DNA of 64,000 nt from Bilabrum cf. latius (lineage: Eukaryota). How positions within the stretch are numbered: position 1 is the first letter of the stretch; the number at the start of each line of letters is the position of its first letter. The DNA is taken from NCBI GenBank assembly GCA_965178125.1, contig OZ237753.1, positions 806,001 through 870,000 of the forward strand, read 5' to 3'. A program made the position numbers and the translations under genes. The notes under the pieces are model-generated. The model was not told the origin of the DNA. It did no database searches and saw only the letters and a program-made list of their open reading frames with translations. Shown here one piece after another: positions 1 to 64,000 of the stretch.

Positions 1-501
1 GGGCAGGCGCTACTCGACTCCATCAAGGACTCGGATGATAAGTTCCGCAACATGGGCGGCGCCGCGCGGAGTGCCCCTGGGCTGGATCGCAGCGGCGTGC
101 ATCAGGCCCTGGAGCAGGAAAAGGCGAGGCAGCGAGCGACCGAGGCCGAGGCAGGCCAAGGGGGGACGGCTGCAGGGCCTCGGTTCGGGGCGGGGAGGGA
201 GCTCGGGCAGAAGGCCAAGAGGGGCTGGGCGGGCAGGGAACAAGGGGGTGCCGGCGGCGGGGGGGATTCCTCGAGCGAGGAAGAGGAGGATGACGGAACC
301 TCGGGCGCCGCGCGAAGGATCGCCGCGAAGCGCCGGCGGAAGGCCATCCGGGACGCGGTCCGCAGGGGCTTGGATCCCGAGACCGCGGCACGGCGCGTGG
401 ATGGGGCCGCTTCCGGCAGTGGGGATGGTCGCACGGCGGAGGAAAAAGAGGCAGAGATGCTGCTGCAAAGGAGACCCGAGGATCCGATGGCCCAGGGGTG
501 A
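1..501 (+). CDS. 3' end of a hypothetical protein (5'-truncated by window edge), charged/Gly-rich, ends ...RRPEDPMAQG*
   Basis: Frame 1 is open from position 1 to TGA at 499-501 with GC-rich coding-like codons; GC drops right after the stop. No domain recognised. Confidence 0.6.
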   Translation, partial: GQALLDSIKDSDDKFRNMGGAARSAPGLDRSGVHQALEQEKARQRATEAEAGQGGTAAGPRFGAGRELGQKAKRGWAGREQGGAGGGGDSSSEEEEDDGTSGAARRIAAKRRRKAIRDAVRRGLDPETAARRVDGAASGSGDGRTAEEKEAEMLLQRRPEDPMAQG

Positions 502-686
502 GGTGATTCTGCGCCATTGGGTCCCATGCCAGATCCCGGATGTAGACTAGCATCCATATTTGGGAGCATTTGACACGATTGAGCGTATGCCAAGGCTGTG
601 TCATTTCTGTGCAATATTGCCATCTCTCTGTACCGCTACAGGCAACCCCTCCCGGTGACCCGCGTGAATCGCCAGCACTTCTTTCT

Positions 687-2042
687 TCAGGTCCTGCCTG
701 CCTCGGACCCAGCTCCACTGGCAGGCGGACTCTCTCCGCCGGATGGCTCCGACGTGTCGCCATCCTGAACGGCGTGCTCGTCTCCGTGGCTAGTAGTGGC
801 ACCGTCGGGATGCTCGCCTGCGTTGCCGGGATCCTCTCCGCTCCCGGTTTTCCTGTCGAAATCGTCCCACCGAAGCTCCTGGTCCCACAAAACAACCCCG
901 CCGGTGGAATCCGTAGCAAGCGGAGGCAGCGCAGATCGCCTCGAATTGGAATCGCCGTGATGCTCTGAAGACCGCATTTCTTCACCGCCATGTCCCGGGC
1001 TCGGCGAAGATCTGCTTGAAGCGGACTCGTGCGAAGACTCGCGGTGCCCCTCCGTGTCCGTGTCACCTTCCGCCGCGTCGCTCGCAGCGTGAGAGGCTGT
1101 CGGCATGCCGTCTAAATTGCGGGCAACAGACCACGGAAAGGCGCTGGAAGGGTACTTTGCAGCGTTGCTAATGTCCTGTACGGAAGCACACTCGGGGGAC
1201 GGTGCCGCGGAGGCTTCCCGCGGCCCAGCCTATCTCTTGCTCCTCGAGCAGTTGCTTCGGTGCCGTTCCACGTCATCGAAGCTGAAGCTATCCCACGAAA
1301 CGACCTCCTCGAGGGCATACCTGGGTGTAGGCTCATCGCGTGATTCACTGTCTGCGGTGGAACTGTCACTCTGGTCGTCCTTCAATGGATACCCTGTGGC
1401 AATCACCATCGCAACGTCGAACCGCGGCGGCACCCCCAGCGCCTCTCGCACGGCCGGGCCGTGCAATCCCTCCATGGGCGACGTTGCGAGTCCAGCCGCC
1501 TCGCAAGCGAGAAAGTAGTATCCTGCCAATATGCCAGCTTGCTTTAGCGCCCAACCTTCGGCAGAGTGCGCAGTCGGTATCCTGTTTGGCCCCAGCACGG
1601 CAGATGCAACCAGCAATGCGGCCCGCTTGATTTCCTGGGCCTACGGGCCGAGCGCACCCCCGACTAACACGGCTATTTTTTCGCCCAACCCATCAATGTA
1701 TGCGGCTGGCTTCTGTCCGGCAGCTCGTTCCAGCGCCTCCAACCGGTGCAGCGTTCGCACCGCCTCCTTGTCTGCAAGAAGCACGACTGAAGCCGGGGCT
1801 TCCAGCACTCGCTTCGCGTTGGCACCAGGCATGCAATTTGCTATTGCTCGCTTTGTCTCTTCCTTAGATGCAACCACGAAGCGCCAAGGTTGCAAATTGA
1901 AACTCGAAGGTGCTCGTAGAGATACTTGAAGAACTTGTTTCAGCACCTGTGGATCCAACTATTGCTTGGTATCAAATATATGCACTGACTTCCTGTCTTT
2001 TGTTAACGAATGCAGCCCATCGATAGAGTAGGAGGACATCAT
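687..2042 (-). CDS. Nitroreductase-family flavoprotein with a low-complexity C-terminal tail (~451 aa; 3 in-frame TAG read as Gln)
   Basis: ATG 2042. LTKDRKSVHIFDTKQ[TAG 1959-61]LDPQVLKQVLQVSLRAPSSFNLQPWRFVV matches the nitroreductase RxSxR...APS-NxQPW motif; later GLATSPMEG and VIATGYP. Continues through TAG 1641-43 and 1230-32 to TGA 687-689. Confidence 0.85.
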
Positions 2043-2386
2043 GCGATGCCACCGCGTGAACCGCCGCCGCCGAGGTGCAACTATCGGCTGGCGGCGCATC
2101 GCGCTATGTATGAATCGCAAGCTTGCATCCATACAGTTGCCAGGTAATCGCTGGAAGCCAGCCATAGTGTCAAATGGTGCCCTCGATGCAATTTGCGACC
2201 GATATGCGCGGCGCCGCGATAATTCTGAAATCTCGCCACGGCTCCAAAGTTCGCATCTTTGCAACCTGGTTGTGGCATATCCACAACTTCCAGCCCTACC
2301 ATCACAACAAGCTGCGGTATAACATAATCCTACAAATCTATTGAGGCGCGAGTTCTGTGGTCTAGGCGGGCTGTCGTACGAACAAC

Positions 2387-5300
2387 ATGGACCCAAGGCT
2401 TCGCTCCATGCGGTCGGAGAGCAGCGGTCAAGACTCGGCCTTGGACTATTCTGACTATGCGAGTAAAAGAAATAGTCTGGACAGATCGTTTTCGTCCCGA
2501 TCTGACTACCGAGATGGCGGGGTAGGCCTCGGATCGATGGCCCCTCGCTCGCAAGGTGGTCTCGTAACTGTAGCAGAGGCCAAGACTGCTGGCGATGGTA
2601 CAAGCAACCCCGCCGGTACGAGAAGCGAGCCATTTTCATTTGAAGGCGAGCAGAAAACAGGTTCATCTGCTGCGGGTGTGGCCCCAAGGCTGCAAGGCAG
2701 TCACCACGGTTCTGGCGGTGCCGGTTCTTTCTCTACAGATGAGCTTATCAACATCGCAGAGACGCTTAGGTACAAGATCGATATTAAAGATAGGTAAGAT
2801 TCCTTGAATCGGAGCTTACGAAGCTGTTCGTCTCGATCGCCGTAGACTTGAGGCAATCGGCTCATTGTGTGACGCCCTATGTATGCTCACCGTTTGCTTG
2901 TGTCGATCGACGCGCTTGATCCTTCCGGGTAGCTGCCCTTCAATTACAACTATCTGATGTTGCCTTGACATCACGGGGCACGCTGTAGCCGAATCTGTGT
3001 TGAGGGGAAACGAGCATGGTGGTGCGGGGTTGCCATAGCTGGCAGCAACCGGTGTCCTCCGTGTTCAATTTATTGTGTTTTGAGAGTTCATTGAATGCGT
3101 TGTTGTCTTTACTTGCCAGCGGGGCCTGCTGCTTCACGAATTCGGTGCTGTTCTAGTAGTTCCACTTTGACTTGATCCCGCAGGACATACCGGTTCTAGA
3201 CGTATCGAAGCTGCTTTGTGGGAAGCGAAGCAGTCGATTTCTTTGTGCAATAGAGGATTGCGGACAGCCGCAAAGAAGGCGAGGAGTTGGGCCAGGCGAT
3301 GGTCGACGCCGGGCTGTTCCACCACGTCGTGGACGAGCACAAGTTCGAGGATAAATACCTCTTCTTCCGATTTTACGTCGACGAAACGGTTAAGGAGAAA
3401 CATACACAGTTCGAGAGAAGGCGCCAGCGAGACGGTCTTGGCGTTGCCAAGGTAGCCGCGCTCGCTCGCCCCGCCGGTGCAGTCACCATGCCCGACGGCC
3501 GCCCCATGCCGCATGGGGCCAAGCACAACGAGTGCCTCGTCAAGCAGCTGTAGGGGGCCTGCCAGGGCACCGGGCACAAATCCATGGCCGCAAAGGCTGG
3601 GGCCGGGAGCAGCTACGGCGGCAGTATCGCCTCCGGCTCCGCTGGGGGCTCCTCCGCCTCTGGCGTGGGCAGCGGCGCGACCGGCTCGGACGAGTCGGAT
3701 TTCGCCGCTGCTGAGAGCGGGCTGCGGGCGGTCACCCTTCAGGCCATCGAGGACGAGGACGACGAGGAGGCGCTGGGGGCCACGGCGGTGGCGGCGGCCG
3801 AGGCGGCCGGCCGCGTCGACGCGAGGCACCACTCGTCACACTCCTCGTCGTCCGGGGTGAAGAAGAAATGTTCCGGCGGGGCCCCCGGTGGCCTGTCGGC
3901 GTGCCCTCACGCGGCCGCCCGCGCCCTTGCCGGAACTCAGGGCGTCCCGGGGCAGGAGGGCGTCCTTCAGGCTGCTGCCCCGGGTGCCGTGCGAAGGGGG
4001 CTAACCGACGGCTCCACGCACACGCACTCGCACTCGTCACGCTCCAACACCAGCGGCTCGGAGCCCGCGCACCGCGACACCCCGGCGGCGGGATCTGGAT
4101 CTGGCGGGGCGGGTAGGACGGTGACGGGAGGCAGCATCGAATCAGTGCTGCCCTCCCCCCACGGGCAGTCGCTAGCGAGCGGGGCTGCGCCGGGGGTCCG
4201 AAGCGGGATGGGCTCTTCGGGCCGCGCTGGGATGCTAGCCGCGGGCAGCAGCGATGCTTCGTTCGCCGGGGCACAGGCGGGTCCCGCGGGCACCCCCGCG
4301 GCCCCGTCCACTTTGCGAATGTCCATGCTGGGAGTTGACAAGGAGAGCGCGGTGCTGCTTGCGCTGGCCCGGAGACTCAGGGCCTGCGTGGACGTGAGAG
4401 ATCGGCAGTACCGGTTCCGTGAGTACGACAGCGTGTTTGTGGGCAGCACCGCGGTGGACTGGATGGTCCGCTCGGGGCTGGCCCGCTCTCGGCTGGACGC
4501 GGTTGCCCTGGGCCGTCGCCTGCTCGAGTCTGGGTACTTCCATCACGTGGTGGACGGCCACGACTTTGAGGACAAGCCCCTGTTCTACCGCTTCTACGTG
4601 GACGAGGACAAGGACGCGGAGTGGTTCTGGAAGAAGCACGGGGAGCTCGGTGTGGACGACGACGTCGGCAGGGGGAGGCACGGGACCCTGTCGGGTACAA
4701 CGGGTGACCCCAGTCAGCCGAGGGCATCGACTACCTCGGGCTCTGGCTCGGGTCCTATCATCAAGTCCAGGAGGCAGCAGCTTGGCGGCTCTGCCTGGAG
4801 CGAGCGCTCGAAGCACGAGGGCCAAGGGGGCGGCGGAGACGGGGGTCGTCTGGCATCGGTGGACCTGAGGCACTCGTCCAGGGCCAGCGAAGGGGGCGTC
4901 TCGCCAGGACACCTGGCGGGTAGCGAGGGGGGCAGCAGCCGCGTTCTAGCGCAGGGCAGTAGGCACCGATAGGCAATGACGAAGGGGTCCGCCACGAGCT
5001 GGCGCAGTTCCTGGCGCCTCCGGCCGCACACCACCTGCAACTCTCTCTTGCTTGGTCCCGCCCTATCCGATGCGATCCACGTTGCAGCCAACACTGTGCC
5101 CGTGGGGACAGCGAGGGTGGGGGGCACGGCGGTGGGTGACCCGCAGCAGCTGGGACGGTGGCTCGCGGTCCTCCGCAGACGTGCGTGGGATGCTGCGCTC
5201 TCAGTGCGACCCAACAAGGCCGCGGCCGTGCGTTGGCAGAGGCGCAAGCCCGTGGCCCCGCCTGCGGGTAGCCCAGGCGCAGGCGGCGACGCTACGACGG

Positions 5301-8300
5301 CTCCAGCCCTCTTTACCTGGATGGTGTCCTCCTCTCGATCATCGGCGTCGCAGGGGATCCGGGTGTGGCGGCTGGACGGGCCTGACATGCAGAACAACGT
5401 GGTGTGGAAGACGGAGGCCACGGTCGACGCCCCCCTGCACACGGTGGTCAAGCTGCTCTCCGACACTGGCCTGAGGCGGGAGTGGGACAAGGACTGGCAG
5501 CGGGCGGTGCTGGTCCAGAGCATTCAGGCAGAGGTGCCCAAGCTGGAGAAGGCAGCTGCAAACAACAGCGGCAGCGGCAGCGGCAGACACGGGGACGGGG
5601 ATGGCCGGCTGGCACCCGCCCGCGGCCCGCTCACGTCCATGGACAGCATCCCTTCGACCGCAAACGACGCTGACGAGTCGTTGTCCGATACCTCTGTGAG
5701 TGACAGGCGCAGGGGCCGGCGGGAGCCCTCGTCTGCCAGCGCGGGCCGCCGAGCCGCTGGCGATCGGCACAGCTAGCAGCAGCCCCCGCAGCAGCCGGAT
5801 GAGCCTCTCATCCACGAGACCTTCGGGCGGTTCCTGGGGAGGACCTCCGCCTCTGCCTCCGCTTCCGGGTCCGCGTCCAGCTCGCCCGCCCGCACGCCAG
5901 CCGGCCTCCGCTAGCCCGTTGAGCCCCGGGGGCTGACGGACGCGCTCGACCTCAGCTCCGGCTCCAAGACGTCCTCCACGGACACGCCCTCCGTGCTGTC
6001 CTACCCCAGCGCAGACATGGCCACCGGCGGAGCCCCCCGCCCGCAGGACCTCTGGCTCCGGCTGGCGCGCAGCGATCGCACCACCCTCCGCGAGGCAGCC
6101 GAGGCGGCCCTCCCCGCGGGTACAGACGGTTTGCCGCGGGCCGTGTACAGGCAGATGCAGGCCGTGAGCGTGCTCGCTTCTCCCAGAGATTTCGTGACTC
6201 TGCAGGATGGCGCCACCGTCAGGTTCCGCAGGCCTCGCGCGCTGGGAACGGACCGTGGGAGCTCCCGGCCCAGGGCACAGCGGGCCGCGGTGCTGTACGA
6301 AGTGTCGGTGCAGCACAGGTCCGTGCCCCCAAGGGACGGCAGCACCCGCGGTGAGGTCCTTGCGAACGTGTGGGCGGTCGTGCCCACCGAAGGGGCCCGC
6401 CGCCCGGACAGGCCGGCCATGCTCCGGTCGGAGCTGGAGGCGGCTCGGTACGGTCTGCAGATGGTGAGCACGCAGCGCTGCAGGGTGGTGCTCGTGTCGC
6501 AGATGAGGCTAGAGGGAAACCTGCCCCCGTGGCTCAACGGCACGGTGGCAGACGCGCAGACCCTGGATCCCATCAAGCGGCTGCGAGCTGCCGTGGCCAA
6601 GGAGGGCCTGAGGGCCAGAGCCAACGAGGAGGTGGCCGCGGGGATGGCGCAGCAGCTGAGGCAGCAGGCCGCAGAGCAGGCCCGCAGGCACCAGGCCGAG
6701 CAGGAAAGCAGGCTAAGCGCCATACGGGCCGCGGAAGAGCGGTCGGTGGGGTCTGCAACTGGCGCCCCGGATGTGGCAGGGCGGGACGTGCCGGCGACTC
6801 CCGCAGAGGTAGCGGACATCAGGCGGAGCAGCCCTCCCGGGCGAGGCGCGGGAGTGGTTGGTGCAGTGGGACGAGCTGCCTCTACGGCCGGGCCCACCTC
6901 TCACTCGTCACACGGCGCGTCCGCGCTGCAGCCCCAGCAGCACGCGGCCATCCGCGCGACCTCTGCCTCCCCGCACGGCTCCATGACCCCGCCCGGGACG
7001 GGGGCTAGCATCCTGGCCCCCGGCCAGGTGGGGTCACCCACTGGGCGTGCCGGCTCGGGGCTGAGTGGCGATGGGGCCGCTGGCGGAGACTCGCTGGAGG
7101 GCGCCTCAAGGAGGGGCTCCACCCGGCTGATCAGCTCGGATGGCGCGGATCGGGCTGTTCGGGGAACACGGCGGGTCACCACGCTGAGCGAGATATCAGG
7201 GGACGGGTCCAGCGGCAGCCAGGAGGGCGGCTCGCAGGGCAGCCCCGTGCCCAGAGACCTCACGGCGGAGGGAGAGGCCGCGGAGGCTGCCGCCCTCCAG
7301 TCCCAGGACAGCGGGTCCGTGGGTCAGCGGCAGGACAGCATCATGGTGGCCGGCATCGCGGTCGTGGGCCAGGATGGGAAGGAAGGGGGGCCGGTGGACC
7401 CCGATGCGGGGGGCGAGGAGGCGCCCGAGCCCGCTGCGGTTGCGGGGCGGGTGAGCTCCGGCGGTGGCGGCACCGGCGTGTCACTGAAGGACTTTGACGT
7501 GCTGGCGGTGCTGGGCAGGGGGGGCTACGGGAAGGTGCTGCAGGTGCGGCACCGCAAGCGCGGGGGCGTGTACGCCATGAAGGTGCTGCGCAAGAGCGAG
7601 CTGGTCAAGCGCAAGCAGGTGAGACGGACCCTGACCGAGCGGGACATTCTGTCCAAGGTCAGGCACCCCTTCATCGTCAAGCTCGAGTTCGCCTTCTAGA
7701 CGGACAAGAAGCTGTACATGGGCCTGGAGTTCGTGTCGGGGGGCGACCTCTTCACGGTGCTGTCGAGGGACGGGCTCGTGGACGAGACGAGGGCGCGGCT
7801 GTACATCGCCGAGATCGCGCTGGCGCTTTAGTACCTGCACGAGCACAGCATCGTGTACAGGGACCTCAAGCCGGAGAACGTGCTGGTGGACGCCCAGGGG
7901 CACATCAAGCTCACGGACTTCGGGCTGTCGAGGGCCGCTAGGGTGCAGAGGAGGCCCATGAGGATGCTTCCGCTGGGCGCGCGGGCCGTGGTGGAGTCGA
8001 GCGTGCCTCCAGGGGCGCCTGACGCTGCCCGTGAGGCGGTGCGTGCCGCGGATGAGGCCGAGGACGGTGTGGCGGGCAGCGTGGAGCTTGGGGAGGGCGG
8101 TGCCGACGGTGCGCAGGAGATCTCGTACTCGTGGGCAGGCACGGAGCTGTACATGGCCCCGTCCATCCTGCTGTGCAGGGGCCATGACGAGCGGGTGGAC
8201 TGGTGGTCCCTGGGCGTCCTCATGTCGGAGATGATTACGGGCAGACACCCCTTCAAGGGTCCCAACCACTACGGGACGCTCAAGAACATCGTGCACCCCA

Positions 8301-9157
8301 AGGCGCCCATCCAGACCCTCCGCTGGCTGAGCCCCGCGGCCGCAGACCTCATGTCTGGCTTCCTGAGGAAGGACCCGGAGAAGAGGCTTGGGTCAAGGAC
8401 GGCGGGCGGCTTCGAGAGCATCAAGAACCACCCGTGGTTCGCGGGCCTGGACTGGCAGGCTGTCTACGACAGGAGGTATGCCTCGCCCTACGTGCCCCGC
8501 ATGCGCACCGCCGAGGACACGACCAATTTCGACGAGGTGTTCCTCAGGGAGGCCCCCGTCGACTCGGTGGCTTCCTCCGTGGGCGGGCTGGAGCTGCTGC
8601 AGCCGGGCAGGCACAAGGACGGCAGCGAGGCCAAGCCGCTGCCCATCCGGTCCGAAGAGGCCGTGCAGCAGGTGTGGTCGGAGGCGAGGCAGCAGGCGAA
8701 GCAGCAGGTGCGCGCGGAGAGGGCGGCAAAAAAGGCCAAGCAGCAGGGGGGAGCAGGGATGGCGCTACCGCCCGCTGCCAGTGGCGGGACCAGGGGTCAG
8801 GGGTCAATTGCGGGTGCGGGTGCGGGAGCAGATGCGGGGGCGGGTGGCTCGGGTGCTCCATCCGGTGCTCCATCCGGTGCGGGGGGTGCGCCGGCGCAGG
8901 ATTTCTTCGGCTTGTTCCGGCCTGCGGATGGAGCAGCAGCTGCATCAGCCGGTGGTGGCGGCGCAGGGGCAGGCCCGGGTGCTCCCGGAGTGGACGCGGA
9001 GATGGGCCTGGAGCGGGGGGGGAGCGGCGGACGGATCACGAGCGCCATGTCAACCGCCTCTGCTACTGAGGCCACGGAGGAGCTCGCCAAGAAGCTGCTG
9101 TGGGATTTCCCAGCCTTCGATTTTGTAGCCGCAGAAGTAGATGCGAGCCTGGAGTGA
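2387..9157 (+). CDS. Multidomain AGC-family Ser/Thr kinase: DEP-DEP-START-kinase-AGC C-tail (~2126 aa; exons 2387-2793, 3184-9157; 8 in-frame TAG)
   Basis: GT-AG intron 2794-3183 restores DEP1 (IKDRTYRF[Q][15 protein letters not shown]...[20 protein letters not shown]). DEP2 ~4375-4605 ([23 protein letters not shown]...[10 protein letters not shown]). START motifs RREWD, SPRDFV, GNLPPW. Kinase [38 protein letters not shown]; tail NFDEVF and FPAFDF. TAG at 3197, 3251, 3551, 4970, 5774, 5912, 7697, 7829; TGA 9155-57. Confidence 0.9.
2794..3183 (+). other. Spliceosomal intron (390 nt, GT-AG)
   Basis: Donor AG|GTAAGA, acceptor CCCGCAG|G; removal restores the DEP motif KDRTYRF in frame. Confidence 0.85.
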
Positions 9158-9601
9158 TTGGTGCTTTCGGCACCGAAAATGCCTCAAAAAACGGCTACTA
9201 GGTAGCCCGTTGGTTGAGATTAGTCGACGCTTGTGGTGCTGCCGGTGTTCCTGCGCGAGCGGAGAGGCCAGAATTACCATGCTCGCGTCAATTTTGGCAT
9301 GCTGGCAACTTGATCGTGTATTTCTGCGCACAAGTAGTTTAGCTTTCATGTTGAGACATCCAGAATGTCCCTGTTGTCCTGCTCCCATTTCCTTCCCCAT
9401 TTGGTTGGAAGGGGGGGCAAAAGCCACTTGCAACCCCCGCCGACGGGGGCACTCACCAGTCTACCCCTCTGGCAGTTGGGGTCACAACGCGGTTTGCGTC
9501 AAGACCGGGAGACAAACTGCATCGGTACACGAAAGTCCCGAGCCTATCCGTGCCTATACTGGCACTCAAACTATTAAGAAGGTCTGAATTTTCCAAGTAG
9601 T

Positions 9602-12600
9602 ATGCTTGGACGACTGTCGCGTCCCTCGAGCATCCAGTGCTGTTGCATGCTTGCAGGGGTCGTGATATTAAGCACCGAATCGGCCAGGGCTGCGCTACAA
9701 GCAGGAGAAGGATCCATGCCGATGCGTATTGAGCTTGGACTTTAGCGAAACTCCAAACGATTGAGATCAGCGTCTGCTGGAATGCCCGTTCTCGACGAGG
9801 ATGGCGAGTTTGGTTCAGCATTGTGCGAACTGGGTGCGTCTCCCTACGGTGACGCTGATTTGATCGCCGCGGCTTCTAGTGAAGAGGGCGAAGTCCATTT
9901 CCTGCATGTGTCTGCCAATGCAGACGCGGTGATTCTCGGTAGAAACGTCTTTGTGGCAGGTACATCCAGCTTTAACCTGCGCGACACAAACTCATTCGGC
10001 ACCAGCCTTGCCGGGTTGCCAGACTTGGATGCGAACGGCTGCCGTGACATGATCACAGGTATGCCAACAGGAAATGGGACCGTCGGTACGGCCGCAGTGC
10101 TGCGGCTAGGAGGGCCATACTGCGACGAGGTTCTAAACGCTACACTTCTTGTTGCTGGCGAGAGCGAGCTAGTGGGCATTACGTAGCACAAGGAATTCGG
10201 CATATCTGTGGCAAGTCTACTTACTGCGCCATTTTATATCGATGGTGTCGCCCGGGTGGCCGTAAGCACAGTCAGCGGAGGAGGCGACACCGGCCGCGGA
10301 GGAATTCACATCCTCGAGCTCGCCAGCAACGGCTCTGTCGTGGGCACCCCCACCCTGCTGGCGAACGGGACGACCAAGATCGGCGCCGGGGCGGGTGGAT
10401 CAGGCGTGAAGCTCGACTTGGAGGAGGAAGACCTTACCAGAGTGGGCACCGCCCTCGCCGTGCTCCCATACGAAGGTCCAGCAGGGCCGGGCACCAGCCA
10501 GCGGGAGAGGCTGGTGGCGCAGGTATACAACGACGACATTCTAGAGGTGGGCATCGCGATCTTCGATATCGAGCACGTGCGAGGCATCGGGATCGCGCTC
10601 CACGCTTACACGGTAATCAATCCGTACAGCAGCAGCCAGCGACCATTCGGCATGTGGACATACGACATGAGCCTCTTCGGCGACGCCATCGCAGGGGCCG
10701 GAGACGTGGATGGAGACGGTCACTGGGACCTGTTCGTGGGCGTGCCAGCGATCGGGAGCAACGAGGGCGGCGCTGCGGTGATCCGGCTGGACGGCTCAAT
10801 CCATCCTATCGAGGCGCGGGTTCTTTCCGAGAGCTCCGCGGCGGTCTGGAATACCGACTTCGAGATTGACGAATATTTTGGAAGGTCTGCAGCCCTTGTG
10901 AACTCGTCGAGTTTCGGGAGGCGCATCCTGGTGGGCAGCACTGGCTTCGACTCGGACACTGGCGCGCTCCACGTTCTCAACCGCATCGAGAACTCCATGG
11001 TGGGTGGCTACAAGGGTGACGGGTATCTCCTATTGGCGCAGGATACGGAGGATCTGGGTCCGCAGCTGCAAACGATCGGAGTCACGGAGCTGCGGGAGGA
11101 CGGCGAGTTCGGGCTGGCCGTGGCCACGTGCGGGGACTGGGACGGCAACGGGGTAGAGGACTTGTTCGTGGGGCAGCCGGACATCAGCAACGAAGACACT
11201 GGGGCGGTATACGGCCTGTACATGCACCCCAACGGCACGGTCAAGGAGGCGTTTGTTATCCACGGCGAGGACAGCGAGCTGAGCGGGTTCGGGATTGACG
11301 AGGACTCCGAGTTCGGCATCGGCCTGGCCTGCTTCATGGAGCCCGACGTGCCCGAGAACCCATCCCCGTACGCGGGTCTCCTGCGCCTGGCGGTCGGGGC
11401 CACCAAGCACGGGACGGACGGAGTCGTCTTCGAGATGGCGCTGCATCCCTCCAACGGAAGCATCGCCCACGGCATGGTGGCGGTGATCGATACCGCTGAT
11501 CCGGTCGTGAGCGGCGCCTCGGACGACGACGACATGGGCAGCGGCCTGGCATACCTCAGGAACGCGACGATCATTGTCGTGGGCCAGGACGACAGCGAGA
11601 ACGTCTTCATCCTGCGGCGTGCTCGAAATGGGACTCTTGGGCAGGTAGACGAGCTCCATGAGCTGTCCCAATCGTTCGTGGGAGACGACTCCGACGATTA
11701 CTTTGGCAACGGAATCTCAGCTTACAGCGACTGGAACGGCGACGGGCTGGAGGACGTGCTCATCAGTTCGGAGAACGGCCACTCCAGCGAATCGGGGGAG
11801 GTCTTTCTCGTGGCTCTGGATGTCGACGGGGCGCCCATCGCGTACAAGGCCGTGCGCGGGGACAGAGAGGGAAGGGCGCTCGTTGGCGTGACGGACGAGG
11901 GCGATTTCGGGACCAGTGTCGAGCGGGCGGGCGACCTGGACGGAAACGGTGTGGAGGACATAATCGTGGGTGCGGACGACGACCGTGCCCCTGGCGGCAA
12001 CACCGGGAGCATGTATGTTATTTTCATGGGGGAGGGCGGAGAGGCCCTGGACTCTTTCAAGATCTTTGGGGCGAACTTTGGAGGTACTGTGATGGAGCAG
12101 GACGCCATCGGAGACTCAGTGGGAATACTTAGGGGCTGCAAAGTGCCTGTGCAGGACCCCGAGAGGGCAGCACTCGAGTACTGCTTCGTGATCGGAGCGA
12201 GCGACATGCACTCCCCCGACGACGAGTCCGGAGGCGTGTGGCTCGTGGCTCCTTTCGGGTCGCAAGAGATGCGCGTTTCAGTCACTGACGTAGAGAGCGG
12301 GAATCTGACGCTTACGGCTGAGGGTATGAAGCCCAACGTAACCTCACGATTGTATGGCCAGGCACAGGCCAGCTACGTGGGCGACTATGATGGCGACGGG
12401 GAGCAGGAGGCTGCAATGGCCGGCGTTGATGCAGAAGACACGAGCTAGGGCGGCAGCATCCTCCTGCGTCTGTCAAACGGTGCGAGCAGTCCCATCACTG
12501 CCCGTATCGAGGCTCCCGCGGGCCAACCCGCGTCGCTGGCGATGAACTTCTCCGGGGCTGTCTCATCCGCTGGGCTCGTGGACGGAGATGCCGCGGAGGA

Positions 12601-14617
12601 CATCGTGACTGTGACAGTGAACGGCAGCACCTCCGGCACCGAGCCTGCGCTGACAATCGTGCTCATGGCTCCCAATGCGGCGGCGGGGGACCCCGGATCG
12701 CCGGTCCGCGCCAGCGACATCGTGGTGACGCCTTCCATCGTCGCGCGATCCGTGTGTGGCTTGGGTGATGTGGACGGCGACGGGACCCCGGACGTGGCTG
12801 CTGGTGATCCGCTGCATGACGAGCCAGCTGGCGAGGACCGTGGCCTGGTGACCATCGCGTTCTTGCGTGAGAACGGAACCGTCAGGCACTCCGTTGAGCT
12901 GTCTCTGGGCCGCACCCCCGGTCTTGAGGAGTCCTATGCGTACGATGGAGATGCCCTGGGCTTCAGCTTGGCTGGCCTGGGCGACATCAACGGAGATGGT
13001 GTGCCTGACCTCGCTGCCGGGGCTCCACGCGACGGGAGCTCCCACAGCGACGAAGAGCCCGGGATGGTTTGGTTGTTCATGCTGAATGCCGACGGCTCGG
13101 TGCTGCGCGCCCGCAAGATCTCCAAGGTCTTTGACCCCCTCGTGTTCGCGACGGAGAGCGACTCGAGACTCGGCCTCGTGATCGGACGGGCTGGCGATCT
13201 TGACAACGACGGGGTACCAGACATCCTGGTGGGGCCGTTCGAAGAAGACAGCGCGGACGTGCACGGCCTGCTGTTGCGGCGGTCGGGAGACGTCAAGGAG
13301 CAGTTCAAGGTGGTGATCGAGGCCCCGGCTGAGCTAGGGTCGGGCGGTTCGGTGGATCGCGTGCTTTCAGTTGAAGCAGCGAGGGGCGCCCAGCTGCAGG
13401 GCAGGCGGCTCCAGGCCAGCCAGCCCCTCACTAGCACGAGGGTGCTTCGAGGAGGCCCTTCACAGACCTATGGCCGCGAGCTCAGCGCGGAAATGAGCTT
13501 CGGGTCTGGCATTCTGGCTCTGGGCGCGCTCACGGATTCGAACAGTGGCATTCGGCATGGAGCAATGGAGATCTCATTCGTATCGGAGGCTGTCATTCCC
13601 AACCTGCCGTCGTCGTCGCCTACACCCAGTACCAGCCCCAGTACCAGCCCCAGTACCAGCCCCAGTACCAGCCCCAGTACCAGCCCCAGTACTAGTCCCA
13701 GCACCAGCCCCAGTACCAGCCCGAGCACCAGCCCGAGCACCAGCCCGAGCACCAGCCCGAGCACCAGCCCCAGCGTCAGTGCTAGCCCCAGCACCAGCCC
13801 GAGCACCAGCCCCAGTACCAGCCCGAGCACCAGCCCCAGTACCAGCCCAAGCACCAGCCCAAGCACCAGCCCAAGCACCAGCCCCAGCGTCAGTGCTAGC
13901 CCGAGCACCAGCCCGAGCACCAGCCCGAGCACCAGCCCAAGCACCAGCACTGGCTCGACCACGACTCGCCCGCAAGGCAGGGAACTACCAGACAGCGACA
14001 GCGCCTCGGACGGGACCGAGACCTGCACGGACCAGCTACCAGGGGGTGCCGCCAGCTCCGCTGTGCTTGTGGAGACCTCCGTGAGCGTCGGCTCTGCTCT
14101 CCCCTCGGACATCGGATGTGCCACCGCGGAGGCATTCGTGGCCCAAGTCATGGCAGCAGCAGGTCTCGAGCCGGGTGACGCCGTGTTCTGGGTCGAGACG
14201 TCGCTGGACGGGCAGGGGTCCGTGCTGGTGCTGCAGGTACCCGCAGAATCGCCCCAACGCGCTGAGGAGCTGATCGCCCTGATCGAGCCCCAGCTGTCCA
14301 ACTCTACCATCCTGGATGACCTCGTGGCGGGAGCCGGGAGCGGGGCTTCGGCCAGCTACAACAACGACTCGGCGGTGGTGGACTCGCCCTACCTGGACAC
14401 GAGCGGGGAGGATGATGACCCTCCTATCTGGCTGTGGGTGGTGATCGCCGCGGGTGCCGTGCTTGTGTGTGGTGGGTGCATCACGTGGTTCGCGTGCGGG
14501 GCATGCTGCAAGAGAGAGGATGATGAAGAAGAAGACGAGAACGCCAAGGCCAGAGAGAGGAATGGTGAGGGCAAGCGCACCGACCCCAAAGTTGTGCCCT
14601 AGGCCGCAGAGGTGTGA
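9602..14617 (+). CDS. Integrin-alpha-like FG-GAP repeat type I membrane protein with a Ser/Thr/Pro stalk (~1671 aa; 4 in-frame TAG)
   Basis: ATG 9602 gives a signal-peptide-like start ([30 protein letters not shown]). Many FG...GDxDGDGxxDxxVGAP repeats (e.g. [32 protein letters not shown]), then (STSP)n and a TM helix [25 protein letters not shown] 9743, 10184, 12446, 14600; TGA 14615-17. Confidence 0.88.
13628..13947 (+). repeat. 12-bp coding tandem repeat AG(T/C)ACCAGCCC(C/G/A), ~26 units, encoding (STSP)n
   Basis: Directly visible; two variant SVSASP units; mucin-like stalk of the FG-GAP protein. Confidence 0.95.
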
Positions 14618-14785
14618 CGCGTGAGCTGCCCCGAGATTACGGTGGGTATACGAGAGCGGAAGCTTGGTCCACGACCTTCGGGAACAATCCTAGGCAAGCT
14701 GGTGGTGCAACGTGAATCAGCTCCGAGTTCATTCATGTTGTCGATCGGCGAAATGGTTTGCATGTTCGAGTGAAGTACACTATGG

Positions 14786-15879
14786 TCAGCCAATTCCACC
14801 CCCGGCGGCAATCCCAAGCTCTGGATCCACCCCACCGTCCCCTCCAAACGCAGCCGCCCCTCCGGCCATGCCCCCCAAGCTCGCGCTAGGCCCCATGCTC
14901 TCCATGGCCCCATCCACCCTGTCCATGTGCCTGGGCTCCATGTCCTCGCCGTACTGAAGCAGCCGGTCCGCAGAGCCCAGCACCAGCTCCAATGAATCCT
15001 CGTCCGTGGGGTCCAGCGGTAGGAACTGCACCATGCTGAAGTCATCGAGGAGCTTTGCCATGGCCCCGTTGAGGCTCTTGAACCTGGAGGGGGTGCTGGC
15101 AGAGAGCTCCTCCAGCAGGTCCACCCCCGATGGGCTCAGGAACCGGCCCCAGACGTCCTTTTTCACGATGTCGCACTTTGTGAGCACGTTCAAGTGCGGT
15201 AGCTCTAGATGCATCATGGCGGCCAGTGCTGCCAAGTTGCCGCTGAGCAGCTTGGCGGCATCCGAGGCGAACGTCGCGTCGATCAGGTACACCCCAACTG
15301 CGTTCCAGCCGTCCGACTGCAGCAGCCTGGCAACCGACCGCATAATTGGAACGTGGGAGTACAACTCAATCTATCCAGGGCAATCAAATAATACGTAATC
15401 CTCATCTCCGAAGCCCCCCAGGATGTCATCCAGCCAATCGGCCCTGCATTCCAACATGTAGTCCATGCAATACATAAGGCCCCCGTTCGGGCCCAAATCT
15501 AATTCCTCCATAACATCTTCAACGCTGATGAGGTCCCTTATATCTGCGAATCCATGGACCGTGTGGGAAACACCTTGCTGCACAGTAAACACCATTGCGT
15601 TCCAGGTCTGGGCACTATGGCACTGATGTCTCACCTGCAGCTAAGCTGTAGCCAAAATGATCTGCAGCTGGGTCTAAATTAATTACATGTACCTTTCTAC
15701 GCAGCGTTTTACAATGCTCTTGGATATTCTTGCAGTATGTGCTCTGCGAACGAAAGCTAAACGCAGAACGAATCCAGTATAGTGCGAGCTGCAAGCTGCC
15801 AAAGGCAGGCACATTACGTGAAAATATACCCCACTTTACCCGTGCCAGCTGGTCCCATCACGATTTGGGCGAACTTCAT
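14786..15879 (-). CDS. GPN3: GPN-loop GTPase 3 (exons 15879-15835, 15743-15635, 15543-14786; 1 in-frame TAG)
   Basis: [19 protein letters not shown]...[36 protein letters not shown][TAG 15371-73][24 protein letters not shown]. Two 91-nt GT-AG introns (15744-15834, 15544-15634); TGA 14786-88. Confidence 0.95.
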
Positions 15880-16148
15880 CGCAGCAAGTTGTGCATACAC
15901 GCCCGCAGCAAACAGCAACTGCGCTGCCAATGCTGATGTGACCAGTGTCAGCACCAGGATCGGATTGGGAGATGTCTTTCACGGGCAGCGGGGGAGGATT
16001 TGTAGGTATGTGTGGAGGCGGGGGCTGCACCCGCACGGGATTCAAGGAATTGTGCGAAGAAAGGTATCCAAGACTGCCAGATACTTCAAATACCCTTGGT
16101 CTGTTGCCCCAGAAGGCGGTACGCTCCGTTGCGGAAATGCGCGGAAAA

Positions 16149-18346
16149 TCATCGACCGATCTTCTTCTTCTTCTTACGCTTGAAGATCTTCTTCGGTCCC
16201 TTGGATCCTGTCGACCCCTGGCTCGAATTGCCCCAGCTGCCACCCCCATTCCCTCCGCCACCGCTGTTGCTGCCGCCGCCACCCCCACCCCATGGATCAC
16301 CGCCTCCACCTCCCCTGCTATTCCCCCCACCCCCCCCATTGTTCCCTCCTCCTCCTCCTCCACCACCGCCCCACGGGTCTCCACCGCCCCCGCCGCCGTT
16401 GTTCCCTCCTCCCCCACCATTCCCGCCCCACGGATCACCCCCACCACCTCCCGAGTGGCCGCCACTAGACCGCTTGCGGCTCCCACCTCCGCTATTTCTG
16501 CCGCCCCCATTGTTACCCCCACCCCCACCCCCACCCCAAGGGTCACCACCCCCCCCTCCTCTGCTATTCCCTCCTCCACCACCAACGTTGCTCCAACCAC
16601 CCCCGCCGCTCGGTGCTGGTGCAGGCGCGCCTCCCCCGCCACCCCACGCATCGCCACCGCTGCCGCCACCCCCATTGCCACCAAATGCATCACCGCCACC
16701 CCCATTGTTGCCACCGCCAAACGCATCCGCGCCACCACCACCGCCAAATGCATCACCGCCACCCCCATTGTTGCCACCGCCAAACGCATCCGCGCCACCA
16801 CCAGTGAATGCGTCGCCGCCGCCGCTGCTGCTGCTACCACCGAACGCATCGCCGCCACTATTTCCACCACCACCCCCATCGCCCCATGGAAACCCCCCAC
16901 CAGCACCGGAGCTAGAGCTCGGCGCGGGTGCAGGGGCACCAAACCCACCGATCGCATCACCACCGTTGCTTGCTGGTGCCCCGAACGCATCCGCAGCCGA
17001 GGGTGCAGGGGCAGGGGCAGGGGCACTGAACGAGTCGAAGCCATTGGAGCCCCCTGCAGCCGCGGACCCGCCAGCCCCGGACCCCCACGCGTCGTCACCT
17101 CCGCTGCTGCTCCCACCAGATGCCGGCGCAGGGGCGGGGGCATCAAATCCACCGAAAGCATCGCCTGCCGCCGGTGCGGGGGCTGGAGCTCCAAACGCGT
17201 CGGCGGCAGAAGGGACCGGCGCGTCTGCAGACCCGCCAGCGGGGGCAGGGGCGGGGGCAGGGGCGGGGGCGCCGAAAGCGTCCGCGCCGAAGGGATCGCC
17301 GCCATCTTTGCTGCCGGTAGACGAGGCAGGGGCCGGTGCAGGCGCCGGAGCGTCAAACCCGTCAAAGCCCGCGAACGCGTCAGGACCCTTGCCCTTGTCC
17401 TTGTCCTTGTCCTGATCCTTGCCAGCGTCACCGCTAGCTGGCGCAGGGGCAGGGGCAGGCGCGTCACCAAACCCACCGAAGTCTGCAAAGGCGTCCTGAG
17501 CGGGCGCGGGGGCAGCCGCGGAATCGCTACTGGACGCTGCCGAGGACGAAGCGGATCCACCGCCGGCAGGGGCGGGCGCAGGCGTGTCGCCCCAGCCAAA
17601 GTCGTCGCCCCCGCCGCCGCCGCCGCCTCCCGTCGTGGTGGTGGCCCCGCCACCGCTCTTCCCAGCCTCCTTGTCCGAAGTGCCGCCGCCCATGAAGTCT
17701 GCAAACTCGTCACCTCCAGCCGCCCCATTGCTGGAAGCAGGCTTTGGATTGCTGTACCTGTCCTTTGGTGCCTGGATGGGCGCGATCCTGGCGGCGTGCA
17801 GAGCGGATAGATCTGCGGAGGCTATGGGGGGCACGATGGGGGCGCGCATGACCTGCAGCCCGCCCCCGATGTAGGACGTGTGGTACGATGAGGACGAGGA
17901 CGAGGAGGGGTACAGCCCCGCCCGGCCCAGACCAGAAGCGTACCCGCCAGCCGTACCGCGGCCCAGACCCCCTCGCAGTGCAGAGGCAGCTGCAGCCGTG
18001 CCATCGTCGTCCACCGCCAGCCCCGTGGCACTGCCCACGTCACCCAGGCCGCCCGACCCGGTTGCAACCCCTGTTCCCTGCATCTCCCTCATGGAGTTCT
18101 CGAGCGCGCGCTTGAGTATGCTCTGCGTGCGCTCCTGCCTCTGCCGCATGCGCTCCATTCTCGTGATCTCGGTGGTCAGCTGCATGGCTGCTTCCTCGTC
18201 CTGCTTGGCACGAGCGTCCTCGTCCTACTGCCGGCGGGAGCGCCCCATCGGGATGGCCACAGCGCGGCGGGCCCGCTTCCGAGCCGGGCGCTCCGGGACA
18301 GAGTCCGGGGCATCGCCCGCCCCGCCTGGCCGCAGCTGCGCTCCGC

Positions 18347-18379
<33 letters not shown>

Positions 18380-19964
18380 TCCCCGCCACCCTGAGGCTGC
18401 CACCAAAGGGAGCCAGGTTGGGGTCGCGCTCGTCGGCCGGGGTGTGCGCGCTGGGGGCGCGCTTGCGCTTGCGACCCGCCGCCTGCGCCGGCGTGCGAGC
18501 GGCGCCGTCACCGTCTGTGTTTGACACCCCACTGGACTCTATCCCAGACCGGGCACTTTGCACGCCGCTGGTGCCCCCGTCTACCCTTCGCCTGGACCCC
18601 CCTCGCGTGTCTCCGGCTGCGAGCCCGTTTCCTCTGGTCTCCCCATCGGCTTGCAGGTCCTCAAGTTGGAGCGCACCATCGCCATCCCCGTTGCCTCCAT
18701 CCCTGCCGCCCACCACGCCTCGGCTGAACGACACGGACCGTCCACGCGGCCGCTTGCGTGCCGACCTGCTGGCCGGTCTCGAGCTGCCGTCGCCGTCATC
18801 GTGCCCGTCATCGTCCTGCATCGGAGTGCCCACCCCGCCCACGCTGCCTCGGCTGAATGGAGACGTATCGCTGGCTCCCCCAATACCGGAGCCCGCCCCC
18901 GGCGAAGTGCCGGCGTCAGAGCCCCCCCCCTATTGTTCCCCGAGCCGGTCGCTGGCCCCCGCAGTGCCCCTCGTCCCACGAGACCTCGACAGCCGGTTGC
19001 GACCGGTGGACTGCGTCGCCTCTGTGGCAGCGTAGGCAGACCCCTCCGTCGCGAACGATTCGTCGGCCCTATTACCCCGAGTGAGCCCGCTGCCCCCGCT
19101 GGCGCCCAGCACCAGCTGCCTGCCCGCCCCCGCCCCTCTTTCCGGCGCAGTTCCCTGCCGTCCAGCAGCCCTGGAGAACAAACCGTCGTCAAAGGTGCCA
19201 AGCCCACTGGCCCCCTCGCCATTCTCGCCCCCCCTCTGCTGCCTCGTGCGCGCGCTCGCCACTGCCCTCCGCCCCCGCCTCCTCCTCACCGAGGACAAGG
19301 GGGTGCCAAGCAGCTGGCCCTGAGCCGTAGCAGGCATGGATCCGCGGCGGCGGCTCTGCCTCAGTTCCTAGCCGAGGGGCTGCCGCCGGGCTCCCCTCCG
19401 CTGGTACGATTCGTGCTCGTTCTCCCCTTCCTCCTCGTCGGCGTCGTCGTCGCTTCGGCCTCCAAGCCGGTCGCCGTCTTCCAGCGAGCCGTCAGACTCG
19501 GCAGAGCCACCGCCTCCACCGAACGCGAAATCGCGAGTCCCAAGATTTCCCGACGCGCCAACAAGCGCGGATGCCTCCTCGTCCGCGTCAGCAAGGAACG
19601 ACCGAGCACCTGCTCCGCGGGAAGGACGAGCAACGGTCAGCTCGCCGCGCGTGTCGCCAAATGCGTCGGTTTTAATAGAGCGGCGCATCTCGCTGCCACC
19701 GCTCTGGAACGAAACGTCTGGCCTGGCCTGCAAATCACCCGCACCTGTCCTGGAGGTACCTGTCGAATCGGTTCCATCGCTGCTCGCTTTGCTAGAAGCA
19801 CCGGCCCGCGGTGTGCTGCGAGCATTCCCGCCAGACATCACATCATCAAGATGCGATCGCTCCACGGAATCTCGATCAGCACTGTTGCGCGATTCTCCGT
19901 TTGCTTGTACGGTGCGCTACCTAGATCCTACGACTTGAGGGAAGACCTTGAACGTGGCTAAGCT
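16149..19964 (-). CDS. Large disordered Gly/Ala/Pro-rich protein with a UIM-like motif and DPW/DPF/DAFG repeats (putative endocytic accessory protein); large 3' exon only, 5' exons unresolved
   Basis: One frame from 19964 to TGA 16149-51 through TAG 19917, 19368, 18930, 18225. QSILKRALENSMREM is UIM-like; many DAFG, DPFG and GDPWGG motifs; basic C-terminus FKRKKKKKIGR. 19965-67 may be a splice acceptor. Confidence 0.7.
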
Positions 19965-20948
19965 CTATTGCGGGCAAGCGATAGCAGGTGATGCAAAGTC
20001 AGTACAGTTTGGTTCCGCTACAATTCGTGCACTCCACATGGTGCTACAAAGCGTTTCAGCCAAAGAGGAGGATATCAACGGACGGCGCCACTCACTGCTG
20101 CCTGATCTGCCACGAGACCGGGGACGTCGCGCCGAATGAGCTATCTTTCGGGGACTATCTTGACTGCAAAACTCGAGTGGAACTTGAGACTGTCTAAAAA
20201 AGTGCGTCTGGCGCCGCATCGCCGGCAGGCCCGGACACAATCAATTGGAGCACTCCTTGCTGTCCTCACCTAGTCGATATGCTCTTTGAGGGGCCCGTAA
20301 TGAAGTGGACTATGGCGGCGAGGCAACCCAAAAAGGCAAATAAAATCAAGTATGGCGCAAAACTGGACATTCTGCGGAAGACTACCGCTTGCGACACTGA
20401 AAATTATTCAAGTTGAAATCCATCTGGTTTTCGGACAAAAAGACTCGCTACAACAAGCCAGAAAGTAGCAATGCCTTTCCTGCAGCTTTGCTTGCAATAC
20501 AATATGATCTACACCATCAGCTCCCCTCTGTACCAGAGCTTCCTGGAAGGTGGCGGCAAGGAGGAGTGAGTGCAGGGACCGCAGACCAGTGATACGCTCT
20601 GACAGGTACTCGCAAGTTCCTCGTGCCACCAAACTCACCCATCCCACGCCCTGCAGCCGCGTTAGCTCTCGCGTCTTCAAGGAAATGACCTTTGCTGCGG
20701 GTCACCTGGAAGCGTGACAGCGGGGCCAGGCGCATGATGTCGCTTGGTTCCCGCAGATTCGAATGGATGGCTCGGTCGCTGAGGACTGCTCGCTGCGGAG
20801 TGTGCCCACGCGCGGTGAAACCGCCATCCAGATGAAACCTTGAATCTAAAAGAAGCGTGATGCTTTAATTCCAAGCGCTGCGCAATTGTTCTCGCTGTGT
20901 CACTTCATGCATGGCTCGTACAACAAAAGGACACTGTTGCCAAGTGAA

Positions 20949-23231
20949 TTAATGAATTTCGGCTTGCTATCGCTCAAGACTGCCATTCTCCTATCTACTG
21001 TAGCCCCCCTGAGGCTCCACGCACTCTGCAGCGGCCTCACAGCACGCAGCCAGTCCCAGGAAGAGCCCCCGCGCCCAGCCATCGCCGTTCCCCATCCCAC
21101 CGCCCGAATCCCCCGATGCCCCGCCCCCGCGCCTGGACCCCGCACCGCCTAGGGTTTCATAACCAGCACCCGCCCTACCCCTCCCGCCCTGTTGTTCCCT
21201 GGCAAGCTCCGCCTCGCGCGCCCTCCGCGCCCTCGGAGCCAGCCGCGGCGACACCATCATCCTCCGCAGCTCCCCCCGCCCGACCCCTGCCTCTGCGACG
21301 GACAGAGAGCTCCGCGCCCTCTCCAGCAGCTCCAGCACGTCAGCGAGCAGGGCGGGGCCCAGGATGTGCGGGGGCACCAGTCCCCTCGAGAGCGGGCCCA
21401 CACCGGGCCGCCCGCCCACTTTGCCGCTGCCGCCAGCAGCAGCACTGCCCTTCCCCCCCCCGTCCCCTTCCCCTTCCCCATCGCTCCCGGTCGAGTCGCC
21501 GCTTCCATCCCTGCGACTGTGCCCCGCCCTGCCCCCCGCAGCACCTCCCACGCCTCCTGCCTGCCCCACGGCCTGCCGCTCCAGCACGCCCTCCGCCAGT
21601 GCCGCGGTCATCTGCGCGATGGGCTCGTCGGGCCCGTCCACCCCGCACGCGTAGTCGATCGTGTCCACGAACTCCTTCATGCGAGGCAGCACGGCAGTCT
21701 CGAGCGACTCCAGGATATGCGCGTTCGCGTCCCGGCTGCGATCCAGCTGGCCCGCAAGCCCCATGGCCTCCTGCCGAGCTGCCATGCGCTTCCTCTCGTG
21801 AGACCCGGCCTGCCGACGCACCTCCTCCCGCTCGCGCGCCAGGCTCGCCCTCTCCTCCTTCACCTTCCTCTCCGCCGCCAGCAGTTGTTCCCTGGCCCCA
21901 CGAGCCCTGGACTCGGCCCCAGCCAGCCGGCCCCGCGCCGACTCGCCCTCGGCCCGCGCAGCCACTAGCTCCCCCTCCAGCCGGCCCACCCGCACCCGCA
22001 GCTCTTCCAGTTGTTCCCTGGCCTCTCGTTCCCCTGCCTCCGCCCTGCTCGCCCTGCCCTCCGCCGCAGCCGCCCGGGAGTCCGCCTGCGCCGCCGCATC
22101 CCTGGCCTCCCCCAACTCGGCCCTGAGCCGGCCCTCGGCTTGTTCCCTGGCCGCGGCCCCCGCCCCTTTCGCCTCTTTTCTCGCATCTTGCGCCTCTCGT
22201 TCCGCCTCCTGCATCCTGACCCGCATGGAATCCCGCTGCCTGGAAGCCTCCAGGAGCTGCTTGGCCATCGCGTCTGCCTCGGCCTGCTTGGACCTGAGGG
22301 CCAGCTGGGCCTCCCTGCCCCTGTCCGCCCGCTCGCGGAGGGAGGACGCCTCTGCCGTGGCCGCCGCCAGCTTGCCCCTGGCCTCTGCCGCCTCCTGCTC
22401 CGCCGCTTGTGCCCTCGCATTCGCCTCCTCTGCCCGAGCCTCGGCAGCGTCTGCTCTCTGCGTCGCCTCTCGCCTCGCTCGGTTGGCCTCTGCAAGCACG
22501 CCCGCCGTGTCTTCTGCCCTGCCCGCCTCCCGCTTGGCCTCTGCCTCTGCCATGAGCACCCGGCGCTCCAGCGACGAGAACTGCTCCGATCGATCCCGGG
22601 CACGTGCCTCAGCCTCGTCGGCGCGCTGGGACTCCGACGCCTGGCGCTGGCGGGCCGATTTGAGCTGTGCCCTGAGGGCCTCCATCTGCCCCGCCCCGGA
22701 CCTGCTGCTGGTGATCGACTCCTCGATCTGCGCCTTGAGCGCGTCCACCTGGGACTGGAGGGCCTCGCACTGGGAGCGCAACTGCAGCACCTGCTCGTCC
22801 GCCCTAGATCGAGCTGCTCGCTCCTCCTCGGCACGAACCTCCGCGCGGGACAAGGCTTCCTTCACGGCCGCCTCTGAGCTTTGGAGCCGCGCAATGGCGT
22901 CTGCGCTCGCGGCCGCCTCCTTGGATTCGCCGGATGCGCCTCCCTTTGCGGCTCCTTCCTTGTCGGCAGCCTGGGCCCGAAGCGCAGCCACTTCGTCCTG
23001 CAGCGACTTCTGCTGAGTTGTAAACTTAGAAATCTGCTCTGCCATGTACTTTCGAGCTTGCTCGCGCACCTGCTTGAGCTTGCTATCCTTCTTCAACAGA
23101 GACGCGCGCAGCGTTGCGAGCTCTGCATCCCGTCGCCTGTTCTCTTGAGCTTCCTCGCGGAGTGCATTCAAGAGCCCCGGCCTGTCCAAGTCATTCCACT
23201 TCCGTTCCCTTGCTTCATCCAGGGTAGACAT
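20949..23231 (-). CDS. Long coiled-coil protein (~760 aa)
   Basis: ATG 23231, heptad-like A/E/R/Q-rich sequence. After ...GGYSR come TAG 20991-93 and TAG 20967-69, then TAA 20949-51 (ENGSLER[Q]QAEIH*). Confidence 0.75.
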
Positions 23232-23473
23232 GGGTTCGGGCCGACCCTGCTCAACGACTCTCGGGCCGGCAGCCTTTCACGGCCAACTGGAAACGATTTT
23301 ACCACCGTTCAACGAAACTTCAACAGCGTTATTATTTGCTTGCAATGTTTTCTCTGTTCCTTCGGGTCTAAGGCGAGTGGTGTCGGAAAACATCGACATT
23401 GCCAGGAGGATTCGGATCCATTTTCATTTGCTTGGTTCGTTCGCACCGATCTTATGCTACGGCAAGCAGCGAA

Positions 23474-26038
23474 ATGCAGAGTATTGAATTTTTGATTGCT
23501 TACTAGCAACAGCTCCGCGAGTCCGGGGATGTAGCGGCTATTGATGCAATAGTGGTGGAGGCGAGCCAGCTGGCCGATTCAGTAGCCCGCGTTTTTGAAA
23601 CGAGTATTGCCCAACAGTGGGACACTGGAGCGCTTGATGATCTCTATGTGCGTGTTTCTCAGTGGAGTCGTCGTGGCGATGCCTACGCGGGCCACGCAAA
23701 GCAGGCGGCTGAGAGCGAAGGAGGCATAGACACAGCCCCAGGCCTCGCAATTGCGGCAGCAGTGTCACTCTAGGTCTCTGATCGATTGTCAACGTTGGTG
23801 AATGATTTCTTACGGCGTAATCCACGCGATTTGTGGAGGATGGTTCACCCAGTCTCCGATGCCATGGGCCGCTTAGCACGCGTTGCGGCATCGTGCTGGA
23901 CCAATAAGGAGATGCATTCCCACAGTGCAATACTAGCCGAACATGCCTAGTCAAAAGGCATATCATGTTTTGTGTTGAAAGACTGGGGTTGGCTTCTTTG
24001 CACTAGCCGCCCCCGCACCTCCAAGCTATCGATTTCGGACTGCCTGAGCACTTGCTGCTTTCGACTGGTAGATGCAGCCCACGGGCTGCGGCGCAAGCGG
24101 GACGAGCACGCAGAGCCTGACGATACTGAAGCATAGCTAGCCATCCAGCATAGCGCAGCCTGCATGGCCCGTGCCGTGGTGCTGTGGAGTATCGCAGCCT
24201 CCCACGGATTCCATCCCTCCCGAGGAGTGCCTTGGCAGGACTTGCTTCCGAATGCATCCACACAGCGCGATGCGCATGGACGCACAAAGCAAGCAAGGTA
24301 CACGAGTGCATTTGTCAGAGCTTTGGCCCCGCTGCGGACCGTGCAGCGGGTACTACTGCTCGCTGAATCTCTGTTTCGGGAGCAGCTGCTCGTGGGCGAG
24401 CATGCGGCCCACGCAGGCCGGTTGCAACCTCAGGCATGGGCTGTGGCCCAAGGTGGTCTGCTATGGTTGCGGAGGATCATACGAGGGGGGGATGGCGCGG
24501 GCGGGAGCGGTTCCGCTGGCAGTGCTGGTCTGCTGTAGGTGGACTGGGACAACCTGCCGGGGGCTGTGGCGGAGCAAGTGAAGGGGCTGTGCGAGGAGGA
24601 TGAGGACGAGGACGAGGAGCGTATAGATCGAGATGGTGAAGCTCAAAGTAGGGCAGGTGCTTCTGCGGCGATGTCGCGCATATCCCTGCCACTCGATCTA
24701 GCTGCCGAGGCGGGTCCCAGCAGTAGTGCTAGTTTGGGTGTACCGGCGGTGCCTGGTGCATCAGGGACTGCCCAGCGAACTACATCAGCAGAATAGCCAT
24801 CTGCTAGACCAAGCAAGGCAATGGCCGACGATGGTGGAGAGGTGGTGGATGCTGGTGACGATGACGATGCTACAGACTACGGGTCAGGCATGGAGGACGG
24901 GGAGAAAGTGGAGAATGCTGCCATGCCCAGCCCGCACGAGCCAGCCTAGTCTATGGCTCCGTCGTCTGCTCCATCGGAAGGAATCGGCGCGGCCTAGGTC
25001 GACTCGGGTGCAGCTCCGGGGCGTGGCGGGCCGCAGGCAGGGGACGAGGAGGCGGCGCTCGGCACCAAACGAACCCGCAGCAGCACCCGACCCACTGCTG
25101 CCATGCAGGCAGAATCTATCGCGATGAGCCTCGGGCTGTCCCAGGCCGAGCTGCAGGGGGCCAGGGAACAATCCATGGCCATGCGGGAGGCCATGCGGGA
25201 GGGTGAGTTGGAGGGTGAGTTGGATGATCTGAAGGACGAAGGCAGCTACGGCGATGGTGAAGATCTCGATGGGTCTGGTGATGGCATCAGCAAGGGCGGT
25301 GACGGCTCCATGGCTGGTGGAACGGGTGGAAGAACAGCGACGGGCGATCAGTCTGAGGCACAATGGCAGCACGCTAGTAGGGGTGTGCCTGTGCTGGGCG
25401 CGGTGCTGTGGCGGTGCTGTTGTTGGCTGCTCGCTGATGCTGAGCGGGTGCTGGCAGTTGAGCCTGCCGACGGGTCCGAAACCACCCATGGATCACGTGA
25501 GGGTGAGAGTGAGGGCGAGGGCCAGCAACCCATGGTGGAAGAGAAGTAGGGTGGTCGAGTGGCTGCAAGCAGCGGCGCTGGTGATGACAGCAGCAGCAGT
25601 AATAGCAGTAGCAGTAAGGTGAATGATGCATAGGCAGCATCAGGCAAAAGCCGCCGCAGTGCGATGCAGCGAGGAGCGCTGTTCCTTGCGGTCTCCGTGG
25701 GTGCCTCTTTGTTGCGGTTTGCCATGCAAAGCGACGCCAAAGTGAAGAAGCGGGTGCCCTCTAGCCGCAGGATATCTATGTCAGCACATGCGGCTGGAAC
25801 TGGGACTGGCGCTGCCGCAGGCGAGGCAGGTTCCAGCCATGCAGCAGTAGAACGGCTTTGGTGGAGCATGGCAGTTCCGAGGTGGGCAATGTGTGTGGGG
25901 CCCGTGCCTCCACGGCCCGTTTGGCGTTCGGCTCATGGGCGTGATGCCGGGCAACCGACTGATCAGCAGAGGGACAGGGGTGCCGAACTGGTGGCTGAGC
26001 TGCGGGCTGCGATGGAGGCATGGGTGCGTGAGCACTGA
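23474..26038 (+). CDS. Hypothetical protein (~854 aa; 10 in-frame TAG)
   Basis: Single frame from ATG 23474 (MQSIEFLIAY[Q]QQLRES) to TGA 26036-38. Interrupted only by TAG at 23504, 23771, 23948, 24134, 24536, 24794, 24947, 24995, 25547, 25631. Confidence 0.72.
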
Positions 26039-26213
26039 TCCAGTGGATGGCATGACGATGAAAGATCCTGGATACAGACGAGACTTGGGTATTTTTCCTG
26101 TAGCAACATCCCCGATAGACACACAGTCTTGTCAGTCTCGTGCCCAGCTATCTAGGCGGACGACCTTGCCGACAACCAATGCAGAATGGAGTGGTAGGCG
26201 CGACCCAGGCTGG

Positions 26214-28019
26214 TCACTCGTTGACCTACGCCCGAGGAACGAGGGCGTCGCTGCGATCCCCGGTGCACGGCGGTGGACAAAGCCCATATGCCACACAGTA
26301 CGCGTCGGCTAGCAGCATGGACGCGAGCGTGTCCAGCGCCCATGTCACGAGCCCGACCGTCACGTCGCCCGCCTCAAAGACCGACCCGACGATGTCGCAC
26401 ACCCACATCGCCGGTGGAATTGCCTGGCACATCTCCATCAGCCGCAGCGCCACTTCAGCTGCTTCGACCTCGCCCGCGTACAGCTTCGCCTTGATGCTCT
26501 CGAACTTGTCCAGCAGCGCCAGTGCACCCCTGCACGTGTCGCACCAGCCGTAGCTGGCCCTCAGCACGAGGTCGCCTGGAGGTGGCGGAATGCCCAGCAG
26601 CGTTGCATTATCACAAGGCATGCTGCATCCTCCCGACGGAGACCTGCACAGGTACGGCAGGCAATCGGCGCAGTGGGGGGCGGCGGCACCTGGGTCAGCG
26701 CACCGGTAGCACTGGGTAGACGGGAACGTGCTGCCGTTCACGGATCCGCCGCAAGAGAAGCACTGGGGTGGACAGAGCTGGTCGCACTGCGGGAAGTTGG
26801 TAAAGCCGGGGGCACACGTAGTCATGCATTGTGTCCTGTTTGTTGGGTGGCAATCCCCGCAGTTGGGCGCGCACCTCTCCGTGCAGCCAGACGCGGTGTT
26901 GGTGTACCCCGGCTTGCAGAGGGTGCAGTTCCCCGGGGTGACGACGGGGGTAGTTCGCGGAGTGTCCCGTGTGTCACTTGCCGCAGCGTCTATCTGAATC
27001 TCGAAGTGGCTGGATTTCCCCACTTGGTTCTGTGCCTGGGCTGACCCAGCCAAGCACCTGCAGTTGCCCTGGCATCCCTCTGGGGGACAGGCCGGCTCGC
27101 CCGCCACTGCCGCCTGGCAGATGCCCTGGGGCCCGCACCAGGTGAAATTTTGCAGAGTGCAGTCTTCACACGACGAAACGTCCTGAAACAAGATCGGGTT
27201 GATGCAGCCGCAGTCTGCCGAGAGCACCCCGAGGTCCAGACTGCCAGGGCAAGTTGTTCCATTGACCGGGCGGCCCACGTCCGGGGAGTAGAAGCACTTG
27301 CCCGTAGATGGGCACCATGCATTACCGCCGCAGTTGCTTGTGCACGAGTCGCAAGTTGTTAAGTCCTCGAAGGGATTCGTGCAATCGCACTACCCGTGAT
27401 CCGTGGTCCATGCGCCCTTGGTTCCAAGCTCTGGACAGCTAGTGTTGTACGGTTGCGATGCGTTGCCAGCAAAGCACTGGTTCTTAGATGGGCACCATCC
27501 GTTGGAGTTGCAGTTGTTGGTACAGCTATCACACGTTGTAAAGCTCTCAGTTGGCTTCAAACAGCCGCAGTCTGAGCTCGACGTCGTCCAGACTCCCTCA
27601 GTTCCACTTGCTGGGCAAGATCCGTTGAACGGCGCTCCATTTGGCCCGTAGTAGCACTTTTTCTCGCTGGGACACCATCCCAATCCGTCACAGCTGCCAC
27701 CTATGCAAGAGCTGCATGTATCGAAGCTGGTCGCTGGGTTTATGCAGTCGCAGCTTCCGTCTGATGAGGTCACTGGCGGCCCGTGGTTCTGGTCCGTCTC
27801 GCAGTACGCTGTATTGTCTTGACACTTGCCAAGCGATGGACACCACTGGCAGTTGCCACCGCCTTGCTACGTGCATGAAGAGCAGCTCGAGAGCCCACCG
27901 CACTCGTCGTCCGGTTTGGACGCCCGGAGATTGATCTAGTTCGTGTTTGCCTACCAGTGGTCCGTTTGAGCAACTGTACAGCATACAGTCGATGCAAGCA
28001 AAGCAAGCATCCGATACAT
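26214..28019 (-). CDS. Secreted Cys-rich protein: PSI-like repeats, EGF/furin-like repeats and a C-terminal saposin-B-like domain (~601 aa; 5 in-frame TAG)
   Basis: Signal peptide MYRMLALLASTVCCTVA at 28019; five CxxC...WC...C repeats; CTLCKPGY and CAPGF-type repeats; C-terminal CDTC...MCQAIP...C...YCVAYGLC. TAG 27951, 27936, 27867, 27390, 26226; TGA 26214-16. Confidence 0.8.
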
Positions 28020-28164
28020 TGTGAACGAATGGATTTGCGAAATATAGCAGGTCGCAGGACAAGCACAGTCGCAGCCGTTCTCTGGTTCCGCCGGCGCCGC
28101 AACATCACCCCGCGTTGTGGCGCCGGCGACAGTGCACTATCCTATGCGCCCAAGGTTTGCGCCA

Positions 28165-29039
28165 TCAGTGCCATGCCTGCCTCTTCTTGGAGCCCTGCCT
28201 CCGGCCAGCAAAACCCCCCTCTGCAGCAGACAGCGCTTGCTCGTGCACCGCGCTCCTATGCCGATACTCGCGCAAAAGGTGGTCCTGGCTGTACGGCGAC
28301 ACGTAATCCCGTGCCACGTCCATGCCTCCCGATCCCACAGACCCGCCGCTGACCCGAGACGAAGACACGCCGCTGCCAAGCCCTCCTGCATCAGCCGGCC
28401 GGACACCCCTGCCTCGTCCCCTGCGCCGGGACACTGCCCCCCCACGGTGGGGGCCTCTGGACCGTGACCCGTCTTCCTCGCGACCCCGCCCCCTCCCGCG
28501 CTGCTAGCTCCTAGGCCCCCCGAAATCCAGCCCCATGGGCAGCATGCCATACCGGGCCATCAGCCGCAGCGCATCTGCGTGCGAGGCCCCAGCCGCGGCG
28601 GCCTCGTCCAGGCTACGGGCCACTGCCTCCTGCCACGAGGCGCGCGCTGCGTCCTCTCCGCCAGCTGCGGCATCCGCTGGCCGACTGACTTGCCGGTCCC
28701 CTTCACCGCCAAGGCCGTCCAGGCCTTCGATCGGGCTCAGCGAACGTTCGTCCCAGCTCGCCTCGGACCCGTCCGTTCTTCTCTCATCCCTCCCCTTCCC
28801 ACTGCCCTTGACCCTGTTTGTTTTCCTCTTCTTCTTGTTTGCTCCCAAAGTGCCCGCGCCCGCCGCCCCCTGGTTGACCCCCCGGTGCCCGAGCCTTCGC
28901 CTGGCCTCCCTCAGCGGGTCTCGCAGCGGGCTTGGCTCCACACCGCCCGGGTCAGCCCCAGCACGCGCGATGGCGGCGGCGGCGTCCTGCCGCGCCCGAC
29001 CCCGACCTAGGAACTCCGGTGCCGGCCTGGCCATGCCAT

Positions 29040-29073
<34 letters not shown>

Positions 29074-30948
29074 TCTCGACCCCACAGAGCCTTGATACGA
29101 CCCTGGCCCTGGCTTGTCGATGACGGCCCCAGGTGTCCCTGTGGCTGTGCGGCTAGGGGCGCGGCCGTAGCTGCCCCCAAGCCCCGCCCCCGCGCCAGCT
29201 GCTGCACCACCATCGACAACCTCCTCGCCCCCGCCCTCGAAATCGTCATCGTCGGACTCCGAGTCGTCGTCCTCGCTGGCGTCAGCCGCGCTTGACGCCG
29301 CGTTCAGTTGCCGCGCGTGCTGCAGCAGCCGAGCCAGCTGCTGGTTCCCACCCGCCTAGCTGTCTCTGACCCCCTTGTTGCCCATGCCTTCATTCTCACC
29401 GGCCCCAGCCGCTCCCGATGCCTGCACCTCCCGCAGGAGCCCACCAGCCATCGCGGAATTGATCCTATCGTGCTGAGTGGCCATGACTACTCCCCGTGGT
29501 GGCTTAACTTCATGCAGCCCGCCCCTGGCCCCCTCCTTTGATGTTCCCTCGGAGCTATCGGGAAACGGCTGGCCGTAGTCTCCCATAGACGCAGCCGACT
29601 CGATGCTCCTCCGCACCTCGCCTCCCCGCCCGTCCCTGTCCTCGTAGCTCGCGCCTTCACCCCCTTCACCACCCGCACCCGCACCTGCCCCGCCAGCGGC
29701 CGTCCTGCTCCTCTGCTGAGCGGCCAGCTCCCAGGGCAGCGGCGGGGAGGACGAGGACGGCAGCGCCCCTGCTTCCTGGGAGCGCCGCACCGCACTTGAG
29801 GCCGGCCTGTCCTCCCCGTGGTCCTCGGCAGGAGGGCCCGAGCCTGCGATAGGGGAGGCGTCGAGGACACCCGCACCGCCGCGGGACGCTGCCTCTCTTA
29901 GCATGCGCTGCGCGGCAGGGGACACAATGGAGCCGCGGCCCACGGGAGCGGGCTGCACGGGCACGCTGCGCCGAGTAGGGGGCTGCTGCAGGCCAGTCCT
30001 ACGGCCGCGGTGCCCCGGCGGCGGGGGCTGCATGGCCAGCGGGGATGTCGCGACTGCGAAAGGCAGAGCTGTGATGCCCACCCTCTGCACTCCTCGGAGC
30101 GTGGAGGCACCCGCAATGAGAGGATCTTCGTCACCGTCGTACAGTACACCCGCAACACCGCCGGCACCCCTTGCGATGCCAGCGGCGGGCAGAGGTACAG
30201 ATCCCCGAGCCTCATCTTCATCCTCCCCATCGCCCTCGTCCTCTTCCTGCATGCGTCGCTCGGCTGCCTTCCTCCGTGCCCACCTGCGGGTCCTGTCAGC
30301 TGCCTTGGAGGATTGGCGAGCGCCTTTCGCATTCGGGTCGGCTGGCACGCCGCTTTGCATTGCTCCGTCATGGCTTCCTGCCATCCGCTGCTGCTGCTGC
30401 TGCTGCTTGCGCCGGACTGTCTCCAAGTGCCTCTCTCTTGCTCGCTTGTGCATGCGCCGCTGCTGCTCATCCCTTAGCCCCTCTTGCTGGGCCACCTGCC
30501 TCCACCGATCCAGAGGCATCCCGTTCGTTGCTGCCGCCACGAGTTCCTTGACCTCCACCAGCACCGCACGGCAGGGACCCCGGCCGTACATGGCGTCCGT
30601 GGCGGGCGTGCCTGCCATGCGCACCAGAAGGCCCCTCAGGCCCGCCTTGAACTCCAGCGCGTACCGAGCCACCGCCTCGTCCGACACGTCCTCGTCCTTC
30701 CGACCGCTCTCCACGGGCACTGGCACCAGCCCCTGCCCCATCTCCAGTAGAGTGCCCACCCCCTGCGCCAGCATCACCATCGTGGCCTGTTCCAGTACCT
30801 GCCCAAGCCCGCGCCGGGCCTCCCTTCGCAGCGTTCTCTGGACGTGCTGCAGCGCCGCGTCGCACCGGGGGTTTCCCGTCAGTGCGAACTCGAAGGGAAC
30901 CGTGTGTTTGGCTTCCGGGCTCTCCGCCCTGGCGTACGACTCTTGCTC

Positions 30949-31001
<53 letters not shown>

Positions 31002-33169
31002 AGGCCGGCGGAGGGCTGGTTCGATTCTAGATCTGCGCTCCCGCCATTGGACTCGAGACCGGGCCACCTGCGCTATTTCCGGGGCTGGAGCGCAAGCCCT
31101 CGATCCTCCTGGCCGCTCTCTGGGCGCTGTCCGCGGCTCGGTTCACGCGGCGGATGGCAGCAGACCGCGAGAGCAGGCTCCTGTCATGCTGCTGCTGCTG
31201 CTGCTGCTGCTCGCCTGGTGGTGAGTCCTCGTCGGGCCCGTTGTTCTCCCACCCAGAGAGCAGATCGCCGTCGCCCGGCTCCGTCCTGTAACCCCCCTCT
31301 GCCCCGGCACCGCCATCGACCTCCGCGTCGAGTTCGTCCTCGTCGTCCCTGTCGTAGCCCGGCTCCAGCCGGCCGGCATTCCCAAGTCCAGGCCCCCTGG
31401 GGTTCTCCGCGAATGGATCCTCCGGCACGCTCCTCCCACCTGCCCGCTGCACCTCCCGCACGGCCTGGGCAAGCGATTTGTGACCGCTGTGCTCCTCCTC
31501 CTCGTCGGCCTCCCACGGCGTGGGCGTCTCGCCGCCCCGCCAGCCAGCGCCCCCCGAGGAGGACCCGCTCCCGCGGGACCCCGCCCCCGCCCTCAGGCGC
31601 ATGCCCCTGGCTGCATCCTCGCTGTACCCGTGCACCCGCTCCGCCGCTGCCTCTGCCCTAAGCGCCAGGTCGTCCAGCACCTGGCTCCGGGGCGGCCGCC
31701 TCTCCCTCGAGCCGGAGTGGAACGCCACCTCGTCCCCATCCCTGCCTTCGCCCGTCGCTGCGCTCGCATCATCCTCCTCATCCTGTCCGCCATCGTAGTC
31801 CTCCCCCTCCTCGTCCTCAATCTCCTCCGCGGAGTCCTCCTCGCCCGTATTCCCCGCCGCAGCCATGGCCCTGTCGAACGCCTCCCGCGCCTCCACCAGC
31901 GGCCTGCCCTCCCCCTGCTCCGCCTGCTCTTCCTCGTCCGCCCTCTCCAGCTCCATGAGCGCCTGTTCCTCCGTGGCTGCTCGCAGCGCATCTCGCTTGG
32001 AGGCCCCCCGTGAGTCGCCCCGAGTCCCGCCCTCCTCTACGGCTGCTGCTCCAGACTGCTCCTCGAGCGCGCTCGCGTTGATGCCCCGCAGTCCTGCCTC
32101 CGCTTCGGCCCGCCGACTGGCCTCTCGGCCCGCCCACCGCAGTCCCAGGCCCACCAGCCGAGGGAGATCTCCGCTCGCAAGCACAGATTCCGGTAGCCTG
32201 GACAAGGCGTGCAGTGCCGCGACAGCCGCCCGAGCGGCACCGGGCGACCTAGCCAGCAGTCGGCGCAGTGTGCCAACTGCGGGTCCGTCTGCCCCACCGC
32301 TCCCTGGTCGCTGCCCAACCTCGCCGCTACCTTTTCCTTGGTTTGCCTTGGTCTCCCCCGCCTCGCTGCCTCTCGAAGCGTGGAACTGCACCACGCCCAC
32401 ATCCTCGTGCGGCCGCCACCGGAAGCTGCTCCTGTCGTGCTCCCCACTTTCACCATTTTCCACACCGCCAACGCCACCGCCCTGGGGTGCGCTTCTACCC
32501 TCCGGACCACCGCTCCTCGCCCCCGACGCTTGCTCCCTCTCTTGTTCCCCAGGCTCGTCCCTGACGAACGAGTCGCCCTCCTGTCTGCCCCCGAGCACGT
32601 TTACCCCTTGCAGGCCGTTGGCGCGTACTGGCGACACACCTCTCGAGGGACCCACGTTCGCACTGCCGTCCATCATCATGCTAGAGTCCTGCACGAACCC
32701 AGAGGGGCTCGCTGGCAGCAGCGGGACAGCGCCCGCCCCGCTCTCGTCTGGTGTCCGGTCCGCCGAATCGCCCCCACCGCCGTTCGTCTATTGCTGCTGC
32801 TACTCCTGCGGCTGCTACTGACCATCGATTGCGCTCGCATCGGCCGAGTGCACGTAGTCTGCGAACGTGTCGGGGTCGGGGCGCGGCACCCGCCTGCTGG
32901 TTTTGGGCCGCTCCAGGCGCACCGAGCTGGGCGAGGACGACTCTGGAGAGCCGGTGCTGGGCAGCGGGCGTGTTTCCGGATTTCTTGAACTGGCACTTCG
33001 CTGCTGCTGCTGTTGCCTCTGCCGGGTCATGGACTGCTTCTGAGGCGACACGCGGGCCAGCGGGGTGGCAGCACCGTTTGCGCCCAGGGCGGCATCATCC
33101 GAGAGAGGCTGCAGCTCAGGCCGAGCCGTCCCTCTGACAGCACCACCGGCAGTGGGCACAGCCCTCGAG

Positions 33170-33200
<31 letters not shown>

Positions 33201-35661
33201 GCCCCAATTCCGGCTTCGAGTCCTTGAAGTCCCTATCTACCATGTCCTCCAGCGACCCCGCCACACCTGCCCCCAGGTCCCCCAGCAAATGCCTCACCAA
33301 CCCCTTGGCTAGCCTGCCCTTGGTGGCGGGGTCGTCCAGCCGCAGGCCGCCCTGCCCCTCACCGGCGGTGCCATCCCCGGCCTCTTCGTCCTCGGATGCC
33401 ATCTGCACCACGGGTCCAAGCACGCCGATCAGCGCCGCCAGCTTCTCTTGGGCCGCCACGGCGCGCCGCATGGCCGCCTCCCTGCCTTGGTCGCCCCCAG
33501 CACCCCCTTCTTCCGCCTCGACGGCCTCCCCCTCCATGGCCTCTGCTCCGCTGACAGCCTCTTCAAAGGCCTCCTGCAGAGCCGACAGCCTGCGGTTGGC
33601 CTCCTGCAGGGCGAGAAGCTTCTCCTCAGCATCCTATGGGGTGCCCACCGGCAGGGTATCGCCGCCTGCCTGGTCCCGGGGCTCGTCCTCAGGCTCGAAG
33701 TCGTCATCGGAATAGTCATCCGAGCCTTCTCCGCTGCCATCCTCAACGCTACCCTCGTTTTCAATTGCCCCCTCCTCTGACTCTGCGGCTGCTGCCGCCC
33801 CCTGCTGCCTCCCCTCTGCCCTGGCTCTGGCCTCGTCTTCCTGCCTTACCAGCTCCTCCCGCTTGGCCATGAGCTGCCTCAGCCGCTCCTGCTCCTCGTG
33901 CATGATACGCAGCAGAGTGGCCGTGTCCTGCCGCTCTAGGCTTGCCCTAGGCATATCATCGTCCTCGTTCTGTTCACTAGTGGCCGCCAGAGTTTCTTCC
34001 TGGGTCTCTGCCTCAGTGTTATCACCTTGTGACTCCACTGCCAGACTGCTCTGTCCCACTTGGGCTGCCGGCCCCGCACCTGCACCAGCAGAAGCGCCTT
34101 GCTCCCCAACGGACTGCTTCGCGGGTCCCGCACCGCTTGCTCCCGGCAGCAACGCCTTGGCCACTTTCTCGTCCGAGACCGGGAGAGATGGCAACTCGCC
34201 CTCGCTGGCGATCGACTCCCCACCGGCGCCCGCCATACCTTCCTCCACCGCAGGCAAAGCGCCGCCAGCGGCTGCCGCCACAGCACCTGGTTGGCCCACC
34301 CCTGCACCTCCTTCGCCTTCATCATGGCCCTGCTGGCCCTGCTGCATGTCCTCTTGCTCTGCCAGCAGCTGGGTGGCAAGCTCAGAGGCAGTGTTGATAT
34401 CCGCGCCACGCTCCACCGCCATCTCCAGGATCTCGAACCACCGCTGTTCCCTGCGCACTCCATCCAGCTCGCCCTGCAGCGTGCCCAGGGCCTGTCTCCG
34501 CATCTCACCCAGCTGCGTGTACTGCTGCTGCTCGCCCTAGCTGAACAGCTCCGAAATCGTAAGCACTGGGGGCGCGCCGGACCCGTCCTCGTCGCCTCTC
34601 TCACCTGTCTTGGCCTCCTCCTCCCCATCCTCCTCCTCATCGCCCTCCTCCTCCCCATGCTAATCGCCCGATCCACCACGGGCAGCGGCACTCCCCCCGT
34701 CCTCCTCGCCCTTCCCCTCCTCCACACCACCCGCAGCGGACTGCTGCCCCGCGGCCCGGGCCCGCTCCCCAGCGGCCTCCAGCATCCCCTCCATCAGCTG
34801 CTCGCAGTCCCGTCGCGCCGACTCCAGACGGTCCATCCGCTCCACGCGCTCCCTCAACCGCTGTGCCTTGAGCTGTTTCACCGCGGCGATGCGGCTCTGC
34901 CGGGCGCTTGCTGCCTGCAGCGCCCCGTGCTCGCCACTATCATCCTCCTCGCCCTCGCCTGTTCCCTGCTCCTGCTCCTAGTGCTGAGCGGGGGCACTCC
35001 CTCCACGGGCCCCTCGCCCCTGTCCCTGCCCCTGCCCCTGCCCCTGCCCCTGTCTGGCTCTGTTCTCCAGCTCGGCCTGCTTGGCCCTCGTCTCCAGCAG
35101 CTGCCTCTTGAAGTGCAGGAACTGGCGCAGGGTCTCGCGGGTCTCAGGGGGGATACCCAGGCGGTCTGCGTTCTCCAGCATGAAGGTAGCCTCCTCGATG
35201 GAAGGCCCGGTGTCCTCGCCAGTGGCGTCATCAGTGTCATCCATGTCCTCAGGAGGCAGGCTGCCGCCGCGGGTATCGGCGGCGGCACCAGCTCCTGCAG
35301 TTCCTGACGGGAATGCCACACCAACCTGCAGCCCGTCGCTCTATCCCACGGACTGATCGTCGGTTGGCGTTGGCCTCACTGTTGCACCCTGTTCTGTCGG
35401 CCGATCCGGTCCGTCCGTAAGGAGGTCAAGTAGCGTTTCGATCGCTTCGTCCGATAAAGGCTATTCCTGATCATCCGCAGGAGCTGCGCCCGCATCAGCC
35501 TATTGAGAGCTTGATCCAAGCACAGAGGGGTCTTTCAAGAGCTATCGAACCAGGGAGCGGCCGTTGGGACGTTGAGCAAGGGCCGCGATCTCTGGCATCA
35601 TGGCTCGCATCCTAGCCGCCGCAGCGCTCCGATCCCCTGAATCTGTGCCAGTAGAATTCAT
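28165..35661 (-). CDS. Giant acidic, disordered and coiled-coil protein (~2498 aa; 15 in-frame TAG), function unknown
   Basis: One frame from ATG 35661 to TGA 28165-67 that joins eight track ORFs. TAG at 35542, 35500, 35461, 35341, 34978, 34660, 34537, 33634, 32815, 32800, 32788, 31027, 31000, 29356, 28504; no in-frame TAA or TGA. Confidence 0.8.
30949..31005 (-). repeat. (GCACAG)n coding hexamer repeat encoding (AQ)n, first unit GCC-TAG
   Basis: Plus strand (tgcctg)n; minus strand reads GCC TAG GCA CAG GCA CAG... Confidence 0.9.
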
Positions 35662-36316
35662 AGCAAAATAAACTTTCGTCCTGGCTCAATGAGTACCGGA
35701 GATTTTCGGCTCGAGGTGCTTGAGTGATTCGATGCTGCGCTCCTTCTCGGTCGGTGCTACACAGGTGTGCCTCGATGGGGCTTCACAGTACAATCCCACT
35801 CTTGCCTGGAGCGACTTGCTTCGAACACTATCCACTACTAAATAGGCAATGCTTCAGCACGGGGCCCTTGAAACCTTGTAGAGGGTCAAGGCGGTCTGAA
35901 TGAAATCAGTTTTGTTACTACCTTAACTACACGCAACATGGAATGCGACCAAACAGAACAACGGCTGAGTGGAGATGCCCAGAACACCCTTGCTTTGAAT
36001 CGCTATTCATTATATCCTACAAACTATCCATATGCCACGAAATCATTGAAAAAACGTGGGATGGCCGTTTCAGTCCGTACGAATCATTAAATGTATTAAC
36101 GACTCCGAATTACGATGGGCACACGATCATTTCTGCCTCATACGTGCACTAGTGAGCTATAAGTAGTTGGAAATTCGGTGCGTTTCGATCTAATATGAAC
36201 GATCTAAACTGACATCGGGTTCTTGAGGGAAGAGGTACACGCATTGCTAAATCGAAGGCACTTGCATCAAGTGCAACCGCGTACTACGTCCTGCAATTGC
36301 TCCATCATCCGCGAAA

Positions 36317-38339
36317 ATGCGGCATCGAGGGAGAGTTCTTCGGCTTATGGACTTTGCATCCGCTTTTTTGGACCCGTCCAAGGCTAGAAGCAGGCGGCTC
36401 GTAGGAATCGACTACGGGACAACCAAGGTTGGCTTTGCGTTGTCTGACTACGGAAGAGGCACGCTTCGCGACCTTCGATCATTCAGAATCAAGTCGCAAC
36501 GAGGTGAACGTGAGACGACCGCCATGCTAACTTCGCTCGGCCAACAATCGCACTTCCAGCTCACTCTGCCACTAGTGTTTCATGTTAGTTCCCGCAGCGG
36601 CTCACCTGGAAGTCTCAGAGTATCTGCAGCACCTGCTGCAGCACCATGAAGCTAACGGGGTGATTATTGGGTGGCCATTGGATGGCCATCGCCAGCCTAC
36701 GCCGATGTGCTCGTACATATCAGATTTCGTCAGCGTCGCACAGTCCAAAGGGGGTCTCTTGGCTCCGATTGCACTGTGTGACGAGTACGGCAGCACGGTT
36801 GAGGCCAGAGACATGCTGCGTGCGCAGGCGAAGGGGTCTCCGCTCACCTCTCTGGGAAGCGAGCACGGCGACGGGCACTTGCTCGGGGACGTGCTCGCCT
36901 CGCGCAGCACCCCATCTTCGAGGCCATGGGACGGCCGGAAGACTCCGCGGCAGCCTCGATTCACCCCAGAGAGGCAGAAAAAAGCGGACGGTGTCGCCGC
37001 TGCGGTAATCCTGCGGCGGTTCGTGGGCGAGCTGCGCCTGGCGGACCGCTTCCTGGAGGAGCACCGCCAGCAGCGGGTGAGAGATGCCGAGGAGGAGGCA
37101 GCGATGGGTCTGGGAGAGTAGGAGGAGGCAGTGCTGGAGCAGGATGAAATCGAGGAGGAGGGGGAGGAGGAGGAGCGATTGGGGAAGATGCGCTGGAGCA
37201 CAAGAGGGGCACCTTTGCTTGGCGGGTCGGACACGGGAAGAAGCCCCCTCGCCGGTGCCAGTCCACAAGTGGGCGGGTCGGACACGGGAAGAAGCCCCCT
37301 CGCTGGTGCCGGTCCACAGAGGGGCGGGGCTTCCCAGCCGGGCGTGGACGTGCTGGCCGCACTAGGCATCGATGGAGGTTCGCTGGGTAGCGGAGAACGT
37401 TCGCTTGACAGACAGGGCCTGCGCGCTCTCCTGCACGATGCCGCCCGCTCCGATCCGTCGCCCTCCATTGCGCCCGATGCCTCGCGACCGGAGGACCCAG
37501 GGTGGTCGAGCGACGACGCCCCCGAGCACCGGGAGGCCCTGCGCAGGGTACTCTCCAGCGACACGAGCGGGGAACACGGCACCAACGCGGGGTCAGGCGG
37601 GGGTCATGACCCCGAAGACCCCGTGGCGCTGGCGAGGGGCGCCCGCAAGCGGCTGGGCAAGAGGGCGGCCCACGAGCGGAGGAGGCTCATGCGGGCCGCG
37701 AGACAGGCGGGGGCACCAGTGGTGCTGGCGCAGGCGGGGCTCAGTGGACGATCCGGAGCCGAAATGACCTACGCGCAGGCGGCCCAGGACGCGCACGAAA
37801 GCGGGAGCATCGCGAGGGGCGGCCAGTCCGTGCACTCGGAGCCGAATAGTTCCCAGGCACGGCCGGTAAATGATGCAGACGTGGTTGACCTCAAGGGGCG
37901 GGGGAGAGTGGCGGTCGTGGGGGGGGCTCGGCTGCGCGTGCCCTCTGCGAGCGAGAGGAGGATGGAGCGGCTGGCGGGTGCGGCTCGGGTGGTGGTGGCG
38001 TCTGCTGCGGATTCGGCGGTAGGTGGCTCTGAGGCTGGCGCTGGCGGTGGCTCGGGAGATCCCGATCCATCGGGCGGTCGTGCGCAGGCCTGGGTGGAGG
38101 GGCTGCTGGGGAGCGGGGACACGCCCCACGCGCGTGTGCTGGAGGAGGTGCTGCGGAGGGAGTCGGAGCAGTTCCGGTCTAGGCGGGCCGCGAGGCGGGA
38201 GCTGCGGCAGAGGCGGGTGCCGAAGTGGCTGTCTGCGGGGGCCATCCACGGCGAGTTCGAGGAGGGCGAGGACGGGTGGGGCTCGGCGGGTGGGGGAAGG
38301 GGAAGGGGAAGGGGAAGGGGAAGGGGCGGTGCCGATTGA
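36317..38339 (+). CDS. YqgF/RuvX-family (RNase H-fold) nuclease with a long C-terminal extension (exons 36317-36503, 36598-38339; 1 in-frame TAG)
   Basis: LVGIDYGTTKVGFALSD, VIIGWPL, LCDEYGST, ADGVAAAVILRRF are YqgF motifs. 94-nt GT-AG intron 36504-36597; TAG 37119-21; TGA 38337-39. Confidence 0.85.
37221..37322 (+). repeat. 51-bp tandem duplication (two copies of GGSDTGRSPLAGA(S/G)PQx)
   Basis: GGCGGGTCGGACACGGGAAGAAGCCCCCTCGC starts at both 37221 and 37272. Confidence 0.85.
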
Positions 38340-39118
38340 GTGTGTGCATGCTTTGCAGACGGCGGGAGGCTGAACAACTGGGTGCGTCTCGCTGCACATC
38401 AAGCTTCGAACTGTGTGTGTTGCAAGCATGCATGCGACTGCAAAAAAATGGCCTCGGAATAGAATTAGATCTTGGCGTACTCCGAGTCGAAACAGAACTA
38501 TTTTTGCTCGAGATCTTGCTCCACAGAATTCCGTGCAACGCCACGATTAGCAGCAAGAACTTGATTGTGAGAGAATCGTGTTAGGTTGGCGCTGGTGTGT
38601 TGTTTCTGCATCAGTCTTGCCTAAATGACAGAGATTTTGTGTCGCTCATTGCCGGCACCTCAACTAGCGAGACGCCGAATCGATGTGCCACGGCTTCGTC
38701 GCCGCTATATATCCCCTTGGTTTGTGGCATAAAACTGTATTACTCCGTGCTAGCTTCATTGCGGATTCTGTGCTGAGTCTTGTGAAGAGGTATTCTATGC
38801 AGTGGAAATTTGCCGGTGCTGTCGCTGGGCCGTAGTATCGCTGTACTCTTCAATATTAAAACAAACCTAAATTTAGTTGTTAAAGGTTGCAAAGATTTCT
38901 TATGCGTTGGGATGCGCTGGACCACTTTGACATCTCGTATCTGGCCAATGGGCTTCGTCTTCATCATCGCAGACATAGAGCTTGGCAGCATTGCAGGCAC
39001 TCTCAAGGAAGCTACTTGTCTGCATTACAAGCTAGATAATAATTCTGACTGTATCTGACGGCAGTGGGCTTGACAAGAAGAATCAGCTTTGCCCTTCGGT
39101 CTCGACGCGGTGCCAGCC

Positions 39119-42100
39119 ATGGATTCGTAGGAGATTGGTGCAGCTGGCAGTTCATCAGGGTAGTCCACGGCTGACGATGTGATTCATTCAAGTCGAGTCC
39201 CTGCAGCTACTGCCATGATGGCTTTAGACGAGGCTGTGGGCCTGGACACTCACGACACCGACGAAGCGTCAGATGGCCGCGGCCCTGGACATCCTTCCAG
39301 CCCAGGTGAGTCTCATTTGGATGTTGGGTTGGCAGTCTTGCAAATGTATGTGCTTGATTTACGCTGCTTTCGTGTCAAATGCGGCACAATGGCAGAGGCC
39401 GACCTAGTAGCGTGTGGTTTGCCTGCAACTGCGCGGCGCCGGATCCGCAAGGAACTTGTTCCGGCAAAAAAGCGAACACGTTGGGTGGGTCCACACACCC
39501 GGGTCGTGGGTCCCTTGCGATTGTGCGAATTCTCGATTACTGTCCAACCTAGATCATTTGTTTCTAGGACCTTGTGATCCTTACAGAGATAGTTGGATTG
39601 TTCGACCTTGTGAGGATGGTGCTTGAGTGCTGTTGCGGCGTTACGAGAGGGCACTTTTGTCGACCGCGAGTCCATCGAGTCTCGTGTGCGCGGTGCCCAT
39701 ACATGCGGCGTGAAACAGCGTCTTGCTGTTTCTAGACTGTATGTTTTATTGCAAGATATGCAGCATACCCCCTTTTTTTCGTTTATTGGGCTGGGCTGGC
39801 GTCTGACGGAAAGCGAGCACAATCGGGGAATCGCTGGATTTTGCTAGCCTTGTTGCGTGTGCTCGCTCGTTGGACCTATCCCGCAACAGACTCTACTGCA
39901 TATACATGTGGAAGCTTTGGCTTGTATCTTTGCCGTGTCTCTGCTGCTCTAGAATGGCTACACTAGGTGCACCTCGGCGAATCGTCGACATTCAGTGTTC
40001 GCCGGTTCACGCATCCATGTCCCAGCGTGCTCTTTTCGCTTTACCCCATCACAGATTCCACTGACTTGCGCAATTTTAGCGGAGGGGCTTCGCCGGGTGC
40101 TGAACACCAGGATAGGCACAACGCGCCCAGTCCAGCCGCACTCGGAGGAACCCAGGCTCGTCGAAGCGCCTCCCAAGGGCGGTCGACGGCGGCATCTTCT
40201 GCTAGCTCACGTAGCACGTAGATTAGAATTCCTGGAGCTGGATCGATTGCTCTTCGGATCTCGGCCCCGAAGGAAGGGGTTGTATTCAAGGATTCAGAGG
40301 CGTAGCGCGCGTATTAGTCTGCGCAGGCGGGTGGAGGAAACGCAGCACTCCCCCTGACACACGGCCTGATTCCACACAACTCCCCAAAACCTTCGAACTC
40401 TCGAAGTTTGAGCCCGTCTTCGATGGACGGTGACCTAGCAATGATGAACGAGCCGGCTAGCCAAGGACAGGCGGCGGCGCTTGGAAGCAAGCGAGGCCGT
40501 CCAAACGACAGCTCAGCCGGGTTCTAGCCATAGGCACAAAGATATAGGCAAGACGTCAGTGCTGGTGGTAATGGATTTGCAAGTGGTACGAATCCGTACA
40601 TGATGGGGATGTCGGCTGGCATGTCAGCTGCTTTCTAGTCGGGCGGCTTTCCCTAGCATCAGTCTGGAATGATGTCTAGCAGCATGCCGCATGCGAGCAT
40701 GGCAGCATCCGGTGGGTTTGCTGGCGGTATGGCTGCGATGGGCATGCCCGGTGGTGGCATGGGAGGGCCGGCTGATTTGGGCGATCTCCGGATCCGAGTC
40801 CCACCGGGCGGGAGCTCAGGACAGCTAGGGGGCATGCAGTCGATGGGCGCGGGAATGGGCATGGGTGCGGGAATGGGCATGGGTGCGGGAATGGGCATGG
40901 GCATGGGAATGCCAATGTCTGGAAGCATGGGTGGGATGGGAATGCCGAGCAGCAACGGGGCCAGCCACAGTATGGGTGGCGCGGATGGGGGGCTGGTGGG
41001 GGGCCATGCCCCCCCCATGGGGGTCGGCCAGGATGGGACTGTGATGGTCCCCCCGGGGTATGTGGCGGTGGCAGACGGTCGGGGAGGTGTCCAGCTCCTG
41101 CCAGAGTCCCAGGTGATGCAGGGGGGCGGCCACGGCCAGGGGCCCTCGATGGGTGGGCCTGGTGGGGCAGGCGCTGGCACAAGCATGGGCGGGATGGGAA
41201 TGGGGATGGGGATGGGGATGGGAGCCGCGGGATACAGTGGGCCCATGACGGGCATGGGTGGAACAATGAATGGCACGATGGGTATGGGCTCTGGCATGGG
41301 AATGGGAATGGGCATGGGCACTGTCATGGGCATGCACGGGCAAGGAATGCAGGAGGCTTTGCACCCTGGCATGCTGCCCCAGCCGCAAGCCATGGGCGAC
41401 TTCGGCCTCAGCCCTGGAGGCAGCAACGCCGCACTGGAGCTGGCAAGGCAGATGCACCTGGGGAATGCAAACCCGCACGCGCTGGCAGCCGCCATCGCGC
41501 CCACTCCCAAGCCATCAGGCATGGGCATGGCTGTCGGCGGGGGCATGGCCCCAGGAGGGGGGGCGCTGGGCAGCCCGGGGACCATGGGTCTCCCCGGCCC
41601 CAGCGCCACTGCCCAGGAAGCGGTGGCTGGCCTCAACATGCTGCACAGCGCGGGCAGGTAGGAGGCCGCAGCGATGGCCGGGCAAGCTGCGGGAGGGCAG
41701 GGAGGTTCCTCGTTGTCGTCGTCATCCCAGGCTGCGTCGGGAGGCACGAGGAGGACGAGGGGCCGCCGACGGAGCAGTGCAGCAGACCATGCTTTTGCGG
41801 AGGACGAGGACGAGGAGGAGGAGGAGGACGAGGAGGAGTACGCGCCGTCGGGGAGGAGCAGGGGCAGGGGCAGCAGGGGGCGAGGGAGGGGGCGCCGCAA
41901 GTCAGCGACTGGTGGGGCGCGGGGGAGGGGCAGGGGAAGGGGTAGGGGGCGCGCCGCCACCGTGGACCAGGCCGCACCCGTCGTGGGCATTCCTGCTACG
42001 GGCGTAGATGGTGCGCTCCATCAGCAGCCTCAGCCGCGGGGCAGGGATCCAGCTGCTCGTCGGGACCGCCTGGCGGATTCTGCCCAGCTGCAGACAACCG

Positions 42101-43044
42101 AGGAGCTCTTCCAGGTCACGCTTCCAGGGGGCAGGCTGGAGCTGTACTTCCCCGTGCCTCCCGAGTACGTGAGCGTGCCCCCGCCCCACCGTGACGAGCA
42201 GCGGCGGCTGTCGTACGAGAGCACGCTGAAGCTCAAGCAGTGGATGGCGAGGCCTGAGCACTGGGTGTTCCCCTACCCCTCGGACCACACTAAGCGGGAG
42301 CTGTGCGAGCTGTGCAGCATGGACATGACGCAGATCTCCAACTGGTTCCGCAACGAGCGCAAGCGCATTTGGCTGCCTCTCAAGCGCAAGGCAAAGAAGA
42401 GGTGGGACCTGCTGTCCGACCAGGAGCAGGAGAGGCTGCAGAGGCTCAACTACGGGAAAGCGGCCCATTTGGCGAGCAGCCGCCGGCAGGACAACCAGAC
42501 AACGGACCACGTGTGGGGCCGCTCCGAGCTCTCCAGGTCAAAGGCCGCGAGCACGAGCAGCAGGCAGGCAGCCGGGGCCGTGCAGCCCGCCGTGCCTGCC
42601 AGTGCCACCCCCACGCAGTCCGGGACCAGGGTGCCGAGGAGCACGGCCGGCTCCGGCTCCGGCTCCGCCAGCGGGAGGAAGAGGAGGGGCGGCCGGCGCT
42701 CGATAAGCACGCCCAGCGCAGGGACCCAGTCGGACGCGGGTGAGACCCCGCCGCAGGCCCTGGGCAAGGCGGGTGAAGTGGGGGCGGGGGCGAGGGAGGC
42801 TGCGTCGACGGCGGGGGGAGCTGGGGCGGGCCTTGCGGAGGTCAGCAGTGGGTCTGCACCATCCGCCGGTGTTTAGTCCAGCACGCACGGGTCGAGCGAG
42901 CTGGGGGGCGGCTTGGACATGCAGAGGGAGGCCACGCCCACGGACGGGCCCGCCTCGGCGGGCGCTTACGGGGAGCGGAGCAATAAACAGGGAGATGCGT
43001 CTCCATTCGAGCCCGGGCCGGGAGTTAGCGCGCAGAGCATGTGA
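39119..43044 (+). CDS. TALE-class homeodomain transcription factor with a Met/Gly-rich region (exons 39119-39305, 40055-43044; 11 in-frame TAG)
   Basis: Homeodomain RRLSYESTLKLKQWMARPEHWVFPYPSDHTKRELCELCSMDMTQISNWFRNERKRIW (~42202-42375) has the TALE PYP loop. The frame is open from 40055 through TAG only; donor CCAG|GTGAGT (39306) is phase-compatible with acceptor CACAG| (40054). TGA 43042-44. Exon 1 is less certain than the rest. Confidence 0.85.
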
Positions 43045-43395
43045 GTGATCCGGCCAAGCTTTCCCTGGGTTTTATGCACAGATGTGCGCACTAGCGTCGC
43101 GGTGTGCACTGTGAATTGATCGTTGAAAGAGTGGAACTGTCTGCAGACTGCAGAGCTTGGTTAGAAGTAGCGTGCGGAACACTAGACAACCGTTGTGTTT
43201 ACGAGGCAATCATGGTGAAAGTGGGGGCTCCATCCAGCCTTCTCTTGTTTGCGGGGTTCCACTGGCAGGCTAGCGACTCTTGCAGTGCGCCTGTCTACGG
43301 TGTAGATAAAGTACATCCTGCTTCATGATCCCAGAATGATTCTGGATCCCATGAACTCTACATTTATTTGACTCGTCCAGACAGGGCAACATTCT

Positions 43396-46300
43396 TTACG
43401 ACCTGTCCATCCTCGGCTGCCGGGGCGAGAACTCGCTCACTCCGGACACCCCGCTAAAGCTCATGTCGCCGCTGCTGTCCTGCTGCTCACCCGCAGCATC
43501 CCCTCGCCCAATGCCGGGAATGCCTTCTTCGTCCAGATCTCCAACCGCCAAGCGCGGTGTCTGCGCGACGGGCTGTGCACGAGCATGCGAACGATGGCCT
43601 GCAGCAGCGATACCCCCGCCCGACAGCCGGCGAGCCTCCCCACCCGCCGCAGCACCGCCACTCATCTCCATCGCATCGTCCTCGTTCTCATCCTCAGGGT
43701 CATCGTCCTCATCTTCGTCCTCTGACATGTCCATGGACTCATAGTCGTCCTCATCCTCACCCTCCTCTACCTAATGGCCCATCTCGACCCCCCACCCAGC
43801 GCCTCCTAGCGACTCCTCCAGCCCAGAGGCCGCCCCTTGCAGCGCAGACAGGCCAAGCCCAAGGCTGCTCCTGCCCCTTCCGCCTCGCCTGCCCGATCCA
43901 GGGCCAGGTGTCCCAAGTGCCAGGGCTCGAGAGCTTCTGAGCCCCTCCAGAAACGCAGCCTCCTCCTCCTCCTCCTCCTGCCCGCCAGGATTCACACTCT
44001 CGACCTATTTGCTCTCCGAGGCGGACGCGCCCCAAGGACCCGACCGCCGACCACGCACCCCAGGTGTCCGAGCAGGTTCCCCCTGTGCCGCTCCGCCGCC
44101 ACTGATGCTGCCTCCCATGCCGCGGCCCGCAGATTGGTGCGTCCCACTTGCCGCATCACCCACTCTGCTGCTGTCGGCGCTGTCTCCAAACCCAGGAGGC
44201 AGCGGGATGCCACCCCTGCCAGCCCCTGGCCCTGCCCTGCCAGCCCCCGAGGGGGAGGCGTCCCCCATCGACGTCTCGATCTCATCCAGCAGCCTGTGCA
44301 TCCCTGCGGGCGTGTGTGCGTGCGCCCCTCTCGCAACGGACCCTGCTGTTGCTGATGCACCTGCCTCCGTGTTTCTGTCACGGTAAGGCGTGTCTGCTGG
44401 CTGCTTCGCTCGCCCTCGCCCTCGCCCTTCAGGCATCGCGCCAGAACTCCTACCCTGAGCTGTGCCTCTCTTGTCCTCGTGTGCCTGGATCTCCTGCGAT
44501 GCTATCTTGTATAGCACCTCGTCAGTGATGCGCTCTGTGTACGACTCGCCGCTGCCTGCCCCACTGGCCGCCTGCCCGTCCTCCCTGTTGCCGCCCAGTG
44601 ATTCTCGCGCCAAGCTGCTCATGGCCGAGGCCGCTGCTCCACCTCGCCCCCTCCTCGCACCTCCCATCATGCCGGTGCTCCCCAAGAGCGCGCCATCCTC
44701 GCCGAGTGCGAGGGCCGCATCAGCCGCGCTAGCACCCAGCGCCTGCTCCGCCGACCGCAGCGCGCCATCAGCTCCACCTGGCACGGCCACATCGTCGCTA
44801 TCTCCCCCCGCCTCGGCGCTAGGCCCACCTGCACCGCCGCTTGCAAATTCTCCTTCTTCCTTCCCGTCCCCGCCGTGCAGCCGCTGCATTGCACGGTGGA
44901 GCAGCACCCTGGCGAGAGAGCTCGCGGGCGCCAGGGCCACAGCGCCGTGCAGCACCGCAGCCGCGTCCCGTGCCCGTGCCAGCAGCAGCAGCACCAGCCC
45001 AATGGAGCACATGATGCTGGCCCGCTGCTCCGCCTCTCCCTGTCCCGCAGTCGCCCGTCCTCCCCCCTCCCCAGTTCCGGTGGGCGCCCCACGCATGACC
45101 AGAGAGGACGCGGCTCTTCGAGCGGCGAGTGCATCCCCCGCCACCACCATCTCGTCCACAAGCCCGCTGCCCTCCGGCCCGTACCCCAGCTGCATGAGAC
45201 CCGCCGCACCCTCTGACCACGCTCCGTGCCTCTTGACCAGCCCGAGAGCGTGCTGTAACACGATCAGAGAGGCATGCAGCCGACCCGTGCTCCGGAGACA
45301 GTGGCCCGCCAGCACGTAGGTGGGCACCCAAGCAGACCGCAACCTGGGAGACAGGGGGTCGATGAGCCCTAGCGCGACCCGTGCGTGCGCAAGGGCCTGC
45401 CTCGGCCTCCCGTGCCTGTATGCCAGCGCGGCAGACTCGTGGTGGCAGGCGGGATCCATGGGGCCCATGCGGCGCGCTCGCTGCAGCAGCAGTGCGGCCA
45501 GCCCGTCGGACCTCACGGCCGAGGCCTCCTTGGCCAGCGCAAGCAGGGGCACGTGCCACTGGGGCGCCAGTCGGCTGGCTGCCCTGTACGATGCCTGCGC
45601 CTGCTCTGACTCGCCCCCCACACTGAGCGCATGCCCCAGCAAGACCCACGCCCGCGCCCTCGACCCGTCCTCCCTGAGACTGTCCCGCAGGCTACAGGCT
45701 GCCAGCGAGGACTCCCCCGAGACCAGGTAGTACAGCCCGATGGTCTCGTGAGTCAGAGGGTCCGATGGGGTCATCCGGCCCTTGAGCACCGCAAGGCCGT
45801 GCAGCTGGTCTGTCCTGGCCCCCGCCGCCAGCGCCTCTGCGTAGACCTGCGTCCCTTCCCTGTGCAGGGGGTCCTCACGCAGAGCAGCCTCCGCATGCTG
45901 TGCCGCCCTCCCTGCGTCCATCACCTCCAGGGCGTACTGTGCCAGGAGGGCCCGCACGGGGGGACAGGCCCGCAGCATACCGCCCTCGATCTCAGACAGG
46001 GCCTCGACAGCCTCGATCCCGTGGCCTGTGGCCCGGCCCGCGTGCAGCACCGCCTCCGTGTAGTGGGCCATGGGCCTCGGGATGGCTGGAAATGGCCCCC
46101 GATGCGCTGCACCTGTGCCTCCTACGAGAGGCGGGGACGCCAACGACCCCGCTGGGTCCGCTGCCCTGGCTGCAGATGCAGGCGTGCGATCCATCATTCC
46201 TCCCGCCGCCGCAGAGCGAGGGGCGGGCGATTGCCACGACGAAGCAGCCTCGCCGTGCTGCTCGCCGCCAGCGTGCCCTGCCTGTCTCTACCCCTCCAGC

Positions 46301-47301
46301 GCACCCTGGCCCTCCTGGCTAACCTGGCTCTGGTCTTGTTCCCCAAGTACCCCGTGGACCGGAATGCCCGCCGCGATAAAGGCTGCCTTTGCCACCGCGC
46401 TCGCCTCCCCGGGCTCGAGCAGGTGCCCCTGTGCGAGCAGCTGGGCGCTCTCGAGGTGCGATGGATCCACAGCCAGTGCCGCCCTCAGCCACGCAGAGGC
46501 GCCCTCCGAGTCGCCCCTCTTGCCCAGCGCCTGCCCTTGCAAGTGGCACAGGGCGGCGACGTTCGAGCGGGGCGTTCCTCTCGTCTGCGCGTGTTGGGCG
46601 TCTCGAGCAAGTGCTTCGAGCGCCCAGGCGAGCACCAATGCGCTCGCGCACGCCGCCCTGCATATCTCCAGCTTCTCGTCCTCGTCGTCATTCTGGGATT
46701 CGTTAGCGCCTATCTTATTGACTGTATTTTTGCTACCGCTGTCAGATGACTGCATGGCCTCTTGCTCGGCATCCCCAGCCTTCTGCGGCGCTGCCACGCT
46801 TCCGCTGGATGCAAGAACACTGCTCGAGGAGCAAATCGCCCTCGCGCTTGGCGTCGATTTACCGAGTACTTGGCCTGGAGTCAGTGCTTCAATGCCGTGA
46901 AAGCCGGCCAGACGGCGCAACTCCACCGCAGCATCATCTTGAGAGTACAGCAGCTCACCCTCGTCACGGCCGCCGACCTGCAACACCGATTGGCTTGCCT
47001 CTAGCAACTCCCCCCAGCGTCCTTGGCGCTCCATACATCTGCACAGTAGCACGCGGGCCTCGATTCCGACCGGTGTCGTCTCTGTTAAGCCGGCCTCTTC
47101 CGGTGCGTTCTCAAGCCGGTGCACTGCTCTGGCGTATTCACCCCGCGCTCGCAGCGCTCGGGCCAATACCATCACATCACACGCATTCTAGCCAGACAAT
47201 GAACATGCAAACTCGGCGTAAGACACAGCGGCATCATCACGCCCGCACTGCGCACACTCCGCTGCTAGCCTCCGAAACTGCACCAAAGAGGCAGAATCCA
47301 T
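43396..47301 (-). CDS. CDC16: Anaphase-promoting complex subunit 6 (CDC16/Cut9)-like TPR protein with long insertions (~1301 aa; 4 in-frame TAG)
   Basis: N-terminus ...DVMVLARALRARGEYARAVHRL; IGLYYL; AWVLLGHALSVGGESEQAQASYRAASRLAPQWHVPLLAL; DPACHHE; LAGHCLR all follow the CDC16 TPR pattern. TAG 47188, 46288, 44005, 43771; ends in TAA 43396-98. Confidence 0.8.
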
Positions 47302-47516
47302 TCGCTTCTTTAATCTATCAGGGTGGATATCGACTATTTACTTGCGATTATATGACAAAATAATGAACTAAAGCGGAAAATATTGCGGTAGGCACCCTTT
47401 TGTTGCAATCTGAGCAACGGCATGGAATACTCGTCACACTCAAACCAAAAGCATTGCATGGTAATGCAGTTCGCAAGATCCAACCCGCTGCTTCATTCTC
47501 ACAGAACCTGCTGGCA

Positions 47517-49163
47517 ATGCGAAGTATCGCATGCATTTTAGGGTTGCCATCAGTAATTTTGGCGCTTGATCTCGGGCACGTCGGTATCTCGATGTCTGCC
47601 TAGTTCGCTAGGAGCTTAAACTAGCCTTGGTAGGCCGCCAATCCATTTCCGCGAACGGTCGGTGACAGCGCGGCGGGATGTCCCTACGTCCCACCGACCT
47701 CAAACCTGTCCCTGGAGCCAACTCTTCCAGCTCCGATCCAGCAGGCACTGCCCTAGATCGATGCCGCGCTTGTGTCCGGGGTCTCGCCGAGTCTGGGAGT
47801 GCCGGGCTGCGTGGTGCAGATCGCCTATCGCGGCGAACCGATCCTGACCAAAGGATACGGCCACATAAACGCGAGCGACGCATCCCCGATACCAGACCCA
47901 GAGCATGGCCTGACGCGAATAGGCTCCGTTTCGAAGCTGCTCCCGACGCTGCTCATGCACGCCATGGCAACGAAGGGCCTTCTGGACCCAGACGAGCCCG
48001 TCGAGGCAAAGGTACCCGAGTTCAAGTACAGGAATCGATTCTCCGGCCAGGTGAAGCCCACCTGGCGCATGCTGGCCGAGCAGCGCTCTGGCTTGCAGCG
48101 GGAGCCCCCGCTCGAGACCACCACGGAGCGCGTCCTCGATGAGCTGGGCGAGCGCCTGCTGGTGTGGCCCCCGGGTACGAGGCCCAGCTACAGCAACCTC
48201 GGCTTCGATCTGCTGGGCCACCTCCTGGCAGAGCGGGTGCTGGACCCGCCCACGACTGTGGAGTAGGCGGTGAGGAAGATGGTGCTGGACCCCGCCGGGC
48301 TCGACAGCACGGGCTTCGACTACTCGAGGCCGGGGGTCAAGGCCCGGCTCATCCCAGGGAACTAGGGCGGGCAGGAGGTCCCATTCGCTGACCTCGGGTG
48401 GGGCTTCCCCGCGGGTTCGGCGTACAGCAGCATGCCCGATCTGACGCGCATGGCCTGGGCTCTCATGCAGCGAGCCAAGGGGGACACAGGCCCGATGGAT
48501 GGCGTGCTGTCCGTGGCAGAGGCCAGGAGACTGCTGGACGTTGACTTCTGGAATCCGGACGGACTCACGCTCATGGGTGCGCCGTGGGAGGTGGAGGTGC
48601 AGGGCCCTCTGCTGGTGAAGCGCAAGGGAGGCAACATACCCGGCTATGCCACGCTCTTCGCTATGGTCCCACAGCTTGACACGACCGTCATGATCGGGTG
48701 GAACGCAGCCCAGAACGAGTTCGGCACGGTCCCAGACGCGGTGTACGAGGCCCTTCTGCCCGCCATCAACCGCAGCCTGATCGAAGCACAGCCACCCTCC
48801 CCCGTGGACCCCTCCCCCCACCCTGGGGACTACACGGGGCAGTACTCGGCACCTGGTGGGATCGTGCTGAACGTGACTCTGCAAGGGGGGCCAGCCCGCA
48901 ACGCCAGCGCGCTTCTGTTCTCTGCTGCCGGTCCCGGGTTTGAAGCGAACTTTCCTTTGAATTGGCTGGGAGAGTCTGCAGGAGGGGACGCGTTCGGAGT
49001 GTGGCTGCCTTCCAACATATATGGCTGCCTTGATGCCGAACTGGAGGCGTTGCAGGGGCAAATTGTGCAGTTCCACCGCAGCAATGAAGAAGGTGGAAAG
49101 GTCTTTGGGGTTGACTTACTCGGGTGGATCCCCGGACTGAGGTTCACCAGGCCCGTGCAGTGA
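47517..49163 (+). CDS. Serine beta-lactamase-like hydrolase (LACTBL1-like), probably secreted (~548 aa; 6 in-frame TAG)
   Basis: SxxK (RIGSVSKLL), YxN (PSYSNLGFDLLG), KGG (KRKGGNIPGY), PAGSAYSSMPDL; hydrophobic N-terminus. TAG 47601, 47622, 47631, 47754, 48264, 48363; TGA 49161-63. Confidence 0.88.
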
Positions 49164-49416
49164 GTGGGTCAATCCGGATGGGGTGGCACCTCTGGGATAG
49201 GATCGGGACAGAGTGAGAGCTTGGCTCGAGCGCCGTACAAAGAGAGAAGTGATACATGGAAATACATCGAATTGCACGTGGCCACTTCAAGCACCGGACA
49301 ACCCCGCCCTCACCAACCGCTTTGCCAAGAGTCTTTGCCATGCTACTGTCCAGGCGATCCAGGTGACCCCTTACCAAGCACCAGCACCAGCACCAAGCAA
49401 TATAGCTACCCACCCC

Positions 49417-51302
49417 TCACCAGTTCTTGACGGGGGCTGTCATCCCCGCCATCTGACCTCCTCTGGTCTCCAGCCTCTTCTGCGTGGACGCCACCTCCCT
49501 CTTGATGTTCCTGCGCATCTCCTTCCTGACCTTCTTGAGGTGCGCTCGGTCGCTGGGCCACACGGCCAGGTAGATGCACGTCAGCAGGTTCATGGCCAGC
49601 AGTATGTAGATGAACACCCGGTACTAAAAGAAGTACTTGAAGAACTGCATGTAACGGATCTGGTACCCGAAGATCTGGTTCGCATCCGTCAGCCGAGCGT
49701 AGTCCGCGAACGCCTCTGTGCAGAACTGCACCACGGGAATGCAGCAGAGCATCACGAGGCCCACGTTGAAGAAGAACGAGTTGGGAAGCGTCCTCCCCTT
49801 GACCATGGGGTGTATCTTGATGAGGAAGAACCTCGACCCGAATTTGGCGTTGCCCTTGAGAACCGACGCCAGAAGGTACATGGCCAGCACGCCCAGCACA
49901 ATCGTCCCGATGAACGAGGCGTACGTGTCGAAGAACGTGAAGAAGCGGTTGAGGAACGGGTGCACGGGCGGATCCACGAGCATGTAGAGGCAGATGTGGA
50001 TGATCCACACGAGGAGGAATGGCACCCCGAGGATCCCGCAGAGCAACTGGCAGTATGCGACCATGGGCTGGCAGCTCTCCGCCTGGGCCTCCTCCTCGGA
50101 GAGCCTCAGCGTCTCGTATCTCTCCTCCAGGTCCATGACCAGCACCCTGTATCTGTTGATGTACAGCTGCTGGTCCTGCTCCGCCTCGATCCGCGCTGCC
50201 CTCCCCCGGATGTTGACCTGCTCCTCGACGATCTCCCTCCCCAGGTCGGAGCCCATCGACACGAGCTCCTTGGCCTCCTTCTCCATGCTCTGCTTCATCT
50301 CAACGCGCATGGACGTGGGCAGTGCGCGAGGCCTCTGCGTGAACGCGATCACGTTGTCGAAGGGGATGCCCACCATCCCGATGCCGCCGTACAGCGCGAA
50401 CAGGAACCAGCCCACGAATGAGATGAGGGCGCCCACAAACACCACGAAGGACACCTGCAGCACCAGGTCAGTTTCCACGAAGCTGCAGCTGCCGGTGCCG
50501 CACGCCTGCTGCGGGTCGAAGCTGTCCGTCGGGTCGAACCACACGGCCGAGTCGCCCACGTCGACCTGCACCGCAGACACGGGGATGGCTGTATCGGATA
50601 GAAAGACGTAGCCCACGCCCATGAGCCCTCCCGCGATGACCAGTACGATCGACGTGTAGCATGCGGCAACCATGGGTGCGCTAGAGGCAACAGATGCGCA
50701 ACAGCAGACGGTGCCCGAGATGCAGTTGCACAGGCAGCAGCACCACCACGGGCAGCCGCAGCACTGGCCGGTGCCCCTTGGCTGCGGCTGGCCTGCCATG
50801 GCCGGGGGAGGGGCATTCTCCAGGTTCTCGTAATAAAAAATAGCATATGGAATTACTACGACGACCAGGGCAGCCACGATAATGTACACTATCTGCCAAA
50901 CAAGGGTGAGGTCCAGGCCACCACACTCGTTGTTCCAGAACCCGCACCCCACGATACCCGACCGGTTGGCCACGTCAAGCGGCAGCAGTAGAACTGTGCA
51001 TTCCGCAATTAAGAGACACAAAATCTGCGACAAGATGATAAACCAAATGGATCGAGGCGGCAGATCGTGGGGCCTAGTATTTCGCACAAGCTTGCTCAGC
51101 CGTATCGGATGGAAGTCGGGGCCACGCGATGAAATTCGTGGCGACTCACCAGCAAAGTCATGGTAGTATAGTCAGCACATCCTCGATACCCAGCAGGGGG
51201 AAGCTGAATAAAGTACAAGACGAACAGCAAGTTGACTGCGATCAGCACCAACGGCACCACGACCGCAATCACGATCAGAAATGGATCATTGATGTCCACC
51301 AT
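49417..51302 (-). CDS. LMBR1/LIMR-family multi-pass membrane protein (exons 51302-51150, 51024-49417; 1 in-frame TAG)
   Basis: VLLLPLDVANR, VIPYAIFYYE, GWFLFALYGGIGMVGIP, KGNAKFGSRFFLIKIHPM, NSFFFN, QFCTEAFADYA. 125-nt GT-AG intron 51025-51149. TAG 49624-26 lies before the last TM helix; TGA 49417-19. Confidence 0.9.
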
Positions 51303-51471
51303 TGCGCGCGCAGCTAAAATCAAGTCAAGTGCAAGGCTGGGGCGCTTTGGGGGGCCAATGGATTTTTTGGAGTGCCTGCTGAGCTGCCGCGAACCTCGCA
51401 GAAAAAGGTTGCAACCGGTCCGGCGGCTGGTCGTTGTCGGGACTAAAATCCAGTGGTAGTTGGTAGCAAGC

Positions 51472-54400
51472 ATGGGAAACATATTTGATTGTGCCTCCAA
51501 TCCACTGGATTCGTCTGTCCATATAGATGATGGCTCGCTAGTGTCAGTTTCTCTGGCGAGATCCGTTCCGTTGCACAGGAGTTGTGTCTGGGACCTTCAG
51601 AAAGCCTTCTATGCTGCTGCTGGGCCACGAGCTTGGGCAAAAGAGACGGTCCCATCGTTCTTAACCACCAATGCGTACTTAGCGAGGGCATATGCCAATG
51701 TTATCCTCGGTGTGATGCACGATTCGTTCGACGGCGATCGGTCGCTGTAGCGGACGTCACCAAAGTACAGGCTCCATGCTGGCCTCCCGCGCGGGTACAT
51801 TTCCCGCAATGGGTAGCCACCAAGTGCGGCAAAGCCAGCGCTGGGCTGCATTGGGCTTTCCGAGCGGGTTGCAGCCCTGGAGTCGCAGCTGAGCTGCGAA
51901 TCGCAGACTGCGGAGAGTGGGTCGGAGGCCCCGTCAGGTTGCGCCACGGAGCCGCCGACGGGAGATCGAGTGCCTTCTTACGCACAGCCGTACAAAGCCC
52001 TAGGCGGCGATCCCTCCCGGCCTTGGGGTGGCTCCTGCTCCGAGCCGATCTACATTCTCGAGGTGGGCGCGGGCCACGGCCGGCTCGCCTTCCTAGTCCT
52101 CGAGTTCCTGCGCCGCTCGAGGGAGTACTTCCCGCGCTGCAGCACCGAAACTGGCATCCCCTTCGTATACGTCATCTCGGACGCGGTGGAAGCGAACGTT
52201 CGCTCGCTGGAACAGAACGAGCAGCTGGCCCCCTTCGCTCGGCTGGGATGTCTTGACTTTGCAGTGGTAGACGCAGATGCAGATGCAGGGATGGGAATGA
52301 GGGGGGCATCCGGGGGTACAGAGGCGAATGGAGGGTCAAGCAGGGCATATGACGAGGTGAGCGTGCTGCTTCGAGCCTGCATGTGGTGCTGTAGTGCCGG
52401 CCTTGTGGATCCGCTGCCAATGCCACATGCACAGCAAGCTGACGGCTGCATGCACTTTGGACTTTATATCACTGATGCGTCATTGTTCTCTCTACTTTGT
52501 TTGCCCCATTTATGCATTCCTTCTTCCTCCCTGCGCAGATCACACTCCGTCGCTCCGGAGTCGTCCTCAAGCCCGGCGCACTGTCGCACCCACTCGTGGT
52601 GGTCGCAAACTACGTGGCCGACAGCCTGAGGCAGGCCGCCTTCCGCATCGATGAGGGGGTCGTGACGAGCGGCGATGTCACGGTGCGCACGCAGATTCCC
52701 GCAAAACCGGAACCCGACCGCGAGGACGGCGAGTCGACGATCAGCAGCCCGCTAGTAGCAGCAGCCAAGGGCACACCGAGTGGCAGCGGTGGCGCTCAAG
52801 CAACGGAGGCCAGCACAGGCAGGAGCAGCCGAGTGCATGGGGCAAGCGGGCTAGACCGCGGCAAGCCGCCTTCCTCCGCCGTCGGTGACCCAGACGGGGC
52901 CAGCCAGAGCCTGCTGCTGCCCAGGTCCCTGCTGCAGGCCCGTCCTCGATTGCAGGTGGGTCAGCAAGACGACGAGATGGTGCGAGCAGCCTGCCTGCCA
53001 GAGCTCGCCCACGATGCCTTCAAATCAGCGGATGTGAGGTGGAGCTTCTCCAGGGAAGTGCTCTCGGCCCAGGACACAGCACCACCGGGACAGGGACAGA
53101 GCCACAGGGAGGAGGGCGGGGGAACTGGTGCCGGTGCGGGCACAGGTGGTGTGGGTGCGGCTGCAACGGGTTCCATCGGCTCGGCAGAGATGCCATCGGT
53201 GTCTGCGATAGACCCGGATCCCGACACCGCAGAGGGTAGGGAGGAGCTCAGGCGGCGGGCGGCAGCCGGTAGGTCGCTGCTGGCGCGCGCAGCCCAGTGC
53301 ACTGGGGGCGACTACGATGCGGCCGCTGTGCTGCTAGAATACGCCGCCCTGCCTGCCCTCAGACGGGGTGCCGACGTGCTGCTGCCCGTGGGAATGTTCC
53401 GGCTGCTGAGGAGGCTCCACTCGATCGCCGGTGGCAAGATGCTGCTGCTCGCGGCGGACAAAGGTCACGTATTCCCCGAGGCATTCGAGAGGGCCCCTGC
53501 TAGCTGTGGCATGCCAGCGGATGCGGGTGGGAAGGGGCCGGCTGGTGGCGGGGTGGGAGTGGGTGCATCCGTCGGTGGTTCGGCAGCCAGCGGCAGCGGG
53601 GCAGTCACGGCCGAGTCGGTCGAGGCACGCTCGGCAGTGGATGGTGCTCTGGTGCGTGGCAGCTCACGGGCGGTGTCACCTGTCTCGCAGAGGATGGCAG
53701 GAGACAGCGCAGTCGGCGGTAGGATTGAGATGACGGCACCGGCATCGGCAGGAATCGCCTCCTCAGATGGTACCCGTGTCCACAGCACCCTCCCCGCAAT
53801 CGGGGCATCCTCCGCTACATAGAGCAGCCCCGTCCCCAGCGCCCTGCACCCCTTCGAGAGGCCGCTCCACGGCGACCCGCACGTCGCCGTGCACGGCAGC
53901 ATCTCGTTCATGACCAACTTCCACGCCCTCGCGAGGTGGTTCCACAGGCGCGGCGGGGAGACCGTGGCCACGGGGCGGCTGGAAGGGCTCAAGGTATTCA
54001 TGGGGTGGGCAGGCGCTCCCGTGGGCGGGGCACCGCGTGCTCGGCTGGCCTTCCAGCAGCACGTAGACCCGAGGGGCTTCGCACCGGAGGATTTCAACGT
54101 GCTGCAGCGAGAGATCAAAACGAAGGTGCCCGGGGCGCCGCTCCGCCTGTGCTTGGCTCTGCTGCGGCTGTCCTCGCACGACACTGAGGTCTACTGGAAG
54201 CTGCACAGGCGCGTCCTGCAGACGTCCAGGGACCCCGAGATGAGCGTGACCGTGGACAGGGATGCGGCCATCGACGTGGGCCGGCTGGCGCAGGGCAACT
54301 TTCCCGTGGTGCAGCGACACGACGTTTTGTTCGAGGCCGGCCGGTGGATGATGGTACTGCGTCGCTTCGACATCGCTGCCCAGCTGCTAGAGAGATCTCT

Positions 54401-54845
54401 GCAGCTGCACGGCGAGCATTACGTGACCCATCACAACCTCGGCATATGCAGGTTCCGGTGCGGGGACGTCGAGGGCGCGCTGGAGGCGTTCGATGCGTGC
54501 CTTAGGCTGAAGCCTAGGTACAAAGAGGCCAGGGCGTGGTTCGACAGAGTGCACGGCAAGCTCTCGGCTACGTTGTCGTCGGGGCAAGGGGGCAGCCGGC
54601 CGCGGCGCCGAGTCAAGAGCGGTGAGAGTGGAGGCGATTCAGGTGCGGGTCGAGGTTATGACCGCACCAGTGGGGACAGCACCACCTCCACTAGTAGGAC
54701 CCACGGGGCCGCGTCCCGGATGAAGTCCGAGGCAGGAGCGATGCTAGGGCACGGGAGGGATGCTGCGGCTGGCCAGGCAGTGGCGAGGGGTCGCGGGTTC
54801 CAAGTGGCGGCGGGGATGGGGCCCAGCCTTGCTGGTGGCATTTGA
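51472..54845 (+). CDS. SAM-dependent methyltransferase-like protein with C-terminal TPRs (exons 51472-52356, 52539-54845; 3 in-frame TAG)
   Basis: WDLQKAFY...VPSFLTTNAYLARAYA, motif I IYILEVGAGHGRL, YVISD, VVVANYVADSL, HGSISFMTNFHAL, and TPR HHNLGICRFRCGDVEGALEAFDACLRLKP. Intron 52357-52538; TAG 51748, 51814, 53820; TGA 54843-45. Confidence 0.82.
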
Positions 54846-55383
54846 TCCGATTGGACTTGAGACACTCGGATCGTTTTGAAATTTGTAAGGGTAATTTTCT
54901 GGACGATGCGTCGGATGCAGCTGTAGACAGCTTGCCAGCCACCTCCTATAGTGACTGGGCGCGAGAACACGAACAGTTGAGGCCGACAGCTAGTCTCCCA
55001 CGGAAGCAGCTCTGCGCGTGCCAGGGGCCCCCAGCAGTGGGGTCCCGGGGCGGCCGATTGATCCATCTCGTCCCACCGACAGCGCCCACGCTCCACCGAG
55101 ACAGATCAACCAGCAGCTCCACCGAGACAGCACCGATGAAAGCAATCGCGCGTCCCGAGAGAGTCAGACAAACCCACACGAAGCACGCGCCCACCATCAT
55201 CGTGCCACCGCGGATTCCTCTTCCTCCTCTTCCCCACGGTGGGGACCAGACCCCACCATCGTTTTCAGGTTCATGAAGCTTCTGCCAGTGGTGCACTCAG
55301 CTCTTCTGGTGCTCGCATTCTGCGACCTTAGGGACAGAATTATGTCTAGATCAGTCGGAGGGGCGATCTGCTGAAACATTAAA

Positions 55384-58155
55384 ATGGTGGAACTTATGTG
55401 GTGCAGTTTGGCTCAAACGGCTGCTGAACAGCGCAATGCTACCAGAATCGCGTCCAGTTGCTTCGTAGGGCTATCCCGACTGGTATCTGAATCATTCGAC
55501 CAACGCAGCGAAGTCCCATTCCCACAAACATGTAAACTAGGTCAAAATGAGGCGGTCGCAGAGGCTAGAAGAGCCCTGGCATTCGCAAGATTGGCCGCAG
55601 ATCGTACCAATAGGGATGCCCAGGAGGCCATCGCCGGGACCTTCGGACCGATGGTCCAGCCGCAGCATGGCCCAGCAGCATATCCTAGTCGCTGGAAGGA
55701 GGCTATAGATGCCATTCATCGGGCCCATCTGCACGCAGCCGAGTGTTTTGCTGCCAGTGGCCGATTGTCGAAGTGCCTTGAATCATGCACTCGTGGTATT
55801 TAGATTGACGTCAGGGCTATGGGTCTTATTACGAGGTCAAGCAGGATGGACTCTCACAAGCTGAGATCAGCGATAGCTGCGTTGGCACTGAAATAGTGCA
55901 TTAATGCTGGGTGGGCTTGCAGCAAGGCTCCTTCTGAGGGTCCAAGCATTGGCACGAAGGCCCGTTCGCAGCACCATCACACAGCATAGAGAATTCAATA
56001 GGCCACCTTGCACTGGACCCAGGTGCTCTTGGACTCGCTTCAGGAAGGTGGACCTCGGCAGTGGCCCATGCAAGGGTAGGCGACGAGCTGGTGCAAGCGA
56101 GCTGCGGCCCTGCCAGCAGTGCCTCGAGGGGCCCGACCAGCAAGCTCGATGCTAGCCGCTTGCGAACATCGGGCAGGGACTGGTGCGTCGGGCAGAGAAT
56201 TCCCGTCATCTAGTGGTACGTGTGGCGGCACTCAACGCATCATACTTCAGCGTAGCCCTCAAGGCGCTGCCCCAGTCAGCCGCACCTCCACGCGGGCAAA
56301 GACAAGCACGGTGGCAGGAGCAGAGACAGCCCCGGCCGATGAAATGAAGCGACTAGCCTCCGAAGTACTCCGCAAGGGTGATCACAGCAAGCGAATTGCA
56401 TGTATAATGCAACATTCCGAGGGTACTCTCGCGTGCGCCTGGCTCATCTGGCACACCAGTAAGGTGCGTGCCCTGCGACCATTGCGGGTGGAGCTGCTGG
56501 CGCACATGGTCCTCGCCGGGAGGAAGGGGGTAAGTGGCATACCCGTAATCCTTTGCAAGTAGCTCGCCGCAGACCTGGGGGCCGCTGGCGACTACGATAG
56601 AGCGTATAGAGTGTACCGTTGCAGCGCCTAGATGGAGCTCACGAACATGGGCTAGACACGCCAGCGCCTGACAGATGGCCCTGCGAGCAGCTCTTCAAGT
56701 TGGCTCCCGTACTCTGCAGCAGAGCTAGAGGCACTACGCACCAAATTTCAACAGAGAACGAGACACAGTTCAGATTTCGAGACTGGAACCAAGAGGAGCT
56801 CATAGCGATTTGCTAGCCCGCTAGAACAACCGGAGGCAGCCCGCTCCGCCACCACGGCAGTGCCAGTGCCAGCTGGTAGAGAGCCGGGCCCGCAGCACAG
56901 CATCGCCGACCTCATGCAAGAGCTCAAATCAATCGAGGCTGCCGAATCAAAAGCAATGGATACCACCACTAGCGAGCTGGTCCGTGTGATGGACGAGTTG
57001 ACGCCAGCAGCTGCCCCGTCCTCAATGGAGGCTCGACAGAGGCAGCGCACCGCAGTCAGCTTCAGGCAGGCCCTCTCACTGCGGCCAGATCCGCAGGCAG
57101 GCACACTAGATGCTAGCACCCACAAAGACTATAGACCCACCGACCTCCTTGGTGGCGAAATGGCTTCGAAGGTAGCGACGGTGCTGCCTCCAGGCGTTAA
57201 TGATGCGGCGCTCGAGCGATCTAGACAGGCGGACGCTGACGCAGCAGTGAGCAACCTCGCGGCTCTGCGGGCCCAGCAAAGGCTGCTGCACACCGCGCGG
57301 GCATCCACGGGGGAAGTTCCTGTCGCGAGGCACTCGTCACCAAGAAGCAGGCAAGCTGTCCCATCCAGAGGGTCTGAGCGATTCGGGTTTAGCTCCAGCT
57401 CGTTCCGGTTCTCTCGCGACACGGCAGCAGCACGTACCCAGCACGAACAATTGAAGCAAGTACGACACACGTGGAATATTACGGGCAATGCCAGCCCGCA
57501 ATAGCTTGAGCCCAGCCCGGAGGCGCTGCAGAGCGGCACCTGGGCCCACGTTGGTACTGTCGGAGCGGGCACTCTGCCCCAGCCTGCAGCAGCCAGGCTT
57601 CGAACCCTCCCGCGAGTCCCAGGCGCAGTCATGGGGCAGGCCCCAGTGCGACTGGGCGATGAAACTGCGCGCGGGATCGATACCCTCATCCGGCAGATTA
57701 GCGACCATTCCGACCATTCCGGCACGCAGACTCGGCTCGACGTCACATCTGCATTCTCGGCTGGCTAGTCGCCGCTGTCTACCAAGCGGGCAGCACACCG
57801 CGCGTCCATGCCGCGGAGCACTCGCCCAGGCCGAGAGCTTGCTGGCCTTGAGGTGGATTGTGGCAGGGGTAATCGCAGTGCACCTGCCCTGCGGCTGAAG
57901 GGTCTGGTCGACGGGAGGCGAAGCGGCATCGCCGAGTGGAGGGCAGAGGTGGGCAGGCTGTGTGATGCGGCGCGGGAGAGACAGGCGAGAGGGGACTTGC
58001 ACAACAGGCCAACAACTGGCAGGCCCTCGAGACTGGCATAGACCCGGACCTTGACTGGCTCGGTGACTCGCGGGGTTGTGGATCCGGTCAAGGTGCGGCA
58101 GGCGCTTGCATTCCAGGAACTAGTCGCGAGAAATACACTCGGAGACACGCAGTGA
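55384..58155 (+). CDS. Hypothetical protein (~923 aa; 12 in-frame TAG)
   Basis: One frame from ATG 55384 to TGA 58153-55, interrupted only by TAG (55801, 55894, 55987, 55999, 56077, 56560, 56629, 56653, 56803, 57502, 57766, 58039). No domain recognised. Confidence 0.68.
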
Positions 58156-58198
58156 AATGATGTAACATGCCCGTTGTTATCAAATAGCCTACGCAATA

Positions 58199-61100
58199 TC
58201 ACAGCTCCGTCACTGCAGACCCAGTGAACTCAGGCTCGTCGGACTCACGCCTCTGAGCTGCTGCTTCCCTGCGCAAGTCATCTTCCGTGGGACCTCCAGC
58301 ACAGCAGCAGCACCACCACGGCGTCGCAGCGGGCGCACTGCTTGCCTTGATTTCTTTAGAGCCACCGGCTAGCTTGGGACCGGTGGTATCTCCCCGCCCC
58401 GGCAGGTCTTGGTCCGCTCCCGCGTGTGCCTTGCCGTCTGCGCCGAAGTACTGCTCGGGCTCGCCGAACCCGTCGTCCACGACTAGCCTCTGACCTCGAT
58501 CAGCATCATACGTGTCGCCTTGTCCATGACTGCTAGCATTACCACCATCGTTTGGTCGTTGGTTCTCCCCTGGATGCTGCTGCTCAGGTGTCGGCAGCTC
58601 GATCATCGTGTCGGTCGAAGATGCAGCACGAGCATCCCTCGAGGGGCGCAGGGCGGTCTGCTCCTCCTTACCTGGCTCGCCCGAGTCTTTGCTGTCTAGC
58701 CGCGGCCTGGATGTGGCCTCCCTGCTAAGCTTGGAACCCTGGCTCCTGACTTCATCGCCGCGCATGCTGTCACCACCCGCGAGCGGCTGCAATCTGGGTG
58801 AGTGCGGCTCACTGTGCTTGCTCCCGGAGAGTCCAGAGGTAGCCCCCGTGCCGCCGCGCTCCCGCCGCAATGCCTCTGCAGCTGCGTCTTCCTCTGCGTC
58901 AACATCCGCGCCGAATGCACCCACGCCTGCGGTTGCGTCAGACACGGCAGACCCCACCGACTCGCGGCTCGAGCGCCCGGTGCGGCCGGTGAGCGCCCTG
59001 TCCCTGCGGAGCGCAGTCCGGGGCGAGCCAGCGCGGGGTGTGGCCACTTGGATCCCAGAACCGCCCATGGCCCCTGTGCCAGCACCGTCTGGCTCGCTAT
59101 CACGGGTGCGTGCCGCTTCGCTGTCTTGCTCCGAGTCAGCATCAACGTCCACGTCCTCGCCATCCAGCTCGGAGCCGATCGATATGCCAGACCTGGCCTT
59201 GCTGTGGAAGGGGGGCATGGTCCGGCCGGGCATCCCTTCGGGGCTGAGGCCTCCAGGGCTCTGCCGATGATGACCGGACCCTCGGCTGGACGGTCGCACA
59301 GGAGCAGCAGGCTGCTCCGCCCCCGCTGGACCGTCTCCACGCCCTGCCGCCTGTGCCGAGCTCTCCATCCCGCTTGGGGGCAGAGACGGCTTGCGAGTCT
59401 CTCCACCGCCCACCTCGTCGTCGTCATCTTCCTCCGCTGCGTCGTGATCGATCCCAAAGTCAAAGCCTTCCTAGCTGAGCCGACGGCTGCTGGACTGCGG
59501 CGTCTCGTATCCACTCCCGAATCCCAGGTCAATCGGGGGGCTTGGCGACTGAGGCGCACGCACCCGCAAGTTGGCGAGCCTGTGCGGCTGGTGCGGCGCT
59601 CCACTGTTTCCATTGGTCGGGGCCGTATCAGGGCGCAGTGCGGTACTAGCCCTGGGTGCACCTGGCAGGCCGCCAGTAGCACCACCCCCGCCTTGCGCCC
59701 GCTCGCCTGCAGTGGCCGACTTGCCGTGCTTGCTGCCCCTACCTCCCTGGGCCGTGTCCTCTCCGTTTCGAATCCCAGTTGCCATATCGACCTCGTCCTG
59801 CCCGCTGGCTCCGGAACCCGCATGTGACGGATCCACACCATGACTGCTCACTACCTCGGAGGTGCTATTTTCTGCGTCTGTTGTCTGACGCTTTCCCACC
59901 TGGTTAGTGTCGCTGCCGGCCGAAGCTACTGCTGCAGCGACCAACGTGATTGAGTTGTCAGTTTCAGAGTCTGTACCGTGCGTTCCACTACTTCTGTCCC
60001 TACTTGATGCTCTGCTTCCATCTTGCTCGCTTTGTGTGGCTCTGCTGATCTCAGTCGACAAGTCACCGGCCTCGTCGACGTCGTGCACAGCGCTGCCGCC
60101 GTCGTCCAAGCCTTGGCCGGCTCCGCCACCACCCACCGGCGGCGCACTCGAATGCGCCACCGAGTGAGCCGTGCCACTCCCCTCCAACTCCTCCGCGGCA
60201 CTACTGTCTGGAAGCGGGGCCAACATCCCGACGCGAGGAACTGCACGACCCCTGTGGCGCCACGCCTCGCTGCCGACGGCTGGGATGGCAGGCTCTGACC
60301 GAGTGCGCAGCTGCAGGGCATGGCGGTTCGGGTTGAGGAGAACTGGGGCAGCAGTGCCTGCCTGGGTACCTCGCCTGAATGCGGATGGAGCTGCAGTTGC
60401 AAGCCGCCGCGCACTCGGAACGAAATCACCGTGCAATCCCCCCGCACCATCGCCCGCACCATCACCGGCAGCTTGATGACCTCGGGCGGCAGACTGCCTC
60501 GGCACATCGCTAGCACCTGCAGCCGCATGCTACCCAGAGCGCCTGCTCTCCGATTTGGAGTCTATGGTAGACACCTCCAGACTGGACAAGCCCACACTAG
60601 AATCCGTGCGCTGCCGCACCTGCGAGTTACTAGGATCCAAGCCGATAGACCCCACGCGGTGCATGTGCGTGTCGGATTCAGCCGGTAGCTCCGGTTGCCC
60701 GTCCTAAAGGAGTATGGGCTGTGCTTGCGCCACCCCCTTGGTTCCGCTACGGCGCCGCCCCGCCTGCTTGCGGGCGATCTCGCTGTAGCCAACCGCACCC
60801 CCCACGCCTTGATGCGGGCCGGGCACTGCTGCGCTGAGGTCGCCGGAGTAGGGCCCTATGGTGCTCCCGCGCGTGATGGCCGAGCCGGAGGTGATCCCGG
60901 AGACGAGGCTTCCCGCAGATGGCTTCCGATCGATGGGAACGTCAGCAGCTGCATCGCCGGCAGATCCTCTGCTGTGCCTACCGCTGCTAGTGCCTGAGCC
61001 CCTGTGCCGCCTGCTGCCGCGCACCTCCAGTCGTCCGGAGTATCGCCTCCTCCCGGACAAACTGCCCTGCGGTGAGGATGGCAGGCCCATCAAGTCATCC

Positions 61101-63229
61101 GGAGAGGTGGCGGTATTCATCTCCAAGTCGAGATGCAGGTCCTGGCGCTGCACCAGCATTGCACCCCTGGCAGAGGCACTGACGCTGGAGCCTGTCCCAC
61201 TGAGTACGGGCCCCCGCGGCTGGGGCAGGCCAGGAGGAGCAACTGGCTGCTGGTGCTCGTGGTAATCCTGTCCCTGCTGCTGCATGCGAGCCAGCGCATC
61301 CGCGCGTGCCTCGCTCTGCCTAAGGATACCTGACTGCCCTTCCCTACGAGGCGTCTGCTTGGCGGAGCGGGCCCGCCTTGATCCGCGCCCCTGACCCAGT
61401 CGTCTACCTGCCTTACTGCCTCCAGATGAACCCAGTTTGCTCCTCCCTGGGCCAATCACACCGCGTCTCTTAGCGTCCCTCGCCCTCGGCACCTTCGGCT
61501 AAACCCGACGGAGGTCCCTTTGCCGAGCCTTTTCTTGGTTTTGTAGAGCCTTCAGTTCGTTCGCGAGACGCCTCGATGGCCGGGATCGGGAGGCGGAGGG
61601 CGCTCGAGCCGCAATCGATGCGTACCCAGGCGATAGGGATGCTGCCGCCGGGGCCCGGCCTTGGGGGGGTGGCGTGAGCGAGACCTTGTCCGGATCCGGG
61701 GTGCCTTTGTTCTCCCGAGCAGTGGTGACACGCCCCGGCCTGCTCTGTGTCCGGCGGGACACGGCACGGCGAGGAGCGCGTCGGGGCTAGCTACGTCCCA
61801 GCCTCGACTCGCTTTGCTGTTGCATGCGGGCTCTGGCAGCAGAGCGCGCCCGATCGCCGCGTGACCTAGATCTCCCGGCGGAAGAGTCGGCAGCGTGCTG
61901 CATGCCAGCGGTGGTCTTGCGAGCAGCTCGAGGCGACCTGCGGCCCCGCCCCCGCCCCTGTCCCAGCCCACGTCCCTCAACTCCTGCCACCTGTCGTACT
62001 CTGTGCTTCCGAGACGAGCTGCGGTTCGGCCGTGTAGAACGACCCTGTCTGGGAGAATCCACACCGCTCAAGTCGCCATTGCCAACCTCTGCATCCATCT
62101 GCCCCTACACTGCCGCAACAAACCGATGGGATGAAGCGGGTGCAGAAATATCTGCCCCACCATTGGCAGCTTCACCTAGAGCCGGAACAACGCCGCTTCT
62201 TTCGTCATCCGCCGGCGTGCGATGGCTCATGCCGAGCTCGTTGGGCATCGGATGGGCACGTAACACCGACTGCAGCTGGGCAGCGAGCGCAGCCTGCAGC
62301 TCTGCAGGATTCTGTACATGGTCCGGCTGTAGCTCTGGACGAGTGTGAGAACCAGAACCAGCTAGTCGGGGGTCCTGCTGCTCTCGCACTCGTGGTGCAT
62401 CTACTGGCAGCTGCACCGCTCCACCCCCACCACCCCCTCCACTGCCACCACGAGATGTGATCGAAGCGCGGTCCCCGAGCTACACAATCCCACCGCCGGT
62501 TTCCTGCAGCAATTCAACCTCCTTGTCACCGTTGGTATCGGACGCAGGCGTGTCCCATGGGCCATCACTGGCCCCGGCAGGTGACCGGTGCTCACTATAG
62601 CCTGTGGGCAAGTGGCGAGACCGCTGCTGGAGGCTGTCTCCTGCTTGTTTGCTCGCTTCCGAGGCATCTAATCGGATATGGAGCCTACTGGTCTGTCTCT
62701 AAGGGCTGTTTAAATCGGTATTCGTGAGACTTTCTATTGGCATGGTGCGACTGCCAGGCTCTCGACGGTCCGTCGCACGGCCGCTCCTGACGGATGACGG
62801 GCTGAATGGGATCGAATCGCGATACCCAGCTGTGGTTTGTACATCTGCTGGTGATGCAGGGTCGTTGGCTCTCGAACGATTCGAGAAGGCAGAGCGTCGC
62901 TGTGGAACGTCTTGCTATCCCTCAGGGAGCCTCGGCAAAACATCTCCTTGATGCCTGCGTTCGATAGGCTCTGCAATACCATGGCCGCCATTCTGTACCT
63001 GGCCGTGCGATTTAGATATCAGCATTGACAAATCGACTTGTGCAGCAATACAAGACGCTTTTTCGCTGCGTCCAGGAGAAACTCCACCGGTGGGTCGCTT
63101 GCTGGATTCACCTCTCGAGCCTCTCCAGTTCAGGTCAGCCGATCTGTGACGATCTCGGGCTCGATGTTTTTCAGAGGCAAGTCTCTAAATCTGTGCTTGG
63201 ACTTCGTCGAGAAGCGTGTGCCCAGACAT
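58199..63229 (-). CDS. Large disordered Ser/Gly/Arg-rich protein with a C-terminal WWCCCC cluster (~1676 aa; 10 in-frame TAG)
   Basis: ATG 63229 (MSGHTLLDEVQAQI[Q]RLASEK) to TGA 58199-201 in one frame; the only interruptions are TAG. Confidence 0.72.
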
Positions 63230-63490
63230 GCTAGTCGTTGCGGTTTGGGGTCAGCCGTTCTTCTCGCAGCCTAGGCAAAATAGGCCGGTGCAACGCTCGC
63301 TGAGCTACTACTACTTGAATGATATATCTTGATCCCCACAATAAAATGTAATGGATCAGTGCATCATGCCACAGTTGTACGGAAGTTGTGGGAGCAGTTC
63401 TGAATTACGTCGGTATTAAACAGTGCAGTTTATGATGCAGTGCTCGCTTCTGGCGCGATCCAGACTCAACACCAATCCTAGACTTGGGCA

Positions 63491-64000
63491 ATGGCTGCTG
63501 TTGCTGGGGCTGTCCCAGACGATATCGTAGAGCAGGCGAAGAAAGTTGGAATCGCCGAGAAGGCTGCTTCTAGTCTATACAAGGCGTTCAAATCCTTTGA
63601 TGCAGATAACAGCGGCGCTGTTGATCGGTCAGAGCTTTGCAAAGCATTGGAGCTCTCGGGGGTCCGGGACGCACCACACCAAGTTGGACTGTTCTTCAAA
63701 TCAACAAAGACTGAAGCAGATGGCCGTGCAAATTTCTCGGAGTTCTGCCAGGTATGAGCAAGCGAAATATGCAAAGCTCTCGTCTCTCGTTGACATTCGT
63801 CTCACAAGTTCCTCTGTCAGGAGCCCGAAGTCCCCACGCCGCCCTCCATCGCAGATAATCGCCAAATTTAAATCATCCTCCGGCATCGGTGCCGTGGTAC
63901 TCAAAGCATCTGGCCTGAAGACCTTGGAGGGAGTGACCGGAAAGCATTCTTACAGCGACGACGAGCGCATCGCTTTCGCCGAGCACCTCAACAACGTCTT
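63491..64000 (+). CDS. Fimbrin/plastin (EF-hand headpiece plus start of the CH1 actin-binding domain), 3'-truncated; exons 63491-63751, 63855->64000
   Basis: EF-hand FDADNSGAVDRSEL; 103-nt GT-AG intron 63752-63854; then KHSYSDDERIAFAEHLNNV, matching the plastin HSYSEEE.AF..IN motif. Confidence 0.85.

Follow-up and report, generated by a model that had tools for sequence, protein, structure and literature searches.

We analyzed a 64-kb stretch of DNA (hereafter, the window) in which the GC content ranges from 0.585 to 0.703 per 4-kb bin. The window has an ordinary compact chromosomal gene order, with genes on both strands, and within its 64 kb we found neither a tRNA gene nor any Rfam match, rRNA included; nor does it contain eRF1. 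When TAG was treated as a sense codon, 18 long reading frames were delineated, which we count as 17 genes because the frames at 51292–52629 and 52512–54845 look like one intron-split gene. The genes are as follows, with TAGs given by the position of their first codon base unless a range is shown.

687–2165, minus strand: gene of the nitroreductase family (PF00881, E = 4.6e-24) whose product has a long acidic tail; TAGs at 1961, 1643 and 1232; RNA-like contigs cover 600–2162.
2387–9157, plus strand: DEP-DEP-START-AGC kinase gene (Pfam, spliced contigs), exon 1 2387–2793, exon 2 3184–9157, stop TGA; TAGs at 3197, 3251, 3551, 4970, 5774, 5912, 7697 and 7829.
9602–14617, plus strand: FG-GAP repeat protein (PF01839, E = 4.8e-26) of a secreted or membrane type, with a stalk of the form (STSP)n and a tandem array at 13625–13948; TAGs at 9743, 10184, 12446 and 14600.
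14786–15879, minus strand: GPN3 (GPN-loop GTPase 3; PF03029, E = 7e-47; PDB GPN3, E = 1e-57), exons 15879–15835, 15743–15635 and 15543–14789, stop TGA; a single TAG at 15371–15373.
16149–20240, minus strand: Gly/Asn-rich low-complexity protein with no Pfam family; 5 TAGs, the first two (19967 and 19919) in weakly coding-like sequence.
20949–23231, minus strand: coiled-coil protein, stop TAA, preceded by TAGs at 20993 (14 codons away) and 20969 (6 codons away).
23474–26038, plus strand: protein of no known family, with a low GC3 (0.59); 10 TAGs.
26214–28019, minus strand: Cys-rich secreted repeat protein with a signal-peptide-like start at M 28019; 5 TAGs inside, and an upstream TAG at 28139 that is probably outside the gene and non-coding.
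28165–35661, minus strand: low-complexity protein of 2498 codons, with an (AQ)n tract at 30949–31002 and a Q-rich tract at 32788–32817; 15 TAGs.
36582–38339, plus strand: RuvX/YqgF-like protein (PF03652, E = 1.9e-09, 38.4 bits against a cut-off of 29.2); one TAG at 37119.
39379–43044, plus strand: TALE (KN) homeobox protein (PF05920, E = 1.3e-12); 13 TAGs in frame.
43396–47301, minus strand: CDC16/APC6-like TPR protein (PDB CDC16/APC6, E = 5.7e-17), stop TAA; 4 TAGs.
47517–49163, plus strand: beta-lactamase-like serine hydrolase (PF00144, E = 3.3e-36; 15 homologues, the best 40% identical); 6 TAGs.
49417–51171, minus strand: LMBR1/LIMR membrane protein (PF04791, E = 5.1e-21; 157 homologues), with the N-terminal exon missing from the model; one TAG at 49626.
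51292–54845, plus strand: TPR-containing protein spread over two frames, with a probable intron between them that, as read from the sequence, would end near 52537; 4 TAGs.
55384–58155, plus strand: frame of no known family, 923 codons, with a low GC3 (0.61); 12 TAGs.
58199–63229, minus strand: low-complexity protein of 1676 codons; 10 TAGs.

Reading TAG as sense lengthened the longest stop-to-stop frame in the window to 2507 codons, compared with 762 codons in the standard code, 762 with TAA as sense, and 870 with TGA as sense; the next-longest TAG-sense frames were 1994, 1684, 1680, 1364, 1314, and 1229 codons. After the 18 frames had been trimmed to their starts and exon edges, their 18,696 codons included 105 in-frame TAGs (109 in the untrimmed stop-to-stop frames) and neither a TAA nor a TGA. 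The same DNA read off frame held these triplets in numbers of 113/142 for TAG, 31/40 for TAA, and 216/329 for TGA. The observation of an earlier note on this DNA, that 17 genes on both strands are broken by TAG only, was thus borne out. The frames terminate at TGA in 16 of 18 cases and at TAA in the other two (15 and 2, respectively, of the 17 genes), and both UAA and UGA appear to remain terminators. By our own arithmetic, about 26 in-frame TAAs would be expected if TAA also encoded glutamine at the ratio of CAA to CAG.

Translations in which TAG was read as X matched the Pfam families Nitroreductase, DEP (twice), START, Pkinase, FG-GAP, ATP_bind_1 (GPN), RuvX, Homeobox_KN, TPR_8, TPR_2, Beta-lactamase, and LMBR1 at or above the curated score. 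Pfam domains spanned TAGs in 10 of the 18 frames, in agreement with the earlier note's claim that domains run through the TAGs, and no Pfam family was matched in the other 8. As that note had also described, the N-termini at 9602, 28019, and 47301, which are signal-peptide-like or conserved, are separated by TAGs from the rest of their proteins. For the CDC16-like protein, the top 8 distinct solved-structure matches were all CDC16/Cut9; TPR_8 scored above its cut-off and ANAPC3 below (23.7 vs 27.2 bits), and the N-terminal part had no protein homologue at E ≤ 1e-8. When the LMBR1 frame, free of TAG, was searched against the Atlas, its membership of the LIMR/LMBR1 family was confirmed, but the matches were uninformative on taxonomy.

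We propose, with high confidence, that this DNA comes from the nucleus of a eukaryote with a GC-rich, intron-poor genome, in which UAG encodes glutamine while UGA (mostly) and UAA terminate translation. The organism is most likely a heterotrophic stramenopile close to the bicosoecid Cafeteria, and we take its code to be table-15-like in NCBI numbering.

Codon usage around the TAGs bears on whether translation continues past them. The same-frame score was the best and positive in 68 of 92 inter-TAG segments of at least 30 codons, and frame 0 was the best in every final segment of at least 37 codons, such that the frames remain coding-like beyond the TAGs. In a simple codon-usage test that left out one gene at a time, only 57 of the 105 TAGs were flanked on both sides by coding-like sequence in their own frame. 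The homeobox frame from 39379 to 40300 (its first ~900 bases, with 6–7 TAGs) is probably non-coding; the sequence surrounding the TAGs before ~40300 is not coding-like.

A dual-meaning UAG would encode glutamine inside genes and yet stop translation, fully or in part, close to the 3′ ends of certain mRNAs, in the manner of codes whose stops depend on context. It would account for the TAGs found shortly before the ends of some frames. In 3 of the 17 genes a TAG lies 4, 5, or 6 codons ahead of the frame’s TGA or TAA (26228, 14600, and 20969, respectively), compared with ~0.6 genes expected from 0.56% TAG per codon by our own arithmetic on this small sample, and in the nitroreductase gene the domain is followed by the TAG at 1232. 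However, the 180 codons past the TAG at 1232 are clearly coding-like, scoring +31.0 in frame 0 vs −11.0 and −53.2 in the other frames, and the final segments of at least 37 codons described above argue in the same direction. If TAG terminated the three genes with near-stop TAGs, the presence of another stop 3–5 codons further on in all three would be improbable (~0.1 each, by our own estimate). We regard a dual meaning as unlikely, although some termination at UAG may occur.

The identity of the amino acid was best constrained by two strongly conserved alignment columns. The single TAG of GPN3 (15371–15373, minus strand) occupies the Q of DCPGQIE (motif DxPGQIE), where glutamine was present in all three printed PDB alignments, whose partners at this motif are a GPN3, an archaeal-type GTPase, and a GPN1. 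The kinase TAG at 7697–7699 (plus strand) falls on the conserved Q of the AGC-kinase motif FxFQT, where 135 of the 149 homologues in the alignment carry Q (with 3 gaps), as does S6K1. The kinase TAG at 7829–7831 (plus strand) lies in the helix ALALxYLH, and a close relative, the 156-aa protein P0157, which is 92% identical, has Q at this position. Another fragment, P0161, which is 97% identical, stops just before the TAG at 7697, and P0157 begins at the next Met downstream. A metagenome scan with P0157 gave, among the matches listed, distant kinases only (the best 61% identical), and the locus L001 is an unrelated AT-rich kinase locus; a metagenome scan with the LMBR1 query found no relative.

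Repeats and neighboring residues pointed to the same amino acid. The codons GCC TAG stand at the head of a perfect (GCA CAG)x8.8 array, which encodes (AQ)n, and the Q-rich tract Q-X-Q-P-Q-E-X-Q-Q-Q-X contains three TAGs, written as X. Within 3 residues of a TAG we counted 47 glutamines vs 26.6 expected (1.84-fold, p = 0.0012). Summed over the 10 alignable TAG columns, the BLOSUM62 score was the highest for Q (11.3), followed by E (5.2) and K (4.8), although seven of these columns, all but those of GPN3, kinase 7697, and the relative’s 7829, are variable and not dominated by Q. The columns of beta-lactamase (A7/S1/E1/D1; S5/D2/G/E/Q; A6/P2/L/V), DEP (K,S,K and H,E,I,Q), and, in PDB alignments, nitroreductase (K,K,K,P) are too variable to name a residue. 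The LMBR1 column comprised T29, E22, R19, Q13, and K12 across all 120 hits, with Q in 8 of 19 rows of a hand-picked alignment and, among the rows listed, in 7 of the 11 closest. By-eye internal comparisons of DEP1 with DEP2 and among the Cys-rich repeats placed R, S, or D opposite TAG and were uninformative.

The second and third ranks of E and K raise the possibility that UAG encodes another polar residue. At kinase 7829, glutamate occurs more often than any other residue (E 62, G 29, Q 23, and D 12 among 149 homologues), and lysine is dominant in the DEP 3197 and nitroreductase 1961 columns. Yet both strongly conserved columns give Q, the relative at 92% identity has Q rather than E at 7829, TAGs occupy a Q position of the (AQ)n array and sit within a poly-Q tract, and TAG differs from CAG by a single transition, so we consider glutamate or lysine very improbable. 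Taken together, the conserved columns, the close relative, the Q-rich repeats, and the TAG-retaining spliced contigs described below support the UAG = Gln assignment of the earlier note, and the residue with which TAG aligns best is glutamine. That note inferred a genome-wide reassignment; the evidence here covers one 64-kb window of the genome.

Retention of TAG in RNA was indicated by assembled contigs. Those from the runs of four studies matched the window sequence with zero differences, and CAG was seen at none of the TAG sites in four runs. Runs X5 and X6 contained intron-less contigs of the DEP-kinase and GPN3 genes in which all 9 TAGs were unchanged, with no other letters in X5 record 10 over 3182–9350 or in X6 record 17 over 3182–7470. 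The spliced joints in both runs correspond to GT..AG and CT..AC, in two genes on opposite strands. The genes are not intron-free: the spliced contigs delimit a 390-nt GT..AG intron at 2794–3183 in the gene for the DEP kinase and one of 91 nt at 15544–15634 in GPN3 (joint 15543→15635 in contigs of both X5 and X6); a second putative GPN3 intron, also of 91 nt (15744–15834), was read from the sequence only. We infer from the splicing that X5 and X6 represent RNA; the automatic labels of run kind are guesses, and X5 was labeled ‘probably DNA’. Splicing in these contigs likewise suggests that UAG is kept, unedited, in mature mRNA. A divergent second form of 9547–13005 kept the TAGs at 9743 and 10184, judged among the 40 of its 209 differences that were listed, and is evidence neither way. 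That the TAGs are untranslated, whether through pseudogenization, assembly error, or RNA editing back to CAG, is extremely improbable: beyond the bare presence of standard-code stops we found nothing that favors it, and against it stand the restriction to one in-frame stop triplet (105 vs 0 vs 0), the identical contigs of four studies, the TAGs kept in spliced contigs, and the joint involvement of conserved genes such as GPN3 and CDC16.

With UAG read as glutamine, the codon usage of the window is consistent with TAG behaving as a third, minor Gln codon that is commoner in low-GC3 genes. The 18 frames contain 105 TAG, 610 CAG, and 149 CAA codons, with TAG making up ~12% of the total. The frequency of TAG per codon falls as GC3 rises (rho = −0.59, p = 0.01) and rises with the share of CAA (rho = 0.50, p = 0.03), correlations that fit the expectation for a synonymous, A/T-richer Gln codon.

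In the proposed mechanism, a tRNA-Gln(CUA), whose anticodon differs by one base from that of tRNA-Gln(CUG), would read UAG and not UAA. On the release side, eRF1 would have lost or weakened its recognition of UAG and kept that of UAA and UGA.

The lineage was approached through LMBR1. The best named matches were Cafeteria (41% identical), Bicosoecida sp. (38%), and Cantina (36%), followed by ochrophytes (30–35%). In a tree of 36 rows, which had no non-stramenopile outgroup, the window protein grouped as sister of the Cafeteria clade (SH-aLRT 95), with a long branch of 0.86. This single gene tree suggests that the organism most likely belongs beside Cafeteria among the non-photosynthetic stramenopiles and is bicosoecid-related. 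The genome of Cafeteria is GC-rich and intron-poor and uses the standard code.

Our literature search found no report of UAG = Gln in stramenopiles, nor of any other code change in that group. The earlier note had suggested an independent and undescribed reassignment; independence is plausible given the placement with bicosoecids in the LMBR1 tree and the lack of a stramenopile case in the literature searched, but the variant itself is known elsewhere. We see an even chance that the window records the first nuclear code change found in stramenopiles, an independent capture of UAG by glutamine in a GC-rich, bicosoecid-related flagellate with UGA as the main stop, in which UAG, apparently commonest in genes of low GC3 and in excess shortly ahead of the true stops, could mark an incomplete reassignment, where some eRF1 activity at UAG persists and is tolerated only close to C-termini. 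Reassignment of UAG with UAA staying a stop has long been considered constrained, and another, independent instance among stramenopiles would be a further data point; with the genome being GC-rich, AT pressure could not be its cause. Because genomic DNA exists, the predicted tRNA-Gln(CUA) and eRF1 changes should be directly readable. There are also practical consequences: standard-code gene callers truncate the genes of this organism at each TAG, so they will be mis-annotated wherever it appears, in cultures or metagenomes, and public protein collections contain only fragments of a close relative (P0161 and P0157).

Cafeteria roenbergensis/burkhardae, also a heterotrophic stramenopile, is the nearest named relative by LMBR1, but its 593-aa LMBR1 protein is uninterrupted and has Q at the column of the window’s TAG. 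The closest counterpart in code is the fornicate Iotanema spirale, for which Panek et al. (2017, PMC5304391) describe UAG = Gln with UAA and UGA as stops. Both systems share the same code table, in which glutamine has taken over UAG alone and UAA still terminates, and the mechanism predicted for Iotanema, a tRNA-Gln(CUA) with an altered eRF1, is the one proposed here. Iotanema belongs to Metamonada, whereas the LMBR1 tree places the window in Stramenopiles; its primary stop is UAA (PMC5304391), in contrast to TGA in 15 of 17 genes here; and for the window, genomic DNA is available and is GC-rich. Reassignment of UAG to glutamine without UAA is also described in ciliates, namely Protocruzia tuzeti and two phyllopharyngean lineages (McGowan et al. 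2024, PMC11687900); these are alveolates, and the window differs from them in lineage (by the LMBR1 tree), high GC content, and compact chromosomal gene order. The codes in which both UAR codons encode glutamine, listed in PMC5304391 for many ciliates, hexamitin diplomonads, oxymonads, some ulvophyte green algae, and Amoeboaphelidium, resemble the present case in the change from stop to glutamine, presumably via mutated tRNA-Gln genes, but there UAA is glutamine as well, whereas the window has no in-frame TAA against the ~26 expected. According to these two papers, UAG has been reassigned separately in few lineages (Iotanema, a rhizarian with UAG = Leu, Scotinosphaera with UAG = Ser, and some ciliates; PMC5304391, PMC11687900).

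TAG is the one standard stop triplet that occurs inside genes in the window, where GC content ranges from 0.585 to 0.703 per 4-kb bin. In the standard code the longest stop-to-stop frame spans 762 codons. Setting TAA to sense left that maximum at 762 and setting TGA to sense raised it to 870; setting TAG to sense opened frames of 2507, 1994, 1684, 1680, 1364, 1314, and 1229 codons. The 18 long stop-to-stop frames, representing 17 genes on both strands, contained 109 in-frame TAGs, or 105 once the frames were trimmed to starts and exon edges, compared with no TAA and no TGA across the 18,696 codons of the trimmed frames. All three triplets were present in the two off-frames of the same DNA (TAG, 113 and 142; TAA, 31 and 40; TGA, 216 and 329), and therefore only TAG acts as a sense triplet, consistent with the claim of an earlier note that genes on both strands are interrupted by TAG alone at about 100 sites. 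The frames themselves end in TGA (16 of 18) or TAA (2 of 18). Their glutamine codons occur at a CAA:CAG ratio of 149:610, at which, by our own arithmetic, TAA read as glutamine would be expected in frame about 26 times; it was found zero times. The frames referred to by name below are:

687-2165, minus strand, nitroreductase gene
2387-9157, plus strand, DEP-DEP-START-AGC kinase gene (DEP-kinase gene)
9602-14617, plus strand, FG-GAP gene
14786-15879, minus strand, GPN3 gene
16149-20240, minus strand, gene for a 1363-codon protein
39379-43044, plus strand, homeobox frame
51292-54845, plus strand, two frames, probably one gene with an intron

With TAG translated as X, 10 of the 18 frames contained Pfam families (Nitroreductase, two DEP, START, Pkinase, FG-GAP, the GPN-type ATP_bind_1, RuvX, Homeobox_KN, TPR, Beta-lactamase, and LMBR1), several of which span TAGs, so that domains do continue across these triplets as the note had stated; the Pfam search returned no known family for the other eight. 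The label CDC16, also proposed there, is based on solved structures, among which the top eight distinct sequences were all CDC16/APC6/Cut9 (best E 5.7e-17); for this protein Pfam ANAPC3 fell under its cut-off and a word-based homologue search gave no match. A leave-one-gene-out codon-usage score was applied to the 92 inter-TAG segments of 30 codons or longer, and in 68 of them frame 0 scored both highest and above zero. A stricter, two-sided test found coding-like sequence on both flanks of 57 of the 105 TAGs, with the failures falling into three groups: low-GC3 genes, signal peptides, and probable non-coding sequence. The codon-usage model fits low-GC3 genes poorly, and even TAG 1961, inside the Pfam nitroreductase domain, fails. 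The homeobox frame is probably non-coding over its first ~900 bases, and TAG 28139 probably lies in non-coding sequence too. In the FG-GAP protein, the (STSP)n stalk that separates the FG-GAP repeats from the C-terminal membrane anchor is encoded by 26 copies of a 12-base unit (13625-13948). In the 1363-codon protein, which has no known family, the C-terminal half (16149-18000) is composed of Gly/Asn runs in which the units GDAFGG and APAPAP recur, and a stretch of 63 bases is perfectly duplicated there (16681-16803).

We compared contigs of four sequencing runs (X1, X5, X6, and X7) with positions 600-20500. A 44.9-kb X1 contig matched 600-9794 and X7 matched 4446-11997, both with no differences. 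Introns in the window are few and have GT..AG ends; the DEP-kinase gene has one of 390 nt (2794-3183, GT..AG) and GPN3 one of 91 nt (15544-15634), a second GPN3 intron of exactly 91 nt is predicted at 15744-15834, and a further one is predicted near 52537 in the TPR-protein frames. The X5 and X6 contigs omit exactly the introns 2794-3183 and 15544-15634, with joints GT..AG in the plus-strand gene and CT..AC in the minus-strand gene. Since these contigs end at gene ends and differ in depth from gene to gene, we infer that they are transcripts; the library labels are guesses, and X5 was flagged "probably DNA". The spliced contigs contained no other letters over 3182-9350 (X5), 3182-7470 and 7444-8733 (X6), and 14875-15743 (X5 and X6), and every TAG is still TAG in them, eight in the kinase gene and one in GPN3. 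CAG, the outcome that would have spoken against reassignment, was found at none of these nine sites, and the TAGs are neither an assembly artefact nor edited away.

Over 9547-13005, in the FG-GAP region, X5 has a second form with 170 differences in 3459 bases (~5%), and X1 carries both forms (depth 19.8 of 30.1), with a 3-base indel near 13489-13491; the second form looks like a divergent haplotype or recent paralogue. Before its first ATG (2387), the 5' leader of the DEP-kinase message (2267-2386) carries a TAG and an in-frame TAA. This gene and the nitroreductase gene are divergent, and their RNA-like contigs end at 2265 and 2162, ~100 bases from each other, an arrangement suggestive of a short common promoter region. 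Of the words of the 5,982-base stretch 3176-9157, 0.74-1.00 occurred in runs from four or more studies, which carry four different coded organism names, and small shares occurred in "algae metagenome" and "protist metagenome" runs; the source organism may be a frequent companion of other cultures.

Five lines of evidence (conserved columns, a close relative, repeats, a summed score, and synonymous behaviour) point to glutamine as the residue, as the note had claimed. GPN3 has one TAG, which falls on the Q of DCPGQIE in all three printed alignments (GPN3, GPN-type GTPase, and GPN1), and TAG 7697 takes the place of the glutamine in FxFQT of AGC kinases: among 149 best representatives, 135 have Q there, 11 another residue, and three a gap. 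P0161 and P0157, two short sequences found by an exhaustive search, are public-assembly protein fragments, from contigs of ~10 kb, of a close relative's kinase. P0161 (150 aa, 97% identical) stops exactly before TAG 7697, and P0157 (156 aa, 92% identical) begins at the next Met and has Q at TAG 7829, a column that in wider homologues holds E 62, G 29, Q 23, and D 12. The relative therefore seems to have TAG 7697 in common with the window, its gene having been split by standard-code gene calling. The reassignment thus also matters for annotation, since gene callers set to the standard code truncate the organism's genes wherever TAG occurs. Within repeats, GCC TAG opens a perfect (GCA CAG)x8.8 array, and three TAGs lie inside the tract Q-X-Q-P-Q-E-X-Q-Q-Q-X. 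Q occurred within three residues of TAG 47 times versus 26.6 expected (1.84-fold; permutation p 0.0012), a value near the 1.99 of Q self-clustering. When BLOSUM62 scores were averaged over 10 alignable columns, Q came first (11.3), ahead of E (5.2), K (4.8), and S (3.5). TAG per codon fell with GC3 (rho -0.59, p 0.01) and rose with CAA share (rho 0.50, p 0.03). The genes form two codon-usage groups: in one, GC3 is ~0.59-0.64, the CAA share 0.27-0.39, and TAG density mostly high, reaching 1.3% of codons; in the other, GC3 is at least 0.70 and the density mostly low. Most remaining TAG columns are variable and count against glutamine: A, S, and A dominate in beta-lactamase, the DEP columns hold K,S,K and H,E,I,Q, and the nitroreductase column holds K,K,K,P. 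In LMBR1, Q fills the column in 8 of 19 rows of a hand-picked aligned subset and in 7 of the 11 closest printed rows, yet the full set of 120 rows gives T29, E22, R19, Q13, and K12.

UAG might retain some termination near gene ends, since a TAG lies 4-6 codons short of the TGA or TAA stop in three of 17 genes (14600, 20969, and 26228), where ~0.6 genes are expected. (The gene with 20969 has a second near-stop TAG at 20993.) However, had these three TAGs terminated their genes, so close a next in-frame stop in all three would be unlikely, and every long stretch that follows a last TAG is coding-like; the 180-codon nitroreductase tail after TAG 1232 scores +31.0 versus -11.0 and -53.2. For both reasons we prefer full reassignment of UAG. 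The near-stop TAGs themselves could be there by chance, because constraint is relaxed at C-termini, or because some termination at UAG persists.

Searches of the window gave no rRNA, no tRNA, and no match to any other Rfam family. The best named LMBR1 relatives were Cafeteria roenbergensis (41%), Bicosoecida sp. CB-2014 (38%), and Cantina marsupialis (36%), followed by diatoms, Triparma, and Aureococcus at 30-35%. In a maximum-likelihood tree of 36 LMBR1 rows with no outgroup from beyond the stramenopiles, the window protein was sister to the Cafeteria clade (SH-aLRT 95) on a long branch (0.86), within a starred group of non-ochrophyte stramenopiles. Kinase and beta-lactamase matches carried almost no names, and it is therefore one gene, LMBR1, that suggests a stramenopile near bicosoecids.

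For Iotanema spirale, Panek et al. (PMC5304391) argue that a UAG reader ignoring UAA must have anticodon CUA, with tRNA-Gln(CUG) as its simplest source, and that eRF1 is expected to be altered at its contact with the third-position G. By analogy, a putative tRNA with anticodon CUA, derived from tRNA-Gln(CUG), would read UAG and not UAA here, and eRF1 would be changed where it contacts that G.

The note had suggested that the reassignment may be independent and undescribed. No nuclear code change in a stramenopile was found in the open-access literature searched, and the lineage appears new for UAG to glutamine, a result of high interest to students of code evolution. The code table itself is already known, since the same change of UAG alone to glutamine is reported for Iotanema spirale (PMC5304391) and for Protocruzia tuzeti and two phyllopharyngean ciliate lineages (PMC11687900). 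The only other UAG-only changes listed by broader searches were those to leucine in a rhizarian and to serine in Scotinosphaera (PMC11687900, PMC5304391).

Follow-up and report, generated by a model that had tools for sequence, protein, structure and literature searches.

Does a TAG codon that stands in frame at the invariant glutamine of a GPN-loop GTPase end the protein there, or is it read as an amino acid, and if so as which? The codon lies at 15371..15373 on the minus strand of the window, by which we mean the whole 64-kb stretch of DNA that was analysed (G+C ~63%), and its surroundings on that strand read TAT TTT GAT TGC CCT GGA TAG ATT GAG TTG TAC, with the TAG at 15373..15371. A preliminary description of the stretch had given this minus strand reading as FDCPG*IELY, which is exact, and had proposed that the TAG means Gln and not Leu, Tyr or Glu, a proposal that is supported by the invariance of Gln in the homologous column. 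Our answer is that the TAG is very probably an ordinary Gln codon of an expressed gene, in a nuclear genome that reads UAG as Gln, uses TGA as its usual stop and probably keeps TAA as a stop, which would be a code of the NCBI table 15 type.

Judging from its sequence the gene is a spliced orthologue of GPN3 with three exons, nearer to GPN3 than to GPN1, and all of its parts lie on the minus strand. Exon 1 (15835..15879) begins with an ATG at 15879 and is linked to exon 2 (15635..15743) by a joint 15743>15835 in sequencing run X8; exon 2 lies within record 23 of run X6 and record 30 of X8, and exon 3 (14786..15543), which includes the TGA terminator at 14786-14788, carries the GPN loop, the G3 motif with the TAG and the G4 motif TKCD. 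The two introns are each 91 nt long with GT..AG borders: intron 1 (15744..15834, ends GTGGGGTA..GTTCGCAG) is absent from X8 record 30, and intron 2 (15544..15634, ends GTGAGACA..ATTCGCAG) is missing in contigs of both X6 and X8 (side 109) and retained in run X1. When the two introns were compared, common sequence was found at their ends only and they are therefore not copies of one element. Once spliced, the three exons give a CDS that closes in frame at 912 nt, with a single TAG, at residue 109, and a TGA end.

GPN-loop GTPases are defined by a G1 motif GxxxxGK[ST], a Gly-Pro-Asn loop, a G3 motif DxxG followed by Gln and a G4 motif [NT]KxD. The spliced reading has GPAGTGKS at residue 9, GPN at 69, DCPG at 105, the TAG at 109 and TKCD at 173, the DxPG of GPN3 being the G3 motif of P-loop GTPases. 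The reading of exon 3 alone, 254 residues long, matches the profile PF03029 with an E-value of 5.3e-49 and 167.6 bits against a cut-off of 27, and as the match spans residues 2-200 the frame is homologous on both sides of the TAG. The top solved relative is GPN3 9t5j_C, matched over residues 1-206 of the same reading with an E-value of 3e-55, compared with 1e-9 and 9e-6 for GPN1; given this match and the presence of G1, GPN, G3 and G4, the GPN-loop GTPase identity offered in the preliminary description holds good. The nearest relative in the protein library is 66% identical and the best named one, from Cafeteria roenbergensis, 60%, with the named top matches being GPN-loop GTPase 3. All four motifs are shared with 9t5j_C and the stretch DCPGQIELY is identical letter for letter, masked site aside, the difference being that the Gln codon here is UAG; the Gly/Ala-rich C-terminal tail of the window's GPN3 is unalignable with its homologues.

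The column that holds the TAG is Gln in 14/14 aligned GPN3 homologues and, with the site masked as X, in all 120 of the 120 homologues listed, so that the Gln after DxPG, which had earlier been called essentially invariant, is just that among them. Gln likewise stands at this place in the solved GPN3 (9t5j_C, which reads DCPGQIELY), and an archaeal GPN GTPase (7zhf_A) has it too, in DTPGQIELF. Taken alone, however, the GPN3 site does not tell a reassigned codon from a nonsense mutation, since premature TAGs arise most commonly by CAG>TAG, and a single site leaves room for a pseudogene with one nonsense mutation; explanations of the same kind would be an error of assembly or sequencing, or RNA editing that restores CAG. 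Against a lone mutation the frame stays open and intact for 195 codons past the TAG, then reaches the TGA, and the transcripts and the rest of the window bear on all three.

Contigs that contain the TAG come from three runs, X1, X6 and X8, of three studies; these are Logan contigs, in which rare variants would be missed, and in all of them the TAG is identical, lying at 0 differences in X1 record 8, X6 record 23 and X8 record 30. The studies of X6 and X8 are two other than that of X1, which is the best holder of the sequence and may be the assembly's source sample, whilst a further run, X5, has a depth of 0.2 to 0.34 over GPN3 and is thus uninformative for this gene. X1, a DNA run, agrees with the window over 13909-16000 at 0 differences and covers the GPN3 intron region with no intron joint there. 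The contigs of X6 and X8 follow 14875-15543 at 0 differences and then make an exact jump over 15544-15634, and X8 contigs also jump 15744-15834, the skipped segments ending in CT..AC on the plus strand, which is GT..AG on the gene strand. None of the runs that contain the sequence is on record as RNA, and the automatic labels, 'probably DNA' for X6 and 'RNA?' for X8, are guesses; that both runs contain cDNA is what we infer from two features, namely joints that leave out introns and contigs bounded by the borders of genes. Since the spliced contigs keep the TAG, the UAG is in the mature GPN3 mRNA, where it is neither edited nor intronic. GPN3 is expressed and spliced with its UAG retained. The preliminary description had allowed for reads that carry CAG at this site and for an intact second GPN3 copy beside an untranscribed one here; over 14875-15543 the DNA contigs of X1 and the spliced contigs of X6 and X8 all have TAG at 0 differences, and the intron-skipping contigs come from a gene that is transcribed and spliced.

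The TAG in GPN3 is also one of many. Twelve ORF segments, comprising 11,782 codons, contain 42 in-frame TAGs but 0 TAA and 0 TGA, the segments being delimited by TGA and TAA so that the TAA count depends on those limits, and the same segments have 434 CAG and 68 CAA as Gln codons. If stops are taken to be TGA alone or TGA + TAA, ORFs of 2506, 1993, 1683, 1679 and 1313 codons emerge, mostly in high-GC3 frames, compared with a longest ORF of 869 codons in a control in which TGA was read as sense and TAA and TAG as stops. In the two off-frames of nearly the same ORF set the counts are 136 and 160 for TGA and 46 and 60 for TAG, and measured against the in-frame counts this means that TGA is shut out of the reading frame and TAG is not. 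With 42 in-frame TAGs in 12 ORF segments, and with the TAG unchanged in spliced transcripts, GPN3 must represent more than a fresh nonsense mutation. A lone mutation is opposed by another 41 TAGs, all in frame, in the 11 remaining ORF segments, and error or editing, like mutation, by the identical TAG in three runs, two of them spliced; we regard the whole group of explanations as extremely improbable.

The ORFs that open up when TAG is read as sense are genuine genes and encode, beside GPN3 and a protein kinase that is dealt with below, an FG-GAP repeat protein, an LMBR1 membrane protein, a TALE homeobox protein, a RuvX-domain protein, a TPR protein that is the Cdc16/APC6 orthologue, a beta-lactamase-family hydrolase and a nitroreductase. 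Whole domain architectures in a single frame run across the TAGs, two of which fall within the beta-lactamase-family domain and two within that of the nitroreductase; a search for a solved relative of the LMBR1 protein found none. The FG-GAP ORF (9578..14617, plus strand) has in-frame TAGs at 9743, 10184, 12446 and 14600 and a TGA at 14615, and run X1 carries two haplotypes of this gene that are ~5% apart. Third codon positions take 26/40 of the haplotype differences listed (P 4e-5), there being 169 further differences, and among the differences listed the share of third positions is 15/27 upstream of the TAG at 10184 and 11/13 downstream of it. The differences concentrate at third positions, and selection acts in the same frame on both sides of this TAG.

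The kinase gene (3182..9157, plus strand, in the open frame 3176-9154) has eight TAGs, no TAA and a TGA at 9155. Two DEP domains, a START domain and an AGC kinase domain with its C-terminal extension are all encoded in one frame, and the TAGs lie at 3197, 3251, 3551, 4970, 5774, 5912, 7697 and 7829, two of them inside the kinase domain. Contigs match this gene at 0 differences over 3182-9350 in X6 and over 3182-7470 and 7444-8733 in X8, and contigs of X6 and X8 that begin at 3182 reach 9350 or 9348, again at 0 differences, across all eight TAGs.

If UAG is a sense codon, its meaning can be read where it falls in a conserved column, and there are two such columns, GPN3 residue 109 and kinase position 7697, both of which are Gln. 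The TAG at 7697..7699 (plus strand; EFAF[TAG]TDKKLY) occupies the glutamine of the F-x-F-Q-T motif of AGC kinases, aligned to the Q of YAFQT in S6K1, and this column is Q in 143/150 of the best 150 library representatives. Recoding of TAG of a pyrrolysine- or selenocysteine-like kind was considered and is ruled out, the conserved columns being Gln. Among the alignable TAG sites tested only these two stand in conserved columns, and to have called the GPN3 site diagnostic was therefore fair.

The other seven alignable sites are variable or weakly aligned. At 7829..7831 (plus strand; ALAL[TAG]YLH) the kinase column is variable, with E in 64, G in 25 and Q in 24 of the best 150, and it is Q in a 93%-identical kinase fragment of a close relative, P0264. 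In the beta-lactamase-family alignment, which uses 27 of 138 homologues picked among those with the lowest E-values, the three TAG columns are variable, with Q in 0, 1 and 0 of the 27, and the two TAG columns of the nitroreductase are variable too, with no Q in 9 homologues, so that Gln has a majority in 0/5 of the TAG columns of these two genes. The N-terminal TAG of the Cdc16 gene is aligned to Arg in an insignificant stretch only. As far as these alignments go, the sites in the beta-lactamase-family, nitroreductase and Cdc16 genes neither support nor contradict Gln.

It could be argued from these seven sites, where the commonest residues are A, S, E, G or R, that UAG, though a sense codon, encodes not Gln but, for example, Glu, Leu, Tyr, Ser or Lys, and in PMC11687900 UAG is recorded as Leu in the rhizarian exLh and in uncultured phyllopharyngean ciliates, as Ser in Scotinosphaera and as Glu in an uncultured ciliate. 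Those lineages are alike to the present case in that UAG changes its meaning apart from UAA (PMC11687900), and unlike it in that here the conserved columns and the repeat contexts point to Gln. Both conserved columns are Gln (120/120 homologues listed and 143/150 best representatives, respectively), the 93%-identical relative has Q at a third site, 7829, and in Ala-Gln and poly-Q repeats TAG falls, in phase, where CAG would stand. One TAG takes such a place in an Ala-Gln repeat of the form (GCA CAG)n, which reads GCC TAG GCA CAG GCA CAG (31000..31002, minus strand, DNA letters), and three occur in a poly-Q run, CAG TAG CAG CCG CAG GAG TAG CAG CAG CAA TAG (32788..32817, minus strand, DNA letters). 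The neighbours of the TAGs in general tell the same way, as a Gln codon adjoins the TAG in 9/42 cases, when non-Gln codons have one beside them in 7.6% (P 0.004) and Gln codons in 16.7%; Glu codons have a Gln codon as neighbour in 10%, Leu codons in 8.4% and Tyr codons in 4.5%, and the profile of TAG fits Gln and not Glu, Leu or Tyr. That UAG should stand for an amino acid other than Gln is thus very unlikely in our estimation.

A reading of UAG as Gln leaves the role of TAA to be settled. Codes in which both UAR codons mean Gln, of the table 6 type, occur in many ciliates, in hexamitin diplomonads, in the Ulvophyceae, in Streblomastix and in Amoeboaphelidium, and they share with the present case the capture of a stop codon for Gln and the spread of TAG into Q-rich tracts. 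Should the window follow a code of this type, TAA would be absent from its frames merely through GC-richness, and in keeping with this TAA is rare throughout the window, whose two strands contain 141 and 153 of these triplets compared with 400 and 429 for TAG. UAA and UAG also have the same meaning in nearly all known codes, according to PMC5304391. The ratios of A- to G-ending codons nevertheless lead one to expect some TAA within frames if it were a Gln codon: CAA/CAG is 0.16, GAA/GAG 0.19 and AAA/AAG 0.20, from which about 6 TAA are predicted (~5.9 from CAA/CAG) beside the 42 TAG, and the number found is 0 (P 0.003), a point in which the window is unlike the UAR codes. When ORFs are delimited by TGA alone, TAA appears at their extreme ends only, and it closes 2/15 ORFs, the other 13/15 being closed by TGA. 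A code with both codons as Gln would therefore seem quite unlikely, and TAA is probably still a stop, hence the change would be one of UAG only.

Whether UAG has lost its role as a terminator in every context is a separate matter. The TAG nearest to the end of the FG-GAP ORF is 5 codons away from it and two in a coiled-coil ORF are 14 and 6 codons from its end, which makes three TAGs within 15 codons of an ORF end where 42 TAG in 11,782 codons and 12 ORFs would lead one to expect ~0.64. Such near-end TAGs may once have been terminators and be read through today; alternatively, UAG may have kept its stop function in certain contexts. Context-dependent stop codes have been described in some ciliates, and the excess near ORF ends is what would speak for a dual meaning of UAG here, as Gln inside genes and as terminator near the 3' ends of mRNAs, or else for near-end TAGs as terminators of the past that are read through. 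The near-end counts are small, however, and the remaining 39/42 TAGs are far from ORF ends, by up to 2459 codons; a dual meaning is on balance unlikely, and UAG as an ordinary Gln codon remains the reading that we prefer.

That UAG is decoded as sense, where Gln is either needed or accepted, is shown; mechanistically, it would be decoded by a cognate tRNA-Gln with the anticodon CUA, which is one base from the normal CUG and would pair with UAG and not with UAA, whilst an eRF1 with poor recognition of UAG would keep its recognition of UGA and UAA. A tRNA-Gln(CUA) together with an altered eRF1 is the mechanism laid out for UAG-only reassignments in PMC5304391. The same paper reports that in Iotanema the threonine of GTS has changed, GTS being, with NIKS and YxCxxxF, among the motifs of the eRF1 N domain. 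Within the 64-kb window no tRNA genes were found, nor does the eRF1 gene lie within it.

Reassignment of UAG alone to Gln is on record for Iotanema spirale of the Fornicata (PMC5304391) and for the ciliates Protocruzia tuzeti, Hartmannula sinica and Trochilia petrani (PMC11687900). In all four, and probably here, UAG is Gln without UAA, and the case is made in the same way, by in-frame UAG where homologues have a conserved Gln. The preference for stop codons differs: Iotanema spirale terminates primarily with UAA (PMC5304391), whereas in the window, at ~63% G+C, TGA closes most ORFs, and among phyllopharyngean ciliates H. sinica and T. petrani prefer UAA as their stop (PMC11687900), whereas TAA closes only the two ORFs mentioned above.

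As to the lineage, a GPN3 tree groups the window's gene with Cafeteria roenbergensis and two other rows with an SH-aLRT of 83, away from green algae, oomycetes and fungi, a grouping that does not amount to a well-supported placement. The lineage looks unlike both ciliates and metamonads, and there are weak indications that its nearest named relative is Cafeteria. A search of full-text literature, covering main texts outside subscription journals, found no paper that describes UAG as Gln in stramenopiles, in bicosoecids or in other GC-rich flagellates. The code is very probably a nuclear one of the table 15 type, possibly in a new lineage for an already known code type. It is conceivable, though we would rate it somewhat below an even chance, that we are dealing with an independent and undescribed origin of UAG as Gln in a GC-rich, intron-bearing organism that is neither ciliate nor metamonad and is near the bicosoecid stramenopiles, with UGA as its main stop and with the near-end TAGs as fossil terminators. 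Were this true, UAG would have been captured whilst it was the commoner of the two UAR codons, against the usual picture in which a stop codon is captured when it is rare, under AT pressure. The nuclear code seldom changes, and every further lineage in which it has done so serves as a natural experiment in how stop codons are captured; if this lineage is new, it would offer a decoupling of UAG from UAA in a GC-rich and mainly UGA-terminating genome, and with it a test of ideas about codon rarity and eRF1 specificity.

In practical terms, gene calling with the standard code splits almost every long gene of the organism, hence the genome needs to be annotated with UAG as Gln, and residue 109 of GPN3 is a handy marker, being an invariant Gln in a presumably single-copy conserved gene. 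The kinase fragment P0264 from the close relative is a library entry of 156 residues which starts at the first Met after the site that corresponds to 7697, as would be expected if a standard-code gene caller had met a stop there; its DNA was not found among the matches listed from the metagenome collection, the best locus being 61% identical. The source names of the nearest homologues of the kinase and the hydrolase point to no lineage, one member among them being filed under Symbiodinium sp. KB8.

Three in-frame TAGs lie close to the ends of ORFs in the window, one of them five codons upstream of the closing stop (TGA or TAA) of the FG-GAP ORF (14600-14602, + strand) and the other two 14 codons (20991-20993, - strand) and six codons (20967-20969, - strand) upstream of the closing stop, again TGA or TAA, of the coiled-coil ORF. 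Only about 0.6 such near-end TAGs would be expected, and they may be former terminators that are now read through or may indicate that UAG still terminates in certain contexts. In GPN3, the introns at 15544-15634 and 15744-15834 (- strand) are each exactly 91 nt long and share the ends GTG...TTCGCAG, the rest of the two sequences being unrelated.

The protein library contains close homologues of GPN3 and the kinase, P0004 and P0400, that are filed under Symbiodinium sp. KB8; the GPN3 homologue is 57% identical, and that of the kinase belongs to the cluster of a 57%-identical match. In the GPN3 tree the sequences filed under this name group with Cafeteria-like sequences and not with anything alveolate, and the record may contain sequences from a co-cultured organism.

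The kinase gene itself (3176-9157, + strand) is a single gene of about 2000 codons that encodes, in order, two DEP domains, a START domain and an AGC kinase whose activation segment contains a large low-complexity insert; this combination in one gene is an unusual architecture. Matches to RNA contigs from two runs begin at 3182, implying an exon upstream, and they stop at 9348 to 9350, about 195 nt past the TGA, at what is likely to be a poly(A) site.

Contig comparison revealed two haplotypes of the FG-GAP gene (9547-13623), about 5% divergent and with a 3-nt indel near 13489-13491. Both are present at about equal depth in X1, the best-matching DNA run, and only the alternative one in X6, a run from another study, whose record 18 has 170 differences from the gene over 3459 nt. 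The pair suggests a population, diploid or mixed, in which a surface protein is highly polymorphic. X1 contig depth reaches 693 at 8642-9075 and 397 at 13416-13849, with adjacent bins at about 30 to 90, and is probably summed over repeats elsewhere in the genome, because both stretches are low-complexity coding sequence with Gly/Ala-rich and Ser-Pro-Ser-Thr repeats.

The TPR-protein gene at 43399-47337 (- strand), for which Pfam suggested ANAPC3/TPR, has Cdc16/APC6 proteins as its closest matches among solved structures (E 3e-16); its protein has long low-complexity inserts and tails, and its ORF is one of only two closed by TAA. Finally, a long ORF for a beta-lactamase-family serine hydrolase (47367-49160, +; family match, E 2.5e-37) overlaps a long antisense ORF of 471 codons (47703-49115, -), which has no family match and arises as a by-product of G+C content.

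What the first reader, a model, noticed from the sequence alone, without database searches (positions are those of the whole stretch)
20949..43398. UAA appears to remain a stop: UAG and UAA are decoupled
Seen: no in-frame TAA in roughly 19,000 reconstructed codons against ~100 TAG, although CAA is used. Two genes end at TAA (coiled-coil protein 20949-51; CDC16 43396-98, followed by a drop to AT-richer sequence) and 16 end at TGA. Known: nuclear reassignments usually change UAA and UAG together (ciliates, hexamitine diplomonads, some ulvophytes); UAG-only reassignment is rare (e.g. the fornicate Iotanema spirale, UAG=Gln). Inference: this needs an eRF1 that reads UAA/UGA but not UAG, plus a CUA-anticodon tRNA-Gln.
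Basis: partly seen in the sequence, partly recalled or inferred. Interest (0 to 1): 0.88.

Follow-up and report, generated by a model that had tools for sequence, protein, structure and literature searches.

The report
UAG reads glutamine, UAA still stops
This GC-rich protist DNA reads the stop codon UAG as glutamine while keeping UAA and UGA as stops, a rare split of the UAG/UAA pair so far reported in only a few lineages, most of them ciliates.

Summary
In 17 long ORFs (18,464 codons) there are 102 in-frame TAG, 0 TAA and 0 TGA. The same sequences carry 28 and 40 TAA in the two other frames. CAA, AAA and GAA each make up 20% of their NAA+NAG pair, so 25-33 in-frame TAA would be expected if TAA were a synonym of TAG.

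TAG means Gln:
- It sits at the conserved AFQT glutamine of AGC kinases.
- It is Q in two near-identical public proteins.
- It swaps with CAG/CAA in 4 well-aligned columns of a 57%-identical CDC16 orthologue on metagenome contig L001.

One TAA stop is well supported. The CDC16/APC6 gene ends at TAA 43396-98. GC3 falls from 0.90 to 0.45 there. L001, which also carries in-frame TAG, ends the conserved tail with TGA two codons earlier.

The second TAA end (20949-51) is less sure. Two TAG and an AT3-rich tail lie just before it.

tRNA-Gln(CUA) and eRF1 could not be checked because no genome is held. This is a code like NCBI table 15 in an unplaced, non-ciliate-like organism: a new member of a known kind.

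The parts
43396..43398 (-). TAA stop codon of the CDC16/APC6-like gene
   Evidence: This is the first non-TAG stop of the 1301-codon frame. GC3 is 0.90 before and 0.45 after it. The L001 orthologue ends with TGA two codons earlier. P0122, a 91%-identical public fragment, ends at the same residue.
43396..47301 (-). CDC16/APC6-like gene: 1301 codons, 4 in-frame TAG, 0 TAA
   Evidence: The best solved-structure match is human CDC16/APC6 at E=3.4e-17. TPR and ANAPC3 hits come from Pfam.
43771..43773 (-). In-frame TAG (codon 1177) that aligns with CAA (Gln) in L001
   Evidence: Codon-level alignment of the window and L001 CDC16 genes. This column sits between gaps (HQV against HQT).
43417..43419 (-). 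CAG (Gln), 7 codons before the TAA, that aligns with an in-frame TAG of L001
   Evidence: SEFSPRQPRMDRS in the window against SEFSPGqARME in L001. Residues after the TAG are conserved, so a TAG near the end is read through.
20949..20951 (-). TAA, the first non-TAG stop of the coiled-coil ORF; a less certain gene end
   Evidence: The next in-frame TAA lies 28 codons on and the next TGA at 20517-19. The preceding 13 codons are AT3-rich.
20949..23231 (-). Coiled-coil ORF of 760 codons, with TAG at 20991-93 and 20967-69
   Evidence: No relatives were found.
7697..7699 (+). In-frame TAG at the AFxT motif of the AGC kinase domain
   Evidence: It aligns with the Q of AFQT in S6 kinase structures. The site is Q in P0008.
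7829..7831 (+). In-frame TAG at ALALxYLHE of the kinase domain
   Evidence: The site is Q in P0002 (99% identical) and in P0008 (97%), both public proteins presumably called with a standard code.
3299..9157 (+). DEP-START-AGC kinase gene: 1952 codons, 6 TAG, 0 TAA, ends at TGA
39610..40054 (+). GT..AG intron of the TALE-homeobox gene; the ORF part upstream of 40055 is not all coding
   Evidence: The joint 39609>40055 is seen in runs X5 and X6 and not in DNA run X1. The spliced contig piece 40055-40879 keeps 7 TAG codons with 0 differences.
36510..36597 (+). 88-nt GT..AG intron of the RuvX/YqgF-like gene
   Evidence: The joint is seen in X5, X6 and X7 and not in X1. Splicing restores the N-terminal GIDYGT part of the protein.

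Best explanation
The window is nuclear DNA of a GC-rich (64%), intron-poor eukaryote that uses a code like NCBI table 15: UAG is read as glutamine, and UAA and UGA end translation, with UGA much the commoner.

Shown:
- UAG stands in frame throughout real, transcribed genes at about the density it has in the other frames.
- UAG corresponds to Gln in relatives.
- UAA is never in frame.
- UAA closes at least one conserved gene at the place where a relative closes it with UGA.

Inferred from how such codes are known to work (Panek et al. 2017, PMC5304391, passages seen): a tRNA-Gln with anticodon CUA, probably a one-base mutant of a tRNA-Gln(CUG) copy, reads UAG but cannot pair with UAA; no tRNA-Gln(UUA) exists; and eRF1 has lost or weakened recognition of UAG while keeping UAA and UGA.
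For: 1. Frame counts over 18,464 codons (frame 0 / +1 / +2): TAG 102/110/146, TAA 0/28/40, TGA 0/212/323.
2. CAA, AAA and GAA are 19.8, 20.2 and 20.3% of their pairs. A synonymous TAA would therefore give about 25 cases, or 33 when summed gene by gene. The probability that all 102 TAR codons are TAG is 1.7e-10.
3. TGA-bounded frames hold no internal TAA. 0 of 292 TAA against 42 of 828 TAG lie between coding-like open flanks.
4. TAG corresponds to Gln at the AFQT site of AGC kinases. It is Q in P0002 at 1 site and in P0008 at 2 sites. Three L001 TAG align with window CAG and one window TAG aligns with L001 CAA.
5. TAG is kept in RNA: 8 TAG codons lie under spliced contig pieces with 0 differences there, so U-to-C editing is not the explanation.
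6. CDC16 ends at TAA, with GC3 0.90 before and 0.45 after. L001 has 8 in-frame TAG and 0 TAA in 1178 codons, although 34% of its CAR codons are CAA. It ends the conserved tail ...SGDMSFSGVSGVSEFSP... with TGA two codons before the window's TAA. P0122 ends at the same residue as the window protein.
Against: - Only 2 of 17 ORFs end at TAA, and only one of them has outside support.
- The coiled-coil ORF has TAG 15 and 7 codons before its TAA. The 13 codons after the first of these TAG are AT3-rich (5 of 13 G/C-ending, against 0.78 in the body; only 3 of 748 windows of that ORF are as low). That gene may really end at TAG.
- TAG is mildly enriched in the last 15 codons (4 seen, 1.41 expected, P=0.055).
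- No poly(A) site, tRNA gene or eRF1 could be seen.
- The sample is 64 kb plus 4 kb, so a rare sense TAA elsewhere in the genome is not excluded. Zero observed gives a 95% upper bound of about 3 events, roughly 3% of TAG.
- P0122 was presumably called with a standard code, so its shared end does not by itself separate a stop from a sense TAA.
Confidence: 0.8

Rival explanations
1. Ambiguous UAG: UAG is Gln inside genes but still ends translation in some genes, depending on context as in Condylostoma or karyorelict ciliates. UAA and UGA are stops as well.
For: In the coiled-coil ORF, coding-like GC3 stops at the first of two late TAG (20991-93) rather than at the TAA. TAG is not depleted near ORF ends and is if anything enriched: 4 in the last 15 codons against 1.41 expected.
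Against: - In L001 a TAG 5 codons before the stop is followed by residues conserved with the window, where the codon is CAG. That late TAG is therefore read.
- Ambiguous codes are reported to deplete the dual codon near gene ends (PMC11687900, passages seen); here there is no depletion.
- The case rests on a single gene.
- A former TAG stop that is now read through to the next stop explains the same tail.
Confidence: 0.1
2. Ordinary UAR=Gln code: both UAA and UAG are Gln, and TAA is merely too rare to be seen in a GC-rich genome.
For: TAA is the rarest of the three triplets overall: 141 and 153 on the two strands of 64 kb.
Against: - A-ending partners make up a steady 20% of CAR, AAR and GAR codons. 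This gives 25-33 expected TAA against 0 seen.
- The same coding sequences hold 68 off-frame TAA.
- L001 has 34% CAA and still 0 TAA beside 8 TAG.
- CDC16 ends at TAA where the relative has TGA.
Confidence: 0.04
3. UAA is unassigned: it is neither sense nor an efficient stop, UGA is the only working terminator, and the two TAA ends are mis-drawn gene models (an intron or a missed exon).
For: 15 of 17 ORFs and the L001 gene end at TGA. The letters at the CDC16 TAA (G|GTCGTAA) can be read as a weak splice-donor look-alike (my reading).
Against: - No joint is reported at 43396 in any of the four runs, although the bin has depth.
- The two observed donors are GTGAG, not GTCGT.
- Only about 350 nt lie between the convergent stops at 43044 and 43396, and they are non-coding in composition.
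- The relative ends two codons away.
Confidence: 0.03
4. Artefact: the TAG-bearing frames are pseudogenes, unspliced introns or RNA-edited sites, and the code is standard.
For: Four TAG of ORF 39379-43044 do lie in a stretch that is intron or 5' leader.
Against: - TGA- and TAA-free frames of 445-2498 codons cannot arise by chance at off-frame TGA rates of about 1.1-1.7% per codon (212 and 323 in 18,464).
- Pfam domains span TAG sites.
- Spliced contigs keep the TAG.
- A 57%-identical relative keeps one open frame with its own TAG.
Confidence: 0.01

Closest known systems
Iotanema spirale (Fornicata): UAG=Gln, with UAA and UGA as stops (Panek et al. 2017, PMC5304391; passages seen)
   Same: It is a non-ciliate eukaryote in which UAG alone is reassigned to Gln, no in-frame UAA is found, and UAA and UGA are the terminators. 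The predicted mechanism, tRNA-Gln(CUA) plus an altered termination system, is the same.
   Different: Panek et al. call UAA the dominant stop codon in both of their taxa (counts seen for exLh: 56 UAA, 15 UGA); here UGA dominates (15 of 17). In that paper Iotanema was studied from transcripts, whereas this is genomic DNA with gene context. Nothing links the two organisms: the best named kinase hits here are weakly stramenopile.
NCBI translation table 15 as reported in ciliates: Protocruzia tuzeti, Hartmannula sinica, Trochilia petrani (McGowan et al. 2024, PMC11687900; passages seen)
   Same: The codon table is the same: UAG=Gln, UAA and UGA are stops. UAG is not depleted near gene ends.
   Different: In those ciliates 93.5-100% of C-terminal alignments fall on UAA. 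This window is 64% GC, has 88-445 nt GT..AG introns and many genes on one 64-kb stretch. From my own knowledge, not a call, that is unlike typical AT-rich ciliate macronuclear DNA.
Rhizarian exLh (UAG=Leu) and Scotinosphaera (UAG=Ser), both with UAA kept as a stop (PMC5304391 and PMC11687900; passages seen)
   Same: UAG and UAA are decoupled. exLh was found as a passenger in another organism's data; here the same DNA is held by runs under three coded organism names.
   Different: The amino acid differs. Here every well-aligned TAG column is Gln.
Context-dependent stop/sense codes (Condylostoma, Parduczia, karyorelicts, Blastocrithidia)
   Same: A standard stop codon occurs inside genes. One gene here may end at the reassigned codon.
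   Different: In those codes the same codon routinely ends genes. Here 16 of the 17 window ORFs, and the L001 gene, run with no sign of an earlier end to a TGA or TAA, and a late TAG in L001 is demonstrably read.

Membership tests
UAG-only Gln code (NCBI table 15 type) | UAG occurs in frame inside genuine protein-coding genes | tested here: met
   102 in-frame TAG in 18,464 codons, about 98 after removing a non-coding 5' stretch. TAG lies inside kinase and other Pfam domains and is kept in spliced contigs.
UAG-only Gln code (NCBI table 15 type) | UAG corresponds to glutamine | tested here: met
   TAG sits at the AFQT Gln of AGC kinases. It is Q in P0002 and P0008 at the two kinase TAG sites. 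TAG pairs with CAG or CAA in 4 columns between the window and L001. Five further TAG columns fall opposite other residues (I, W, G, G, H) and three opposite gaps, all in poorly aligned or gapped stretches (my reading of the context lines).
UAG-only Gln code (NCBI table 15 type) | UAA is absent from sense positions | tested here: met
   0 of 18,464 codons in the window and 0 of 1,178 in L001, against 25-33 and about 4 expected. 0 of 292 TAA lie between coding-like flanks. Only 68 kb was sampled.
UAG-only Gln code (NCBI table 15 type) | UAA is used as a terminator | tested here: met
   CDC16 ends at TAA, with a composition step, an orthologue ending in TGA two codons away and P0122 ending at the same residue. 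The second case (20949-51) is inconclusive. No poly(A) or peptide data.
UAG-only Gln code (NCBI table 15 type) | UAG is no longer used as a terminator | tested here: inconclusive
   A late TAG in L001 is read through. The coiled-coil ORF, however, looks non-coding after its first late TAG.
UAG-only Gln code (NCBI table 15 type) | tRNA-Gln(CUA) present and tRNA-Gln(UUA) absent | not testable with these tools
   No tRNA gene in the window, no Rfam match and no genome held.
UAG-only Gln code (NCBI table 15 type) | eRF1 N-domain (GTS, NIKS, YxCxxxF) adapted to ignore UAG | not testable with these tools
   eRF1 is not in the window and no genome is held. Panek et al. report that the exLh eRF1 shows no obvious change in these motifs, so even with the gene the test may be silent.
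Ordinary UAR=Gln code (table 6 type) | Both UAA and UAG in frame at Gln positions | tested here: not met
   TAG 102, TAA 0. TAA ends CDC16.

The most novel reading that the evidence does not exclude
An undescribed, GC-rich, non-ciliate protist lineage acquired UAG=Gln on its own while keeping UAA and UGA as stops. At least three related taxa are already in public data: the window organism, a 91-97% relative in Logan contigs, and a 57% relative on a metagenome contig.

Its genes may still carry 'fossil' TAG stops that are now read through into short, UTR-like C-terminal tails ending at the next TAA or TGA. That would make it a genome-level system in which eRF1's discrimination of UAG from UAA, the origin of tRNA-Gln(CUA), and the aftermath of a stop-codon loss can all be read directly.
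Probability: 0.45. Interest if true: 0.75.

Novelty: new member of a known kind. Interest (0 to 1): 0.62.

Why it matters
UAA and UAG almost always share one meaning, and the few nuclear exceptions are the natural test cases for why. Panek et al. (2017) could only predict the tRNA-Gln(CUA) of Iotanema and had to wait for genomes.

Here there is assembled genomic DNA, with RNA-like runs and at least two relatives in public data. With the whole assembly, three questions become directly checkable: the suppressor tRNA, the eRF1 N-domain, and the genome-wide use of stop codons.

There is also a practical side. Standard-code gene calling shreds this organism's genes. The public proteins found here (P0002, P0122, P0123) are all fragments, and the three of their ends that can be checked fall at TAG sites or just after them. 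The lineage is therefore largely invisible to protein databases.

Tried and rejected
- tRNA scan and Rfam on the window: nothing found.
- Sequencing runs: no RNA holder is listed on record.
- Read laying on 27500-47450: only contigs came back. They gave introns and showed that TAG is retained, but no transcript ends and no poly(A).
- Protein searches: the N-terminal half of CDC16 found 1 unrelated bacterial TPR protein among 8000 scored candidates. The coiled-coil protein found none.
- Kinase-domain scans of genome contigs found 9 loci, all bacterial kinases at 25-38% identity. Scans of viral contigs found none.
- The 3' flank of L001 holds no recognisable neighbouring gene.
- Cluster look-ups gave no organism names, so the organism is not placed. 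'Stramenopile' rests only on two named kinase hits: Ochromonadaceae sp. at 62% over 40% of the query, and Blastocystis at 45%.
I dropped that step.
- Five literature searches found no paper on a GC-rich non-ciliate with UAG=Gln. The library lacks most subscription journals, and I did not open supplements (for example the S-tables of PMC11687900), so an existing description cannot be excluded.
- RNA editing, pseudogenes and an intron-only location of TAG were considered and rejected (see rival explanations).


Full report
**What the window is.** The 64-kb window is 64% G+C. Read with the standard stops it breaks into 55 ORFs of 200 aa or more, none longer than about 760 codons. Read with TAG as sense it resolves into 17 long ORFs of 445-2498 codons on both strands.

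These are eukaryotic genes:
- a DEP-START-AGC kinase, a nitroreductase-domain protein, a Cys-rich protein with a weak plexin-repeat (PSI) match, and a RuvX/YqgF-like protein;
- an FG-GAP (integrin-alpha-like) membrane protein, a TALE homeobox protein, a TPR protein and a beta-lactamase-family protein;
- an LMBR1-like protein.

The best solved-structure match of the TPR protein is CDC16/APC6, at E=3.4e-17. Public runs hold the stretch. In three of them, contigs skip 36510-36597 (88 nt, GT..AG). In two of them, contigs skip 39610-40054 (445 nt, GT..AG). The DNA run X1 does not skip either. Splicing the first intron restores the N-terminus of the RuvX-like protein. The DNA is therefore transcribed, intron-poor nuclear sequence.

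**Checking the observation.** Over the 17 ORFs (18,464 codons) the counts in frames 0 / +1 / +2 are TAG 102/110/146, TAA 0/28/40 and TGA 0/212/323. TAG is about as common in frame as out of frame, whereas TAA and TGA are wholly excluded from the reading frame. CAA, AAA and GAA make up 19.8%, 20.2% and 20.3% of their NAA+NAG pairs. A TAA synonymous with TAG should therefore appear about 25 times, or 33 times when TAG x CAA/CAG is summed gene by gene. The probability that all 102 TAR codons are TAG at p(TAA)=0.198 is 1.7e-10.

The ORFs were drawn with TAA as a stop, so I repeated the test two ways:
- With frames bounded by TGA alone, only 8 TAA are added. Five lie 9-35 codons upstream of the first ATG and three lie at or beyond the ORF end.
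- A scan that ignores gene models asked which triplets are flanked on both sides by 40 open, coding-like codons. The answer was 0 of 292 TAA, 42 of 828 TAG and 2 of 1278 TGA.

Four of the 102 TAG lie in the 5' part of ORF 39379-43044, which is intron or leader. This does not change the picture.

**What TAG means.** One TAG sits at the AFxT motif of the kinase, opposite the Q of AFQT in S6 kinase structures. The public protein P0002 is 99% identical to the window's kinase. It has Q at the second kinase TAG site and starts just after the first. P0008 is 97% identical in the kinase domain and has Q at both sites.

A search with the C-terminal half of CDC16 found P0123, and through it the 4,023-nt metagenome contig L001 (59% GC). 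One frame of L001 is an open CDC16 orthologue of 1,178 codons, 57% identical over 1,054 aligned columns. It carries 8 in-frame TAG and no TAA or TGA, although 34% of its CAR codons are CAA. In well-aligned columns, three L001 TAG face window CAG (ESEQAQAS/ETEqAQAA, IVLQHALGL/VVLqYALGL, SPRQPRMD/SPGqARME). One window TAG faces L001 CAA, in a column flanked by gaps. The other TAG columns fall opposite other residues (I, W, G, G, H) or gaps, in stretches that align poorly.

Eight window TAG codons lie under spliced contig pieces that show no differences from the DNA there. The codon is therefore present in the RNA and is not edited away.

**Is TAA a stop?** Fifteen ORFs end at TGA and two at TAA.

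The CDC16 case is good:
- The eleven codons before TAA 43396-98 all end in G or C, and the frame after it is full of A/T-ending codons.
- GC3 is 0.90 before and 0.45 after, like the TGA ends.
- L001 ends the same conserved tail (...SSGDMSFSGVSGVSEFSP...) with TGA two codons earlier.
- P0122, a 91%-identical public fragment, ends at exactly the window's last residue. That shared end cannot by itself tell a stop from a sense TAA, because the fragment was presumably called with a standard code.
- No joint is reported at this place in any run.

The coiled-coil case (TAA 20949-51) is weaker:
- TAG codons lie 15 and 7 codons before it.
- The 13 codons after the first of them are AT3-rich: 5 of 13 end in G or C, against 0.78 in the body, and only 3 of 748 windows of that ORF are as low.
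- No relatives were found, and the one read-laying run could not cover this end.
- The next in-frame TGA is 432 nt further on, at 20517-19, inside or beyond what looks like the next gene's start region (my reading). Some TAA or TAG must therefore end this gene.

**An unexplained detail.** TAG is not depleted near ORF ends. If anything it is enriched: 4 in the last 15 codons against 1.41 expected (P=0.055). Two readings fit. Either these are former TAG stops that are now read through to the next TAA or TGA, which would also explain the UTR-like tail of the coiled-coil ORF. Or TAG still stops in some contexts. The late TAG in L001 is followed by residues conserved with the window, so it is read and not obeyed as a stop.

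**Mechanism.** The codon usage is shown. The machinery is inferred. Reading UAG but not UAA requires a CUA anticodon. Such tRNA-Gln(CUA) genes are known in Tetrahymena, Condylostoma and Spironucleus and differ by one base from tRNA-Gln(CUG). eRF1 must also stop competing at UAG (PMC5304391, passages seen). None of this could be examined: there is no tRNA in the window, no Rfam hit and no genome held.

**Comparison with what is known.** UAG-only reassignment with UAA kept as a stop has been reported for:
- Iotanema spirale, Protocruzia tuzeti, Hartmannula sinica and Trochilia petrani (Gln);
- the rhizarian exLh and some TARA ciliate MAGs (Leu);
- Scotinosphaera (Ser).

These come from PMC11687900 and PMC5304391, of which I saw passages only; I did not open supplements. 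The present code matches table 15. It differs in using mainly UGA as terminator, where UAA accounts for most gene ends counted in exLh and in the table-15 ciliates, and in a GC-rich, multi-gene genomic setting that does not look ciliate (the last point is my own knowledge).

The organism is not placed. Only two named kinase hits point weakly to stramenopiles, and cluster look-ups gave no names. Five literature searches found no description of such an organism, but the library is incomplete.

**Verdict.** One TAA stop is verified comparatively and the other is left open. It is a new member of a known, rare kind. Its value is that genomic DNA, RNA-like data and relatives already exist, so the predicted tRNA and eRF1 changes can be tested as soon as the whole assembly is examined.

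Noticed in passing
window 20967-20993, 14600-14617, 26214-26228; L001 about 3520-3537: TAG codons cluster just before stop codons: 4 in the last 15 codons of the 17 ORFs against 1.41 expected (P=0.055), and one more 5 codons before the TGA of L001. They may be former TAG stops now read through into short tails.
   Followed up: partly
window 51292-52629 and 52512-54845 (+): Two ORFs overlap by 118 nt in different frames. The second carries TPR repeats. They are probably one gene joined by a short intron or a frameshift, so the TGA at 52627-29 may not be a true gene end.
   Followed up: no
window 58153-58201; also 26036-26216, 43042-43398, 49161-49419: Convergent genes have stop codons only 44-352 nt apart, so their 3' UTRs must be very short or overlap.
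   Followed up: no
window 38566-40055: Besides the 39610-40054 intron, run X5 shows alternative GT..AG joints 38566>38973 and 39302>40052. This suggests a multi-exon 5' leader of the homeobox gene with alternative splicing.
   Followed up: no
30-60 nt downstream of several stops, e.g. window 43355-43365, 20905-20915, 58160-58172; L001 about 3590-3600: A TGTA-containing motif (TGTAG, TGTAC, TGTAA) recurs shortly after stop codons, behind both TAA and TGA ends. It may be a polyadenylation signal. No statistics were done.
   Followed up: no
window 13300-14000 (+): The FG-GAP membrane protein carries a long, nearly perfect SPST repeat stalk before its transmembrane segment.
   Followed up: no
whole window (runs): The same DNA is held by runs filed under three different coded organism names (A, B, C) in three studies. 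The organism may be a passenger (symbiont, parasite or contaminant) in some of them, as exLh was.
   Followed up: no
window 20500-20830 (-): A GC-richer stretch with an ATG and a GTGAGT donor-like site lies between the coiled-coil TAA and ORF 16149-20219. It may be that gene's first exon, since the first ~100 codons of the ORF score as non-coding.
   Followed up: no
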